The position numbers and the translations under genes are program-made. A model generated the notes under the pieces. The model ran no database searches. It was not told where the DNA came from and saw only the letters and a list, made by a program, of their open reading frames with translations. A stretch of 64,000 nt of DNA from Oculina patagonica (Eukaryota). Location: assembly GCF_052425735.1 (NCBI RefSeq), contig NC_135758.1, forward strand, positions 3,162,001 to 3,226,000, given 5' to 3'. This document shows, one piece after another, positions 1 through 64,000 of the stretch. Numbering within the stretch: position 1 is the stretch's first letter; every line of letters begins with the position of its first letter.

Positions 1-1
1 A

Positions 2-582
2 CCCTATTCAGACCGGGGGGGGGGGGGGCTTTTGAGGCCCGCGCTGACTTTGAACTTTTATAACTTTTTTAAGATTTAACCAAACGCTGCCAAACGTTCT
101 GAGTTTTCCTAAAATTTATCTGGCAACAATTTGGTAGGGTTAGATGATGTGTCAGGAACTTGACATCACCATGGCAACGACATTTTGACAGGCATGTTTT
201 CCCAAATTTGTAATTTTGCGTGTTTCTGTTAATAAAAATCAACTTTAATGGAATTATTTTTACATATTTACGGTTTTAAAGCATATTTTTACTCATTTTC
301 AGTACTTTGCAGTGATTTTGGGTGGTTTTCTGGCATTTTGGAAGAATTTTGAAATCCAAGATGGCGGATCCAAGATGGCGGCTGTTTTGACATCATGATG
401 TAATTGTCACGTGATGTGACGTCACCATCCCACGTGACGTATACCAAAAGAAAGAGCTTCGGACGTACAATACATCCTATAAGTTTCATGGTGATTGCTT
501 CAATATTCTGGAAGTTACATAGGGGGGCTTCCGAAGCCCCCCCCGGTCTGAGAAGGTCCAAAAAAGCCCGGTCTGAATAGGG
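2..582. mobile_element. Non-autonomous piggyBac-type MITE (copy 1)
   Basis: TIR CCCTATTCAGACCGGG/CCCGGTCTGAATAGGG, TTAA at 583-586, second copy at 38750. Confidence 0.85.
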
Positions 583-704
583 TTAAATTGACGCTAACTC
601 AGCGATGTGTAAATAATGGTAAAATGACTGAGTGGAGTCCAATTCGGTCTGTAATCATACGAGTTAATAACAACTAATTTACAACGCAACTGAAGTTCAC
701 TTGC

Positions 705-731
705 CTGCTTTGAAAGGAATATGTTGAGCAT
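705..731 (-). CDS. Inverted copy of first-exon cassette (MLNIFLSKQ | GC donor)
   Basis: Reverse complement ATG CTC AAC ATA TTC CTT TCA AAG CAG|GCAAGT, with degenerate core motif at ~745-775. Confidence 0.4.
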
Positions 732-1943
732 AGAAACGCATAGCAGTCCAATGTCACTTTGTCACCAAATCACTTCATTGCAAAGATCTCATTGTTGCCG
801 ATTCTGCTACGATCGTCAAAAAAATAAAATATCCAAGTCGTGCAGTGAAGTAGTGCATTTTCCTTTATAAAATGTTAGGACAGCCCCCTGTGACCAAATT
901 AAAAAAATATATATATGATTTACAGTTTTAAAATTTATTAACATGTCTGATTTTGTTCTCTTCAATTTATACTAGTCTTGATTTTAAGACGGTTTAACCG
1001 TCCTTAAATTCATATTAGACGGTATTCTGTCACAGAATTCCGTCTGAGATGTGCTTCCTGTCTTCTAATATGAATTCGCTAATTGATGTTTGAGTGTGTG
1101 TAACTCAAAGGAGACCGATTTGAACAAAAAATTAAGTCATAGACTAAACAATCTAAAGAGCTAAAATAATAAAACTAAAGTTACCAGATTTTTACATATA
1201 TCAGCTGTATTGGCTTAAGTACTACAAACATAAATGCTGTATGATATTTGACAGTGCCATCGTTTTTCTGAAAACATTGCTATGTATTTGTGTCTATTTT
1301 CTCGAGAAAGATTGCAAAACCCGGTGCAAATGTACTAAGCATATATTGCGGTCGATTTTAGGAATCTTTTAATTTGCCCCAGGCAATTGCTAAGAAGGGA
1401 ATCATATATTTACCAAAAAGGAATCAAACTAAAGAAAAATAATATAACTAGCCGCTAGTTTAAAAAGTTGGTGACAAAGTTCATTTGATTTTAAGAGCGC
1501 GCTTCAAACTTAAGATCCCTGTAAAGAAACTTAGCTGTGTTTTGACATTATGCCCCACACTATACAATACCCATCCTTAACGCGAAACAAATTGGTACGA
1601 CTTCATCAATGCTATGTTGTTTCTAGCAAGTTTTTAGCAAGTTTCTTGCCTTCGATACCAATAGCGCTATATAAGTTTTATCATAATCACACATCGCTGA
1701 GTTCACGCCAGTTTAGAAAAGTACAAATCATTATTCCAAGAAACGGGCTTGAGCGGTTCACGCTTCGTTGATGATTCGGAAATGAAATCAGCTGTTGCGC
1801 TCAGTGTGGGGTAACTTGTTTTGATGCGACAATCATCGCATAAGCTTTATAATTTATTGACCGTCAAAGTACAATCGGTGAGTGAGTCAGTTACAGAGTA
1901 AACTACAACAGCTCGACGGGATTGTTTCTATTGAAGCGTTTTT

Positions 1944-1970
1944 ATGCTCAACACGCCCTTTACGAAGCAA
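1944..1970 (+). CDS. Candidate alternative first coding exon MLNTPFTKQ
   Basis: Core motif at 1879-1906, then ATG...CAA|GTAAGT, phase 0. Confidence 0.5.
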
Positions 1971-2117
1971 GTAAGTGTATTTCATGTAAGAGCAAGCAAC
2001 AGTATTATACAAAAAGCATGCATGTAGTATTTCTTGCCTTTTCAGTTGCCGCAGAATTGCATGATTATAGTAATGAAGTCCAATGTACTCTACAGGGCAT
2101 AAAAGTGATCTCTTTAA

Positions 2118-2620
2118 GGGTCTTTTTACATGAGCCCGGTTTACGGGCTGCCTCGGTTACCAGGACGAATTTTGACGTTAGTTCATATGAAAAATTTTAG
2201 CACGGTTGACGGGGATAAAAATTCAAGACACGAAGCCAAAATGGCGACACAAAAAGTTGCATCTTTCGCGACTATCGTAGCTTTATTGACCCTTGTAACT
2301 TTACTTTTAAAGCGAATTCGCATATTCCTAAAGTGGAAGTAGATACAAGCAAAATTATGCCATTTTGACAGCCTAGTTACGAAAGAGAAGCTATTTTCTC
2401 AAAAAAAAAATTGCGTCCTGGCGGCTGGGCTGGAGTGTTCAGATGGGAACATTTTCTCCCCGGTTGCTGATATCTCCGTTGCAGAAACCGAGATATCGGT
2501 AACCGGGGTGGCCCGCCTTTTCATATGAACACATCGAAAATTTTACAAAAGAAAATAGGAGTGAGCCGAGATCTCGGTAACTGGGCCAGCCCGGTCAACC
2601 GGGATCATATGAAGAGGCCC
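2118..2620. mobile_element. PIF/Harbinger-type MITE
   Basis: Imperfect TIRs GGGTCTTTTTACATGAGCCCGGTT / AACCGGGATCATATGAAGAGGCCC with TAA TSD. Empty site in the paralogous block at ~14241-14253. Confidence 0.8.
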
Positions 2621-3946
2621 TAAAATGTAATTTTAATTCAGTGTTGTGATAGCCTTCTTTTTTGTTATTGCGTTTAATGGAAAAATTAGTTGACGGAACT
2701 TTTCATTCGTTTGAAAAGATACAGCCATTCGACACTTACATTGGTCAGCGCTAGCATGCACTCATGATAGCAGGTTATATGATGACAACTTGCAAAACAT
2801 GCCTTCGTTTGTGAATCTGAGCTTCGCTGAAACCTCGAAAACATAGAAATCACTAGACGAAGATTTCGAATGCGAAACCAATTGCGTTGACATCGCTCTC
2901 TTGGCCGGTATTTTTTCTCAATCCATAAATTGATACATCATATACAATCAAATAAAGTTATATACATCATATACAGTCAAATAAAGTTGTTTTCCTATAA
3001 ACTAGATCTAATAGCATCTTGCAGCCAGAGAGAAACGTTTTTGTGACGAGCAAAATGTCTAGACAAACTTTTGATATATATTTTCAAAGACGTTTATCAG
3101 GTATATCTTTAAACAAAGAGGTTTTCTTAGCAGGTATGTCTTGAGAATTACTTGAAGTTCTGTGCAGAAAAAACTTAAAACCAACCGACCCAGTAGTACA
3201 ATGCTGCTTTGCAACATGATTGCAACGGCTTTGCAACGGCTCGATGGAAGAGCATGTAACATGAATGGATTCCGTGTATAAATAAAGTTTTTGCCTAACC
3301 TTGCCTTACCTTACCTTACCTTTTAACTATTGCACCAACCAAAACTGACAGTTGCCGACATTAATTGCATTTGGTTTATTTTGATTCGTTTAATTGTAAA
3401 TTGTTCCACCGATGTGTTTGTCTTATCTCCCACTTACATCTTAAAATGCGTAGATAACCAAATATTTACTTGACAAAAAAAAGACAAAATTTACATAAAA
3501 GCGCTCAGAGCAATTAACAGACACAAAATAATTTCCTTTCACTAATTATATGAAATTACTTTAATAACACTACATTAAATTACATTACAGCACTTATCAG
3601 TTTTTCCAAAATGTTTTGTGGAACCGATCATTGGAAGATATGGTATGATTCCTTTCCTTGTTTGATTTGAAAGTTTTGCCATGATAATACACTATATGCT
3701 CAAGTGAGATCAATCGATGAATCAAGTGGCATGTTTTATTAACGTGTGATTAATGTTAAGCTCAACTTGTTTTGATGTGTGCAGTGGAAACCATACTTCT
3801 GGCATCTCCCGATAACTCGAAGCAAAATTTATTTCTCTCTACACAATCGAATACTTCAATTCTACCCGCGATAGATTCATCTCTCGAACTAATTTCACTT
3901 CCCTTGGAGATTCGAGAAATCTGGATTCCACTCTATATCATCTGCT

Positions 3947-3978
<32 letters not shown>

Positions 3979-4959
3979 TGGTTTTATTCATAACAACCCT
4001 TTAGAATTTGATTGGAGTTAGCGTACAATTGGTTGAGTAAAAAACTATGGTTGAGTTATGGGTCACTTATAGAGTGCTTGGCGATGCGTAATTAATCTAT
4101 TTTCGAGTGACAAGAGCTTTTACATTCGTCTTTTGGAACAGAAAGTACAAGTGAACATCAACTAAGAGAACATGTCTAAAAGTTTTAATATGAGGCTGGA
4201 GCGTTTCGACGACATATTTTATACTACTGAAGCAACACAGGCGACTCTTCAAGCGACAAACTCATCATCAGGGGAATCTGTTAAAATATTCAGTCCATGC
4301 AGCTCTTTCCATTTGATAGCCTTGGATTACGTTAAACATAGTTATAGCATCTGACTTTTTTTCTGACATTGATGCACGGAAAGTTTGTTTCCCAAAGTAG
4401 ACGTATTTGAATACACAATTCACTAAGGGTCCATTATCTACCGGTCATAGCTAGACTAAACAATATACAGAGCTCAAAAACAAAACTAAACTAAGTCACG
4501 GAAAGGAAACTGCCGAAACAAACGAGCAAAAGGAAACAAGATCGCCGAAACAAGCGAATGTATCTGACATTTAATCTTGTTTCGCTCGAGCTCGGTCGTT
4601 TCGGTGATCCTGATTTCGTTTCGTTATGGAGACTTGTTTTGGCAATAGCTTGAAGATCATTGTGAAATGATTAAAACGCAGTTGGGCGTTGCAAACACGG
4701 GAATGACTCACCAATTGACCCTCCTCCTTTTTTTTTCAATTAAACCAACCATTCATTCGCCTCTGCAGTAAAACATTTTAATTTGGTCGCAGGGGGCTGT
4801 CCTAACACTTTTTAAGGATAATGCATTACGAAACTGCACGAAGTTTAGGCTTGGATTTTTGGTATTTTAGACACTGAGTCGCAACAGGATCTGCAACAAT
4901 GAAATCTTCGCAATTGAGTGAGGCGGTGACAGAGTGAACTACGACTGCTAAGCAATTTT

Positions 4960-4986
4960 ATGCTCAACATAGCCCTTTCAAAGCAG
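4960..4986 (+). CDS. Candidate alternative first coding exon MLNIALSKQ
   Basis: Core motif at 4915-4945, then CAG|GTAAGT, phase 0. Confidence 0.5.
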
Positions 4987-5446
4987 GTAAGTGAACGTCA
5001 GTTGTAAAGTAACTGCGTTGTCTTAGCAGCACATGTAAAAACTGAGTTAGGTGCACTTGTTGTAGTTTTTAAAATGAAACTGGTGGAAGGAATGTTTACA
5101 CACTGTGCAGCTTCACTAACGAAAGCAATTTTAGCCAGAACACACTTGATAAGAGAATTAAACGAACCCGTCCTTAACCGCTTGCGTAAACAACATTATA
5201 AATTTTAATAATCAGTGACTACAATTCTTTGTTCCTTCTTTCTCATGTTCCTTGGCGGGCTGCATCACCAGCTTTGGTGTCCCTTGAGTGAGGTGCTTCA
5301 AATCCAATTCAAAGCTAGACTAGTACTGTGAGATTACTTGTCCATTCTCGCAGATATTCCGACGGGATGATAATTTCATAAAACGTCTGGCTTCTACACA
5401 TTTTTCAAGAGAGGCATATTGTGTGAGCAATAAACAAATACTAAAC

Positions 5447-5645
5447 TATCCAGTGGATAGCGTAGTATGATTTGACAGCACTTATCCACTGGATAGTGAT
5501 TTATCCAGTGGATACCGTTATCCACCCTTTGAACAAACTGGGCCAGACAAATCGCTATCCAGCGTAGAATGTTTTACTAACACTTATCCGCTGGATAGCG
5601 ATTTTTTCTGGTGATAGCGTTATCCAGCTTTTGAACAACCGGGGT
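5447..5645. repeat. Interspersed repeat built of palindromic TATCCAGTGGATA units
   Basis: Multiple TATCC(A/G)(G/C)TGGATA palindromes and two TTTGAACAA motifs. Absent from the paralogous block at ~12590. Confidence 0.65.
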
Positions 5646-6181
5646 TAGATCTTTTCATTAAAAAAGGTCATTATCATAAGGACCCATTATCCATGAGATA
5701 GTATTTTTCAGCACTACGTAAAACGATTGTGCGGCTAAAATTAAAATGTAAACAAGTTATTTAAAAACCAACCAACGTGAACAAACTGTATGTTTAATTG
5801 TGCTAATGGCCTGGAAATGAAAAATGATTTTGAACTGAATTTGGTACAGAGTTTAAAGATGATAATGCATAAACAGTATTGCTATGATAGCTTCAAGATC
5901 ATTTTGAAAGACGAACACTGCAGTTTTTGGTTGCAAACATAGGAACGACTGATCGATTGACCTCTCCTTTCATTTTTAATTGAACTAACATTTCCTACCT
6001 CTTAACTGTGAATCATATATAATTATTTTTTAATTTGGTCACAGGAGGCTGTCCTTACATTTTTTTTTTAAAGGAAAACGCATTACTTAACTGCAAGACT
6101 TGGATATTATATTTTTAGACGATCGTAATAGAATCGGCAACAATGAAATCTTTGCAATGAAGTGAGTTGCTATGCGTTTTT

Positions 6182-6208
6182 ATGCTCAACATGTCCCTTT
6201 CAAATCAG
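6182..6208 (+). CDS. Candidate first exon MLNMSLSNQ with GC donor, core motif largely deleted
   Basis: CAG|GCAAGT at 6209. Confidence 0.35.
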
Positions 6209-6450
6209 GCAAGTGAACTTCAGTTGCGTTGTAAATCAGTTGTTAATAACTCGTATGATTACAGACCAAATTGGACTCCACTCAGTCATTTTACCATTAT
6301 TTTTACACTTCGCTGAGTTACCGTCAATTTAAAAAAGCACACATCAGCATTCCGCAAATTTGGCTTGAGTCAGAGTACAATCGGTGAATGCGTCAGGTAC
6401 AGAGTAAACTACAACAACTTTTCGCGACTGTTTCATTCTGAAGTGATTTT

Positions 6451-6477
6451 ATGTTCAACATGTCCTTTACGAAGCAA
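6451..6477 (+). CDS. Candidate alternative first coding exon MFNMSFTKQ
   Basis: Core motif at ~6385-6413, then CAA|GTAAGT, phase 0. Confidence 0.5.
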
Positions 6478-7059
6478 GTAAGTGAATTTCAAGCAAGAGT
6501 ACGCAACAGCAATATATTAAAAGCATGAAGTCTTTGAAGTGTTTCTTCCTTTATTTTCAGTTGCCGCGGAATTGATTTTGACAGCAATGGAGTCCAAATC
6601 ATGTCTTCGTTCGCGATTCTGAACTTCAAAATAACGAAAACCTAGTAGTCAATCGAGCAAGAATTCGAATGCAAAACCAATTCCGTTGACATATCTTATA
6701 TCTGGGTATGTTTTCTGAATCAATAAAATGATAATTTTTACATTTTTTCTCCAAGAATTGACCTTTCTGTGACGCGCAAATGTCTTGGCAATCTTCTGCG
6801 AAAAATTTTAAAAGAGGTTCTTGAGATTTATCTTTGAACAAAGAGATGTTCTTACCATGTGCGTCTTGAGAAAACTTGTAGTTCTGTGTAAAAAACCTAA
6901 AATTAAACCGACCAACTCAGTAGTATACAGTTCCTATGCAACATGATTGTACTAACCACAACCGACAGTCGGCATTTTATTGCATCTGGTTCATTTAGAT
7001 TCGTCCAATTGTAAATTGTCTCACTGATGTGTTTCTTTAATCTCCCAATTACATCTTAA

Positions 7060-7667
7060 CCCTTTCAGTGCTAAATTTATCCAAAAACAGGGTTTTTTTC
7101 TACCGTTAAACTGAATTTTTGATGCTACGATCCTGAATTTCCTTTAACTTTGCTTAAAAAGCACTTTTCCACAATGCAGCAAGATTTTGAGGAAGATTCC
7201 ATAGAAAAATGTACAAAATTGTACTTTGGCGCATGCGCATAAGCCAAAATTTGGACTTTTTTTTTTTTTTTGCGAAATCGTTTCCATTTTTTTTTTCTTG
7301 CTCCTTTTCCTTTCGTTTCTCTCGGCTTTGTTATTTCCACTTCTTTCTACTGTATCCGCCCTTCCTTTAGACCAAAATGGTTTTGATTAAAACATTGGTA
7401 AACCCTGAAAAGAGGACCTCGATCTTTTACAGGTGTTTTGGCCTGTTTTAGCACCGATTTTGCACTAAAAAGTGATTGACTTTTTCTCGATTAGCTCTGT
7501 CAGGATGCGACCGATACGCAAAATGAATAGTTCTTTGAAAAGGTCAAACCTAGCTCTATCAGATGCTTATCACTAAAATCTGCTGACTTTCAAATTGATG
7601 ACGTCACAAGTGGATCATTGACTGCTCCTCGAAATGTCGAGAAAAGTCGACTTTAGCAGTGAAAGAG
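7060..7667. mobile_element. TTAA-flanked non-autonomous DNA transposon (piggyBac-type)
   Basis: TIR CCCTTTCAGTGCTAAA / TTTAGCAGTGAAAGAG, TTAA on both sides. Empty site TACATCTTAAGTGCCT at 14871-14886. Confidence 0.8.
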
Positions 7668-7901
7668 TTAAGTGCCTACTAAACAAATATTGACTTGACA
7701 AAATATACAAATTTTCATTGCAGCGATGACAGTCAATAACAGAGATAAAATAACTTCCTTTCACTAATTACATAGAATTACTTAAATTACACTAAACTAC
7801 ATAACAACATTAAAGGTTATTCAGTTATGTTTTATGGAAATATATAACCGATTAGCCGACGATATGGTAAGATTCTTCGTCATGTACGACTTGAAAGTAT
7901 G

Positions 7902-8038
7902 GGATCAATTTAGGTTTCTGGGAAACTGCTCACCTACCCCTCCCCAAACCTAACATTAACCCTTACTTATCGCTTTGGGCAAAATGTTAGGTTTGGGGAG
8001 GGGTAGGTGAGCAGTTTCCCAGAAACCTAAATTGATCC
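7902..8038. mobile_element. Hairpin MITE with 8-bp TSD
   Basis: Perfect ~56-bp inverted arms. TSD AAAGTATG at 7894-7901 and 8039-8046. Empty site at ~10709-10720. Confidence 0.9.
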
Positions 8039-8677
8039 AAAGTATGTCATGATATACATTACAAGTCAATTGATGCACCAAGACAATATACATTACAATT
8101 GTATACCTGTCATAGACAACCTACAGAGCTCAAAAATAAAAATAAACTAGACCACGGAAAAGAAACGGCAGAAACAAACAAAGGAAAGGAAGCAAATTCA
8201 CGGAAACCGGAAGCGAATGTATCGGACATTTTATCTTGTTTCGTTTCTTTCGGTCGTTTCGGTGATTTCGTTTCGTTTTTCGGCTTTTTCTACCGGCATG
8301 CTGATTATTGAGGCTTGTTTTGCCATTAGCTTCAAGATGATTGTGAAATAATTAAAACACAGTTGAGTGTTGCACACATGATGCCTCGCCAGTTGACCCT
8401 CCTCCGTTTTAAATTAAACCAACACTCCAGTCGATCGTCTCAGCAGTAAAACGTTTTCTTTTCATTTGGTCGCAGGGGGCTGTCCTAACATTTTTTATAT
8501 TAAGGAAAATGCATTACGTAACAGCGAGACGCTTAGGCTTGGATTTTTCATTTTTTTGACAGTCGCAACAGGATCGGCAATAATGAAATATTCGCAATTG
8601 AGTGAGTCGGTGACAGAGTGAACTACAATAAGTGTTCAATAAGTGTTCTTGGAGTGCAAAATAGTTTTTTTTTTTAA

Positions 8678-8710
8678 ACAGACGTTTCGGGGAAACCCCT
8701 TCATCAGTGT
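8678..8710 (-). ncRNA. Minimal type I hammerhead ribozyme (inverted arm)
   Basis: Reverse complement ACA-CTGATGA-A-GGGG-TTT-CCCC-GAAA-CGTC-TGT with perfect stem II. Confidence 0.75.
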
Positions 8711-9421
8711 AAATGTGATGACTTAAAAGGAACGCTTGATCGTACGTTAAATGTCTTGCGTGAGCGTCGTTTAAAAATAAACAGAGCGCGAGATTGCGCG
8801 CGCTCAGCGCACATGACAAAAAATTTAAATGAACATCAGAATATTAGTCTGAGAATACAAATGTGAATTTAAAAGTTTAAGTCAATGTTCATGCCACTAG
8901 GGGCTAGTGTCTTGTAAGTAAAGATCATCCTCATCGCTCCTCCCTTCGTCTTTCAGCCGCCGGTCCAGCAACTTGCTTAATAACAGATACTGACATGTCG
9001 TGGATGGAATTGTGGCCCCTTTGGTTAAAATGTTCGGCCACGGGGAAACCACCGTTCTGGTACCATTGGTTGTTGGGGTAACCTTCAACTGAGCGGAGGT
9101 GCTCGCCAAACCTGTCTGCAAGCCTACGACCAGTCTCTCCGATGTACATTGATTGACAACGGCAGCATGTGATGGCGTAAATGACTCCGGTCGTAGTGCA
9201 AGTGTGGTGTCCTTTCGGGTGCACAACTCCGTTCGCGTGGTTGATGTTTTGAGTTTTTCCGGTGAATGCACATGTCCGGCACCTAGGTCGCTGACAGGGA
9301 AAGGTCCCGGCTTGTTCCTGTGGAGGGTTTGAGGAGAAGGTGCTATGAACTAGGATGTCTTGAAGGTTAGTATCCCGCCGGTAAACGCACATGGTCGTGG
9401 TCGTGAAGATGTTCTTTGTTC

Positions 9422-10234
9422 TGTGTTGTAGTATCGGACTACAACACCAAGTCCAATGAGATGGCATCATTCTTCAAGGCGAGAGGCTACCCTAGTGAAG
9501 TAGTTGCAGCCGGGCAAAGAAAGGCAGCAGACACCGACCGTCAGAGCGCACTACAGCATTCACGAAACCAAACATCTGAGGAAAAATCAGAAAAGACCCG
9601 CATGATACTAACCTACCATCCAAAGAACCAGGAAGTCAAGAAGATTTTGTTAAAGAACTTTAGTATCCTGACCGACGACCCTCGAACAAAGAACATCTTC
9701 ACGACCACGCCCATGTGCGTTTACCGGCGGGATACTAACCTTCAAGACATCCTAGTTCATAGCACCTTCTCCTCAAACCCTCCACAGGAACAAGCCGGGA
9801 CCTTTCCCTGTCAGCGACCTAGGTGCCGGACATGTGCATTCACCGGAAAAACTCAAAACATCGACAACGCGAACGGAGTTGTGCACCCGAAAGGACACCA
9901 CACTTGCACTACGACCGGAGTCATTTACGCCATCACATGCTGCCGTTGTCAATCAATGTACATCGGAGAGACTGGTCGTAGGCTTGCAGACAGGTTTGGC
10001 GAGCACCTCCGCTCAGTTGAAGGTTACCCCAACAACCAACGGTACCAGAACGGTGGTTTCCCCGCGGCCGAACATTTTAACCAAGGGGGCCACAATTCCA
10101 TCCACGACATGTCAGTATCTGTTATTAAGCAAGTTGCTGGGCCGGCGGCTGAAAGACGAAGGGAAGAGATGAGGATGATCTTTACTTACAAGACACTAGC
10201 CCCTAGTGGCATGAACATTGACTTAAAATTTTAA
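9422..10234 (+). CDS. Penelope-like pol C-terminus: end of RT thumb (RGYP), Cys/His linker, GIY-YIG endonuclease (truncated)
   Basis: Motifs FFKARGYP, CQRPRCRTC, GVIYAITCCRCQSMYIGETGRRLADRFGEH, and AEHFN...H. Confidence 0.85.
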   Translation, partial: CVVVSDYNTKSNEMASFFKARGYPSEVVAAGQRKAADTDRQSALQHSRNQTSEEKSEKTRMILTYHPKNQEVKKILLKNFSILTDDPRTKNIFTTTPMCVYRRDTNLQDILVHSTFSSNPPQEQAGTFPCQRPRCRTCAFTGKTQNIDNANGVVHPKGHHTCTTTGVIYAITCCRCQSMYIGETGRRLADRFGEHLRSVEGYPNNQRYQNGGFPAAEHFNQGGHNSIHDMSVSVIKQVAGPAAERRREEMRMIFTYKTLAPSGMNIDLKF

Positions 10235-10394
10235 ATTCACATTTGTATTCTCAGACTAATATTCTGATGTTCATTTAAATTTTTTGTCATGTGCGCTGCG
10301 CGCGCGCGCAATCTCGCGCTCTGTTTATTTTTAAACGACGCTCACGCAAGACATTTAACGTACGATCAAGCGTTCCTTTTAAGACATCACATTT

Positions 10395-10427
10395 ACACTG
10401 ATGAAGAGGTTTCCCCGAAACGTCTGT
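10395..10427 (+). ncRNA. Minimal type I hammerhead ribozyme of the PLE pseudo-LTR
   Basis: ACA-CTGATGA-A-GAGG-TTT-CCCC-GAAA-CGTC-TGT (one stem II mismatch). Confidence 0.7.
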
Positions 10428-10563
10428 TTTTTAAAAAAAAAAAAACTATTTTGCACGCCAAGAACACTTATTGAACACTTATTGTAACAATTGAGTGCTA
10501 CGCAGCAAAACTCTTTTTATGTGACAGAGTGAACTACGACTGCTAAGCGTTTCTATCCTCAAC

Positions 10564-10581
10564 ATGTCCCTTTTAAAGCAG
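10564..10581 (+). CDS. Candidate first exon MSLLKQ (cassette split by the Penelope insertion)
   Basis: CAAC ATG TCC CTT TTA AAG CAG|GTTAGT. Confidence 0.4.
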
Positions 10582-11040
10582 GTTAGTGAACGTAAGTTTT
10601 GAAGTAACAGCGTTGTTTTAACAGCAAATTTAAAAACTGAGTAAGGTGCTCGTGCTGTAGTTTTTATAATGAAAGTGGTGAAGGAATGCTTGCACACATG
10701 TACGACTTGAAAGTATGTCATGATATACATTACAAGTCAATTGATGCACCAAGACGCATGGCTGCTTAACGCTTGATTAACGCATGGGCGCCGATTTATT
10801 TTGTTAAGTTCAACTTGTTTTGATGAGCCGGCGCAGTGTACTAAGCACGTCTTGTGGTCGATTTTGTGAATCTTGTAATTTCCTCCATGCAATAGCTAAG
10901 AAGTGAAGTAGATATATATCGACCAAACAGGAGGCAAACTAAAATAGAGAATTGCCGGGGCCCCGGTTTTTTTTGTTTAAATTTTTGAAAAACAATAACT
11001 AATTGCTAGTCAAAAAAGTTGGCGGCAAAGTGCATTTGAA

Positions 11041-11245
11041 GATGTAATTGCTCAACATGACACGAGCATGGGACAAAGAAAAATCAGAGTCCCCTACCGG
11101 AATCGAGCCTATGGCCTCCCAGATACCGGTTGGGCGCTCTAACCAACTGAGCTACTAGAGACTCGTGGTGAGCACGGCCATTCACTAGGTTGACATGTAA
11201 ATGGCCGAGCTCACCACGAGTCTCTCGTAGCTCAGTTGGTTAGAG
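11041..11245 (-). mobile_element. tRNA-derived SINE with inverted partial second head
   Basis: Minus strand GTAGCTCAGTTGGTTAGAGCG (A box) ... GGCTCGATTCC (B-box-like). 11137-11245 folds back on itself. Confidence 0.7.
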
Positions 11246-12083
11246 ACTTTTATGAGAACATCATGCAAGCAAAGCACATGTATGTAAGTTTAAATATATA
11301 TGGGGCTGGAACGTTTCGACGACAGAATCTATATTACTGAAGCAACAAAAGTGGCTCATCAAGCGACAAACCCATCAGAGGAATCTCTTTATTATTCAGT
11401 ACAGCTCTTACTTTCCATTTGATTTTCTTGGATTACATTATATATAGTTACGTTACAGCGTCCGAGCTTTTTCTGACATTGATACGTGGAACGTTTGTAC
11501 CCCAAAGTAGACGAGTTTGAATACACAATTGTATACCAGTCATAGACTAAACAACCTACAGAGCTCAAAAATAAAACTAAACTAGACCACGGAAAGGAAA
11601 CCGCAGAACAAACGAAGTAAAGGAAGCAAATTCACGGAAACCGGAAAAAATGTATCGGACATTTTATCTGTTTCGTTCGTTTCGGTCGTTGCGGTGATTT
11701 CGTTTCGTTGTTTCGGCTTCTTCTACATGCTGATTATGGAGGCTTGCTTTGGCAATAGCTTCAGGATGATTGTGAAATAATTAAAACACAGTTGAGTGTT
11801 GCACACATGATGCCTCACCGATTGGCCCTCCTCTTTTTTTTTTTTTAATTAAACCAACACTCCAGTCGATCGTCTCAGCAGTAAAACGTTTTCTTTTCAT
11901 TTGGTCACAGGAGGCTGTCCTACCATTTTTTTAAGGAAAATGCATTACGTAACAGCAAGACGCTTAGGCTTGTATTTTTCCTTTTTTGTCAGTCGCAACA
12001 GGATCGACAATAATGAAATATTCGCAATTGAATGTCAATGACAGAATGAACTACGACTGCTTAGCGTTTTTATGTCAGTCAAG

Positions 12084-12101
12084 ATGTCCGTTTTAACGCA
12101 G
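12084..12101 (+). CDS. Candidate alternative first coding exon MSVLTQ
   Basis: Core motif at ~12029-12057, then CAG|GTAAGT. A local ~65-bp duplication adds a second ATG-less donor at 12167. Confidence 0.45.
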
Positions 12102-13329
12102 GTAAGTGTACGTCAGTTGTAAAATAACAGTGTTGTTTTAACAGCACACTTGTCCCTTTTAAACAGGTAAGTGAACGTCAGTTGTAAAATAACAGTGTTG
12201 TTTTAACAGCACACTTAAAAACTGAGTAAGGTGCTCTCGCTGTAGTTTTTATAATGAAACTGGTGGAATGAATGTTTACACACTGCGCAGCTTAGCTTCA
12301 CTAAAAAAAGGAATTTCAGCCAGACCCCCTTGAAAAGAAGTTATGAACCTATCCTAAACCGCTGGCGTTGTTATAAACAACGATATAAATTTCAAAAAGC
12401 ACTATCACTATTTTGTGTTCCTTCTTACCCTTGTTCGTTGTCGGCATGCATCAAAATTTTGGTGTTCCCTGAGTGAGGTTATTCAAATCTTATTTTAGAC
12501 TAGACTGTGAGATGTTTTGTCCATTCTCGCAGATATTGCGACGGGGAAATTTCCTGAAACGTCTGGCTTTTCATAACACATGTTTTTGAAGTGAAAGATA
12601 TGATAAATAAATACTACCCTTATTATGACTGTACAAAAACTTAGCGTCTGATCATATTTAAGCCACACTTAAAGTCGTTTTTAATTATAAGCTCTTATTA
12701 TTCTAGCCTGCGTAGCTGGCGGGATTTGACTGCGAGTGCTTGCTTTGAGACGGGCCGGCGAACGGCAAAGAGAGGGAATCGCGGAGCCGCGAGGAATTTG
12801 GAGCGAGCCGCGAGGGAATTATTATTCAAGCAAGTCGTGTGGTAAAAATAGATCGTTTCTGCTTATCTTACTGAACTGAGATTTTGCGCAGATCTTGCCA
12901 TTAAACATGGGTCTTTAATGACCCTATATGTGAACATACTGTAGGTTTAATTGTGTAAATGGCCTTGAAATGGAATATGACATTGGTACTAAGTGTAAAG
13001 ATGATTGTTTATTCAATTTGCTTTGGCAAAAGCTTCAAGATTCTCGAATAAGAACGGCTAGGAATAGGAATGATTTACCGATTGACTCCTCCCTAATTTT
13101 TACTTCAATTAACATTCCATTCATCTTAACATTGAATCATATATATTTTTAAATTTGGTCACAGGGACCTAACCGAAGTTTTTTTTTAAGCAAAATGCAT
13201 TTTAAATTGCACGACGTTTGAGCTTTCGTATTTATTTTTAGACAGTCGCTACAGGATCACGGGCAACAATGAAATTTTCGCAGCTGGGTAAGTCTGTGAA
13301 AGAGTGAACTACGACTGATAAGCGATCTT

Positions 13330-13356
13330 ATGCTCAACATGTCTCTTTCAAAGCAG
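13330..13356 (+). CDS. Candidate alternative first coding exon MLNMSLSKQ
   Basis: Core motif at ~13286-13315, then CAG|GTAAGT, phase 0. Confidence 0.5.
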
Positions 13357-14110
13357 GTAAGTGAAGGTCAAATGTAAGCAACAATGTTGTTTAAAGAGCA
13401 AATTTCAAAGCAGAGTTAGGTGCTCGTGCAGTATTTCAAATCACTTCCATGCACTAGGTGCATAATTCTCAAAGTTAAAAATACGTCGATTTCGAGGCGA
13501 TTAAACAGCATATAACATTCGACGGCTTAATCGAAAATAGCAACACCTTTCATTTGTTTCTTTAAGTGGTGTTGAGTGCATGATTAGCAGATCTATGTAG
13601 CTAGTCTGTCCTGCAGTTCTAAGTGCCGGAATTTATCATAGTTCAAATGAAGAAATTTGCAAATATACCACAATTTCATCTCCAAACTGACCAAAATAAT
13701 GTTTAGATACTGCGCAGTTTCAGTAAAGAAAGCGATTTCAGCCAGACACACTTGATAGGAAAATTAAGTCATCGTATGATTGAAGTCCATAGTAACTGGC
13801 TTAATCATTGCTTCATTTCCTTGTTCCTTATTTGGTTTGTTCGAGTTCGGGCTGCATCATCAAGTTTCGGTGTTCTTTGAAGAAAAAAAACACACATCAA
13901 CATTCCACGAAACGGGTTTCAGAGGTTCATGCTTCGCTGATGATTCGAAAATGAAAGAGCAGTTGCGCTCAGTGTGGGGTAACTTGTTTTGCTGTGTCAA
14001 TCATTTCATTAGCTTAATAATTTATTCTCCGTCAAAGTACAATCGCTGGGTGCGTCAGTTGCAGAGTGAACTACAATAGCTGCGCGAGTGTTCCATTTTG
14101 AAGAGATTAT

Positions 14111-14137
14111 ATGTTCAACATGTCCTTTTCAAAGCAA
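14111..14137 (+). CDS. Candidate alternative first coding exon MFNMSFSKQ
   Basis: Core motif at ~14048-14074, then CAA|GTAAGT, phase 0. Confidence 0.5.
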
Positions 14138-16650
14138 GTAAGTGAATTTAAAGTAAAAGTACGCAATTTGACGGTCGAAGCATAAGTATTGCTTGCTTAT
14201 AATAGTAATGAAGCTCACTCTCTTCACCAAGACAAATGGTCTCTTTAAAATGTCTTTGTAACATTCATTGTTGTGATCCCATTCTATTTGTAATTGCGTT
14301 CAATGGAAAACTTAGTTAGTGGTACGTTTGATATTTTTGATAAGATACAACCATTTGATACCAGCATACACTCTTGTTATTAGGTTGTACATCATTTGAC
14401 AACAGTCAAAACATGTCTTCGTTTGCGATTCTGAACAAAATTCTAGGAGTCGATCGAGGAAGAATTAGATTGCAACACCAATTCCGTTGACACATATCTC
14501 ATACCTCGGTATGTTTTCTTAAATAAATAAAATGATAATTTTTACAGAAACACATTCGTAGAACACTATTTTTTCTCAATGAATTGACCTTTTTGTGACA
14601 CACGAAATGTCTAAGCAATCTTCTGAGATACAATTCCAAAGAGGTTCTTGAGATTTTTCTTTGAACAAAAGGGAATTATCTGGGATGTATGTCTTAAAAA
14701 TATTCTGTACAAGAAAACTTAAAACCAACCGACTCGGCAGTACAAAGTTTCTAGTGCAACATGATTGCACATAAAAAACACAACACACAGTCGGTATTCA
14801 TTGTATCTGGCTCATTTAGATTCGTTTAATTGCAAATTGTCACACTGATTTGTTTGTTTAATCCCCCACTTACATCTTAAGTGCCTAAATAAGCAAATAT
14901 TGACTCGACAAAAAAGACAAATTTATATTAAAGCGCTGGGAGTAATTAACAGAGACAAATAATTTCCTTTCACACAACTACATAACAGCACTCAACAGTC
15001 ATTCTAACATGTATTTGGAACCGATCAGTGTACGATATGGTATGATTCCTCGGATTGTTTGATTCGAAAGTTTCGTCATTTGTCATGATATTCACTATAT
15101 GGTCATCAAGTGTCCTGTCTCGTTAACGCGTGATTAACGCATGGGTGCCGATTCATTATATCAAGTTGATCTTGTTTTGATGGGTGCAGTGGAATCCATA
15201 TTTCTCGAATCTCCCGATAACTCGAACCAAAAGTCATTTCTCTTCCCTCGCTAGTATACTGCAGTTGTATCCCCGATAAATTCATTTCTCGAACTAATTT
15301 CGCTTCCCCTTTTGAGGTTCTGTTTTTTTTGTTCTGTTTTTATCACTTTGTGGTTTTCATCATGATAACCCTTTAGAATTTGATGGGAGTAAAAGAACAA
15401 TTGGTTGAGTTATGGGTCAGTAATAGAGCGCTTGAAGCGCTTTTACATTCGTCTTTTGAAACAGAGATATAAGTCTAAGTCAAGTAAGAGCACATATAAA
15501 CAAGTTTTAAAACGAGGTGTAAGCGTTTCGACGACAGAATTTCTTTCTCAATTTACAAAAGTGACTCTTCTAGCGACAAACCCATCAGAGTGATATTCGG
15601 TTCATCTTTTCTTTTCCATCTGACAGCCTTGGAGCACTTTGAAACAAAATTATAGTGTCTGCGCTTTTTCTGACATTGATGCATGGAAAGTTTGTACCCC
15701 AAAGTAGACCGATTTGAACACACAATTTACTGAGGCCCATTGTCTACAGGTCATAGACTAAACTATCTACAGAGCTCATAACTAAAACTAAACTAAACCA
15801 CTAAAGGAAAACCACCGAAACAACCGAAACGAGAGAAAATTAACTAGATAAAATGACTGATACATGTGAAAAAAGTGGTCATGGGTTTCGCTTGTTTCAG
15901 TTGTTTTGTTTCGTTTCGCTGGTTTTGGCCATTTCGTTTGTTTCGTCGGTTTCCTTTTGGTGGTTTAGTTTTCGTTGTTGCGGCTTTTATTCAATGCCGA
16001 TTGGTGTGGCAATGGCTTCAAGATCATTGTAAAACAATTAAAACCCAGTTTGCGGGCGGCGGGCCGGGCGCCGAGCACCGGGGGGGGGGGGGGAGGGGGG
16101 GGAGAGGGGGGGAAGAGAGGGGGGGGGCGAGGGGGGGAGGAGGGGGGCGGGGAGGGGGGGGGGGGGGGGGGGCGGGGGGACGGGGGGAGGACGGGGGCGG
16201 GCGGAGGCGGGGAGGGAGGGCGGAGGGGGGCGGCGGGGAGGGGAGGGGAGCCGGGGAGCCGGCGGGGAGGGGCCCGCGCGGAGGGGCGGACGCGGGGGAC
16301 GCCGGGGGGGCCGGCCGCCGCAGAGCCCCGGGAGAGGGGACCGGGCGAGGGAGCGGGGGACGGGGGGGCGAGCAAGACACGCCGGACGGGGCGGGCGCAG
16401 ACGCGGCGGAGAGAAACGACAGCCGGAAAAGCGCGTCGAGGCTAAGTTTAGCGTTGCAAACATTTAAATGACTCACCGATGGACCCCCCACCTGTTTTCA
16501 ATTAAGCCAACATTCCATTTGCCTCAACAGTAAAACATACTCTTTTAATTAGGTCGCAGAGACCTGTCCTAACATTTTTTAAGGAAAATGCATTAGGGAA
16601 CTGCACGACTTTTAGACAGTCCAAACGGGATCGGCAACGATGAAATCAAT

Positions 16651-16727
16651 TGAGTGAGTCAGTGACAGAGAGGACTACGACTGCTAAGCATTTTATGCTC
16701 AACGTGTCCCATTCAAAACAGGGAAGT
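16651..16727 (+). pseudogene. Dead first-exon cassette (MLNVSHSKQ, donor mutated to GGAAGT)
   Basis: Core at 16651-16681, ATG at 16695, CAG|GG at 16722. Confidence 0.45.
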
Positions 16728-16986
16728 AAACCTTTGTTGTAAGTAACAGCTGACGGAAAGAAAGTTTACACACTGTGCAGCTTCAGTAGGCAGCCGATTT
16801 CAACCTGCAGACACACCTGATAACAAACGGTAGGTAGAACGTTTGATAGATGAATCCATTTTAAGCCATTTCCGTAAACGACGAAGTATTTTTTCGTTTT
16901 CGCTTAGTTCGTTGTCGGGCTGTATCACTAAGTTTAGTGCTCTTTGACAGAGTTGATTGAATTCCAACATCTCAATCAAGGGTGTT

Positions 16987-17239
16987 AAAATTGGACGTCT
17001 CATAAATGTGAGAAGGAGCGGTTACAATTTGCGAGGTGCAAATGTCTTGACATTACCTAAGGCAAATAGTACCAAATACGGACTTAAACGTTTCAGTTAT
17101 TACGCCGCAAAACAATGGAACGGACTTCCCGAGAACGTACGCTGCCTAGCTGGCACCAAAGATTTTATACGCAACATTCGAAATTTAACGTTTTAAATTG
17201 TAAGTTTCTATTTTTTAGGATTTTTTATAGCGATGTTAA
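16987..17239 (+). mobile_element. 3' fragment of CR1/L2-group LINE
   Basis: YNLRG..LTLPK..STKYGLKRFSYYAAKQWNGLP is the typical ORF2 C-terminus. 15-bp direct repeat TCAATCAAGGGTGTT at 16972 and 17240. Confidence 0.7.
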
Positions 17240-17545
17240 TCAATCAAGGGTGTTTTAATTTTTTATATTTTTAATCATGTTAATTATATTATCTATAGTA
17301 GCTAGCATTTTTATATTGTATATATTTTAATTAATTTAGATTTTAGGTTTTTAATTTCGTGAAATAACTGTAAACTAGCCGTAAAGCTAAGATTATTNNN
17401 NNNNNNNNNNNNNNNNNNNNNNNNNNNNNNNNNNNNNNNNNNNNNNNNNNNNNNNNNNNNNNNNNNNNNNNNNNNNNNNNNNNNNNNNNNNNNNNNNNNN
17501 NNNNNNNNNNNNNNNNNNNNNNNNNNNNNNNNNNNNNNNNNNNNN

Positions 17546-17747
17546 ATGTCAAGAGTCCAACTTCAACCGGGATTTCATGCAGCTTTTAATTTAAGCTCAA
17601 CGTTTCGGCCTTCGAGGCCTTCTTCAGGAGCTTACATTAAGTTGAAACCAACTTAATGTAAGCTCCTGAAGAAGGCCTCGAAGGCCGAAACGTTGAGCTT
17701 AAATTAAAAGCTGCATGAAATCCCGGTTGAATTTGGACTCTTGACAT
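17546..17747. repeat. ~200-bp palindrome carrying a hammerhead in each arm (PLE-type)
   Basis: Arms pair almost perfectly around a 4-nt loop at ~17645-17648. Confidence 0.8.
17660..17700 (+). ncRNA. Minimal hammerhead ribozyme (mirror copy 17593-17633 on - strand)
   Basis: AAGCTC-CTGAAGA-A-GGCC-TCGAA-GGCC-GAAA-CGTT-GAGCTT: 6-bp stem I, 4-bp stem II, palindromic AACGTT stem III. Confidence 0.8.
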
Positions 17748-19539
17748 TTACACAATTACGCATTTATGGAAAAGTTTCGAATTCAAGTTTCCACGATCGC
17801 CAAAGTGATCCTTTGAACGAGGATTTAAGGAGAGCATAGTTTGAGTGACCTNNNNNNNNNNNNNNNNNNNNNNNNNNNNNNNNNNNNNNNNNNNNNNNNN
17901 NNNNNNNNNNNNNNNNNNNNNNNNNNNNNNNNNNNNNNNNNNNNNNNNNNNNNNNNNNNNNNNNNNNNNNNNNNNNNNNNNNNNNNNNNNNNNNNNNNNN
18001 NNNNNNNNNNNNNCTGTCTAAGACTGTCTATCTGTAAATCTGTCTATTGCCCCAGTCCTTTCATGTCGTTCAAAATAACCTTTATTTTGTAACAATTACA
18101 AATTATCTGCTATATTAGTGCTTCACATAAAGATTAAAAAAAAGATAAAATATGCCATAATGAGCTAGACATATGCACTGTGAAATTTAAATCTTCAATT
18201 AGTCATGTCTTTAAAACCAGGGTACTTGGCGGCAATGTCTTCGAATTCCTCACCAATTGGTAAACCTTGTCTGCAAAACAGGGCAAATGCCTTTTTTCTC
18301 TGACTATCTATTTATCTATTTATTTACTTACTATCCATTTATCTATATCTATATATCTGTCTTTGCTTCTTTTTGTCTTTTGCTGTATTTCTGTCTACCT
18401 ATCTATTCTGTCTGTTCTGTCTCTCTGTCTGTTTGTCTATCTTCATATCTGTCCGTCTGTCGGACAATTTGTGTTATCCGTCCGTCGGTTGTAGCGGAAA
18501 TTGCATCCCATCGCTTCCATTGAGCATGTTTGCTCAGGACGAGTTCTACAAACAGAAATCAAGTCTTCCCTTCCATAACGACTAGGCTGCGACTTTTTTG
18601 ATGTCTGATCTACATTTCGAGCACAAAAGTAAAGCTTACACCAAGAAACATAGTGCTGCGGAAAATTTCCTATTTAACGAGGAGAGAAATTGAGCAAACA
18701 AAAAATAACATATCAAATTTAATATCTAAGTAAAGGTATTAAAAGGCTTCGTGTGGTATACTAATGCGGATTGAAAATCAAAATTTGTCCTTTGTAATAT
18801 GCTTCTTGTTACGTGACAGTCATGTTTATAAGCCATTGTAACTTAACTTGGCTATCAATTCCCCCTATGACCATTATGGAGAACGGAGAGATGTATTCTT
18901 TTGCTCTTCCTTGAAAACAGGACGAAGTATAGTAAAAAGTGACCATTAAAGGCCACAAGTATTTCTTTTCCTTTCAACTCTTCGGCGAATTAATTAACTA
19001 TTTAATTCTGCTCTTCTTCAATGGGGTGCCTTTTTGAATGTTCAACATTTGCTGGCAATGTCTTTGTTCTTTGCAACCAGACCGGTTTATGGGCAAACTA
19101 TAATGGCGGAGTACTATTTATGTATTCCCAAATACCTATTATTTGACGACAGATTGCGTGGCAAACATCGTGTGCAAGAGGGCACACAAGCAAGAAATTC
19201 TAACAATTTCCTCTCTTTAAACTCAAAAATGCAAACCAACAATTTCAAGAACAAGTGTCAAAGAATAATAAAAAAAATAGATTGAAAAGCTGAACCTAAA
19301 CGTATATCACCATTAGGTTTCAAGGTATCTCAGGTAACAGGTCAGTACTGCTGTAATGGCCAAAAACAGTACAGTTGTCCCAATGTGTAAAAACAGTTCT
19401 TTAATCTTTAGGGTGGTTTAAAAGCTCGGTCTGCAGGGTGGTTATTATAATCCACTCTGGTTTCTTTAGTAGTCACCGACTTTCAGGCTCAGGGGAATGA
19501 ACCTTCACTTTGGAGGCGTCACCCTGAGGAAAAAAATCC

Positions 19540-19900
19540 GTCTCCTCCTTCTTCATAACTGAAGGCATGCCCAGCTTTCGTTGGCCACCATCTGTACATT
19601 CCGTGACAAACCTTTCATATGTAGCGTAGCAATATGACCCTCGTAAAGTGTTTGCAGCTCACTCTCTCTCTCTGTCTTAGTTTGGTTGGGATACGTATTT
19701 TACAACCCCACATAAATTGTGATTTCAATCCTACGAAAAGCATATGGAATAAGCTCTGGGTGAATTTCTGCCGCTTGCCATCACAGCTGCACGAGCTCTA
19801 AAACACGTGAAAATAATGGGTCTTTAAGAGTATGCAGTCTCAGCTCTTGCTCCTTAATTGGTTGGGGCTCGACTGAACTGGTGACAGACCATATTATAAC
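19540..19900 (-). mobile_element. Decayed Ty3/Gypsy pol fragment (RNase H-integrase junction)
   Basis: Minus-strand translation LKDPLFSRVLELV..PELIPYAFRRIEITI..GC..IPTKLR..LYEGH..MKGLSR..WWP matches the Gypsy integrase zinc-binding region, with stops and frameshifts. Confidence 0.65.
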
Positions 19901-21780
19901 AGCTGACATGCTGCTTGATCCTTTGGAACTCAATGATGTACAAAAAGGACCCAGACACCAACATTGTATATATCCTTGCTGCTGCAGTGACTGACACGGC
20001 ACTTCGTGGCTCCAATATGTACTTCAACTCCTTATCGTGAGGCTTCGGCTCTTGCCATGTGGCAGCAGGCCATGGACCAGGGTATTCCAAGAGTTTTCTG
20101 CTGCCCAGAAGATATCATTCTGACCTGCCGTACAATCGAGAAACGCCCTAAGCGATAAGCTGCAGCGTCGAGGAGGCTTGAAGAACATGGCCTGAGGGCC
20201 AACTGAGAGCATAAATCCCTTTAAAGTTGTGTGGAGTATTTGAAACTCCACACATTTTGCGTATCGCAGAAAAAATCACACGGTTGTGTAGCATCCTGAG
20301 TTTTTGGCATCGCGGTGATGACGTTTAAGTCCTTGGGAGATTGGTGCAGCTTTTCAGCAAAGATGACATAATCATATGAAACAATCCACACATTTTTGTT
20401 GATGGTAAATCGATTTTTCTTTTCGCACAATGTTTGAGAAAAGAATAACTACGCTTGAAGATCTTGTAAACGAAAGCAATGACTTAATTACTAAGTAGAA
20501 TCCAGGTGGCTCAATTTTTGCGCTGCCAATTGATGCGCTGCCAACGAAATGACAGGATTCTTTGACGTCTTGTGGACACAAGCACGGTAACGAATTTGTT
20601 CTAAATGGTATCCTTAAATTACTTTCTAAAAATCGGGAAGTGTTGATTAACAAAGCCGAATATAAAAATGTCTATGGTGAAGTATGAAACCCCTCCAACT
20701 GCGAAAGTGAAATATATATTCGGAGCAGTATTCTAGCAGTATTCTATATACATCAAGGTTTATTTATAAAATTCAAGATTTATGTATAAAAAAACTAAAA
20801 AACGATTTATTTATATAAATCAAGATTCAATTACAGTACATAAATCAAGACTTTTTAATATTCATCATATTTTTTTAAAAAAATATACGTCAAGTTTATT
20901 TATTCATTGTTATCAAGATTCATTTGTATACTTCGAGATTAAAAAGTTCTAAATGAGGTTTCGAGGAAAATCGTTAAACTCTGATATTAGCCTCACTACT
21001 GTTCTCGTTATGCAACAGTGACATCACATGTATACTCACGTGTGTTCATTGCGTATGTTTTGCTGAGGAGCTTTCCACTCTTTTTTCGTGCAAACAAAAA
21101 GCCGGAGAGCCAATTGGTTTTTAATTTCTTCCCTTACTGAAGCAGAAGAAGCAAGTTCTAACTCGCCGTCTAATGCCATCCTCGAAGGGTCGAATGTGTT
21201 GGTGAGTCAGTTGACAATATTTATACATAAATTGGTGGTACTGTAACGTATAACTGCTTGTAGTTGAGATAACCTTACTCTATTTTGACTTCCAGTGCAA
21301 AGCTTGTGCAACTTCTAAATAGAATTGTGTGACTGGTAACTACATTTAGGCGTTGAAGCAATTATATCACGAGGCCACGAACGTGCAGAACGAACATGTG
21401 TGAGTGTGCCACGTTTTGGTTTGTTATATAATCAGTGCACGTGCATGCCTAGAGAAAGGGTCATAAAAAGTGACAGGAAAAATGGCTATATTAAAAATGC
21501 ACGAACTCAATATATAGGACACAGCAGGAAAGTCCAAAATAGTTCGAGAGTGTAAAAATTTCGATGATGTTGAGAAGGTTAATACTACAAACAGATAAGA
21601 TCACCATTGGAAAAAGAAATAGCCATGAGAAATGATGGTGTCTCGCCATGCGGCCATATTTACACTTGCGCCTTGTTTTCTCTTCGCGCTCGACAGAGAT
21701 AGAGAGGGTCTACTAGTAGTCTAAAATAGTTCAGAAAAATCTGGATAAGTTGTAGACGAAGTTTAGTCGATCATAGCTTG

Positions 21781-21871
21781 ATGACCATCAAATTTTCTAG
21801 TGCATTTCATCACGATGGCTTCGATCACAAACATGAGGCAAATGAAGAAGTAACCGTTGGAGATCTTGAAG
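21781..21871 (+). CDS. Exon 1 (predicted) of Cys-Pro-repeat protein gene; MTIKFSSAFHHDGFDHKHEANEEVTVGDLE, phase-1 end
   Basis: ATG at 21781, open frame to donor G|GTAGAC (GT 21872, weak consensus). Phase 1 matches the next exon. TATA-like sequences at ~21425 and ~21511. Confidence 0.6.
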
Positions 21872-22659
21872 GTAGACTTTTTTACTTCTTTTAAAAAATT
21901 TCTTATTTAATGAGATTAGCCATGATAACCGTGATTATTTTCTAAATCTGGAAGTCAAATGAAGAAAGTTGTGCTATGATATATATCTTAAATGGAACGA
22001 TAGTGAAATAAGACTGTGTTGTTATTGTAATTTTCCTCATTTCAACAGGTGTTACCAAAACTAATACTATACTAACACAAATTCTTTAATATCATGTCAC
22101 ATTCATGTGGATAAATACGCTGTTTGTTAACAGGTATTCTTACCAACGATAATTGTGAAATCGTTCAGTTCTAGGTGAGAAATACAGTCCATTAATAGTC
22201 AACAGTAACTAACTGCTTTAAGCGAAATGGATGTCAACTTCCCTGATATTAAATTCTCCAAAACAACAATTGCTGATTTCTTTATCTAATCCCTACCTAA
22301 TAGTTAGTTAATGGTTACTTCCAATGAACCTGTATTACTGATGCCTTAGCTTGTTTTAAGTTAACTGACAAAAGAATATCGTTTTCTCAGACTGTGTTCA
22401 AGAGTTGACTTATAATGATGTGAAGCTGACTGTGACCTGACTGTATCTCAACAGCTTATTCCTTTACTAATCAGTACTTATGTCCCACATCAATTGCTGC
22501 CAAAGTCTCGATATGCATTAATGGAGATCTTCCTGAATCAGCGTCGCTCGTCCCAGCCCATGTAATGTAGCACAACTGAGCTGGTATTGGTAAAACGACA
22601 ACGATCCAAACTTTGAATGCCACCTTACCTTAAAGCAAATATTTTTTTACTTTTATGTA

Positions 22660-22836
22660 ATGTATATGAAATGATTCATATATGAACTGCGGATGGATAT
22701 GAAAGTGATAAATGATCATCGCAGTGAATTTCCAATTTAAGCAATTGGAATAAAGAAGCCCTGAATTTTTTTCTCAGGCTTCTTTATTCCAATTGCTTTA
22801 ATTGGAAATTCACTGCGATGATCATTTATCACTTTC
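22660..22836. repeat. Interspersed hairpin repeat next to exon 2 acceptor
   Basis: ~60-bp inverted arms spanning 22701-22836. Confidence 0.7.
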
Positions 22837-22859
22837 TTTTTTTACTTTGTTGATTGCAG

Positions 22860-22942
22860 CTGCAACCATCGATCGTGTAGCATCAGAAACATTGGCCAAG
22901 TTTGTAGAGAAGTGTCCCATTATCCCAAAGAATCCCAATGAG
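22860..22942 (+). CDS. Exon 2 (predicted); (A)ATIDRVASETLAKFVEKCPIIPKNPNE
   Basis: Pyrimidine tract plus TTGCAG| acceptor (22858-59) and GAG|GTAAGA donor (22943). Phase 1 in, phase 0 out. Contains a KCP motif like the downstream exons. Confidence 0.7.
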
Positions 22943-23900
22943 GTAAGACTTTTAAGCATTTGTGTTCCAAACAAGAATGTTTCATTCTCCCTTTCAGACC
23001 ACCATGTTTATCCTGTAATGTAATGTTAGTAAAGATCAAGAATTCAAAGATTCAGCAAGACAGTATGACCTGGTTGCTTGATACTGTAAATAGAAACTAG
23101 GTTTCAACTCTTGGGGATAAAGGAGTAAAAAATTTCGCATTTTCAAAACCATTCATTCATCTGTTGGTAGTCTATGCAGAATTATATTTTTAGAAACAAT
23201 TTTAAGAACTCAGAATTTTTTCTGAGTTCTTTCTCTCCACATATCAATCCATTATTATTTAATTTTAAGAACACCCTAAAAACATTTTCATGCTGATTTT
23301 GCAGAAAACACCCGATATATAGGAACAAAATCAGCTTGAAACCCTCTTTTATGCGAGTTTTTACTGTATCTAGTGTAATTGTATTTTTTGTGGAAGGTGT
23401 TGTGGTTGTGGTAGTCTTGGCTGTTTTCTATGGTAGTTTTAGCTGTTAAACTTTAATGGTGGTTGTGGTGGTTTTATAATTTGTGCTGTTGACGATATGC
23501 GTAGTAGTGGTGGTGGCTGTCACGGCTGTGGTAGTTTTGATGGTATTTGTTGCTGTTTTGATAAGTGCATCAGATTTTAGTTAGCTGTAGTAGTTATGAT
23601 AGGTATCCTGGTTCTAATGGTTTTCCAAAGGCAGTGGCAGTTTTTGTGGCTGCCGTAGTTTTGGTAACTGTGCTGGATGTGCTTAGTAGTTCTTGTTAGT
23701 TGAAGTTCTTAACTTTCGTACAGCTGTGTGGTAATAATCATATTTGAAACACTCACAGCGTGAGTGTTCAGTCTAATGGTTAGACTGAATTTACACCTTC
23801 TCAGGATAAAATCTAATTAAGTAACTGAATACATGTTCCCACGCAAAATTTACTCAAATGAAGCCCTTGTCTTCCAGTTTAAGATGTGAGATTTGACCTT

Positions 23901-24168
23901 AATTAGCCATGTTCAAAACGAGCAGGGGACTGGGTACGAATATTCAATATCGATTGGATTGAAAAAATGGGCCTGTCATTTGAAAGAGCATCCAAAAATT
24001 AGTAGCTCAACCAAATTTGAGAGTTATTGGTTTAAACGCAAAGGCATGGAACTCTTTTAAAAATCGTTTAAATAAGAGAGCTTAGTATGGCTGGATGGAC
24101 AGTTTTTCAATCCAATCGATATTGAATATTCGTACCCAGTCCCCTGCTCGTTTTGAACATGGCTAATT
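23901..24168. mobile_element. MITE with perfect ~66-bp TIRs
   Basis: AATTAGCCATGTTCAAAACGAGCAGGGG... and its reverse complement at 24103-24168. Confidence 0.8.
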
Positions 24169-24979
24169 GGTATTCACTAACATTGACTGTATTTTATAGC
24201 TGGCACAGTGAGGCTAATGTGCAGTCAACAAATTTTGTAAAACTAAACGAAAAGACAGGAAAGATCGTAAGCGTGAGTAAAAAGAGTGCCTGCAACAATT
24301 CTACCAACCACCCAACTTTCTTTGAGGCTTGTATATCAAGAATATCTTTTTTGAACCGTATTTTACGGATTTTTTAGTCTGTGCTTATTGTTACGATAAA
24401 AACCCTTTCAACTTGAACTCAGTGAATCAGTGTAACCTTTAGAATATTCCGTTATCTCCCTTATTCAGATGTTTTCCTAATGAAAATACTATCTTTACAG
24501 ATATGCTATTTTACCATATTATTGGCACCACCTCGACATTCACGGGTAAATAACTTGTTATGCAAAGGTTGTCATTATATTTCGTTGATATAGCTTGCCT
24601 TTTATTAAAATTATAATTTAATTAACCTTGTCTGTGTGATTCCTTCTGATTATTTTTCAGTTTCGTCTGAGCAATACGAAACTAACGTTTTTAGCAATTA
24701 ATTATGTAACAGATTATATTATAATCAACATTCCTTCCCTTTTATGCTCATCGTGCGTCTTTATTTATCCACAGCCTCTAATCGGTCTAATTTTCCTCCT
24801 CTAATACCCCACTCAACAATGCTGAAGAGCCCTAACCGGAGGATAGAGGAAATGAGCGGTTAACGCGTCGATGAATTCAAAGATGAAGTCCAGACTAACC
24901 TGTCTTGATGTGTCAATTGCTAGTTTGTTTTCAGGCTTTAATAAACTTTTATAATTTATTCGTCGTGAAAGTAATAAGT

Positions 24980-25056
24980 TGAGTGAGTTACTGAGAGAAC
25001 GAATTGCGACACCTGAACGATTCTATGCTCAATATGTATCTATGAAGCCGAGTAAT
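24980..25056 (+). pseudogene. Degenerate first-exon cassette (ATG CTC AAT ATG TAT CTA TGA)
   Basis: Diverged core and an in-frame stop. Confidence 0.4.
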
Positions 25057-26856
25057 GTAGTATCATTTAGGTGTAGGGGTCTGTAGTAGCATACCACTCC
25101 CTATTAACAGTTATAATAGGCGCTTACTTAATGTTAAGAATACTTCATCTACTTTAAGCCAATTAGTCAGCGTCTATTACTTGGCGGCTTGTAGAACCTT
25201 TCATTTCTAATGTTGTGATGACATCTAAAATGGCTTAATATGAGTGATGTTGCTGCTACAATCTGTCCTTTTATTTTTGTTATCGACGCCCGCGGTGTAT
25301 ATCATTCAAAACGACTTATCAAGCGACAAACCGAACTGAGTATTCTTTGTTATATGCTTTAAATACGTCTATCCACCTTTCAGCCAAATAAAAAAACTTT
25401 GTGTCAACAAAAAAGTGCTCGTTGTGTAAGTTTTTGATGGGTGCAATTTTGTCGGCGTCTCTGACTTGGTGCATCTCAATTGCTGAATCAATCTGTATGA
25501 TTGCATAACAATCCCCGCCATGATTGATGCACGGACTCAGTTTTATATAGTCAAAGTCGGAACTAAGCAAAAGAGTTAGTGGCAAGCTAGTTTATATAGT
25601 TTGTCCATTCTTCCGGATATCTCGACGGGACAACTGCTTAAACTGACTCAAAACTGAGTAAAACTACGTTATTAAATTACATAAAACGTTCAGCAACTAG
25701 CTCGGTCGAATAAATTATCAGAGCAAAATATTGCGTGTCCCATTAGCGAAAGCAATTACTTCACTACTATTTTACGGTAAACAAATTCAGGAAACGCTCG
25801 TACTGGTGATAGATGTCGCTTTACAAACATGTATTATGCAAGAAAAACCTCTTTAGGACTTCACAAACATGAAAAGTAAATAAGTTAATTGAAAACTAAT
25901 ATTATTGTAAGTTGATTGTGCAACTGAGTGGAAAGGTAAGATAATGTTGAACTGAAGCTGACTACGTAAGCGTAAAGACGATTATGTGATCTTGCTTTAG
26001 CAATAGCTTCCAGATCTTTGTGAAATAATGAAGGCGCAGTCTCAGGTTGCGTGTGTAGGCTTAACTAATATGTGCAAGGCCTTTTTAATTAATTTTTCTT
26101 TTATTAAAATAACATTCCATAGAGTCTGCATGATTTCATCTTAAAATTGATTTCTGTTTTCTGCTTTCGTCTTCCGCCGGACTCCATATTTTTTCCTGGA
26201 AAATACGAACCTAAAGTGAATTTTAGGCTCGGATATTTTTCTTTCCTAGACTGGAGCAACAAGTACAACAAGAAAGAATTTTCGCCTCATTATGTAACAC
26301 CGGTCAAGTTGGCATTAAAGATACTGCGGAACTGGCGCGTCGGTGAATTCGAAGATTATAAAACAGTTGTCTTGGTTCCAGACTAATCTATTTTCATGTG
26401 TAAATCATCTTTTGTCTTCTCAATCCTATTTCGTTTTACAATTGATTTACCTAGAAAGACTGAAAGAATAATAATATGCGTGAGTCATTGACAGAGTGAA
26501 CTACGACTGCTCATACAGATGTATGCCTATCTGTCCCATTTAACGTATTTGCTGCTGCACGATTTTTTTATTCATAGTAATATACTATTTAATATTAGCA
26601 AGACGACAGTTTTCTCTTGTTTTGTAACACATCAAAGTCAATTCATCAAGATTTTACAAATGAACGATTATACCAGTCCGGTTTTACTTGATTCAAAGTG
26701 TCAATCATAATTTTTATTATTGTTTCTGGTCAGGCTTTACTGAGAATTTATTCACCGCCAAAGTAAAATCATTTGAGTGAGTCAGTGACAGAGTGAACTA
26801 CGACACCTCACAAAAATTGTTCCATTTTCGGGAAATATTAAGAAGAGCTAGATTTT

Positions 26857-26883
26857 ATGCTCAACATGTCTTTTTCAAAGCAA
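26857..26883 (+). CDS. Candidate alternative first coding exon MLNMSFSKQ (intronic)
   Basis: Perfect core at 26774-26804, then CAA|GTAAGT. An extra core without an intact exon lies at 26481-26510. Confidence 0.55.
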
Positions 26884-29597
26884 GTAAGTAAACATACTGA
26901 GCTTTTACTTTCAAAGCTAAGTAAGGGGTGCCATTTTTTTTAAGTCACCAATGAATAAAAAGCATCATTTAATCGGTTTAGCTCCATGCTACTCCTCAAA
27001 TACGTCTTCTCCAAGTTAACAGAACTTCAGTGATCTTTTAACCCGATTAGTGAGCGTATAACACTTCACGGCTTATTCTGGAATGTTAGTGCGTTCATTT
27101 ATGATGGTCTAATATCTTTAAACCAGACATCGATTCGGTGGGTGACAAACAGCTCCAAGTATCCAATTATTCGAGTCCACGCGACGACATTTACCATCTA
27201 AAAGATCGAAGCAAACTTCCTAAAGGCAGGTATGCTGAACAATCTCTTTGAAACTTCAATGCAGTGATTCCAATAAGGTTTTATTTTAAGCAATGTATAC
27301 CGTGGTTTTATTTTTATATAGCTGTCGCATCTGAACACATCAGACACTGACACATCAAAAGTCTCTTCCTATAAAAACATAAAAAGTGCATAGATTTATC
27401 AAACGCTTTACCGACGCGTATCGTGAGCTGTGCTATTTTGTTAACGTCTCTTACTGATGATGTATTTTTCTGAATCAAAAAGTAGCTGAGTCTTTCCTTA
27501 GCTTAAAACTCATTATTGAAAATTTGCCATATTGTTAAATTATCCAACTGAAAATAAAAATATTAGGTTCTCTTCGAATTCTCAAAAGGTCTTGAGATGA
27601 ACATCGCTGAATTTTCTTTGAAAAGTCCTTATGAAAAGATATGAGGTCTTTAAATGGACCATGTACGATGCTCAGGACCTTGAAGCCACTATCAAGCGAA
27701 GTTCAAAATTGATAGACCGTCCAAGAAAGAATTTTTAAATATTTTTCATTACTAAAATTTGTGACTGCGTGGCGTTCGCCTGGTTAGAACAACAGCTCCT
27801 CCTGCCTTTTGGTTCTAAGAGAAGGTTCCAAGAAGCTCTCACTTAATCGAATTTAGTTCAATTGAAATTCTAGGCTTATGGTATCTTTTGCCACTTTTCG
27901 TAAGTTTAAGAATTTAAAGGGTTGATTTAAATCCATCCTATATCTGCATGAGACTTTTGGTTTATCTTTACAAATTGTTGCGCAGTATTTTGACCTGCAT
28001 GCGAAGCACGTTATGGTGACATGCTGATTGTACTAACTATAAAAAATAAACTGACCTCTCATTGAATGAATCTTTAGTAAAAAGCAAACTATTTCTTTGT
28101 ATTGCTATTAATCAGATGTGAGCTCAAAATAACGTCTAATTCCGTGATTTTTAAATCAGCTAAAATGGTATAAGTCTTCAAACGTCGAATACGCTCGCCC
28201 AAATTTACGATTTTAGGTATTCTCATGCTTTGTTTGTTCATTCGTTCAAGCCTGTATTTCCCAAGCGGTAAAATGGTTTCGTGTAACCACGTCTGCTATT
28301 CTTTATAAAATAGAAGAAGACTCTGAGATACGGCTGAAATTAAATTGGCTATGGAGGGGCTTTAGTCAAGAAACAAAGCTCGCAGAATCAAAACCTTTCT
28401 CGAGATCGATAGTGAGCATGAAGCCAGGGGCGTTGTTAAAATAAATAAAAAATAATGATGAAGATAATAAAGAAAACTTTAATAAAGCTCTTATATGGTC
28501 GAGTGGTCCGTTTTTATCGATGGAATAATTTCAATTGTATCCACATCATCTTGGATATCATCGCTAATCCGCAGTCAATAATCTAATCGACGCTGGATTA
28601 TTGCCTTTCTTTTGTTTCCATGTAAACCATTTCATAATTTATTGCATGGGTTTTATGTCCGACATTATACATGGAAAGTTTAATCCAAAAATAACATTAA
28701 AGACAAAAGTCCCCACTTTTTTTGGTCAAAAAAAAAAAAATCTACAGAGCTCATAAATAAAATATATTTTCCATAAAAATTTTGGATACATATGTGCAGT
28801 ATTTTTTTTTTTTACCGTTCAACTGCGGTTCTGAAAACATTGCTAAGTATTTGTTTTGACCAGTGGAAAAAGTGCACTGGAGTACTCTGTAACTTATTTG
28901 GTTGATTTCACACATTATTCAACTATTAATATCGCAGGAATCTCGTAATAATATCCCAGGCAATAACTAATATATTGAGCGAAGTAGATATCGAAGAAAA
29001 AGCAAGCAAAGAAAAATGATAAGGCTACCACGAAATAAGGTCATGGAATAGAACGCCTGATCGCGCGCGTGCAATATGCTGGTCACGTTTTTAGGTTTGT
29101 TATATAATCAATGAGAGATACTACTACTAGGAGATTACAACGAGTTACTACGATCACTGATGAATCGGATGACCCCAACTTCTCATACTGCATTTGATCG
29201 GTTTTTCGACCAGATACTTTTCCATCTCAACAACAAAAATTGAATATTTTTAAGGCATGAATATTCCCTTTCTCAAACAGACACAACAACAGATTTGCAC
29301 CATATTACGTAACACATCAAGTATGGCAATGTATCAAAAAGGTTGCTAAAATTAGATAGTACCTGAGGTAACGCAACGGCGAGTTTAAAATGAAAGACCA
29401 ATTGTGTCCATTCCGGAATATCTTGTTTTCATATGCCAATCATCGGTTGTTTTCCTGATTTTATTTAGCTGTTAAGTATTCATTCCACCGTGAAATACAA
29501 TCATTCGAGCGAGTCAGTGACAGAGTGAACTACTTCAGCTCAAATAGATTGTTCCATTTTCAAGTAACGGTCGATTTAAAACGATTTTCTGATCAGC

Positions 29598-29615
29598 ATG
29601 GCGCTTTCAAAGCAG
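29598..29615 (+). CDS. Candidate alternative first coding exon MALSKQ (intronic)
   Basis: Core at 29507-29533, then CAGC ATG GCG CTT TCA AAG CAG|GTAAGT. Confidence 0.55.
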
Positions 29616-32600
29616 GTAAGTGAATATCTGCAGCTGAAATTTCTACTAAACTGCCTTGATAAGTTTATAAGACCAAATAAATTTAGTCATTTATTCAGTT
29701 AAACCTGGAACTGAGCGTTAAACACTGCTCAAGACGGTTTCTTAAGGAAAAGTTGCGCTTTTAAATTATGGTGGTTTGATATATCTTATAAGCCAGACAT
29801 CTGCGGGTAGCTAACAGTTTGTGCGATTCTGGGGTTCTTAGGGACGGAATTCGAATCAATCAAAAATAGCAAATTGAAGCTGCCTTTCAAAGAGGGCATG
29901 CTAAGCGCATGCAAGCTCAGGTTTGCAAGATTTGCGCGGTAAGCTTTTATGTCTAGTCGTTTTATGTTTAGCCTTTACCAACGCGTATAATATGAGCCGT
30001 ACTATACGAAGGGAGAGCAATTTTGTTAATGTCCTCGCGCTTTCTTCTGGGAATCCTTTTCCCACGCGGTAAAATGACCTCATGTAGCCACAGCTATTCT
30101 ATTTAAAATAGAAGAAAACTACTTGATAAAGTTAGTTCAAAGGATTTAAATCATAAAGCAAGTTAAGAGAAATAAAGATCTTATCCCTTAGTGATAGTAA
30201 CCGAGGAATATTTTCCAAGGGCTGTCGGTTTCTCCTTGGTGGCGTTTCAGACACATAATTCTTCGTAGTTAGAAGGCGATTATGGATGAGGCATTAAAAG
30301 GCCTCCGTTCTTCTATTTACTTCAGGCGTTCCTTCTGATTTTTCTTTACATCTCCTAACAAAGTTAAAAACCAATGAATTCATTTCTCACATATGACATA
30401 TCTGTAAAAGCCGTGAGCCGTACTGAAGGAATTGCAATTTTGTTAACATCTTTGGCACGGTACGTTTTCTGAAAGAGGCATGAGTGGCACGAGCATTGTA
30501 GACGATTCCTTACCGCGTATGACTTGGTTAGCTCAGCAGGATTGGGTTCTTGAAATTCCCAGATACTTTGAAGACCTTGAAAATGAGAAAATGTATTTTC
30601 CCATAAAAAAATTACTGGGTTTTATCAGCATTTCAGAGTCATTAGTCTTTGAATTTTATTAAGATGCCCTTCGATGCTGAAGACTACTTGAAAGAAAAGC
30701 CGATTTTGATAATATCGTATTAAGATTGTTATTTATTGTATGAAGTGATTGAGGTGTACCTAAATAATCGTAACTCGATAAAGGGTTGTGTATTTTGTGT
30801 CCACCCGGCCCGTGCTTGAATAGCTTCAGTTGTCTTAAAATGCAACGAGGTTGTAAAGTTGTCACTAAGCCTGGATAGTAAGTTAGTAAAAAGTTTATTT
30901 CCGTACATATCTATATATTTAACCCGTGTGGGCTAACTGGGGACACTTATTAACCCACACAGAAAACTGTTCCAAAAGTTATTCAAGTATGACTGCATAG
31001 CCTAAAGTGCAAACAAGCTGGCTTGAATTTAAATGCTCAAAATGACAAAACTGACTCCTCAAGTATCAAAATAGACTAACCCACAAGTCGAGCTCACAAA
31101 GTAATCCGGGGTCTATAAAATTAGGTACAGTGCTTCGCTTCTATACAGTGATAGAATTTTACTGTCTGGCGCCATTTATCTGACATTCACACGACCTCGA
31201 TTCTACAAATTATTACTTTTGAACTTCATCTGGTTATCCGACACTGATACGTGCAAAGTCTGTACACGAACGTGTCAATAGTTAGGGTCATTTTTAACGA
31301 CTAAAGATGCAATCGTCCAGAAAACACGCCAATTTGTGTGTGTACAACATGAGAAAGTTCTAATAGGTGCATAATATACATATAATTATATTTTTTAAGA
31401 AAACTGTGACGCATTCCGGCGACACATGTTATTTTTAGAAAGCCCAAGCAATAACCCTTTGGAGCCCAAATTATTTTTTTGTGAAATTCTTCAATTTTGG
31501 ATGAGTCTTATAAAAGTTGCTCTATCTTCAGTTACATCTGTCATATTAAAGCCAAATTTGGATATGTGACAGACAAGACATAGGGCTATCTGTCAATCAA
31601 TATATTTATTAATAAGTTACTTATAAATGATGTCTAACATGTGGTTGAGCATTAAGTTAGTGTAACGCAACATGTTGACTTCAATGCTTTTCACTGTCCT
31701 ACACTCTTGATTTAGCCATGAAAATTACTGCACATGTCTAGATTGATAGGCAATTTATTGAATATTATTTTGATATCACATTTGCTACCTTTGACTCTTT
31801 CAAAGCTACATTAGGCCCCTAAAAACATAGTAGTTGAGTGTCACGCGAAATAACTATAGGTAACTTTTCATACGAAAATGTTTTTGCTGTTGCACTCTAT
31901 CGTGTCCTTTTCTCCCTAGAAACAAAAACAAATGTTTCGTAGCCTTCCTGGATCAGAAAAATCTTCATTGCACTCATAATCTTCAGTATTATTGTCATGA
32001 AGGTTTAGTTCCTCTTGTTCTTCAACAAAATTATCATTCTCGGAGGAATAACTTCATTATTTTCATCCTCGGTGTCACCTTGTAAGCCTTCGACATCACA
32101 ATTCAACCATCGTCGGGTAGGTCAACGCTTTCGTCGAGATAATCGTGAATATTCGTCCAAAAAAAACTTCCCCTACCTTCAAATATGTCGGGCTAAGTCA
32201 AGGAAAACTTGTTCTCTTCATAACAATCGAAAATTTCACCAAAATTCTGCAGAAACTCGCTAAAATACTAAAAACAGCACAAAATGGTGGATAATTTTAC
32301 TGCCAGGCGTTGCAATGCAGGGGGAGACTGGAAACTAAAGCGGGAGTCCGCTGAGCGAAATTGCGAGGTGTGCTTTGATGTCCGATATATCGGACACTGG
32401 GCCGCAAAGGGATAACTAGTAAGAAAATTAGATATCGACAAATAACAAACCAAAAAATATATATAGCGACATCAACCACCGTTGAAGAAAATGTAGACAA
32501 GCCATGCATGGATTCCCTCAAAGTAACTAAAATATTTTTTTCACTTTCCGACATAAGGCCCCAGATAAGAACTCCTGATAATGAGCATGCAAAAAAAAAA

Positions 32601-33164
32601 CGTGATGTGCCACGTTTTAGATTTCTTATATAACCAACGCGCAAAACAAATTAAATACATCAAAACAAATTAAACGCTTTTAGCAAGAGACAGCCGGAAA
32701 TGTGATTATATATCTCAGAACCCACGAGAAGGATCGAAAATGTAAATGGCTAGATGATGTTGAAAAGCTCGGGAAACTGCGGCGAAGTTGTTGTAGATGG
32801 AACTGAAGGACTAATCGTCGATGGCAGATGGAGGGACATAAAAGTCAATTGCTGCTGAACAAGTTTTCTGTTCCTTGGTAATAAATTAATTCGTCTAAGA
32901 AACACAGTAGTTTTCCCATATTACGTAACACAACAAGGTCAATTGATACATCAAGATTTTATGAATGGAGGATTATTCTAGTCCGGTTAAACTTGTTTTC
33001 AAGTGTCAATCATCCGTTTGTTTGATTGTTTCAAATAAGGCTTTAGAAGTTACTTACCGCCAAAGAAAAATCAGTTGAGTTAGTCAGTGACAGAGTGAAC
33101 TACGACAGCTCAATCAGATTGTTCCATTTTCAAGTAAACTGTTTGAAGAGATTTTTTACTCAAA

Positions 33165-33182
33165 ATGGCTTCTTCAAAGCAA
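33165..33182 (+). CDS. Candidate alternative first coding exon MASSKQ (closest to exon 3)
   Basis: Core at 33076-33106, then AAA ATG GCT TCT TCA AAG CAA|GTAAGT, phase 0 into 35205. Confidence 0.6.
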
Positions 33183-35204
33183 GTAAGTAATTATCAGTTT
33201 TACCCTTCAATGCTAAGTAAGGTGTGCCGTAATTTAAATCAACGGAGACTACAGAGAATCATCCAAAGGCACAGTTACATGCCACTCCCTAAAAATGTCT
33301 ACTCGAAGTTAAGAACACTTCATCCAAAGTTAAGAGCACTTGATCGATTTATTTCGTGAGCGTTCGACACTCGGCGGCTAATTAAGGAATGCAGTGGAAT
33401 GCAGTCAAAAGGATAAAACGGACTTTCTAAGACAACAAATTGAATAATACTTTCCAAATTTACTGTGTGGTGATATTTTGATAGAGCTGTGTTTAGCTAT
33501 TTAATAATTTTCACTTCTAATGTCACATTTAGCGTTAAAACGATTAAGCCAGATTAGTAGACGCTAAAGCAACGCGCATTGTACCAACAGAAAAGAGGAG
33601 CAATTTGTTAAGGGCTTTGACAGATTGTACTTAGTGTATTTCGCCGAGTCAAAAAGTGACTGAGTGTTAAAAGTTATAATTCTCGCTTTGTAAGATTCAA
33701 GTTGGAGATTGCGTATATCTGCCTCCTATCACAGGTAGCCCAAGCTCCTAAAGGAGCCGTCAACATATAGACCACATATGACATTGCGTAATAACGTTAT
33801 TATAAGGGTTTGTATGGGAATTTACCGATCGTAAAAAATAATTCAAAATAGAGGGAAAATATCCAATAAAATTCACTTACCTATCCTCTTCTATGCATAT
33901 GTTGTGTTTCTATGCCGTTTGGAGGCGATTTGAAGCCATTTCAGTAGGTTTTAGGTTCGCTGGTTTCCTCTCTATATATAATTATATAATGAAATGATTG
34001 ATCGGTTCTCCCTTTTCATTAAAATAAACGTTCACATAATTTGCATTTTAAAAAATCGTTTCAAAAATGAGTTTTTTCCGCTATTAAAATTAGTACAACA
34101 AACATTGTTTGTCCTGTTATGTAATAATGTAAATCAAGAAGCTTCTAGTCGATATGCCCGTGACTCGACACGTGTTGGCAGACACCCAAGAAGTATAACG
34201 TTGGAAAGCGCCTAGGCACAAACGAGAGGACTAATTCCTATTTACAAATGGTTTGATTGCTGTTAGTTTAAATTGTGTTCATCTTTGGGTGTTAATAGAT
34301 TTTTTTTTTAATTGGACTTAAGGATTTGTCTCGTCTAAACTGACTTTAGATAGTCGCAACAAGAACGGCAACAGAGGAATCATCACATAATCAGTAATTT
34401 TTTTTGCAACCTACAAAGCCAACCATTAAGTTTTTGCCATCTTCTGTTAATTCAAAACGCTTGAACTGCTCTGAGCGACTGATTTTGGCTTATCGTTTAT
34501 TTTTCCCAATGATCAATTATCAAGATGCCTCGTCATGTTTGGTCAACGCGTCGGTGATTCGAAAATGAAAGAGCTATTGTGTCCAAGTCTGCTTGCATTG
34601 GTCAAGCATCAGTTGCTATCTCGGTCCGATCTGGCTACAGCATTTATTCACAGAAATGAAATTCCAATCAGTTTATAGTGAACAGAGTGCATTGCGACAC
34701 AGGGTCCCAAAGGAGATCTGAAGGAAAGAGGAAGGATGGAGTCTAGCAATTTGCTTTGAAACCTGGAGACTCGTTGTTTTTCTAAAATTATCATGCTACA
34801 GAGCGTTAAGCCCTGGAAACGTTTTCCCTGGAGCCCCAAGCCCTGATTTTTTAATGGGGCAACTGGATATAGATTGTGGTATCCAACCTTCTCAGTAAAA
34901 AGTTTATTGTACTGAAGACTGCGGACCAGAGCGTAGGCGAGCTTTTTCTCTCAAAATAGGCGAATCAGAGTAAGGCACAACTTTCTTCTTGCAATTAGAA
35001 ATTTTTTGTCACTGAATTTTTTGGTCAATACAATACAAGTTGCCTTTTCTGTCATAACTCTATTAGGCGCACCCAATTGGAATGCTAGTCCGTTACATGT
35101 TATCCCTCGCATTGTTTCTAGTTGCTTTAACAATTCATTAGTATTTCTTTTACACTCACCATACGCGTTGTAAGACTAAGTACTAAAAATGCTTTGTTCT
35201 CCAG

Positions 35205-35570
35205 TACCCAGCCTGTTTGTCCCTTGAGGAACTCAAGCGCCAATGTCCTGCCTTCGCGGACAAGGTTTGCCCATTTTCCAAGCTACCGGACGAAAAGAAA
35301 GGCGTGGCTGCCAAGTGTCCTGAATTCAAGAACGGTTGTCCGTTTAAAGGCTGCAAAACTGTTGGAGAGTTTGAAGACAAGCTGGGTCAAATGCGCGACC
35401 AGTGTAAGGGTGACGCTGCTTACGTGCAGTTTCTCCGAGATACCCACCACACTGCCAAAGTGAAGGAGGTTGACGATGGAATGGCTTGTCCTTTTTTCCA
35501 CACTAAGGGTGGCTGCCCCTTCGCCAAAGACACTAAAGGAAAGCCAATACTTTCTCCGGACTACATCGTG
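35205..35570 (+). CDS. Exon 3: Cys-Pro repeat domain 1 (YPACLSLEELKRQCPAF...SPDYIV, 122 aa, 6 CP motifs)
   Basis: TTTGTTCTCCAG| acceptor, GTG|GTATGT donor, 366 nt phase 0-0, GC-richer than flanks, clear paralogy to exon 4. Confidence 0.85.
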
Positions 35571-36012
35571 GTATGTTTACTGTTAAGAATCCTTCTTCGC
35601 GTGTACAACAATTCACTCGCAATTTAGACGGAAGAAATATCTTAATCAATTTCTCTCTTCATTTGAAAAGGCTACCATAAGAAATGTAATCTTTGAAAAA
35701 AATAACTGGTCGCAATTTATACACCACTACACGACAAAGTTTATTAAAGTATGTGGAAGCATTTTTAAATCTGGAATTTAAAGTTTATAGAGCTTTACGA
35801 CTGTGAAATCTGAGCACAAGGATAGAGGTTAATTCTCTGGTGGTTTGCCTAGCCTACACTTGAATTAATGCTTATTTTTAGTTTATTAAATGAAGGGAGT
35901 GTTTAGTTAATTGTAAACAAGGATATTAGAAACTTTTGCTAAACAATTAAATTACATTGACTCTGTTAATCTTGGGTTTTATTTTAAATATTTATATTTT
36001 ACTTTCTTCAAG

Positions 36013-36360
36013 ACCCCCTTGGAAGTCACCTTGAACGACGTGATGCACAAGTGTCCAGCTTTTGGCAAAGGTGTGTGCCCATACGCCCGCCTTGTTAACG
36101 ACTGCAAAGGTCTGGCTGCCAATTGCCCGGCTTTCAAGGGAGGCTGTCCATTCAAGAACTACAAGACCGTTGGCGAGTTCGTGGAGAAGATGGCACAGAT
36201 GCGAGATACCTGCAAGGGGAAAAAAGCCTACGAGCAGTTTTTCAAGAAGCTTCTTGAAGTCACCAAGAGTGAGCAGCAGAAGATGGGTGCATGTCCTTTC
36301 AATGCACATATCTGCCCTTTCAAGAATGATGCTCAAGGAAAGCCAATCATCCCCAAGTAA
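36013..36360 (+). CDS. Exon 4 (terminal): Cys-Pro repeat domain 2 (TPLEVTLNDVMHKCPAF...GKPIIPK*, 6 CP motifs)
   Basis: TTTCTTCAAG| acceptor in phase 0, TAA at 36358-36360, AATAAA at ~37142. Aligns with exon 3 (CPAF, CPF/Y, GCPFK, KTVGEF, QMRD.CKG, GKPI). Confidence 0.85.
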   Translation, partial: TPLEVTLNDVMHKCPAFGKGVCPYARLVNDCKGLAANCPAFKGGCPFKNYKTVGEFVEKMAQMRDTCKGKKAYEQFFKKLLEVTKSEQQKMGACPFNAHICPFKNDAQGKPIIPK

Positions 36361-36558
36361 GGTCGCAGGTCATGAAGAGCGGCTTCTTAACATGGATTTG
36401 ACGAGAACAACTAGCAAACTGGAATGACGATAATTTGGAGTATTGCTATTAGATTATATATCACGATTTTGTTACGTGTTTTTCGTAAGCTTGAAAGCGT
36501 TAAAATAGATCCTTTCACGGTTTTTGGGTGCGATCTTAATTAGGAGGCAAACACAGCT

Positions 36559-36926
36559 GAGAATACAATTGGATGTCTGGGATTCTGTCGACTTTGAACC
36601 CCTGGTGAATACGGCAAAATAACCGTAACTTGACAGCTTGACATATCCTTTCAAAATAGTTTAAATCCTGGCATTCAAACCCTTTTAACCGAATTTTGCA
36701 AATTAGTTTAAAAAATAAGAGACAGAACTTGATTTTTTTAACGAGAATACAATTGGATGTCTGGGATTTTGTCGACTTTGAACCCCTGGTGAATACGGCA
36801 AAATAACCGTAACTTGACAGCTTGACATATCCTTTCAAAATAGTTTAAATCATGGCATTCAAACCCTTTTAACCGAATTTTGCAAATTAGTTTAAAAAAT
36901 AAGAGACAGAACTTGATTTTTTTAAC
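36559..36926. repeat. 2 x 184-bp tandem duplication in predicted 3' UTR
   Basis: 36559-36742 and 36743-36926 are near-identical. Confidence 0.85.
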
Positions 36927-37292
36927 GTTATATTAGACGTTTGTTATCATATGATTTTAGGTCAAGTGAATTTTACAGCTCTAGACAAAGGAGTTTCAAA
37001 GGCGCATATTCGACGAAAGTAACTGGCACATATCATTGTAATTTTTGCTGAGTTTTTAACGTAGTTTTGATGGTTCTTAAAAACATGGAAGTTTTGCTTT
37101 TTTCAGCTTCTATAGTTTAGATTGTACTGTGTAGCTTTTGCAATAAACTCCATTTAAATGTTTTTAATGAGCGTACCGTATCTGCAGATTTATTACGATA
37201 TTAATTTATTTGTCGTGCAGTTAGCACTGAGTTGGCTAACAAGTGGGCAATCTGACCATTTGCATGTTTGGTACTCCGCCGCCGCCGCCGCA

Positions 37293-37350
37293 GACCGACC
37301 GACCGACCGACCGACCGACCGACCGACCGACCGACCGACCGACCGACTGA
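37293..37350. repeat. (GACC)n microsatellite
   Basis: Seen directly. Confidence 0.9.
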
Positions 37351-38679
37351 CTAGTGGCTGGCTGATTGAATGACTGACTGTCTTTTTGCGAGTCACTACG
37401 AAGGTCATCTGCATGAATAATTGTAATCAATTCTGCATTACCCCAGAAGAAAAAAGAATACAAGATTTCAGCAGAAAGAGACAATTGAAACTCGGCAGCC
37501 CTCTTCAAAAATCGACGAAAGTGGAAAATTTAAGTCAAGATCCAAAATGGCAGACTGAACAAGATATTTTATGAAATAAAATCAATTTGACAGCCAATTG
37601 CTGTAAATATCGAGAATCCAGCGTCGATCATAAAATTTTGAATTTTATTATATTTTAACGAAACAAACTCTATCGAAAATACAATTTAAAGGTTCAGGAG
37701 CGTTTAATTTTTTCAAAAACAAGAAAAATTCGAAAAGGCCGTTTTGGTGTCCCGCTGCTGCCAAAATTCTTGCGTTTTGTTTTCTCTCGCACAGCTAAAC
37801 ACGATAGCACCCATCGATATGTACTTTAGGAAAAAATAACAAATTTTGTGTTCTATTTAAAATGACTAAATTATTTTGTGATAATCTCCGACTGTTTTTG
37901 GTTGTTTCAGTTACCACAGTTACAATGCTTGATTGAAAAGGCTAATTTTAATAGCTAACTTCAACACTGAAGAGATTCCAATAGTACATAGAATTTGAAG
38001 TCAAAACTGGGATAATTGTAAAGCATATCCATTATGTTCTTTTATATAAAAATGTCTGAGCCGACCTGCCAAAAATATCCCGTAGAAAAACAAAAACGAG
38101 AAATGTGTTATGGCTCTCCGGCCATTTGCGAAGTGATGAAGAGACTTCCCCGTTCTGAATACGATCTTTATCAATGACAAAAATACAACGAAAGGAAACC
38201 TTAACTCAATTCTAGGTGTTCCAAAATATACTTTTTACACCAATCTATCATCCGTTACGATTAGAATATTATTTTGATAACATTTGGAGTAAACGAGAAA
38301 TGCCGTTCAAGTTTACAAATAGTGTAATTCAACGTCAAACAGATAGCCCCAAAAAATATCTTCTGCTTCTCTGTTTTTTTATTTATCATTTTTGAGATGA
38401 AAACTAAATGACTTTTAATTGCGTCATTATGATACCATTTTTAAGTTACGAAAATCTTAAGAGTGTAAAGACACGAGGTGGAAGCATGCACAGATGAGCG
38501 AGCTGGTACGAGCATGGCTAGAATAATAGTACAATAAGATATTATTATAATTTAGAAAAAAAAGCGAACCAAAACAGAAGCTTACAACGTCCTTAGTAAC
38601 TAAAATGTCGACAACAAAATCACAAGCCGCGCCCTACCCCCAACTGATCATTTTCAACGAGTTCTTTATAACAGAAAAT

Positions 38680-39380
38680 GCGCTTTCAGAAGAGTTGGTG
38701 GAAACTTGCGAAGGCGCTTTGTCCACTGATGAGTTTGATCGGGCGTTAACCCTATTCAGACCGGGGGGGGGGGGGGGGGCTTTTGAGGCCCGCGCTGACT
38801 TTGAACTTTTATAACTTTTTTTACGATTTAACCAAACGCTGCCAAACTTTCTGAGTTTTCCTAAAATTTATCTGGCAACAAATTGGTAGGGTTGGATGAT
38901 GTGTCAGGAACTTGACATCATCATGGCAACGGCATTTTGACAGGCATGTTTTCCCAAATTTGTAATTTTAAGTGTTTCTGTTAATAAAAATCAACTTAAA
39001 TGGCATTATTTTTACATTTTTACGGGTTTAAAGCACATTTTTATTTATTTTGAGTACTTTGCAATGATTTTGGGTGGTTTTCTGGCATTTTGGAAAAATT
39101 TTGAAATGCAAGATGGCGGATCCAAGATGGCGGCTGTTTTGACATCATGATGTAATTGTCACGTGATGTGACGTCACCATCCTACGTGACGTATACCAAA
39201 AGAAAGAGTTTCGGACGTACAATACATCCTATAAGTTTCATGGTGATTGCTTAAATATTCTGGAAGTTACATAGGGGGGGGCTTCCGAAGCCCCCCCCCC
39301 CCCCCCGCCGGTCTGAGAAGGTCCAAAAAAGCCCGGTCTGAATAGGGTTAAGGAATTGCCCACCGTTAAAGAATCGCCTT
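38680..39380 (+). mobile_element. Short L1/Tx1-like ORF2 relic split by the MITE
   Basis: Removing the MITE restores TCEGALSTDEFDRAL-KELPTVKESP, resembling the CEG...AL...KSPG region upstream of non-LTR RT. Confidence 0.4.
38750..39347. mobile_element. Non-autonomous piggyBac-type MITE (copy 2)
   Basis: Same TIRs, TTAA TSD at 38746-49 and 39348-51, highly similar to 2-582. Confidence 0.9.
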
Positions 39381-39624
39381 TTTTTCGCAGACAATGTTTG
39401 CCAGGTTTTCTAAGAATCACCAGAGAATTGACGCCGGGTGACCCGCCATTTAAGGTGACTGTCTCTTCAAAAGAGTAAAACTAGCACTTTTACGGAGTGA
39501 AGCCAAGCTCAGTTGCTAGAGATTTGCAAAAAGTCCAAAGGGCAGACCCCTTAACTGGAGCCTCTTCGCGATTCAATGCTCAGATCTCACAGGCAGCTCA
39601 AGTAAAAGAAAAATGAATTAAATA

Positions 39625-39866
39625 TACTTAATTGACCACTCCCCGAGTGGGGCTTTTCAAGGGCAGTGTGAACAAACACTAAAACAAATATTTCAAATGA
39701 ACACGTGGGTAAACATCCCAACATTACAAAAACATCCCATTACAAACGTAGCTGAGTCGCTGAACTCGGGACTGCCGAGAAGAGCACCATCTAGTAGTCA
39801 GAACGGGATTTGAACCCACGAACTCTAAATTTTGAGTGAAGCGCTCTAACCACTCGGCCACGCTGT
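39625..39866 (-). mobile_element. tRNA-derived SINE
   Basis: Minus strand TGGCCGAGTGGTTAGAGCG (A box) and GGTTCAAATCC (B box), followed by a non-tRNA body. Confidence 0.7.
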
Positions 39867-40815
39867 CCCGGTAAAGTAGGATTTCCTCCCCGTTTCTTTC
39901 TAAATAAAGCTGGCGGCCTTTTTGCTGAATACACTAGTAAGCAACCTTTACTTTCTCCATACTACACTGTGGTTTGCTGTCTTTACATCTTGCCGTCATC
40001 TTGTGAAATAAGGGTTGGCTCGGGTGATCATGATAGCTGAGGTGTAAACGACGTGGAGAGGAGGGTTGTACGTAGTCGCTTGTGTCTGAACAACGTGGGG
40101 TGGAGGAGCGTGCACGGTCAATGCTGTATTAAAAAGTCTTTACCTTTAGGGTTATTGCTATATGTTGGGCCATTAGCATGTCGTTCTCCAGGGGTGGAGG
40201 GAAGGTACTTTTAAGACTCCAATTGATTAGGCTTTCGATTAAAGTAATATAAAAACAAGTGCTTCTCGACGTATTTCTTATCTGTTTTCTTGTCTAGCCA
40301 ACCGTTTTCTGGTTATCACTAGCGAGAGGTATATGTTCATTTTTTTATTTAAGCTGAAATTATTATTCACTTAACCCCCGGTCAAATACCACCTACATTA
40401 TCAAAAGCTCATAGCAAGTAGAGTTGATGAATTTACCAAAGTTTGCATGTTACCAATAAGCCCAGTGGTAAAATACGTTACTAGCGCAGTGCTGAAATGA
40501 AGGAGTAGTCTTCCATAGTGAATATTTAGCATTATAGTGTATATATTATTATTTTTAAACCGTTGCTTTTTTTGCATTTAACAAACCCGTATCTCGATCT
40601 GTGACAAAACCCTAACGTAATATGTTATCAAGGCCAAGTTAAAAAAAAAAAGTTAACAGCGATGAACACAAGCATGTTTTTGAAAACTTAATTGTTAATT
40701 ACTATAATAACTTTTTGATCGATAGGTGTTATGTGGATTCTTTGTGTTTCACTTTGGTTAAATTTTTTTTTATTATCAATCTTCAAGCTATTTTAATAGC
40801 TTAATGTCTTAAAAG

Positions 40816-40968
40816 ACACCAATGGCCGGCACTTGAGTTGCTGTGTCCAGCTTTTGGTAAGGACACGTGCCCATACAGTGGCCCGTTTGCCAAGAACAAA
40901 GGCGTCGAGAGCTATGCCCAGGATTCAACGATGATTGCCCATTTAAGAAATGCAAGACCGTCTGTGAG
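40816..40968 (+). pseudogene. Decayed paralogue of the terminal CP-domain exon, truncated by a SINE-like tail
   Basis: AAAG|ACA CCA ATG (TPM, cf. TPL), an in-frame TGA, and frameshifts. Still encodes CPAFGKDTCPY and CPGFNDDCPFKKCKTV. Confidence 0.75.
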
Positions 40969-41271
40969 ACGAGTTTTTTTTTTTCTCCGGATTATCCGGT
41001 TTTCCTCCCTCCACAAAATCCAATACTTCCAAATTCCAATTCGATCGGGAATACACGCCCCTACAAGCTTTTAGCTTTAATCCTCACTGTATCTAAATAA
41101 AGGTAATTTATTTTTTTTAATTATTTATGAAACCAAAACTAGAACGTGACGGTTGTTTGGTGATGTGTTAAACTAATTTGCTGCGAGTCTGCTAGTGTAA
41201 AATGCTTTTTTTTATTTTCTTTAATTTAAAAGTCTCATGTTGTTGTTTTTTCCTTAATTTTTATAATCAAG

Positions 41272-41583
41272 GTTCCAATGGACGTCGACTTCGACGACAT
41301 TAAAGCCAAGTGCCCAGCCTTTGATAAGAATACGTGCCCATACATGGGTTTGGTTTCCGACCACAAAGGCCTTGCCAAAGGCAAATGCCCGGTATTCAGT
41401 GACGGTTGTCCATTTAAAAACCTCAACACCGTTGGAGAGTTTGTGGAGAAGATGACACAGATGCGGAATACCTGCAAGGGGAAGGCGGCTTATAGAGAAT
41501 TCTTCCATCAAGTCGCCGCTCGATCCTTCCAAGAAAAAGCAAAAGAAGTTGGATGATTGCATTCTCGATGCGTCTTTGTCAAT
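41272..41583 (+). pseudogene. Paralogue of terminal CP-domain exon (VPMDVDFDDIKAKCPAF...), premature stop at 41554-41556
   Basis: Acceptor TCAAG| in phase 0. The first four CP motifs are intact. The last CP pair is lost (remnant AFSMRLCQ in another frame). Could still be a shortened alternative last exon. Confidence 0.7.
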
Positions 41584-44500
41584 AATTTCATTTTGAAAAC
41601 GTTTTTATTTAAAAAAAATTCTGCGTTCCTATCTTTTGTTTTGGTTTAATTTTTTTTACTATTTTCCAAACTTTTTTCAGGAAATGGCCCGCACTTTTTT
41701 CTCTTTTATGAAGCGCAATTTGATATTCGATATTCGCACTTTTACGTGCAAAATGATGTAGCAAGTTTTCTTTTGAAATGACATATGTTAATCACTAAAC
41801 AAAGTCACAACATAGAAAAAAGAAAGTCGTCTCTGTATATAGATAGTTAGGGTACATAGAAAGAATGGTGGTATCCATACTTATAGATTCCGTACAACAG
41901 CCTGTAATTTTACACTGCGTTTGCAAACTGTGAAAAGATTAGAGATAAAAAATACTGTTTTAAAAGTTTAATTCCAATAATTTCTATTTCATTTTTATAT
42001 TTTAACTATTTTTATTATGTAAATATTTCACCATTTCTAACCATACTACTTTGAAGCTTACTTTGGTTACTGGAAAATGTTCTGCATTCACAAATGGTTG
42101 AATATATATGAATGTGAAAGATATGACAGTACGTGAAAAGAATAGTTCGGGTGCGCGAGAACATTGCGCTGGTTGCATTGTGCTAAAATAATAAATGCGA
42201 TGGGCGATTCCAAGCCTAGTCCTGTCCATTCTCGTTATATAATGCTTGCGGCAAACACCCAGACTCGAGCAAAGGTTCTTTTAGATATAAAAATGCCATT
42301 GAAGAGTTCAACTGAATAACCTGGAACTGCCTTTAACTGCCTTACACATTTCTAAAGGCAGTTTTTTTTTTAATATTTCAATCCACTTTTAAGACACCGT
42401 ATAAGTTCCTGGAAGTCAAAGATATTCATCAGACTCGCTGTCCTTCAAATGTAAAATGAAAGAGAATATATTAGTAAACGTCTTTTTTCTGGAAAAAGAC
42501 CCTCTACCATGTTCATTTAAAGCAAAGAGGCCTGAGCGAGCAACTTAAAAGAATGGCTCAGGCATTTAACCTGAGAGTTGCCACTCGACATTATTTTTGC
42601 TTAATCTCTTGGTGCCTAAATGTAATTAAGAGACCATCAACAAATAGGCCAATAAACTTGGGCAATTGTCTGTAGATTACTGTCAATAATATTGACCAAT
42701 ATAATGCCTGCTGTAAACTTTAAAGTTATGGTTTATCACTCAGAAGCAAACTGAAATACAAGTCAGTTTGATTTGCTTCTGGGTTTGAATAAGCTGATAA
42801 CAAACATAGAGGGAAAAAATGCAAGCGGAAAAGGGACGGCACATTTGATATCAAGCGTTGTGAAGAAAAGGAATCAAAAACTACTACTACTTTTGTAGTG
42901 AATGTTGATATTGCTGTGAGTACTCTCATTTCACAAGAGGGCGGTCGAGCTCTATCAGCCATTATGCTGAAGAGAGCCACTGATTACCAAGTTATGTCGA
43001 GAGGAAGTGTACTGGTTAATCCACGGATGTGATAAATATTATCAAGTAACAAATCACGCTGGAAACTATTATTCCAACTTGAGCTTCTTTTGTTGTCTGC
43101 AGTTTACAGTTTTACAATATATATGGGACTCATTTCAATGTACTTGCAGCATTGTCTTTGCATTTAACAGTAGTTGTATTTCAGGCGCGATATTTGGACA
43201 TTTTTGGAACAACGTGTTACGTGTTCATGGACCTTACAGCTCATTTAATCACTGTAATTTCTTTTCCTCAATTTAAGCCTAATCTCATTTATAATGGCTA
43301 TCTGTAAAGTAAGGGTGTATCATGTCTGATTAAGGTCAAGTGTGTGAGAACATTGACCAAACGTGCCAATGGGGAAGCCACCCATACGTATGTCCTGAAA
43401 GTAGCGGTCCCCAGAAAGTAGGCCACACACTGTACGGCTGATATTGATGCTTGTTACAAAAAAACATGTTCAATAAAGGTTATGTGTAGTATATAAAGCT
43501 CACATTAGCGTCCGGAGATATCAGGACAATGTCACACATTTAAAACGTACTTCCCAATTAAGATGATGGTGAAGTATTCGAATGAAACAAAAAAAAAACG
43601 CGATAGTTGCGCTGCTTGCGCTGCTTTAAGTTTGTTAAGAAAATAAACGAAATTTTCAAAGAGTCTAACTTTTCCCGTTCATCATTTCCCTATGATGTTC
43701 TCAGCAAAGAGCAATAGTGTAGCAAGGGTCTATTGTTAGAACCGAGCTAGAGTTGAACTGGGGAACTGGAACTGTCCCATGTTTAAGTGTGGAGCAACCT
43801 GCACAAGGCTGCCGGAGACAAACGATTCTTACATGTTACGGGTGAACCTGTTGAAGGGCAAATGGAAAGAATGGTTCGCATGAGTGACACATTCAACTTG
43901 GTGGGCACGGTTGCTTCCACAAGGCGTAATCTTCAGGTGCCTTAATTTGCCAGAGACCAAGAAACAACGTGGGGTGGAGGAGCGTGCACGGTCAATGCTG
44001 TATTAAAAAGTCTTTACCTTTTTCTGTTATTGCTATATGTTGGGCCATTAGCATGTCGTTCTCCAGGGGTGGAGGGAAGGTACTTTTAAGATTCCAATTG
44101 ATTAGGCTTTCGATTAAAGTAATATAAAAACAAGTGCTTCTTGACGTATTTCTTATCTGTTTTCTTGTCTAGCCAACCGTTTTCTGGTTATCACTAGCGA
44201 GAGGTATATGTTCATTTTTTTATTTAAGCTGAAATTATTATTCACTTAACCCCCGGTCAAATACCACCTACATTATCAAAAGCTCATAGCAAGTAGAGTT
44301 GATCAATTTACCAAAGTTTGCATGTTACCAATAAGCCCAGTGGTAAAATACGTTACTAGCGCAGTGCTGAAATGAAGGAGTAGTCTTACTTTTTGGGCGG
44401 TACTTTGTTACTTTAAGTTACCATAGTGAATATTTAGCATTATAGTGTATATATTTTTAGTACGTTTATTTTTAAACCGTTGCTTTTTTGCGTTTAACAA

Positions 44501-44717
44501 ACCCGTATCTCGATCTGCGACAAAACCCTAACGTAATATGTAATCAAGGCCAAGTTAACAGCGATGAACACAAGCATGTTTTTGAAAACTTAATTGTTAA
44601 TTACTATAATAACTTTTTGATCGATAGGTGTTATGTGGATTCTTTGTGTTTCACTTTGGTTAAATTTTTTTTTATTATCAATCTTCAAGCTATTTTAATA
44701 GCTTAATGTCTTAAAAG

Positions 44718-44870
44718 ACACCAATGGCCGGCACTTGAGTTGCTGTATCCAGCTTTTGGTAAGGACACGTGCCCATACAGCGGCCCGTTTGCCAAGAACA
44801 AAGGCGTCGAGAGCTATGCCCAGGATTCAAGGATGGTTGCCCATTTAAGAAATGCAAGACCGTCTGTGAG
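44718..44870 (+). pseudogene. Second copy of decayed CP-domain exon (YPAFGKDTCPY...CPGFKDGCPFKKCKTV)
   Basis: Duplicate of 40816-40968 within the 3.9-kb tandem duplication. Confidence 0.7.
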
Positions 44871-45171
44871 ACGAGTTTTTTTTTTCTCCGGATTATCCGG
44901 TTTTCCTCCCTCCACAAAATCCAATACTTCCAAATTCCAATTCGATCGGGAATACACGCCCCTACAAGCTTTTAGCTTTAATCCTCACTGTATCTAAATA
45001 AAGGTAATTTATTTTTTTAATTATTTATGAAACCAAAACTAGAACGTGACGGTTGTTTGGTGATGTGTTAAACTAATTTGCTGCGAGTCTGCTAGTGTAA
45101 AATGCTTTTTTTTATTTTCTTTAATTTAAAAGTCTCATGTTGTTGTTTTTTCCTTAATTTTTATAATCAAG

Positions 45172-45483
45172 GTTCCAATGGACGTCGACTTCGACGACAT
45201 TAAAGCCAAGTGCCCAGCCTTTGATAAGAATACGTGCCCATACATGGGTTTGGTTTCCGACCACAAAGGCCTTGCCAAAGGCAAATGCCCGGTATTCAGT
45301 GACGGTTGTCCATTTAAAAACCTCAACACCGTTGGAGAGTTTGTGGAGAAGATGACACAGATGCGGAATACCTGCAAGGGGAAGGCGGCTTATAGAGAAT
45401 TCTTCCATCATTGCCGCTCGATCCTTCCAAGAAAAAGCAAAAGAAGTTGGATGATTGCATTCTCGATGCGTCTTTGTCAATAA
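45172..45483 (+). pseudogene. Second copy of VPMDVDF... CP-domain exon with a 2-nt deletion near 45410
   Basis: Near-identical to 41272-41583. The frameshift gives the tail HHCRSIL...AFSMRLCQ*. Confidence 0.7.
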
Positions 45484-48400
45484 TTTCATTTTGAAAACGT
45501 TTTTATTTAAAAAAAATTCTGCTTTCCTATCTTTTGTTTTGGTTTAATTTTTTTTACTATTTTCCAAACTTTTTTCAGGAAATGGCCCGCACTTTTTTCT
45601 CTTTTATGAAGCGCAATTTGATATTCGATATTCGCACTTTTACGTGCAAAATGATGTAGCAAGTTTTCTTTTGAAATGACATATGTTAATCACTAAACAA
45701 AGTCACAACATAGAAAAAAGAAAGTCGTCTCTGTATATAGATAGTTAGGGTACATAGCTAGTAGAAAGAATGGTGGTATCCATACTTATAGATTCCGTAC
45801 AACAGCCTGTAATTTTACACTGCGTTTGCAAACTGTGAAAAGATTAGAGATAAAAAATACTGTTTTAAAAGTTTAATTCCAATAATTTCTATTTCATTTT
45901 TATATTTTAACTATTTTTATTATGTAAATATTTCACCATTTCTAACCATACTACTTTGAAGCTTACTTTGGTTACTGGAAAATGTTCTGCATTCACAAAT
46001 GGTTGAATATATATGAATGTGAAAGATATGACAGTACGTGAAAAGAATAGTTCGGGTGCGCGAGAACATTGCGCTGGTTGCATTGTGCTAAAATAATAAA
46101 TGCGATGGGCGATTCCAAGCCTAGTCCTGTCCATTCTCGTTATATAATGCTTGCGGCAAACACCCAGACTCGAGCAAAGGTTCTTTTAGATATAAAAATG
46201 CCATTGAAGAGTTCAACTGAATAACCTGGAACTGCCTTTAACTGCCTTACACATTTCTAAAGGCAGTTTTTTTTTTAATATTTCAATCCACTTTTAAGAC
46301 ACCGTATAAGTTCCTGGAAGTCAAAGATATTCATCAGACTCGCTGTCCTTCAAATGTAAAATGAAAGAGAATATATTAGTAAACGTCTTTTTTCTGGAAA
46401 AAGACCCTCTACCATGTTCATTTAAAGCAAAGAGGCCTGAGCGAGCAACTTAAAAGAATGGCTCAGGCATTTAACCTGAGAGTTGCCACTCGACATTATT
46501 TTTGCTTAATCTCTTGGTGCCTAAATGTTATTAAGAGACCATCAACAAATAGGCCAATAAACTCGGGCAATTGTCTGTAGATTACTGTCAATAATATTGA
46601 CCAATATAATGCCTGCTGTAAACTTTAAAGTTATGGTTTATCACTCAGAAGCAAACTGAAATACAAGTCAGTTTGATTTGCTTCTGGGTTTGAATAAGCT
46701 GATAACAAACATAGAGGGAAAAAATGCAAGCGGAAAAGGGACGGCACATTTGATATCAAGCGATGTGAAGAAAAGGAATCAAAAACTACTACTACTTTTG
46801 TAGTGAATGCTGATATTGCTGTGAGTACTCTCATTTCACAAGAGGGCGGTCGAGCTGTTTCAGCCATTATGCTGAAGAGAGCCACTGATTACCAAGTTAT
46901 GTCGAGAGGAAGTGTACTGGTTAATCCACGGATGTGATAAATATTATCAAGTAACAAATCACGCTGGAAACTATTATTCCAACTTGAGCTTCTTTTGTTG
47001 TCTGCAGTTTACAGTTTTACAATATATATGGGACTCATTTCAATGTACTTGCAGCATTGTCTTTGCATTTAACAGTAGTTGTATTTCAGGCGCGATATTT
47101 GGACATTTTTGGAACAACGTGTTACGTGTTCATGGACCTTACAGCTCATTTAAGCTCTGTAATTTCTTTTCCTCAATTTAAGCCTAATCTCATTTATAAT
47201 GGCTATCTGTAAACTAAGGGTGTATCATGTCTGATTAAGGTCAAGTGTGTGAGAACATTGACCAAACGTGCCAATGGGGAAGCCACCCATACGTATGTCC
47301 TGAAAGTAGCGGTCCCCAGAAAGTAGGCCACACACTGTACGGCTGATATTGATGCTTGTTACAAAAAAACATGTTCAATAAAGGTTATGTGTAGTATATG
47401 ACGCTCACATTAGCGTCCGGAGATATCAGGACAATGTCACACATTTAAAACGTACTTCCCAATTAAGATGATGGTGAAGTATTCGAATGAAACAAAAAAA
47501 ACGCGATAGTTGCGCTGCTTGCGCTGCTTTAAGTTTGTTAAGAAAATAAACGAAATTTTCAAAGAGTCTAACTTTTCCCGTTCATCATTTCCCTATGATG
47601 TTCTCAGCAAAGAGCAATAGTGTAGCAAGGGTCTATTGTTAGAACCGAGCTAGAGTTGAACTGGGGAACTGGAACTGTCCCATGTTTAAGTGTGGAGCAA
47701 CCTGCACAAGGCTGCCGGAGACAAACGATTCTTACATGTTACGGGTGAACCTGTTGAAGGGCAAATGGAAAGAATGGTTCACATGAGTGACACATTCAAC
47801 TTGGTGGGCACGGTTGCTTCCACAAGGCGTAATATTCAGGTGCCTTAATTTTCCAGAGACCAAGAAAAATCCTAGTACAAGCAAGATTCTTTTGTCCATT
47901 TTTTGCCCATATTACACTGCTTTGACGGTGCTTTCCATTCATATAGCAAATGCAACTTACTTGTCGCAGAGTGTCAATCAAAGGAAGCCTTAGATCTCCA
48001 CTGCGGAAAAAAGCTGAACAAAGAAATAATATTCCCTAAATTTATCCAGTACCAGTACTTGTCCAGTAGGTTGAGACAGACACAAAGCGTAAGATTAAAA
48101 TGATGTAATTTCTAAAGAGGTAAGAGACAATTTACATAGCTGACTAAGAATGTTGTTGTTGGGCCACTGAGAAGTGGGTAGAGCGACTGCCAATATTCAA
48201 AAGAAACTCTCTTGGAGTTTTAATAAACGAAATGAGGCTACCCTATATTAAACGTTATTCCTTATAACTTTTCATAATTGCCACTTTCAGTATACAGTTG
48301 TTTATATTTTGTTTCACAAATGGCGAGGAAGATCGTGAACACCAATAGTAAAAAACCATTCACCTGCACTTTAAGCCCATAACGAAAAGAAAGGATGAGA

Positions 48401-50500
48401 GATAGTCCTCTTCCTTTATTACAGCCATCCCTACTATCAAAACAGCTTTGCATAGAACAACCTGAAGACGGTCGATGATTACATAATAAGAATGGCTCAA
48501 GTTAAAGTTAACCAATGGTTGAGCCTTTTTCAACGTTAAATGAAAGGGTGCCTGAGATTCACAAGAATCGAACGAAGTCAAAATCTTAGTAATTCGAGTA
48601 AAATCCTGTCAATTTTTCGCTCATGAAAGTTGCAGCAATTAGAGTTTTACTTCAAAACAAAGCGGTTATTGTAATGTTTGAAACTACTGAATTTCTAAAC
48701 AGCCCATTTTAAAATATTTGTCTATTTGTGTATTTTAATAGTATTGGGGTGAGTACGTAAGAGGTTTCGGATTATATTGTTAAAAATACCCTGAAAACCA
48801 TATTTTTTATAATTTAGTCAACGTCCATAGTTTGTTTATATATTAAATATAATTTTAATGGATGATTAGTTAATTAATTAATTAATTATAATTTACCTGA
48901 AACAACACCAAAAATATTTATTGACCAACTCTCCGAAACTCTTCAAGTCTAAGATGAAAGGTACATTCGCTAAACTCCGTTATATCTTTTGTGAATTGAA
49001 ACAGAACTTTCCAGTGGGCAGCATAAAGACCATAATTGGTGAGCTAATGGACGAGCATGACCCAGTTATGTGACAATAGTCAGCCAAATGATCGCACTGC
49101 TTACTAAAAGCTTAACCAAGGCGTGCGTGAGCTGTCCAAGAAGACCGAAAAGAAAACCCTAAGTCCTTCATTCAAGTCAACACTCGCATTCAACAAAAGA
49201 AATCTCCTTGACTTACAGAAAACCTTAGAAGAGAATTTTGAAGGAATATTTGACAATTATTGTCGTCGATTTAGAAGTGTTAGATCTCTTCGGCAAATTG
49301 GGAAAAAAAAAAGAAAGGAGATACGTCTATTGACAAGAGGTTTCAACTTTTCATCTAGCCACTTTGCAAGCCCTTCGAGCAGATGGAGACAGCTTTTTCG
49401 CCGGTTAGGAAGAATTCTGTGAACGACTGTTTCAATTAAGGGACTTTTCTTTTTTGAATAAAGGATGGTAATACTCAGGTGGTTTATCTCTTGTGCTGGG
49501 TCTCTGCTGGTCAAATGTCTTGAATTTTATCCTGCTATTGATGCACACCTCATCTGACAATCGAATGTAGTTGAGCCTGTCCAAAGTGTGAGATGGTAAG
49601 ATGAAAAGTTTTGAATGCGTTCATCAACAACAAAATCCCAGTAAAGTAGCCGTAAAATTTTTGATGAGAGACCACTACCCATTTTTCTGATAAGTTTTCT
49701 TGCGTAGCAGCGCCATCTTATTCGGAATCCATAAACAGCGGGAAGACGAGCAGTTCTGACGATTTTCACCGCAGATCTCGCTAGGCTTGTTCTTCGGGGT
49801 GGTGTTTTACTGTGATTTGTGACGCATTTTTCCCAAGATGTCATCCCTTGGCGAATTGTTTGGTGGATCGCTTCCACTCTTTGACGAGTCGCCTGAACAC
49901 GTCAAGCTCATTACTTTGTTTTAATTTTCTTATTATAGTAGACTTCGGTAAATATTTTTACAAGAAAATTAACGGTAAAAATGTTTACGTGACGGTTGAG
50001 CATAGAAAAGTTTTAGCATAGAATGTTTGAGATCTCTAAGGAGACAAAGAAGTCCAGCCACTGACGATTTTCTACCGATTGCTGTCCATCATTTCCATTA
50101 TTCACCGACCCGCATCCCTTTCGGCCATTAAAGATTATTTAGAAGGCACCACTGCATTGCAAGGCTTAGCAGCATGGCCGTGGAAACTAACGCTGTTCAA
50201 AGCTGGCTATCCATTTAACAACCTGTTGACCATTTTTGAATACGAGCACGTTTTGAATTGTCTTTTTGCAAATGTTGGGTAAATTTATTTTGTTTAATTA
50301 GTTAACTACAAGCGTAAAGTAATTATATGGATGCCACTTTCTCCGGTCAATACAAAGCAGTGAATTTCACAAAGCTCTATGCATGTTTTACCCATAAAAA
50401 AAATAGGCTCCTGAAGATACAGTTACTACATTTAAACAATATTGTTTACTTTATAATATATAAGCCTGATCATTGCATTACATTTTGGCATTTCTGCCAT

Positions 50501-50985
50501 ATTTCCAATGTAAAGAAAAACTTGCAAAAGAACGAAAGGCTGTCCCTGAAAACTGTAATGTTGAGTATTACATGACTCAAATGCTTGTCGACCAAAAGTC
50601 AACCCAAGGGTCATATTATTACTTTCTAATGCTTAACCAAAGAGAGTTCCAAATGGGTTGAGAGGAAAAGGAAAACCCAGAAATTTCGTGGAAATTTCTT
50701 TCAATTCTTTGCCAATGATGCTAGCAACAAAAGACACATTTCCAGTGTCCAAAAGCAACCTTGCAAGAGAACGAAAAGTTCCCCCTGAAAACTGTCATGT
50801 GCAATACTGGATACATGACTTAAATGCTTGTCGACCAAAAGTCGACCCAAGCGTCATATTGCTTTCTAATGCTTCACCAAAGGGTGTAAGCTAATTCCAG
50901 ATGGGTTGAGAAGAAAAAGAAGACCCAGAAATTTCGTGAAATTTCTTTCAATTCCTTGCCCATGATGCTAGCAACAAAGGACACA
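50501..50985. repeat. 2 x ~240-bp diverged tandem duplication
   Basis: Repeated CCCTGAAAACTGT, GCTTGTCGACCAAAAGTC and ATGATGCTAGCAACAAA blocks. Confidence 0.75.
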
Positions 50986-51084
50986 GTTTTCAGTCTCACG
51001 CAGACTTAAGTATAATAAGTTTTAGTAAGTATGTTTTCATAGGTGTCGAAAGTTTAGTCATCCTTAGTTTCTGAGAAACGGCAA

Positions 51085-52150
51085 ACGATGTCTCTAGCAG
51101 TCCTTCGGATGCCTGGCAAGGGAAAATCCAAGCAAGCGGCCTTCCCTTTAAGCTTATTGTGCATCCGACCTGGTAGTCCACAAGTTGGCCTCTTTAACAG
51201 TCTAATTTTCAACTCTATAAAAAGACAGTAACTATAAAAGGCGCTAGACATAAATTGACGGTCATTCCTTTGTATTCTTCTTGTAGCCTGGCAAATGGGC
51301 AAAATTTGTCCGGGAAAACAACTGAGAGGGCGATTTTCATTATGTCTTGCGTCTCCAAGGAGAGATGCTGTATTGAACTAAAGACTTCCTTTCAAAAACC
51401 CTTTAGAACAAAAATAAGCCCAATGCTTCTTATTGAACTTCACGATATATTCAAAACACATTATATATATCACATTAATATTTTAAGTACCCAAGTTACA
51501 TGTTTTGCGCATGCATGCTTGTTTATTTCATGATATTTTCACTTAACGTGAGAATAAACACATATTGCCAACACACTCGTGATATCAAAATGTTGCCAAG
51601 GTCAGACGGCGAGTGAGAAAAACATCTGTTCGGTAGTCTATATTTTATATTGCCTCCATCTTATACTGATGTTAAGGTTGTTGGCTTTAGATACCTAGTA
51701 TTAAGTTCTTCGCAAGATCAAAAATTAATGTGCTATAATGACTATAACTAGCAGCGTAGACTCAAGTCTGCATAGCATCACAATTATAATTGCGAATTTC
51801 TAACTTTTCACAAGACTAATCAATGTCTTCTCACCTGCCTATTATTTTTTTTACAAGACTTCAAAAAACTATCGTAATCTTAGAATATTTCTAAGGTCGT
51901 GCATCCCTCTGAGATATTAAAAACATTATCTGTGCATTGCCTATACATTCTATATCGCCTTTGCCTTACATTGACGACATGTTATTCTAAAGTTGTTGCA
52001 TTTGACTTTTAGTTCTACTATAAGAAGGAATTTTCATACCTATCACAAACCGAACTGCCTTAGCTAACAACTCTGCCCTTAGCACTTAAATTATTTCGTT
52101 CACATGTTGTTAAAATCCTTGTGAGTCACTGCTCAAATAGTAGCTATTGA
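51085..52150. repeat. Diverged ~1.1-kb block duplicated at ~58290-59270
   Basis: Colinear shared anchors (TGTCTCT.GCAGTCCT, AAAATAAGCCCA, TGTTGCCAAGGTCAG, TTCACATGT). Confidence 0.7.
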
Positions 52151-52925
52151 GTCGTATTTTATTGTCATGTATAACTGCTCATTATGTTTAAAATGATTCT
52201 TACTTTAAGATCTGTAGATAAAACCCAATGTACCTGCCTCAGGTTTTAATGAGCTTTTTACTTTAAGGTCGATCTGTATGGATACAACCCTGGTTTGAGA
52301 CTAGAAAATAAAAGCTATTAAGCAATACATTCAATTTATGTGGTTTAATTTTTCGTACAGAGTAATTAAGGGCCAGAGTAATTTTAAGGGCGTGAATAAA
52401 ACCTTAGTTTGAGACTATTCAGATGAAAGCTTTTAAGCAGTTAACTCAAATGTACAAGATGGCTCGAAATTTTTACGGAGTCTGTGGATAACACTCTAGT
52501 GTTATACCATTCCAATGAAAACCGTCGAGCACTACTTGAATGCGACACTGGTATTCAGTTTTACAGTGTGTCCCGAAATAAACTAGTTGGATATTTTTGT
52601 TGTTGTTGTTGTTGTTTTCATTTTGAACTAGCGAAATCCAGATGAGAGTGGGTTTAAATCAGATGTGGGTTGCAATAGCTTTAAACGAGATGATGAGAAC
52701 CGAGTTGGTCAAAGACCTGTCAGAGGATGACGTTCGCAATGAAATGAAGATTTTCGAGTATTGGAACAAAAAAGAAGTTTAAACGGACAGCAAACTACGT
52801 TTTAAGAAGAAAACAAAATGATATCTGATCAAGATGACGTCGAAATACGAATTTGAGAACTGGTCGGTGTCTTGACGGTGTATCGATATCGTTAAAGGCC
52901 CGCACTTCACAATATTAATTATTTA

Positions 52926-53760
52926 CGAATATCGATGCTATACAGAGATTGGGTCAATTGTGATACAGAGTATGAGTAAGATCTCAAACAACAGCAATGG
53001 TGCCAAGTCGGTAAAACAGAAATAGCTAAACAGTACGTACTTTTGGAAAGATGCTAAGAGATAAATCTTTATATTTGAGATACTGCTAAGAAATAAATCT
53101 TTAGATATGCACACTGCTTTATTTTATTTTAACTTGGCCTGAAGATACAGTTATTACGAAACTATCCATTTGAGAACTTGTGCTCTTGTTTTTAATACCA
53201 CCACCATTTTATTAGGTGTCATAGTAAAATTACCTAGGCTACCAGTTTTTGCCCAAAAGATGACACTTGTTCACACAGTTACTCCCTTATTTTTGGTTTT
53301 TTTTGTTCCTTCCTGCGCTTTCCAGATGACTGAAACAATATCATATCTAGGAATATCGATACTACAAAGATTGGTTTATTTGTAAAACAGAGTAAGCAGT
53401 TAGATTTCAAACGACTGCAATGATGTTAGTCGGGAAAACAGAAATAGTAAACATTACGCACTTTTGGCAAAATACTAAGAGATAAATAGTTACATATGGA
53501 TACTGCTAAGAAATAAGTCTTTAGATATGCCTTCTGCTTAATTTTGTTTTAACTTGGAATGACGATACAATTATTACCTAACTATCGTTCGAGAACTTGT
53601 GTTATTGATTGTTGTACCACCACCGTTTTCAAAAGTGAGGTAGTAAAATTACCACGACTACCAGTTTTGTCCCCAAAAAAATAATGATATTTGTTCACAC
53701 GGTTACTCCTTTATTTTTGGTTGTTCTTTCCTGTTTCATGCGCTTTCCATATGACTGAAA
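52926..53760. repeat. 2 x ~420-bp diverged tandem duplication
   Basis: GAATATCGAT...ATGACTGAAACA repeated from ~52927 and ~53351. Confidence 0.75.
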
Positions 53761-55684
53761 CACGCAATCAATCTGATTGGTGTAATGAGCGGTATATATT
53801 TTTTTCAGTTTATCGGTGAATGACTTACCTGTTCTGCGTTAAAAAATAGCAGATTAATTTTAACAACAAAGTAAGCACTGGTAACCCTGAGACACATTAC
53901 ACAATTATGGACTCACTCTCCTCAGGTATGTGCACCATTTCACTAATAAACATAATTAAATTTTAACATAGAAATAACCACACACAAGGCAGTTACATCA
54001 GTAACGTAGTATGCGCATCATTTACAATTAATGAAAGCTAATATCTTTTGATAAAGCCAATCTTTAAACAGGCGATTATTTGAGGTATTCATCGAGTTGC
54101 GAATTTAATCCCAAAATTGAATTTGTTATTACTTCATTAGTTAAAATTAGCTTTGGGAAGGTAAAAAGTCGATACTGCAGCAAAACAAGTATTAAAACTG
54201 TCTTAAAACTGTTTTAAAATTAATGCATAAAGCAAGTAAGCTGGTTTGAAAACTAATTAGAAACTTATACTCTCATACTGCAACTCACGTGTTTGCTTTG
54301 TACAACTTCAAAGTGGAACAACTTCGTTCGTTCGTCGTTGTAGCTCCCTCTAGTTCTCTCACTGGCAAACTGATCTAAATTTCACCAATGAACGAATTAT
54401 ATACCAATTCCAGCAGCCAAAATGACTGGTGCTTGACATGTTGAGCAGACAGAAAAACGGCGATGTTTGATGATGCATTTTGAGTAACCAATGTTTTCTC
54501 ATTATTCGCATGTTAATATTCACCATACAAACTGCAGTCGGTAAAGCTTGACGTCAAATAATTAATTAAAAAGGGAATAATTAGTTTAACTGATATTCAT
54601 CCCATTCCTTCCATACTTGCCACATTCATTCTGAACTCTCCATGTTCATTCACGATAACATTCGGAACAAATCTAAAGCCAAAACAAGTAGCTAAAGCTA
54701 CAACAAATTTATAAACTGGCGATGCACAATTGATAAATTCATATCAAATTTACTTCTGAGTTGCTTTTTTAAGCAATTTATATATATCAAGCAATTTATA
54801 TTAAGCAATTTATGTATATCATAACCCGCATCAGCACTCTTTAAAACGATGGTTATAAAATGTCTGCTATTCTTTTGTTGAAACCGAACAGTCAGTAAAC
54901 AATGGAGCCAGTGGTACTCAAGATACCTTTATATTAATCATTTTAGCAGATACATTATTGGAGAAATCTATCAGTATCCGATTTCAAATCACTTATCGAA
55001 GTTCAACATTTCAGAATCATGCCTTAAGAAATTTCATATATCTATTTATCGCTATGCAACCAAAACATATAAGCAGCCAGTTAATCTTACAGCTCAAGAA
55101 AGTAGTGTTCAACTAAAATAAAAACATACGTACTCGGAGAAATCGGTACTAAAACACTGATAACTTAACAGAAAATACTTTTTAAAGGTTTCTATTTATA
55201 AATACCACTTATATCGAAAAAACTTTAAGGCCAAGGTAATGAATTAGCGGTACAACTTAAAAGAAAATAATTACCAGCTAGCTTGTTTCTATATCGTCTC
55301 TGTTCTGTATGTTGACTCACTTCTGTATTGGATTTGTTCTGCCTATTAAAATGATTTTTTTCGCGACAAGCCCCCGGCAACGTAACTTCGCTCGCCATTC
55401 GAAAGGATTTTTTTTAAACTACGTCACTTTATTTCGGCGATTTTTATGGTCCAAAACAACGGCTCCTCGAATGCAAAATAAGAGGCAAAATAAACAACAC
55501 CAACAAATTAAAACTGTTTGTGTTTTCTTTGTATTGGCACACGTATACTATTTTTATCTTCTTCTGAAGGACAAAAGCTGCCGAAACAAGATAAAACGGC
55601 GAAACAACACAAAGCAATATACAAAAAAAAAAAACAAGATTGCATGAATGAAGGCAAAAGTTATTGTTCGTGATCCTTGAGGGT

Positions 55685-57209
55685 TGTCCAATATACACGA
55701 CCTGATACCAGTCGTAAATGTCTTTGTCGAGTGGAGAAATCATATCATTTTGGAGACTAGAATTTTTCACTATGTTGTATCAAGCAAGGGGCCCCGAGAA
55801 ATGTTGTCGGGTCGCGAGTCGTCGAGGAACAAAACCATGCCGACCGTAAATGTTTTGTCGAGTGGAGAAATGCATATCATTTGGAGACTTAGAATTTTTC
55901 ACTATGTTGTATCAAGAAGGGGCCCCGAGAAATGTTGTCGGGTCGTACGAGTCGTACGAGTGGACAAAGCCATTGTCGACCGTAAATGTTTTGTCGAGTG
56001 GAGAAATGCAATCATTTTGGAGACTAGAATTTTTCACTGTGTTGTATCGCAAGGGGCCCCGCGAAATGTTGTCGGGTCATACGAGTCGTACGAGGGACAA
56101 AACCATTGTCGACCGACAATGATTTTTTTCCTATCTTTCTTTTAGAACGAGGAATATACACTGTGTTTAGCGTTTTTCGTTGGCACACTTTAGAACGAAG
56201 AATACATTGTGTTTAGCGTTTTTCGTTGGCACACTTTGAAACGTATACACATTGCGTTTAGCAGTTTCAGGTGTTTCTACATCGACAATTATTTATTGTC
56301 CACTCGTACGACCGTCGACTTGTTTTAGCGTGTTTCTTTGCACATGAACGAAGAATTACATTGTGTTTAGGTGTTCGCAGCACACTAGAACGAGGAATTA
56401 CATTTGTTTAGCTGCACACAGACGAAGATATAATTGTGTTTAGGTGTTTCCAGCCAGAACGAGGAATAATTTTTTATTTTTGGCACACTTAGAACGAAGA
56501 ATATACATAGTGTTTAGCGTGTTCGCTAGCACAAGAACGAGGAATACATTGTGTTTAGCGTGTTTCTTGGCACAAGAACGAAGAATTACATTGTTTAGCG
56601 TGTTTCGCTAGCACACTTTAGAACGAGGAATTACATTGTGTTTAGCGTGTTTTGTTGGCACACTTTAGAACGAAGAATATACATAGTTTAGGTGTTTCGC
56701 TAGCACACTTTTAGAACGAGGATACATTGTGTTTACGTTTTTGTTGGCACACTAGAACGAAGAATATACATAGTGTTTAGCGTGTTTCGCTAGCACACTT
56801 TAGAACGAAGAATATACACTGTGTTTAGCCGTTTCGTTGGCACACTTTTAGAACGAAGAATTACATTTGTTTAGCGTGTTTCGTTGGCACACTTTTGAAA
56901 CGTATACACATTGCGTTTAGCGAGTTTCAGGTGGTTTCAGGTGACAATTATGTTGTCCACTCGTACGACTCGACAAACCATCGCAGGGCCCTATACAACA
57001 TAGTGAAAAAGTCTCGATAATGAGATGCATTTCTCCACTCGCAACTCAGTTGTCGAGCGACAATGGTTTGTCCACTCGTGCGACCGAGAAACCATCGCAG
57101 GGCCCTGCTTAACAACATGATGAATAATTAATTAAGTATCCATAATGATATGTATTTCTCCACTCGACAAAGGCATTTACGACTCGTATCAGGTCGTGTA
57201 TATTGGACA
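55685..57209. mobile_element. Foldback-like element: TIRs, ~126-bp subterminal repeats, central ~50-bp minisatellite
   Basis: TIR TGTCCAATATACACGACCTGATAC / GTATCAGGTCGTGTATATTGGACA. About 3 units on the left, inverted units on the right, and an AGAACGA(A/G)GAAT array at 56143-56920. Confidence 0.75.
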
Positions 57210-60156
57210 TGGGTGACAAAGAGGTAATTCACGTAGAAATTTACGCTAACAACATTAACAGGGCTAGTAAAAGCATGGATGCCCATGATTAGGAAAACAT
57301 GACAACAGGAAAGCTGTACGACAGCGAACAGCCGAGGGAACAACCCAGTGGAACGGCAAGGATCGAAATGCACCAATCACAGCTGTTGAAAACAGTCCGA
57401 TCCTCACAGTGAAGCATGTGCTTTATAAGGTTACGTGTAACCAGTCGATATCATCGCCTGTTGAAGACCTAGCAGTTTGCAGTCGAAATGTTACGATTGA
57501 CGTCATCATCATCATCATTGTTATTGCACTTTACCACGACAAACAACAACCATTTTATGACCTTTATGATTTGGCAAAAGAATAAAATGCTAACGAGGAA
57601 AGTGATGATACTTCTTTTGAAGAAAACGAACTCGCATATATGGACTAAAATGGTGTACTTTTTTTAAAGTAACCGTACTTTAGGAACTGAGGTGCAGCGA
57701 GTCAGGCTGTGCAGTACTGCTCGCGATGCAGTGCTGCCTCCTTTTCTCCTCGTAACCGGGGGAAGATATTGGTAGCATGCAGTAAGAAACATAACTCAAA
57801 TTTCATGAAACACTTTGCTCGAAAGGAAAGCATTCCCGAGGACGTTATCATACTCGGAAATGCTCTTAAACTAAATATAATGCGAGAAATAAAATTGGCA
57901 CCTGTATTGAATGGCAACTAAGGATTCGATGGCCGAAGATCGATTTTCGTTTGAACAATGAGGCACAAAAGAAAGAACTCTTTGCCACTTTTGAGCCCTT
58001 TTAAATGCAAGTAACTATTTCCGCAATAGCATGATTTGAGAGAATCTTTGCCAAAGAAAACCTCACTGAAATTCCGCGAGATTTTCTAGCGAAAATCAAG
58101 AAACAAAAATTGGCATAGTACTTGGTCAATCGAAACCAAATATTAATTTAATAGATTTATAACTGTTTACTTAAAAGAAACATGGTGGTTATGGTGGTGG
58201 TTATTTTCGTTTGGTTATATTAAGGGGTGGTACTATGGCAAAAATGCGTTCTAGAACAAGTAGCCACCCTTAGACTCTCAAAATGGACAAACGCTGTCTC
58301 TGGCAGTCCTGTGGATTGCCCGACCAGGGCAAATCTAGGTAAACGGCCTGCCCTTGAAGCTTATCGTGCATTTGACCCAATAGTTGGTCTTATACTTTCA
58401 ACGTCTAATTTTAAGGAACAGCTTTTATTCAAGGCATCAGACCTAGATCAGCGGCAATTCCTTTGTATGCTTCTTGTAGCTCGGGAAATGGGCAAAACGT
58501 GTCCACAAAACAGTAAGGTGCCTTTTGATTGTATCGAGTGTCACTTGTGATCACTTGTCACTAACGATGGATGCGGCATTGAAACAAAACTTCTTTTCGA
58601 TAGAAAGTCTACCCGATAAGAGCTTGACCAAAACGAATAAACCAAAAATAAGCCCAGTGCTTTTAACTGTACTTCGCGGTATATCAAACACACAAAGTCG
58701 ATATTACTTTTATATTTAACTAACCAAGTTGCACGATTTTCATTCTTGTGTCAAGATAATTTCACTTAACATTGCAAACCCTTTCGTGATATCAGTATGT
58801 TAGCTGATGTTGCCAAGGTCAGGCGGTGACCGAAAAAACGTCCGTTTAGTCTTACTATGAATATAACCAATTTATAACTTTTCACAAGGCTAATCATTGT
58901 CTCCTTACTATCCTTAATAAAGAGTGGCAATTAGTTTCCACACTAGAATTCTCAGTAGGCTACGTAATACTAAGATATTTCGAAAGTCGTCCATCCCTCT
59001 TAGATACTGATAAAAAGACTCGGTGTATTGCCTATACGTCCTATATTGTCTTTACCTTTGATTGACGCCATTCTATTCTCAAGATTGTTGCATTTGGCTT
59101 TGACTACTTCTACGATAAGAAATTTCCATACTTAACTTAAACCGAACCATTTCTTTACTTGTTGAAAGAAACTGACACTTCTGCCCTATGGACTTGCACT
59201 CATTTGCATTTTATCCCATTCACATGTGGTTTAAACTCTGGTGAGTGACTACTACTCAAATGGAAGCTATTGTAAAAAGCAGTCAGATTATACTGCCACA
59301 ACTTTTTATCACGTTTTAATAGCACTTTATGTTATAATTGTTTTATATGAAGTGTAATGTGGTACTAACGGTTTTCTTTTCGATCTTTGTGTAAAGCCAT
59401 GGTCGGAGAACGTTCAACTAAAAATACTTCAACCGCTAAAATGTAAATAAAGCCTCCGTTTTGAGTTCGTAAATTAATAAAGACCCCAGAGTTACACCAG
59501 TCCAATGGAAACTAACGAGCAAAACAACACAAATGGCTTGGACGGACAAATGAAGGAAACCACTGGCTTACAGCAAAGGATGCATAAAGAATGAATAACA
59601 AAGGATACCTTGAAAGCAGTTTATCACAGGAAGAAGGCAAAAAAGAGCTTATAAACAACTGTAAAACCAGGACCGAGAAGGCAGCTACCAAAAGGGGATT
59701 TGTAGCCGCTCATATAAATGTTAACGAGCATTAGCATTAGGTAGGATAGGTAAAGCTCATTGATGAGAAGGTACCACAGGAAAAAGAAAGAGCAGCAAAG
59801 CAAGCTAAAGAGAGCCGTACTGTATACCCAGACAAGCTGCCTGGGAGGTGCCAGCAGCAATCACAACCAATCAGGGGAGTGGATGAGTCTGTGATAAGTT
59901 TACCAAAAATGGAGCTTACAAAATAGGAAGAAAATATCAGTGACTGACGCAACCAACCATTATCACTATCAACTCCAAGAAAGTGGGAAGAAGTGGACGA
60001 ATTTATAGAAAAAACTAGATAGACACTTAAAGATGAAATTTAATAGCATTGAAACTTTTGAAAGGAGTGGAAGTGGCAGGTACTGATAATACATCACCAA
60101 ATTTTTAACAGCTGGAGAGAAGTTATCTCAGATTTGTTGTTTTATTGCCTTCTACG

Positions 60157-60720
60157 AAAGATTTAGAAGAAAGAGCATGTTCCGGAGGAATGAAACGTCA
60201 ACAACCTGGTTAAATTGCAAAAATGGGTGACCAGCGCAGTTGTAAGAAATGGAGAGGGATGAGTTTCATCTAATTACCAGGTTAAGTAATGAAAAGAGTT
60301 ATTCTGAAGAGATTTAGAAAGACAGATGATGTGGCGAAAGGGCACAATCAAGTGGGGTTCGCAGTTTATTTATAAGAGATCCTGTGCAGACCAAATCAAC
60401 ACTCTGAAGGCTAATGAAATCCTATTGAAATTACCAAATCTTGTCAAGCCCCGGAACCATGCAGGGTAACACTTGTGGGGGCAGATATCCGACGATTTCA
60501 AGGTGGGGATTGGTGTGAAATCAAAGTTTTTACTCTCCCCTTTCCTATTCCTGCTAGTCACTGATTGGACTATGAACAGGACTGCGGAATGGACAGGAAA
60601 TGGCACCCAATGGACCCAGTGGCACCAACTGAATTCACTTGCTTCTGAGGACGATAGTGCCTTGTTTTCCTACGCAGCATATCAAACACAAGATAAGACC
60701 GATAGAATAATCAATGCAGC
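60157..60720 (+). mobile_element. Decayed RTE-type LINE reverse transcriptase fragment (part re-duplicated at 62215-62380)
   Basis: LVKL..GD..C.KWRG, QVGF, RSCADQINTL, LLSPFLFLLV.DW, NG.QWT..QL..L..DD.AL.S. Confidence 0.75.
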
Positions 60721-61149
60721 CGCAATCATTGATCTCACGTGTCCGAAGTTCTGCAAAAAGGTTTATTCTGAGACGTGTAAAGCTTGCCCTGTTTCAGGAT
60801 TCGAAGCGATGCCGAAATATACTTAAGTCGAAAGGACAAATTGATGTCTCAAGCGACAAATATAAGTGATTGAACGATCCCTTTTTGAGATTAAAAAAGA
60901 CGTAAAAACAGTTTAGCCATCCATGGGCTTTTATTTTAACATTTTTGTAGCCTTTGAACTTAATCGGACATTTTCTTATTTTTTTTCTTTATTAAATCAA
61001 AATACAAAATATTGACAAATTTTAACACTTAAAATACCAGAGATCATTGTTTGAGCCATAAAGAAGAGACATGCAATCAGTGTTGTATATTTAGATAATT
61101 TTTGGGCTGTTACAAAAGTACATGAAGTCTAAGCAAACAATGCATACAT

Positions 61150-61592
61150 GACGGGGGCATTGGGCCCTATTAGAAACCGCAACACCGAACAAAAAAATCA
61201 TCAAAAAAGGCAAAACTGTAATTAGTAAATGTCTACCAAAATTGAAAACCGCGCACAAAAAAATCCAATTTTAAAAACCCTAACCCTACCCCATTGACAT
61301 CTGAAGATTTTTTTTTGAAAAGGGTCTTCTTAAACATTATTGACAATTCTGTTTAGTTACAATCTAATCATACTACTCAAACTTGCATGAACAGGAAACC
61401 AAATGGGAAAAACGAAAACCACATCGAATACCAAACTGGCGAAAACTGAAAACCAAATGCCAAAAGAAGGAAAACCCACAAACTGCATAAGAAACCAAAA
61501 TCGAAAAACCGCAGTTTTTCGGGGCAAAAACTAAAAAATCGATCTAAAAAATGGCAAAAAATGCAAATCCGAAAATCCTAACGCTACCCTCA
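61150..61592. mobile_element. A-rich MITE-like insertion
   Basis: Imperfect termini TGACGGGGGCATTGGG / CCTAACGCTACCCTCA with internal AAAACCG-type repeats. Confidence 0.45.
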
Positions 61593-64000
61593 TACATTGT
61601 TGCGCGTTACTGTTGAATACGAAATGGAAGCCAACCAACGCCAATTACACCCTTCATATAGGATAATCAATGCCATCGAGGGCTTGTGACAAATTGACAG
61701 TTCGTCATCAGGGCTTATGCGCAGGGGTACAAGAAGTGTTAATGGGGCCCGGTGTTGATAACGTCAAAATAACCCTTAGGAATGAATTCATTTCCCCCAT
61801 CCGGAGGATGACTTCATGGGTGAAGGAGCGCAAGTATAAGGGGATTAGGACCTTTTCACCGTGGGGTGACATAACTTATTCGTTTAGGAACTCAACTCGG
61901 CCAAGGAAAAAGCAACAGTTCTGAGTGTGAACCGATGTTGTTGGATTTATTGAGTTTTACTCAGCCGTTCGATCAAGTGGGATCTCCTGGGATTCAGTCT
62001 AGGATTAATACAGCGTATGATTTAAACGCCACGCCAAATCTGTTTGTTTACGACTGAAGAAGAAAACGGTTTGGTGAATCGATTAAGTACAGGCAAGTTA
62101 TTTCAAAACTTCTCCGTAAACAGGGAGCTCATACGTATCCAGTGATTGCCAACTCGCAATTGACTGATTTGCTTTGGTTATAAAATGAGCAACTTATTTT
62201 CATATACCAATTTCGAAAGATTTAGAAGAAAGAGCATGTTCCGGAGGAATGAAACGTCAACAACCTGGTTAAATTGCAAAAATGGGTGACCAGCGCAGTT
62301 GTAAGAAATGAAGAGGGATGAGTTTCATCTAATTACCAGGTTAAGTAATGAAAAGAGTTATTCTGAAGAGATTTAGAAAACCGTAATTTCTTCACCCTTA
62401 AAGGCAGAGCATTTGGAGGCAATGCCTTTGTGATCATCTTTCAGTCTTGCAAATGGGCAAACATTGTCATCAAACACAGGACATTTGTGTTTGACGGTGT
62501 CAAGGGTCACCGAAGCCTAAGGTAAAAACACAAACGTTTTTTAGTAAGTTATTTAGTTATTTGTCTTTTCGACAGGCTCAGCTGGTCTGACCTAACATAA
62601 CACGTTAGCGAGAACTTTGTACCATTTTGAAAACCACATGACAGTGTTATTCCAAAAGCCATGTACAATCCGAACTAGTGCTTCTTTATGATACAAGCTA
62701 CGTATCCTATCCGATTAGCTAACTAGGAACATTCCAGATTATTCTTGTTGTTTTTAAACGTTTAAAGGAAACGAATTAAAGAGCTGTTCTTCAGCACGGT
62801 TAGTTCACAGTTTTTAAGCTCCGTCCAAGAAATTTATTAAAATGCCAACTTTCTTGGCACATGCGGTAGTTACGACAAGTCATAGTTAAAGGAAGGAATT
62901 GTTTCAGTTGCCTCAATTTAATCTGTACTGTTCTTGCATGTCCACTATATAAGGAAACCTTTGTTACCACTCTCTAATTCCAAATTTTAAACCTATAACA
63001 TGGGTTTATCAAACATTTCAAAAATAAACGCTGTGAGAAAGATAACAAGACTGTTGCTGTTGTCCAACTCTTCCAACTGAGAACTGGAACATACACCTTT
63101 TACAGAACGCTTCGACCTATTCTTCTGAAACCTTTTTGTTTCTTTTTACAGGAATCCGAATGAGGGGGGACTGTGCATGTAGCTGCAGTTATCTTGACAC
63201 TGCTACTCATAGAACACGTCATTGCACAACGTTCATGCCACTAGCATTGATCGCTAACTAAGGATAATGCCCAAGCTACAAGGCTCTTTTGTAATTAAAG
63301 TTCGCATCTCCAGCGATCATCATGAACTCTTGGTTTTCGTATTATCATTTGTTAAATAATAGCGTTTTGTAGAAACAAAAAAAGCCTATAACCAGTATTG
63401 AAAGGATGTCTCTGGCACTGAAGAATAACACCCATGATACAGATAGAGTGGAATGGTAACTCCCTTTCATCACTACTCTATTCATAGAAATCCACTTTAG
63501 CAAACTAAAACGAGCAGAAATAGCCAAACACAAGCTGCAACGAAGTTGCATTTTCCTCAAGTTTTTCGTGTCACAATTGCATTTCATCTTGTGGCCTAAA
63601 AACCCTGGAAGGATGGTTATTCTTTCGTTATTTCCAAAAAATGCAACCGATATGAACAACGAGTCAGGATCAGGCTTTTGGTGCGCGACCTAGAGGCAAT
63701 AGCGCGAGAGCTAAAACTGATTAACCCCTTGCCTACCAGAGCCAAACACACTAAGCAACCGGCGGCCATATTGAATTTTTAATGAGATTCTAAATTTGGC
63801 TAAGCAATGGCATCTTTTCAGATAAAATATTAAAGTACACCTAGATTAAGCATTTAAAATGAATTTATCTCCTCTTTCCGCATTCTCTTATTGTACTGTT
63901 GACTCGTACGCCTCCCTGGCGAACTCCTTGACCATGTGCATTTGGAGGTTCAATTTCTTCGATCGATCGAGGCTTCTTCTTCGCCACCTTCATCTTCTTT

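Follow-up and report, generated by a model that had tools for sequence, protein, structure and literature searches.

Genes such as CYP19A1, BDNF and NR3C1 carry several leader exons, with several promoters, that are spliced to one acceptor; the choice among them changes regulation and not the protein, and the leaders are mostly unrelated in sequence. In the UGT1A and clustered protocadherin loci, tandem paralogous first exons with their own promoters are cis-spliced to common exons (PMC1885805, PMC3325998). The genes of coral GFP-like proteins, for their part, begin with a short exon 1 (PMC4657232).

We analyzed a 64-kb window of Oculina patagonica (CM126635.1:3,162,001-3,226,000; all positions below are counted within it), which contains the gene LOC144652460 and is 100% identical to a public record (L053). 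A preliminary description had read some 15 cassettes in this window as an array of the UGT1A/protocadherin kind, with many first exons feeding shared constant exons. LOC144652460 resembles those clusters in that tandem paralogous first exons are joined to common downstream exons. There, however, the variable exon is a whole diversified functional domain and most variable exons are used, whereas here it amounts to 6 to 9 residues, support exists for only three of ~17 copies and the effect on the coding sequence is negligible. With CYP19A1, BDNF and NR3C1 the locus shares the single acceptor, but its leaders are duplicates of one module, each supplying the start codon. The module itself is homologous to one that lies upstream of coral GFP-like genes (L003, L046-L051), with its core, its ~100-nt 5' UTR, its MALSKQ-type peptide and its phase-0 GTAAGT donor; unlike in those genes, the modules of the window precede Cys-Pro-domain exons or nothing. 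Altogether, LOC144652460 is an ordinary alternative-first-exon gene with three starts, accompanied by probable orphan copies, and the locus is not a 15-member protocadherin/UGT1A-like array. A literature search retrieved no paper that deals with LOC144652460, its cluster or the sharing of first exons by GFP-like genes.

Results

A promoter/first-exon module repeated upstream of LOC144652460

The repeated module consists of a conserved 28-nt core, an ATG, 6 to 9 codons and a GTAAGT donor. When the 64-kb window was scanned with a profile of 12 copies, 17 copies emerged (16 on the + strand and 1 on the - strand), all confined to 671-33217, with no match from 33.3 to 64 kb (Table 1). The recurring cassette first noticed is thus real, and all of its listed ATG and donor sites read as given. 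The core was found at 8 sites with at most 3 mismatches, against 0 expected from 100 shuffles. Mean pairwise identity of the cassettes is 0.66-0.74 versus ~0.5-0.6 in the flanks, i.e., conservation is modestly above that of the flanks. Two N stretches (17398-17545 and 17852-18013) interrupt no cassette or exon, and their flanks are collinear in the public record, 616 nt apart as in the window.

An ATG placed 27 or 18 nt before the donor, as initially reported, is found at the listed sites, except that copy 12084 retains an upstream in-frame ATG, which gives 30 nt to the donor. The 18-nt versions did not arise by deletion: in them, the first ATG is mutated and an in-frame second ATG (Met4) serves as the start; intact copies that have lost one ATG always retain the other. 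No acceptor precedes the cassettes. The core had been taken for an upstream promoter box, but transcripts start within it, their 5' ends falling inside the core in the two cassettes where they were seen (26857 and 29598 type). The window therefore does hold a tandem array of paralogous first exons, 17 copies in number, with start sites in the core documented for two of them.

Table 1. Module copies, exons and intervening gene in the 64-kb window
Feature	Position	Strand	Remarks
Inverted B-type copy	705..828 (profile match 828-671)	-	GC donor; nearest relative copy 6182; missing from the preliminary description
A-type copy, intact	1879..1970	+	MLNTPFTKQ; GTAAGT donor
B-type copy, intact	4915..4986	+	MLNIALSKQ; in B clade with L003 GFP-like first exon
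B-type copy	6111..6208	+	Core mostly deleted; GC donor CAG-GCAAGT
A-type copy	6385..6477	+	Coding part intact, MFNMSFTKQ; degenerate core; upstream homology lost
Orphaned B-type core	8599..8626	+	1 mismatch; copy spans 8544-8630; missing from the preliminary description
Rest of the same B-type copy	10521..10581	+	17-mer repeat; ATG 10564, MSLLKQ; weaker donor GTTAGT
B-type copy	12027..12101	+	MSVKMSVLTQ or MSVLTQ; core with at least 5 changes
Partial B-type copy	12149..12204	+	3' part alone, without ATG
B-type copy, intact	13285..13356	+	MLNMSLSKQ
A-type copy, intact	14047..14137	+	MFNMSFSKQ
B-type copy, dead	16651..16721	+	GG donor
Intervening gene	CDS range 21781-24804	+	GenBank model 82 aa; RNA contigs to 26113
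Dead copy	24973..25038	+	In-frame stop and poor donor; within another transcript
Partial copy	26459..26543	+	Core alone
Alternative first exon 1a	26774..26883	+	Core 26774-26801; ATG 26857, MLNMSFSKQ; GT donor 26884
Alternative first exon 1b	29506..29615	+	Core 29506-29533; ATG 29598, MALSKQ; donor 29616
Alternative first exon 1c	33076..33182	+	Core 33076-33103; ATG 33165, MASSKQ; donor 33183
Constant exon 2	35205..35570	+	122 codons, starting and ending in phase 0; first Cys-Pro-motif domain
Constant exon 3, coding part and stop	36013..36360	+	Second Cys-Pro-motif domain; 3' UTR to ~37155

Three supported first exons joined to one acceptor

RefSeq isoforms X1 (XP_078368591.1), X2 (XP_078368596.1) and X3 (XP_078368606.1) start with the peptides of cassettes 26857, 33165 and 29598, respectively. 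They differ only in this first-exon peptide, the remainder corresponding to exons 2 and 3 of the window, so that 6 to 9 variable residues stand ahead of an identical 237-aa body. These three cassettes are alternative starts already annotated in RefSeq; the annotation lacks the 13 to 14 further copies, their A and B subtypes and their homology to GFP-like first exons. The peptides MALSKQ, MASSKQ and MLNMSFSKQ do not constitute distinct functional domains. Because the cassette peptides differ by only 0 to 3 residues in length, any diversification would be regulatory, as previously suggested.

The RNA runs carry other species labels or stem from other individuals, and three paralogous loci at 96-98% identity make the assignment of contigs to LOC144652460 uncertain, except for the 26857 junction. 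In RNA run X5, a contig reads from an Illumina adapter into 26781-26883 and then, without a mismatch, into the first 19 nt of exon 2 (35205-35223), the locus-diagnostic 35207C among them; the adapter marks the transcript 5' end of exon 1a at 26781, inside the core. Contigs of exon 1b stop at the donor in RNA runs X2 (29530-29615, depth 54.5) and X5 (29187-29615, depth 302), these and later depths being contig means from few runs that are not comparable between runs. The RNA alleles 29535A and 29603C of exon 1b match paralogs or other individuals. The other side of the exon 1b junction is provided in RNA run X5 by a 25-nt loose end before 35202 that matches exon 1b at 24/25 nt. A contig of RNA run X8 has a 104-nt leader with the length of exon 1b and its CAG ending. 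For the 29598 type, a contig start falls at the same core position as the 26857 5' end. Run X8 had been considered a user of cassette 33165; the assignment was rejected, the contig fitting the 29598 type. Support for cassette 33165 consists of the automatic RefSeq isoform X2, no exon-level contig of exon 1c being present in RNA runs X1, X3, X5 and X8.

The 26883-35205 and 29615-35205 junctions occur in one and the same run (X5), which, together with the three RefSeq isoforms, supports at least two mutually exclusive first exons spliced to one acceptor. Downstream, the joint 35570-36013 with GT..AG ends was found in 4/4 RNA runs. Positions 35205 and 36013, both listed initially as phase-0 acceptors, thus belong to serial exons of one mRNA and are not alternative acceptors. 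Exon 2 is identical in three proteins (P0229, P0230 and P0236), a 1431-nt contig of RNA run X8 extends beyond 36999, and the GenBank model of the locus (ACROYT_G000290) continues into the 41272 exon to give 355 aa. In RNA run X1, exon 2 reaches a depth of 145, yet none of the three proximal first exons is covered by a contig; hence, the contigs do not account for all first-exon use.

Distal copies and the gene that separates them from the used cassettes

The distal copies, 13 at 671-16750, fall into the A and B subtypes. Five to six of them are broken by GG or GC donors, loss of the core, transposable element (TE) insertion or truncation. Copy 10564, for example, has been severed from its core by a 1.9-kb inverted-repeat GIY-YIG element (8624-10486, an inverted pair of GIY-YIG ORFs). 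Seven remain open from an ATG to a GT donor, and over ~90 nt upstream the promoters of the A-type copies 1944 and 14111 still resemble those of the used cassettes, a CAATCAT motif included.

The RNA test of the distal copies bore on cassette 1944 (1786-2070), which was found in no RNA run of the assembled-contig index, an index that drops minor 5' tips; only DNA-like runs matched it, at 0.79-0.89. Distal peptides open none of the annotated isoforms; distal-type N-termini are likewise missing from all 12 proteins of the 90% cluster, and a search for transcript-derived proteins that carry them retrieved none. Joining to the same constant exons is accordingly supported for three copies (two by RNA contigs, three by RefSeq) and not for each member of the array. 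Moreover, an expressed gene (21781-26113; its CDS corresponds to positions 4925-7948 of L053) sits between the distal copies and the used cassettes; it was covered at depths of 42-111 in four runs, and RNA run X3 shows a loose poly(A) end at 25414. Between the cassettes, a search for hidden coding exons gave only TE ORFs and low-complexity ORFs. Altogether, we infer that the distal copies are not used as first exons of LOC144652460.

As a rough estimate, retention of intact sites in B-type copies is 0.5, against ~0.25 expected under neutral decay (n = 8, not significant). Such a neutral expectation and the conservation profile fail to separate constraint from young age in the distal copies.

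A module located upstream of both GFP-like and Cys-Pro genes

The annotated CDS of a GFP-like gene in locus L003, 240 kb away on the same chromosome, begins at the ATG of a B-type cassette, and its first intron exceeds 5.8 kb. L003 was at one point taken for an ortholog in another species; this was rejected, the locus being a paralog within the same genome. GFP-like genes of another coral have the module too: it stands 0.6-1.9 kb upstream of GFP exon 2 at four GFP-like loci of assembly ERZ25067872 and in one Logan contig, where it reads MALSKQ or MALSTQ followed by GTAAGT. The link relies on position and annotation for L003 and on position for L046-L051. In the tree, the B clade (support 100/100) and the A clade (97/96) each contain an L003 copy. 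The distal copies are arranged as three copies of a higher-order [A-type][B-type] unit, which is homologous to the 5' end of the GFP-like gene in this paralogous locus. GFP-like genes are interspersed among paralogous Cys-Pro genes, both families lying in one 300-kb cluster, and the 17-mer GTGACAGAGTGAACTAC of the 5' UTR is kept exactly across distant stony corals.

The predicted product of LOC144652460 (243-246 aa) has two Cys-Pro-motif domains, putatively of the heme-regulatory-motif type. In Pfam, this domain reached only a marginal match to MSG and a match below threshold to zf-CCCH_DUS3L, and ESM Atlas and the PDB sequence search gave no usable result for naming it; an exhaustive HMMER search found 104 relatives, some of which, in other organisms, are fused to heme oxygenase. 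Cassette number was also compared in other corals: in seven metagenome coral contigs the orthologous exon 2 is preceded, at 0.5-1.5 kb, by a single core, L001 has one cassette within 10 kb upstream (MAKQ, then GTAAGT), and the transcript-derived proteins P0178 and P0179 start with MAKQ-YP. Judged from these sequences, the ancestral state is one first exon.

Discussion

Our study argues that LOC144652460 is, in all probability, a three-exon gene with three tandem alternative first exons, the other 13 to 14 copies being most likely orphaned, decaying 5' ends. The proposed scheme builds on what was directly observed: (i) the copies and their subtypes, (ii) the splicing of two cassettes, (iii) three annotated isoforms, and (iv) the homology with GFP-like first exons. 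The first exon would exist in three versions, tandem duplicates that have diverged and lie 2.0, 5.6 and 8.3 kb ahead of exon 2. Each would have its own start site in the core, a short 5' UTR, a start codon, 5 to 8 more codons and a phase-0 GTAAGT donor. For cis-splicing, all three would use the one phase-0 acceptor at 35205, and the choice among them would alter the promoter and 5' UTR and scarcely the protein. The other 13 to 14 copies (13 at 671-16750) would be further duplicates of the same promoter/first-exon module; the distal ones are most likely 5' ends orphaned by partial segmental duplication and now decaying. The idea of many first exons with shared constant exons thus holds for the three nearest cassettes and fails for the ~13 distal copies, for which the alternative raised at the outset, orphaned first exons left by partial duplication, is better suited.

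It is improbable that all 10 to 11 intact cassettes over 33 kb act as promoters and first exons of this gene among which cell type or condition decides, as in the clustered protocadherin or UGT1A loci. The distal copies do share architecture, strand and phase with the used ones and keep in-frame ATGs and donors, any elongating distal transcript would splice to 35205 for want of preceding acceptors, and the first exon used in RNA run X1 is unaccounted for. Against this, cassette 1944 is absent from the RNA runs of the index, annotated isoforms lack distal N-termini, and a polyadenylated + strand gene is expressed in between; moreover, at the observed divergence neutral decay would allow for about as many intact sites as are seen, and the distal units share homology with a GFP-like gene's 5' end. 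Somewhat less probable is a scenario in which the distal cassettes would be live first exons of GFP-like bodies that are far away or hidden in the masked stretches, of the 82-aa gene or of non-coding transcripts. The annotated use of a B-type first exon at L003, the interspersion of the two families and the long GFP-like first intron speak for it, but GFP-like exons from L003 have no match in the 63.7 kb of readable window (all E > 0.3), cassette 1944 is again absent from the RNA-run contigs, and several cassettes lie 0.3-3 kb apart, too close for a gene body.

Two further explanations for the repetition are very unlikely. The number of copies, the inverted one and the nearby TE insertions might evoke a dispersed transposon or high-copy repeat with ATG and donor arising by chance, but within the 64-kb window the copies occur only in the upstream region, lack a TE protein or terminal repeats of their own, are transcribed and spliced, and have counterparts both upstream of GFP-like genes and, at the orthologous position, in at least 8 other coral contigs. 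Short exons with strong donors in tandem could likewise suggest spliced-leader RNA genes whose short leader is trans-spliced, but no Rfam family reached threshold in 1-37500, the leaders vary from 72 to 110 nt with irregular spacing (0.3 to 10 kb), and they supply, in frame, the start codon of one downstream gene, with cis-splicing in the annotation.

The main result of the reading that we favor, a gene with three alternative first exons and orphaned distal copies, is to correct an over-reading, with 3 supported starts instead of 15. Beyond it, one short promoter/first-exon module appears to serve two unrelated families, the GFP-like proteins and a two-domain Cys-Pro protein. An attractive, if rather doubtful, hypothesis could be that through this common module the coral co-regulates its pigments and a putative heme-binding protein, that Oculina Cys-Pro genes run on GFP-type copies and not on the ancestral MAK(Q) exon, and that the amplified copies, some distal ones included, act as extra promoters or enhancers setting dose or cell type. 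Should the light- or stress-responsive control for which coral pigments are known reside in the module, the Cys-Pro protein would be a co-regulated partner of the pigments. If true, this would also be a clean natural case of promoter/first-exon capture, made seamless by matching phase-0 splice sites.

Three alternative first exons of LOC144652460

LOC144652460, a three-exon gene for a two-domain Cys-Pro protein, has RefSeq isoforms starting with MLNMSFSKQ (X1), MALSKQ (X3), and MASSKQ (X2), which match exactly the start peptides of the proximal cassettes 26857, 29598, and 33165, respectively (a cassette being a conserved 28-nt core, an ATG, 6 to 9 codons, and a GTAAGT donor, named by its ATG position). 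Past the first-exon peptide, all three isoforms equal window exons 2 and 3, and thus the supported core of our finding was already in the public annotation. LOC144652460 has three tandemly duplicated first exons that serve as alternatives, as already annotated, and the preliminary interpretation is partly supported. The preliminary description had proposed about 15 such cassettes with shared constant exons; this view holds for the three proximal cassettes, based on the RefSeq isoforms and on RNA for 26857 and 29598, and is not supported for the 13 distal copies at 671-16750.

The RNA evidence came from Logan contigs in every run and is informative on presence, not on absence. A contig of run X5 carried an Illumina adapter tail, then 26781-26883, and then 19 nt exactly equal to 35205-35223, showing the splice from 26883 to 35205 and a 5' end within the core; this contig has 35207C, the variant telling the window locus from the paralogous locus L052. 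For cassette 29598, contigs of runs X2 (29530-29615, depth 54.5) and X5 (29187-29615, depth 302) ended at the donor, and X5 contigs reaching into exon 2 brought 25 nt of this exon (24/25 matching). The 104-nt leader of an X8 contig, ending in CAG, fitted the 29598 type better than 33165, its five mismatches with 29598 corresponding to four paralog differences and one known SNP. The RNA alleles 29535A, 29603C, and 35482C match paralogs or other individuals, so that the locus of origin is uncertain except for the 26857 junction. Hence, RNA demonstrates two first exons (26857 and 29598), both within run X5, and the third, 33165, is annotated through its RefSeq model. Moreover, the exons at 35205 and 36013 were joined through a GT..AG intron in 4/4 RNA runs and are therefore serial exons of one mRNA rather than alternative acceptors.

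The 90% protein cluster of the best full-length match contains 12 O. patagonica proteins. Locus L053, retrieved through one of them, matches window 16857-17397 and 18014-51556 at 100% identity, which places the window at GCA_052425735.1 CM126635.1:3,162,001-3,226,000 on the + strand and identifies the gene as LOC144652460. Three paralogous genes lie on the same chromosome (see the table). Two of these loci, L052 and L054, are segmental duplicates of window 18-51 kb, comprising the whole gene and the three cassettes at 96-98% and 81-98% identity, respectively; short-read RNA will multi-map between them and the window locus.

Cassette census and organization of the array

The recurrence of the cassette was borne out, all ATG and donor sites reading as first described. 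In the window, the 28-nt core had eight matches at three or fewer mismatches versus 0 expected, and a 12-copy profile gave 16 matches on the + strand and one on the - strand (828-671), spanning 671-33217, with no profile match in the remaining 31 kb. Self-comparison and a tree separated three groups of copies, and the distal array is laid out as three repeats of an A-B higher-order unit. The 18-nt versions are no deletions: with their first ATG mutated, they start at the in-frame Met4 codon.

Core 8599-8626 is cut off from copy 10564 by a 1.9-kb inverted GIY-YIG ORF pair, probably Penelope-like, which sits inside a B-type cassette and has 97% identical arms. A conserved 17-mer on either side (8610-8626 and 10521-10537) resembles a 17-bp target-site duplication. 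The G-rich low-complexity stretch between A-type 14111 and B-type 16695 is Gly/Arg- or Pro-rich in every frame (GC skew, 0.24), and a 600-bp repeat at the left end of the window adjoins the inverted cassette at 583-927. Both N stretches separate the distal array from the remainder of the window and cut no cassette or exon; their flanks are collinear in the public record, which has no N there and the same 616-nt spacing. The three used cassettes and LOC144652460 lie wholly on uninterrupted sequence.

Cassettes and associated features (window positions unless a locus is named)
Feature	Position or locus	Strand	Remark
A-type copies	1944, 6451, 14111	+	Self-comparison, tree
B-type copies	4960, 6182, 8599 with 10564, 12084, 12151, 13330, 16695, and inverted copy		Self-comparison, tree
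Proximal group	26857, 29598, 33165	+	Self-comparison, tree
Dead copy; partial copy	25025; 26481		Just upstream of the three proximal copies
GIY-YIG ORF pair	8624-10486		Arms 8624-9421 and 9684-10486
G-rich stretch	15866-16471
600-bp repeat	1-586 and 38749-39351		93.5% identity; second copy downstream of LOC144652460
82-aa GenBank gene	21781-24804	+	Between distal array and used cassettes
Tandem duplication (3.9 kb)	40089-47867		98% identity
Cys-Pro exon fragments	58336-58509, 62397-62516	-	No cassette nearby
LOC144666566	L052	-	Has all three proximal cassettes; 96-98% identity over window 20.7-50.6 kb
LOC144652427	L054	-	Paralog
LOC144644470	L003	-	Paralog; GFP-like genes on its flanks

Distal copies

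The distal copies of the promoter/first-exon module are probably orphans. Five to six of them are visibly broken, and a distal-type start peptide was found in 0/12 annotated proteins. The region 1786-2070, covering cassette 1944 (the sole distal cassette tested, and indirectly), was in no RNA run of the index; it was present in DNA-like runs alone, at 0.79-0.89, and cassette 1944 thus exists in independent DNA data. Counting against orphaned copies, seven distal copies are intact, the A-type copies retain promoter-proximal similarity to the used cassettes, and the first exon in run X1 was not accounted for. Conservation of the B-type cassette shows a modest excess (0.66-0.74 versus ~0.5-0.6 for the flanks), and the retained ATGs and donors of distal copies are not significant on a rough neutral estimate.

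The 82-aa gene separates these copies from the used cassettes. Its model has an exon at ~22.85-22.95 kb whose homologue in LOC144652427 is the alternative first coding exon in isoform X1 (MPSSNRR...EKCPII...). RNA contigs at 24.8-26.1 kb extended up to 26113 (depth 42-111, 4/4 runs); one loose end, at 25414, is a poly(A) end.

Ancestral first exon and link to GFP-like genes

In the coral assembly ERZ25067872, the orthologous gene (L001) has one cassette within 10 kb upstream, reading MAKQ before GTAAGT, and transcript-derived proteins of related corals begin MAKQ-YP. The exact 17-mer GTGACAGAGTGAACTAC was found in at least seven coral metagenome contigs, where the core precedes the orthologous exon 2 (~72% protein identity) by 0.5-1.5 kb on the same strand; contigs reaching far enough upstream have TATAAA ~47 nt ahead of the core, and their first exon is ATGGCAAAG followed by GTAAGG. 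One first exon is therefore the ancestral state, with the 17-mer exactly kept in the 5' UTR, a conservation measure biased upward because the search required an exact match. In distant corals (L006, L007, L013, L019, L023, L026, and L032-L035), with exon 2 protein identity of only ~72%, the orthologous gene carries the 23-mer TGGTCAGTGACAGAGTGAACTAC without variation in its 5' UTR; the window copies start with TGAGTCA instead. We take GGTCA-G-TGACA of the 23-mer to be a putative likeness to an inverted pair of nuclear-receptor half-sites, and TGAGTCA is presumably AP-1/MARE-like.

At L003, the start codon of the annotated GFP-like CDS is that of a B-type cassette, and a dead A-type copy lies 1.75 kb ahead of this cassette. 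A single cassette, with MALSKQ or MALSTQ before GTAAGT, also precedes GFP exon 2 by 0.6-1.9 kb at each of four GFP-like loci of ERZ25067872 and on one Logan contig. The MAK(Q) first exons formed a 100/100 clade excluding every window cassette. On this 262-column alignment, with groups defined after the tree was seen, forcing the proximal cassettes beside the L001 exon was rejected (p-AU, 1.7e-9), and grouping them with GFP-type exons was not (p = 0.10). No GFP-like exon was found in the readable part of the window. By sequence, LOC144652460 has its promoter/first-exon module in common with GFP-like genes.

Downstream Cys-Pro exons

Exons 35205-35570 and 36013-36360 each encode one ~115-aa domain with 6 to 7 Cys-Pro dipeptides. 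This domain had no naming match in Pfam; an exhaustive HMMER search found 104 relatives, several N-terminal to a heme oxygenase domain. Proteins P0054, P0067, P0096, and P0002 have one to three copies, then the heme oxygenase domain and a C-terminal membrane anchor. In heme oxygenase-2, Cys-Pro motifs serve as heme regulatory motifs (PMC2742820). The heme oxygenase fusions support a putative heme-related role of the Cys-Pro protein.

Within the 3.9-kb tandem duplication lie two exon-3-like Cys-Pro exons, at 41272 and 45172. GenBank joins the 41272 exon to the main gene in ACROYT_G000290 (355 aa) and also models a separate 204-aa gene at 41278-45483; the RNA contigs observed stop in the 3' UTR past 36360.

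A protocadherin/UGT1A-type array was initially proposed for this locus. In such systems, the variable exons encode diversified domains and most array members are used, whereas the variable exons of LOC144652460 encode no diversified domains and the use of most members is unsupported. LOC144652460 rather behaves like an alternative-promoter gene.

Follow-up and report, generated by a model that had tools for sequence, protein, structure and literature searches.

In vertebrate heme oxygenase-2 (HO-2), Cys-Pro-Phe (CPF) motifs are located near the C-terminus, just ahead of a hydrophobic tail. The motifs of ALAS1, Bach1, HRI, IRP2, Rev-erb, and HCCS are single and short, and lie in flexible regions of proteins that have other functions. 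To our knowledge, no heme regulatory motifs other than such scattered short ones are known. How labile heme is buffered and routed in cells is an open question. The motifs of ALAS1, Bach1, HRI, IRP2, Rev-erb, and HCCS have been reviewed (PMC10377097), and those at the C-terminus of HO-2 switch between thiol and disulfide and thereby control heme binding (PMC2742820).

Here, we analyzed a 64,000-nucleotide stretch of the genome of the coral Oculina patagonica (hereafter, the window) that contains LOC144652460, a gene annotated in RefSeq as "uncharacterized protein LOC144652460." Its product is best explained as a 243-246-aa cytosolic protein composed of two uncharacterized domains of a family that we define here as hexa-CP (about 115 aa, with a two-helix core surrounded by three Cys-Pro (CP) pairs and a significant match to the profile).

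Gene Structure and Transcripts

The coding sequence of LOC144652460 comprises one of three alternative first exons and two domain exons, with decayed copies of the latter downstream.

26857..26883, + strand: alternative first exon A, coding MLNMSFSKQ, donor GTAAGT (isoform X1, 246 aa)
29598..29615, + strand: alternative first exon B, coding MALSKQ, donor GTAAGT (isoform X3, 243 aa)
33060..33182, + strand: alternative first exon C, 5'UTR block plus MASSKQ (coding 33165-33182), donor GTAAGT (isoform X2, 243 aa)
35205..35570, + strand: coding exon of hexa-CP domain 1, ag|..|gt, phase 0, 122 aa
36013..36360, + strand: terminal coding exon of hexa-CP domain 2, ag|..TAA, 115 aa
40832..45477, + strand: two tandem 3.9-kb copies with partial decayed domain exons (40832-40968 plus 41272-41544; 44734-44870 plus 45172-45477)

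When joined to the two domain exons, exons A, B, and C reproduce exactly the RefSeq isoforms of the XP_078368591/606/596 set (P0252, P0258, and P0251, respectively), which are 243 or 246 aa long and contain 12 CP each. The exon at 35205-35570 matches these isoforms identically and was also matched in the profile search. The three first exons align with one another, with 74% identity between the exon-A and exon-C regions across 488 nt, and the 5'UTR block of exon C is conserved (33060-33114 aligns with the 5'UTR of an mRNA from another coral, L017). Spliced orthologous mRNAs of other corals encode 241 aa and start with MAKQ; a pattern search for a MAKQ-type first exon found none because Oculina uses MA(L/S)SKQ.

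The two domain exons exist as described in the initial annotation, and their splice sites can be read in the sequence. The GT..AG joint between them (35569->36012) was found in three RNA-like runs (X1, X3, and X5), one of which has SMART-oligo loose ends and is recognizable as cDNA. The DNA-like run X11 lacks this joint, and its contigs span the intron. LOC144652460 is well transcribed; exon contigs had a depth of 10^2-10^4 versus about 10 in the flanks, a crude measure given that contig depth is a poor indicator of expression. Contigs from run X3 (record 21, 36012-36524) and run X1 (record 7, 36273-36584) extend past the stop codon unspliced, and the 3'UTR extends to at least 36584. The third CP pair is missing from the downstream copies. 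One of them is linked to LOC144652460 in a GenBank ab initio model (P0254) but not by the RNA contigs; splicing of this type, from a GTAAGG that overlaps the stop (36357), was rejected as the main form because the RNA contigs pass straight through the stop into the 3'UTR.

The initial annotation had placed two further exons upstream, yielding a four-exon model (91+83+366+348 nt) of 295 aa with 13 CP and a His/acid-rich N-terminus. The features that bear on this model are as follows.

21173..21201, + strand: counterpart of the distal ATG exon of a paralogue (MPSSNRRVECV), frameshifted such that MPSS and RRVECV are in different frames
21781..21871, + strand: proposed exon 1 (MTIKFSSAFHHDGFDHKHE..), a piece of open reading frame with GT after it
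22860..22942, + strand: proposed exon 2, 83 nt, coding ..KCPII.. (the 13th CP), with good acceptor and donor sites

The arithmetic of this model is reproducible, but its first two exons are in no transcript or gene model. The segment at 21781-21871, which would encode the His/acid-rich N-terminus, has no homologue and appears in none of the 12 Oculina models of the gene cluster. The exon at 22860-22942 is homologous to an exon in a RefSeq isoform of the paralogue (P0257 residues 11-39) and is in no model of LOC144652460; when 21173-21201 is spliced to it, the product is out of frame and reaches a stop. A loose end just 5' of 35203 in run X5 reads ...ATGGCCCTTTCAAAG, a first exon of the MALSKQ type. 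The transcripts in these runs join the two domain exons without the upstream two, and the gene model is corrected to three alternative first exons and a product of 243-246 aa.

The Hexa-CP Domain and Its Conservation

The two domains (~115 aa) are 48% identical (BLASTP, E 4e-36), and each contains six CP motifs arranged as three pairs. The spacings that had been noted initially (CPAF-x4-CPF/Y, CPxF-x3-CPF, and CPF-x4/6-CPF) hold in both domains, as do the common strings KTVGEF..QMRD.CKG and GKPI. In domain 1, the CP cysteines are at domain residues 14, 22, 38, 45, 95, and 104, accompanied by His81 and Cys67. Pro follows 12 of the 17 Cys in the 243-aa protein (binomial P about 2e-10, Pro = 7.8%), and the elementary unit of the Cys-Pro-aromatic motif pairs is CPxFxxGCPF.

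An alignment of 87 domain sequences revealed that the six Cys are conserved at 95-100%, the Pro after each at 85-99%, the aromatic residues F17, F41, F47, and F106 at 90-100%, and His81 at 78%. Position 67 is occupied by His in 32 sequences and by Cys in 19. The domain has two sequence attributes of heme regulatory motifs, namely a CP dipeptide with conserved Pro followed by a hydrophobic or aromatic residue. The Cys within a pair are spaced by 7-9 residues rather than forming a CxxC/CPxC knuckle, and the pattern CxxCxxCxxxCP is absent from the domain sequences that were read. Four-Cys half-modules recur as repeats in some protist proteins, and the CP pairs of repeat proteins vary in spacing and are odd in number.

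Distribution and Fusion to Heme Oxygenase

A profile search identified at least 150 relatives of the domain, 71 of them at E<=1e-10. Both window domains are members of the hexa-CP family (relatives at E 1e-51 to 1e-10) and fall within an anthozoan stand-alone clade (SH-aLRT 85). The family is tandemly expanded in the Oculina genome, with at least six intact loci. All named homologues are annotated as "uncharacterized" or "hypothetical," and full-text literature searches covering the motif, the fusion, and the locus names turned up no account of either the domain or the gene.

The Pfam Heme_oxygenase domain is located downstream of hexa-CP in 38 of 47 long carriers, with hexa-CP being N-terminal. 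This fusion is found repeatedly, in anthozoans, choanoflagellates, oomycetes, MAST, dinoflagellates, Perkinsus, amoebozoans such as Balamuthia, and others, such that the domain is attached to heme oxygenase (HO) in at least five eukaryotic supergroup-level lineages. C-terminal HO-2-like CPF motifs were detected in 28 of the 31 fused proteins checked, and in the fused sequences that were read they directly precede a hydrophobic C-terminal tail. The only HO gene of Oculina encodes three domain copies, a C-terminal VCPFA, and a hydrophobic tail (HO exons were found on contig C7 only). The home context of hexa-CP across eukaryotes is best explained as the N-terminus of membrane-anchored, HO-2-like heme oxygenases, and this fusion provides strong indirect support, short of proof, for a link between the domain and heme. 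PF01126, the catalytic helical domain of HO, was matched in neither window exon product; judged by its sequence, the window protein is related to the N-terminal module of HO and is not itself an HO.

Pfam searches with both exon products yielded no match above cut-off save one to Pneumocystis MSG in exon 4 (22.9 bits, cut-off 22), which was treated as compositional given its Cys-rich repeat. Matches to CCCH zinc fingers scored 10.9, 8.5, and 6.9 bits versus cut-offs of 30, 29, and 25, and the sole 4Fe-4S ferredoxin match was in a relative (P0004; 22.1 bits, cut-off 26.2).

Structure Predictions

With an alignment, AF2 generated a folded model (pLDDT 76.7, pTM 0.68) with a two-helix core flanked by CP pairs in non-helical stretches (pLDDT about 68-80). 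In this model, His81 is mid-helix, and Cys95 follows 14 residues later on the same helix. The single-sequence fold of the domain was poor (partner pLDDT 33-35), and a complex prediction that combined the core of a protist HO with heme and the enzyme's own N-terminal domain scored 0.00; as the partner folded poorly without an alignment, this score speaks neither for nor against binding. The profile search of the PDB gave no match below E 0.2, and Foldseek against the PDB gave none below E 1.8. The best VIA-align match among 48,161 chains (Z 4.6) was within noise, and those to CFEM Csa2, GUN4, and a bilin-binding domain (Z 3.4-3.9) were at noise level and are not considered evidence. Matches in AFDB clusters were limited to two Stylophora family members; an Atlas shape search gave no match and an ESM Atlas feature search no usable one. 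The initial impression of an unrecognized family thus holds, with no Pfam family, PDB sequence relative, or fold match.

Candidate Functions

We consider it moderately probable that hexa-CP is a redox-sensitive module for multi-heme binding or hand-over that became a free-standing, tandemly expanded protein in anthozoans. The initial annotation had proposed a non-enzymatic buffer for multiple hemes or metals, or a redox sensor, which is partly borne out. In the reduced domain, Cys thiolates would ligate ferric heme in the manner of heme regulatory motifs, with His as a possible sixth ligand, and closure of paired Cys into disulfides would release the heme. When attached to HO, the module may capture labile heme and then deliver it to the catalytic core or gate that core. 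The anthozoan copy would have lost the enzyme and duplicated both internally and in tandem, resulting in a soluble, well-transcribed heme buffer or carrier.

A more far-reaching version of this heme hypothesis is offered tentatively. Hexa-CP may be an ancient, hitherto undescribed, structured multi-heme-binding module and the original heme-capture device of eukaryotic HO-2-type enzymes, of which vertebrates kept the C-terminal motifs only. From it, anthozoans may have derived an abundant cytosolic store or chaperone that is dedicated to heme, gated by redox state, and made up entirely of heme regulatory motifs, possibly for tetrapyrroles of algal symbionts or prey. Such a store or chaperone, if real, would represent a protein class not known so far.

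Several observations sit uneasily with a heme function. Classical heme regulatory motifs are in disordered segments, whereas hexa-CP is a conserved folded domain. Its six Cys and two His/Cys positions add up to eight ligands, enough for two tetrahedral zinc sites; the poor single-sequence fold fits a cofactor-dependent fold of any kind; and there are weak, sub-threshold Pfam matches to CCCH zinc fingers and Fer4.

The main alternative, itself unlikely, is that hexa-CP is a structural metal domain, with two zinc sites or an Fe-S cluster built from the six Cys, His81, and His/Cys67. Such a module would serve HO in protein interaction or electron relay, for example by recruiting its reductase, and the coral proteins without the enzyme would not bind heme but act as adaptors or redox proteins. 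The eight conserved potential ligands per domain, the exchange between His and Cys at position 67 (as commonly seen for metal ligands), a model that folds only with an alignment, the sub-threshold zf-CCCH-family and Fer4_11 matches, and the repeated four-Cys half-modules of protist proteins are all consistent with this alternative. However, Pro followed by an aromatic residue after all six Cys is the signature of heme regulatory motifs, and neither zinc nor Fe-S coordination needs it. The Cys spacing, with neither knuckle nor CxxCxxCxxxCP pattern, also argues against metal sites, as do the odd-numbered, variably spaced CP pairs and the lack of a zinc-finger fold match. In the AF2 model, moreover, His81 and Cys95 could not share one ion because they are 14 residues apart on the same helix. 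Heme, rather than zinc or Fe-S, is the putative ligand.

Less likely still, CP pairs may cycle between dithiol and disulfide without stable heme, as a thiol redox or gas (CO/NO/O2) sensor or a sacrificial thiol buffer that would tune HO activity or shield the cytosol from oxidants. The pairing of Cys, the thiol/disulfide switch described for the HO-2 C-terminal motifs (PMC2742820), and a well-transcribed gene with many paralogous loci in one coral are compatible with such a role, but it leaves the invariant Pro, the aromatic residues, and the conserved His unexplained and largely overlaps the heme-binding module proposed above, in which redox state gates heme binding. Finally, that the four-exon, 295-aa protein is the true product is highly improbable and largely refuted: its phases are compatible, its frame is open, and its exon 2 has a homologue and good splice sites, but none of the 12 Oculina models uses its exon 1, the transcript loose end before 35203 is of the MALSKQ type, orthologous mRNAs begin with MAKQ, and the genuine distal ATG exon does not join in frame.

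A conserved six-motif domain would provide a defined, easily expressed object for tests of heme capture, redox gating, and hand-over to an enzyme. For coral biology, it identifies a well-transcribed, tandemly expanded family annotated only as "uncharacterized" that may bear on the handling of heme, iron, and tetrapyrroles under stress.

Comparison With Known Systems

CCCH zinc fingers (zf-CCCH_DUS3L, zf_CCCH_4/5) share with hexa-CP a local C-x-F-x-G-x-C pattern that accounts for the weak HMM matches, whereas hexa-CP has no His at the finger position, no fold match, and scores far below cut-offs. The CFEM domain, an eight-Cys heme-binding helical basket of fungi, is likewise a small Cys-rich helical domain and is used for heme capture and hand-over. 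CFEM domains are extracellular and disulfide-bonded and lack CP motifs, and the structural match to Csa2 (Z 3.9) is at noise level and thus not evidence of relatedness.

The motifs of ALAS1, Bach1, HRI, IRP2, Rev-erb, and HCCS resemble those of hexa-CP in that a hydrophobic or aromatic residue comes after Cys-Pro, with CPF among the commonest forms. Sequence homology stops at the dipeptide, however, whereas in hexa-CP the motifs form the conserved core of a family of homologous domains. Vertebrate HO-2 (Cys265-Pro, Cys282-Pro) is similar in that paired Cys-Pro-Phe motifs are physically joined to a heme oxygenase, and the fused hexa-CP relatives keep C-terminal CPF motifs before a hydrophobic tail. 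In contrast to HO-2, hexa-CP has six motifs within a conserved domain of ~115 aa that is built on a two-helix core; this domain is N-terminal, occurs in up to three repeats, and in anthozoans is also found free of the enzyme, as in the window protein, which consists of hexa-CP domains without an HO domain.

Gene Structure and Transcription

Two copies of a ~115-aa domain with six Cys-Pro (CP) motifs in three pairs, here termed the hexa-CP domain, are encoded in the window (C1:3162001-3226000 of a 529-Mb assembly; GC 35-45%) on separate exons that combine with alternative first exons.

Exons of the gene (window positions, forward strand)
26857-26883: first exon MLNMSFSKQ, GTAAGT donor; with the two domain exons, isoform X1
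29598-29615: first exon MALSKQ, GTAAGT donor; with the two domain exons, isoform X3
33165-33182: first exon MASSKQ, GTAAGT donor; with the two domain exons, isoform X2
35205-35570: domain-1 exon, phase 0, acceptor side TGTTCTCCAG, donor GTATGT
36013-36360: domain-2 exon, acceptor side TTTCTTCAAG, TAA at its end

The domain products comprise 122 and 115 aa and share 48% identity (BLASTP, E 4e-36). Both exon products display what the initial annotation had described, namely six CP motifs in three pairs with the proposed spacings and the shared strings KTVGEF..QMRD.CKG and GKPI. Pro follows 12 of the 17 Cys of the RefSeq-supported protein (P about 2e-10).

A GT..AG joint from 35569 to 36012 was found in contigs of the RNA-like sequencing runs X1, X3, and X5 and was not found in the DNA-like run X11, whose contigs span the intron. 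Loose ends in run X3 carry what we take to be the SMART template-switch oligo, and X3 is therefore a cDNA run. Contigs read through the stop codon to at least 36584, and 36013-36360 is therefore the terminal exon. Contig depth was 10^2-10^4 over the exons versus about 10 in the flanking sequence, which is a rough indication that the mRNA is abundant.

Profile and word searches reached twelve O. patagonica proteins in one 90% cluster. The three first-exon splices are identical to isoforms X1, X3, and X2 of RefSeq "uncharacterized protein LOC144652460", such that the window is O. patagonica DNA and the encoded protein has 243-246 aa; in other corals, the orthologous mRNAs specify proteins of 241 aa with a MAKQ start. 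The sequence of a loose end before 35203 in run X5, TCTGATCAGCATGGCCCTTTCAAAG, is that of a MALSKQ-type first exon. The first-exon regions are paralogous (73-74% identity), and an almost invariant block, GAGTCAGTGACAGAGTGAACTAC..ATTGTTCCATTTTC, occurs in each of them about 85 nt 5' of the ATG. The GAGTCAGTGACAGAGTGAACTAC block can be aligned with the 5'UTR of an orthologous mRNA contig (1240 nt) from another coral, and the block is therefore transcribed. These regions (26700-26920, 29440-29660, and 33010-33230) are serially duplicated, and AP-1/MARE-like elements (TGAGTCA / GTCAnTGAC) lie inside the block.

The gene had initially been modeled as four exons encoding 295 aa and 13 CP motifs. The arithmetic of this model is reproducible, but its exon 1 (21781-21871) lacks a homolog, gene model, or transcript. 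Exon 2 (22860-22942) is flanked by good splice sites and matches residues 11-39 of P0257, a RefSeq isoform of a paralogous gene, at about 68% identity, but its frame from the counterpart of the distal ATG runs into a stop. P0257 begins MPSSNRRVECV; in the window counterpart (21173-21201), MPSS and RRVECV are in different frames, and splicing to 22860-22942 yields a stop after 36 codons. The gene is real and transcribed, with a corrected 5' end.

Other Features of the Window

Downstream of the gene, 40832-45477 holds truncated domain exons in two tandem 3.9-kb copies, and three decayed domain fragments are on the minus strand (51254-51364, 58336-58509, and 62394-62516). These copies and fragments look like birth-and-death relics in the cluster to which this gene belongs. 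A GenBank ab initio model (P0254) fuses one truncated copy to the gene via a donor, GTAAGG, overlapping the stop codon.

Contigs of X1 and X11 skip 976 bases at 31435-32412, with 9 filler letters, ACCCCAGCT. Individuals seem to differ here by an insertion/deletion polymorphism, the segment probably being an intronic mobile element. At 33700-34000, X11 depth rises ~100-fold (about 12,500 versus about 110), with go-back and opposite-strand joints, indicating a high-copy repeat within the first intron. Runs of N occupy 17398-17545 (148 bases) and 17852-18013 (162 bases) within sequence of strong GC skew (0.24).

The Family in O. patagonica and Other Corals

The genome encodes six intact two-domain loci, including that of the window, together with decayed copies. 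Seven two-domain loci were recorded in all, at 2.93, 2.99, 3.07, 3.20, 7.125, and 7.145 Mb of C1 and at 16.79 Mb of C14; at 7.125 Mb, the second domain exon matches partly or with internal stops. Four loci carry RefSeq names (LOC144652460, LOC144666566, LOC144652427, and LOC144644470). In a phylogenetic tree, the window domains group apart in a clade of stand-alone anthozoan proteins (SH-aLRT 85) that holds subclades of domain-1 and domain-2 exon type, so the internal duplication is older than the coral species sampled.

The sole heme oxygenase (HO) gene of O. patagonica (contig C7:297858-302498, minus strand) encodes three hexa-CP domains and an HO core, together with a VCPFA motif and, at the C-terminus, a hydrophobic tail. 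The three N-terminal domains are on one 490-aa exon ORF. Some 30 kb away, C7:268710-269426 (plus strand) is a separate two-domain ORF without introns that belongs to the HO-type subfamily and resembles Stylophora LOC111327423.

Fold and Conservation of the Hexa-CP Domain

The family had not been recognised from sequence, and searches agree: no Pfam family was found, profile searching gave no PDB relative, and no fold match was present in PDB, AFDB clusters, VIA-align, or Atlas. An AlphaFold2 model from an 87-sequence alignment was moderately confident (pLDDT 76.7, pTM 0.68) and predicts long helices at 53-66 and 71-94, with the CP pairs in non-helical arms. Conservation is 95-100% for the six Cys, 85-99% for the Pro that follows each of them, 90-100% for the aromatic residues F17, F41, F47, and F106, and 78% for His81; His occupies position 67 in 32 sequences, and Cys does so in 19. 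In some protist proteins the CPxFxxGCPF pairs alone are repeated, with varying number and spacing, and the pair thus looks like the elementary unit.

Putative Function and Association With Heme Oxygenase

Scanning all 1.84 billion representatives with HMMER identified at least 150 relatives of the domain. Pfam Heme_oxygenase lies directly C-terminal to the domain in 38 of 47 long carriers; HO-fused carriers include Desmophyllum HO, Actinia HO, Xenia, Balamuthia "Heme oxygenase 2", Perkinsus, Aphanomyces, Mylnosiga, Gymnodinium, and a MAST stramenopile. A 418-aa relative from Salpingoeca urceolata has three hexa-CP domains and then a CPV motif, is anchored in the membrane at its C-terminus, and lacks an HO core; it seems to derive from an HO-fused protein by loss of the enzyme, with the tail anchor retained.

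Since this fusion recurs over a broad phylogenetic range and the motif matches the CPF form of heme regulatory motifs exactly, the function that we infer for the protein, and the best supported by a modest balance of probability, is heme binding or hand-over. As a natural corollary, the paired Cys would gate in a redox-dependent manner. The main rival, a structural zinc or Fe-S domain, is considerably less probable: eight conserved ligand-type residues, the His/Cys swap at position 67, and a poor single-sequence fold are compatible with it, whereas the invariant Pro and aromatic residues, the Cys spacing of 7-9 residues, the location of His81 in the middle of a helix, and the lack of any zinc-finger match argue against it. 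Full-text literature searches turned up no account of either the domain or the gene, and the link of this unnamed family to HO is, as far as could be found, new.

With respect to heme binding or hand-over, 28 of 31 fused proteins checked have one to four C-terminal CPF motifs past the catalytic core, and in the sequences read these directly precede the hydrophobic C-terminal tail. The HO-fused relatives are in this regard like vertebrate HO-2, in which CPF motifs are likewise followed by such a tail. The CP motifs of vertebrate HO-2 act as a thiol/disulfide switch for heme binding (PMC2742820).
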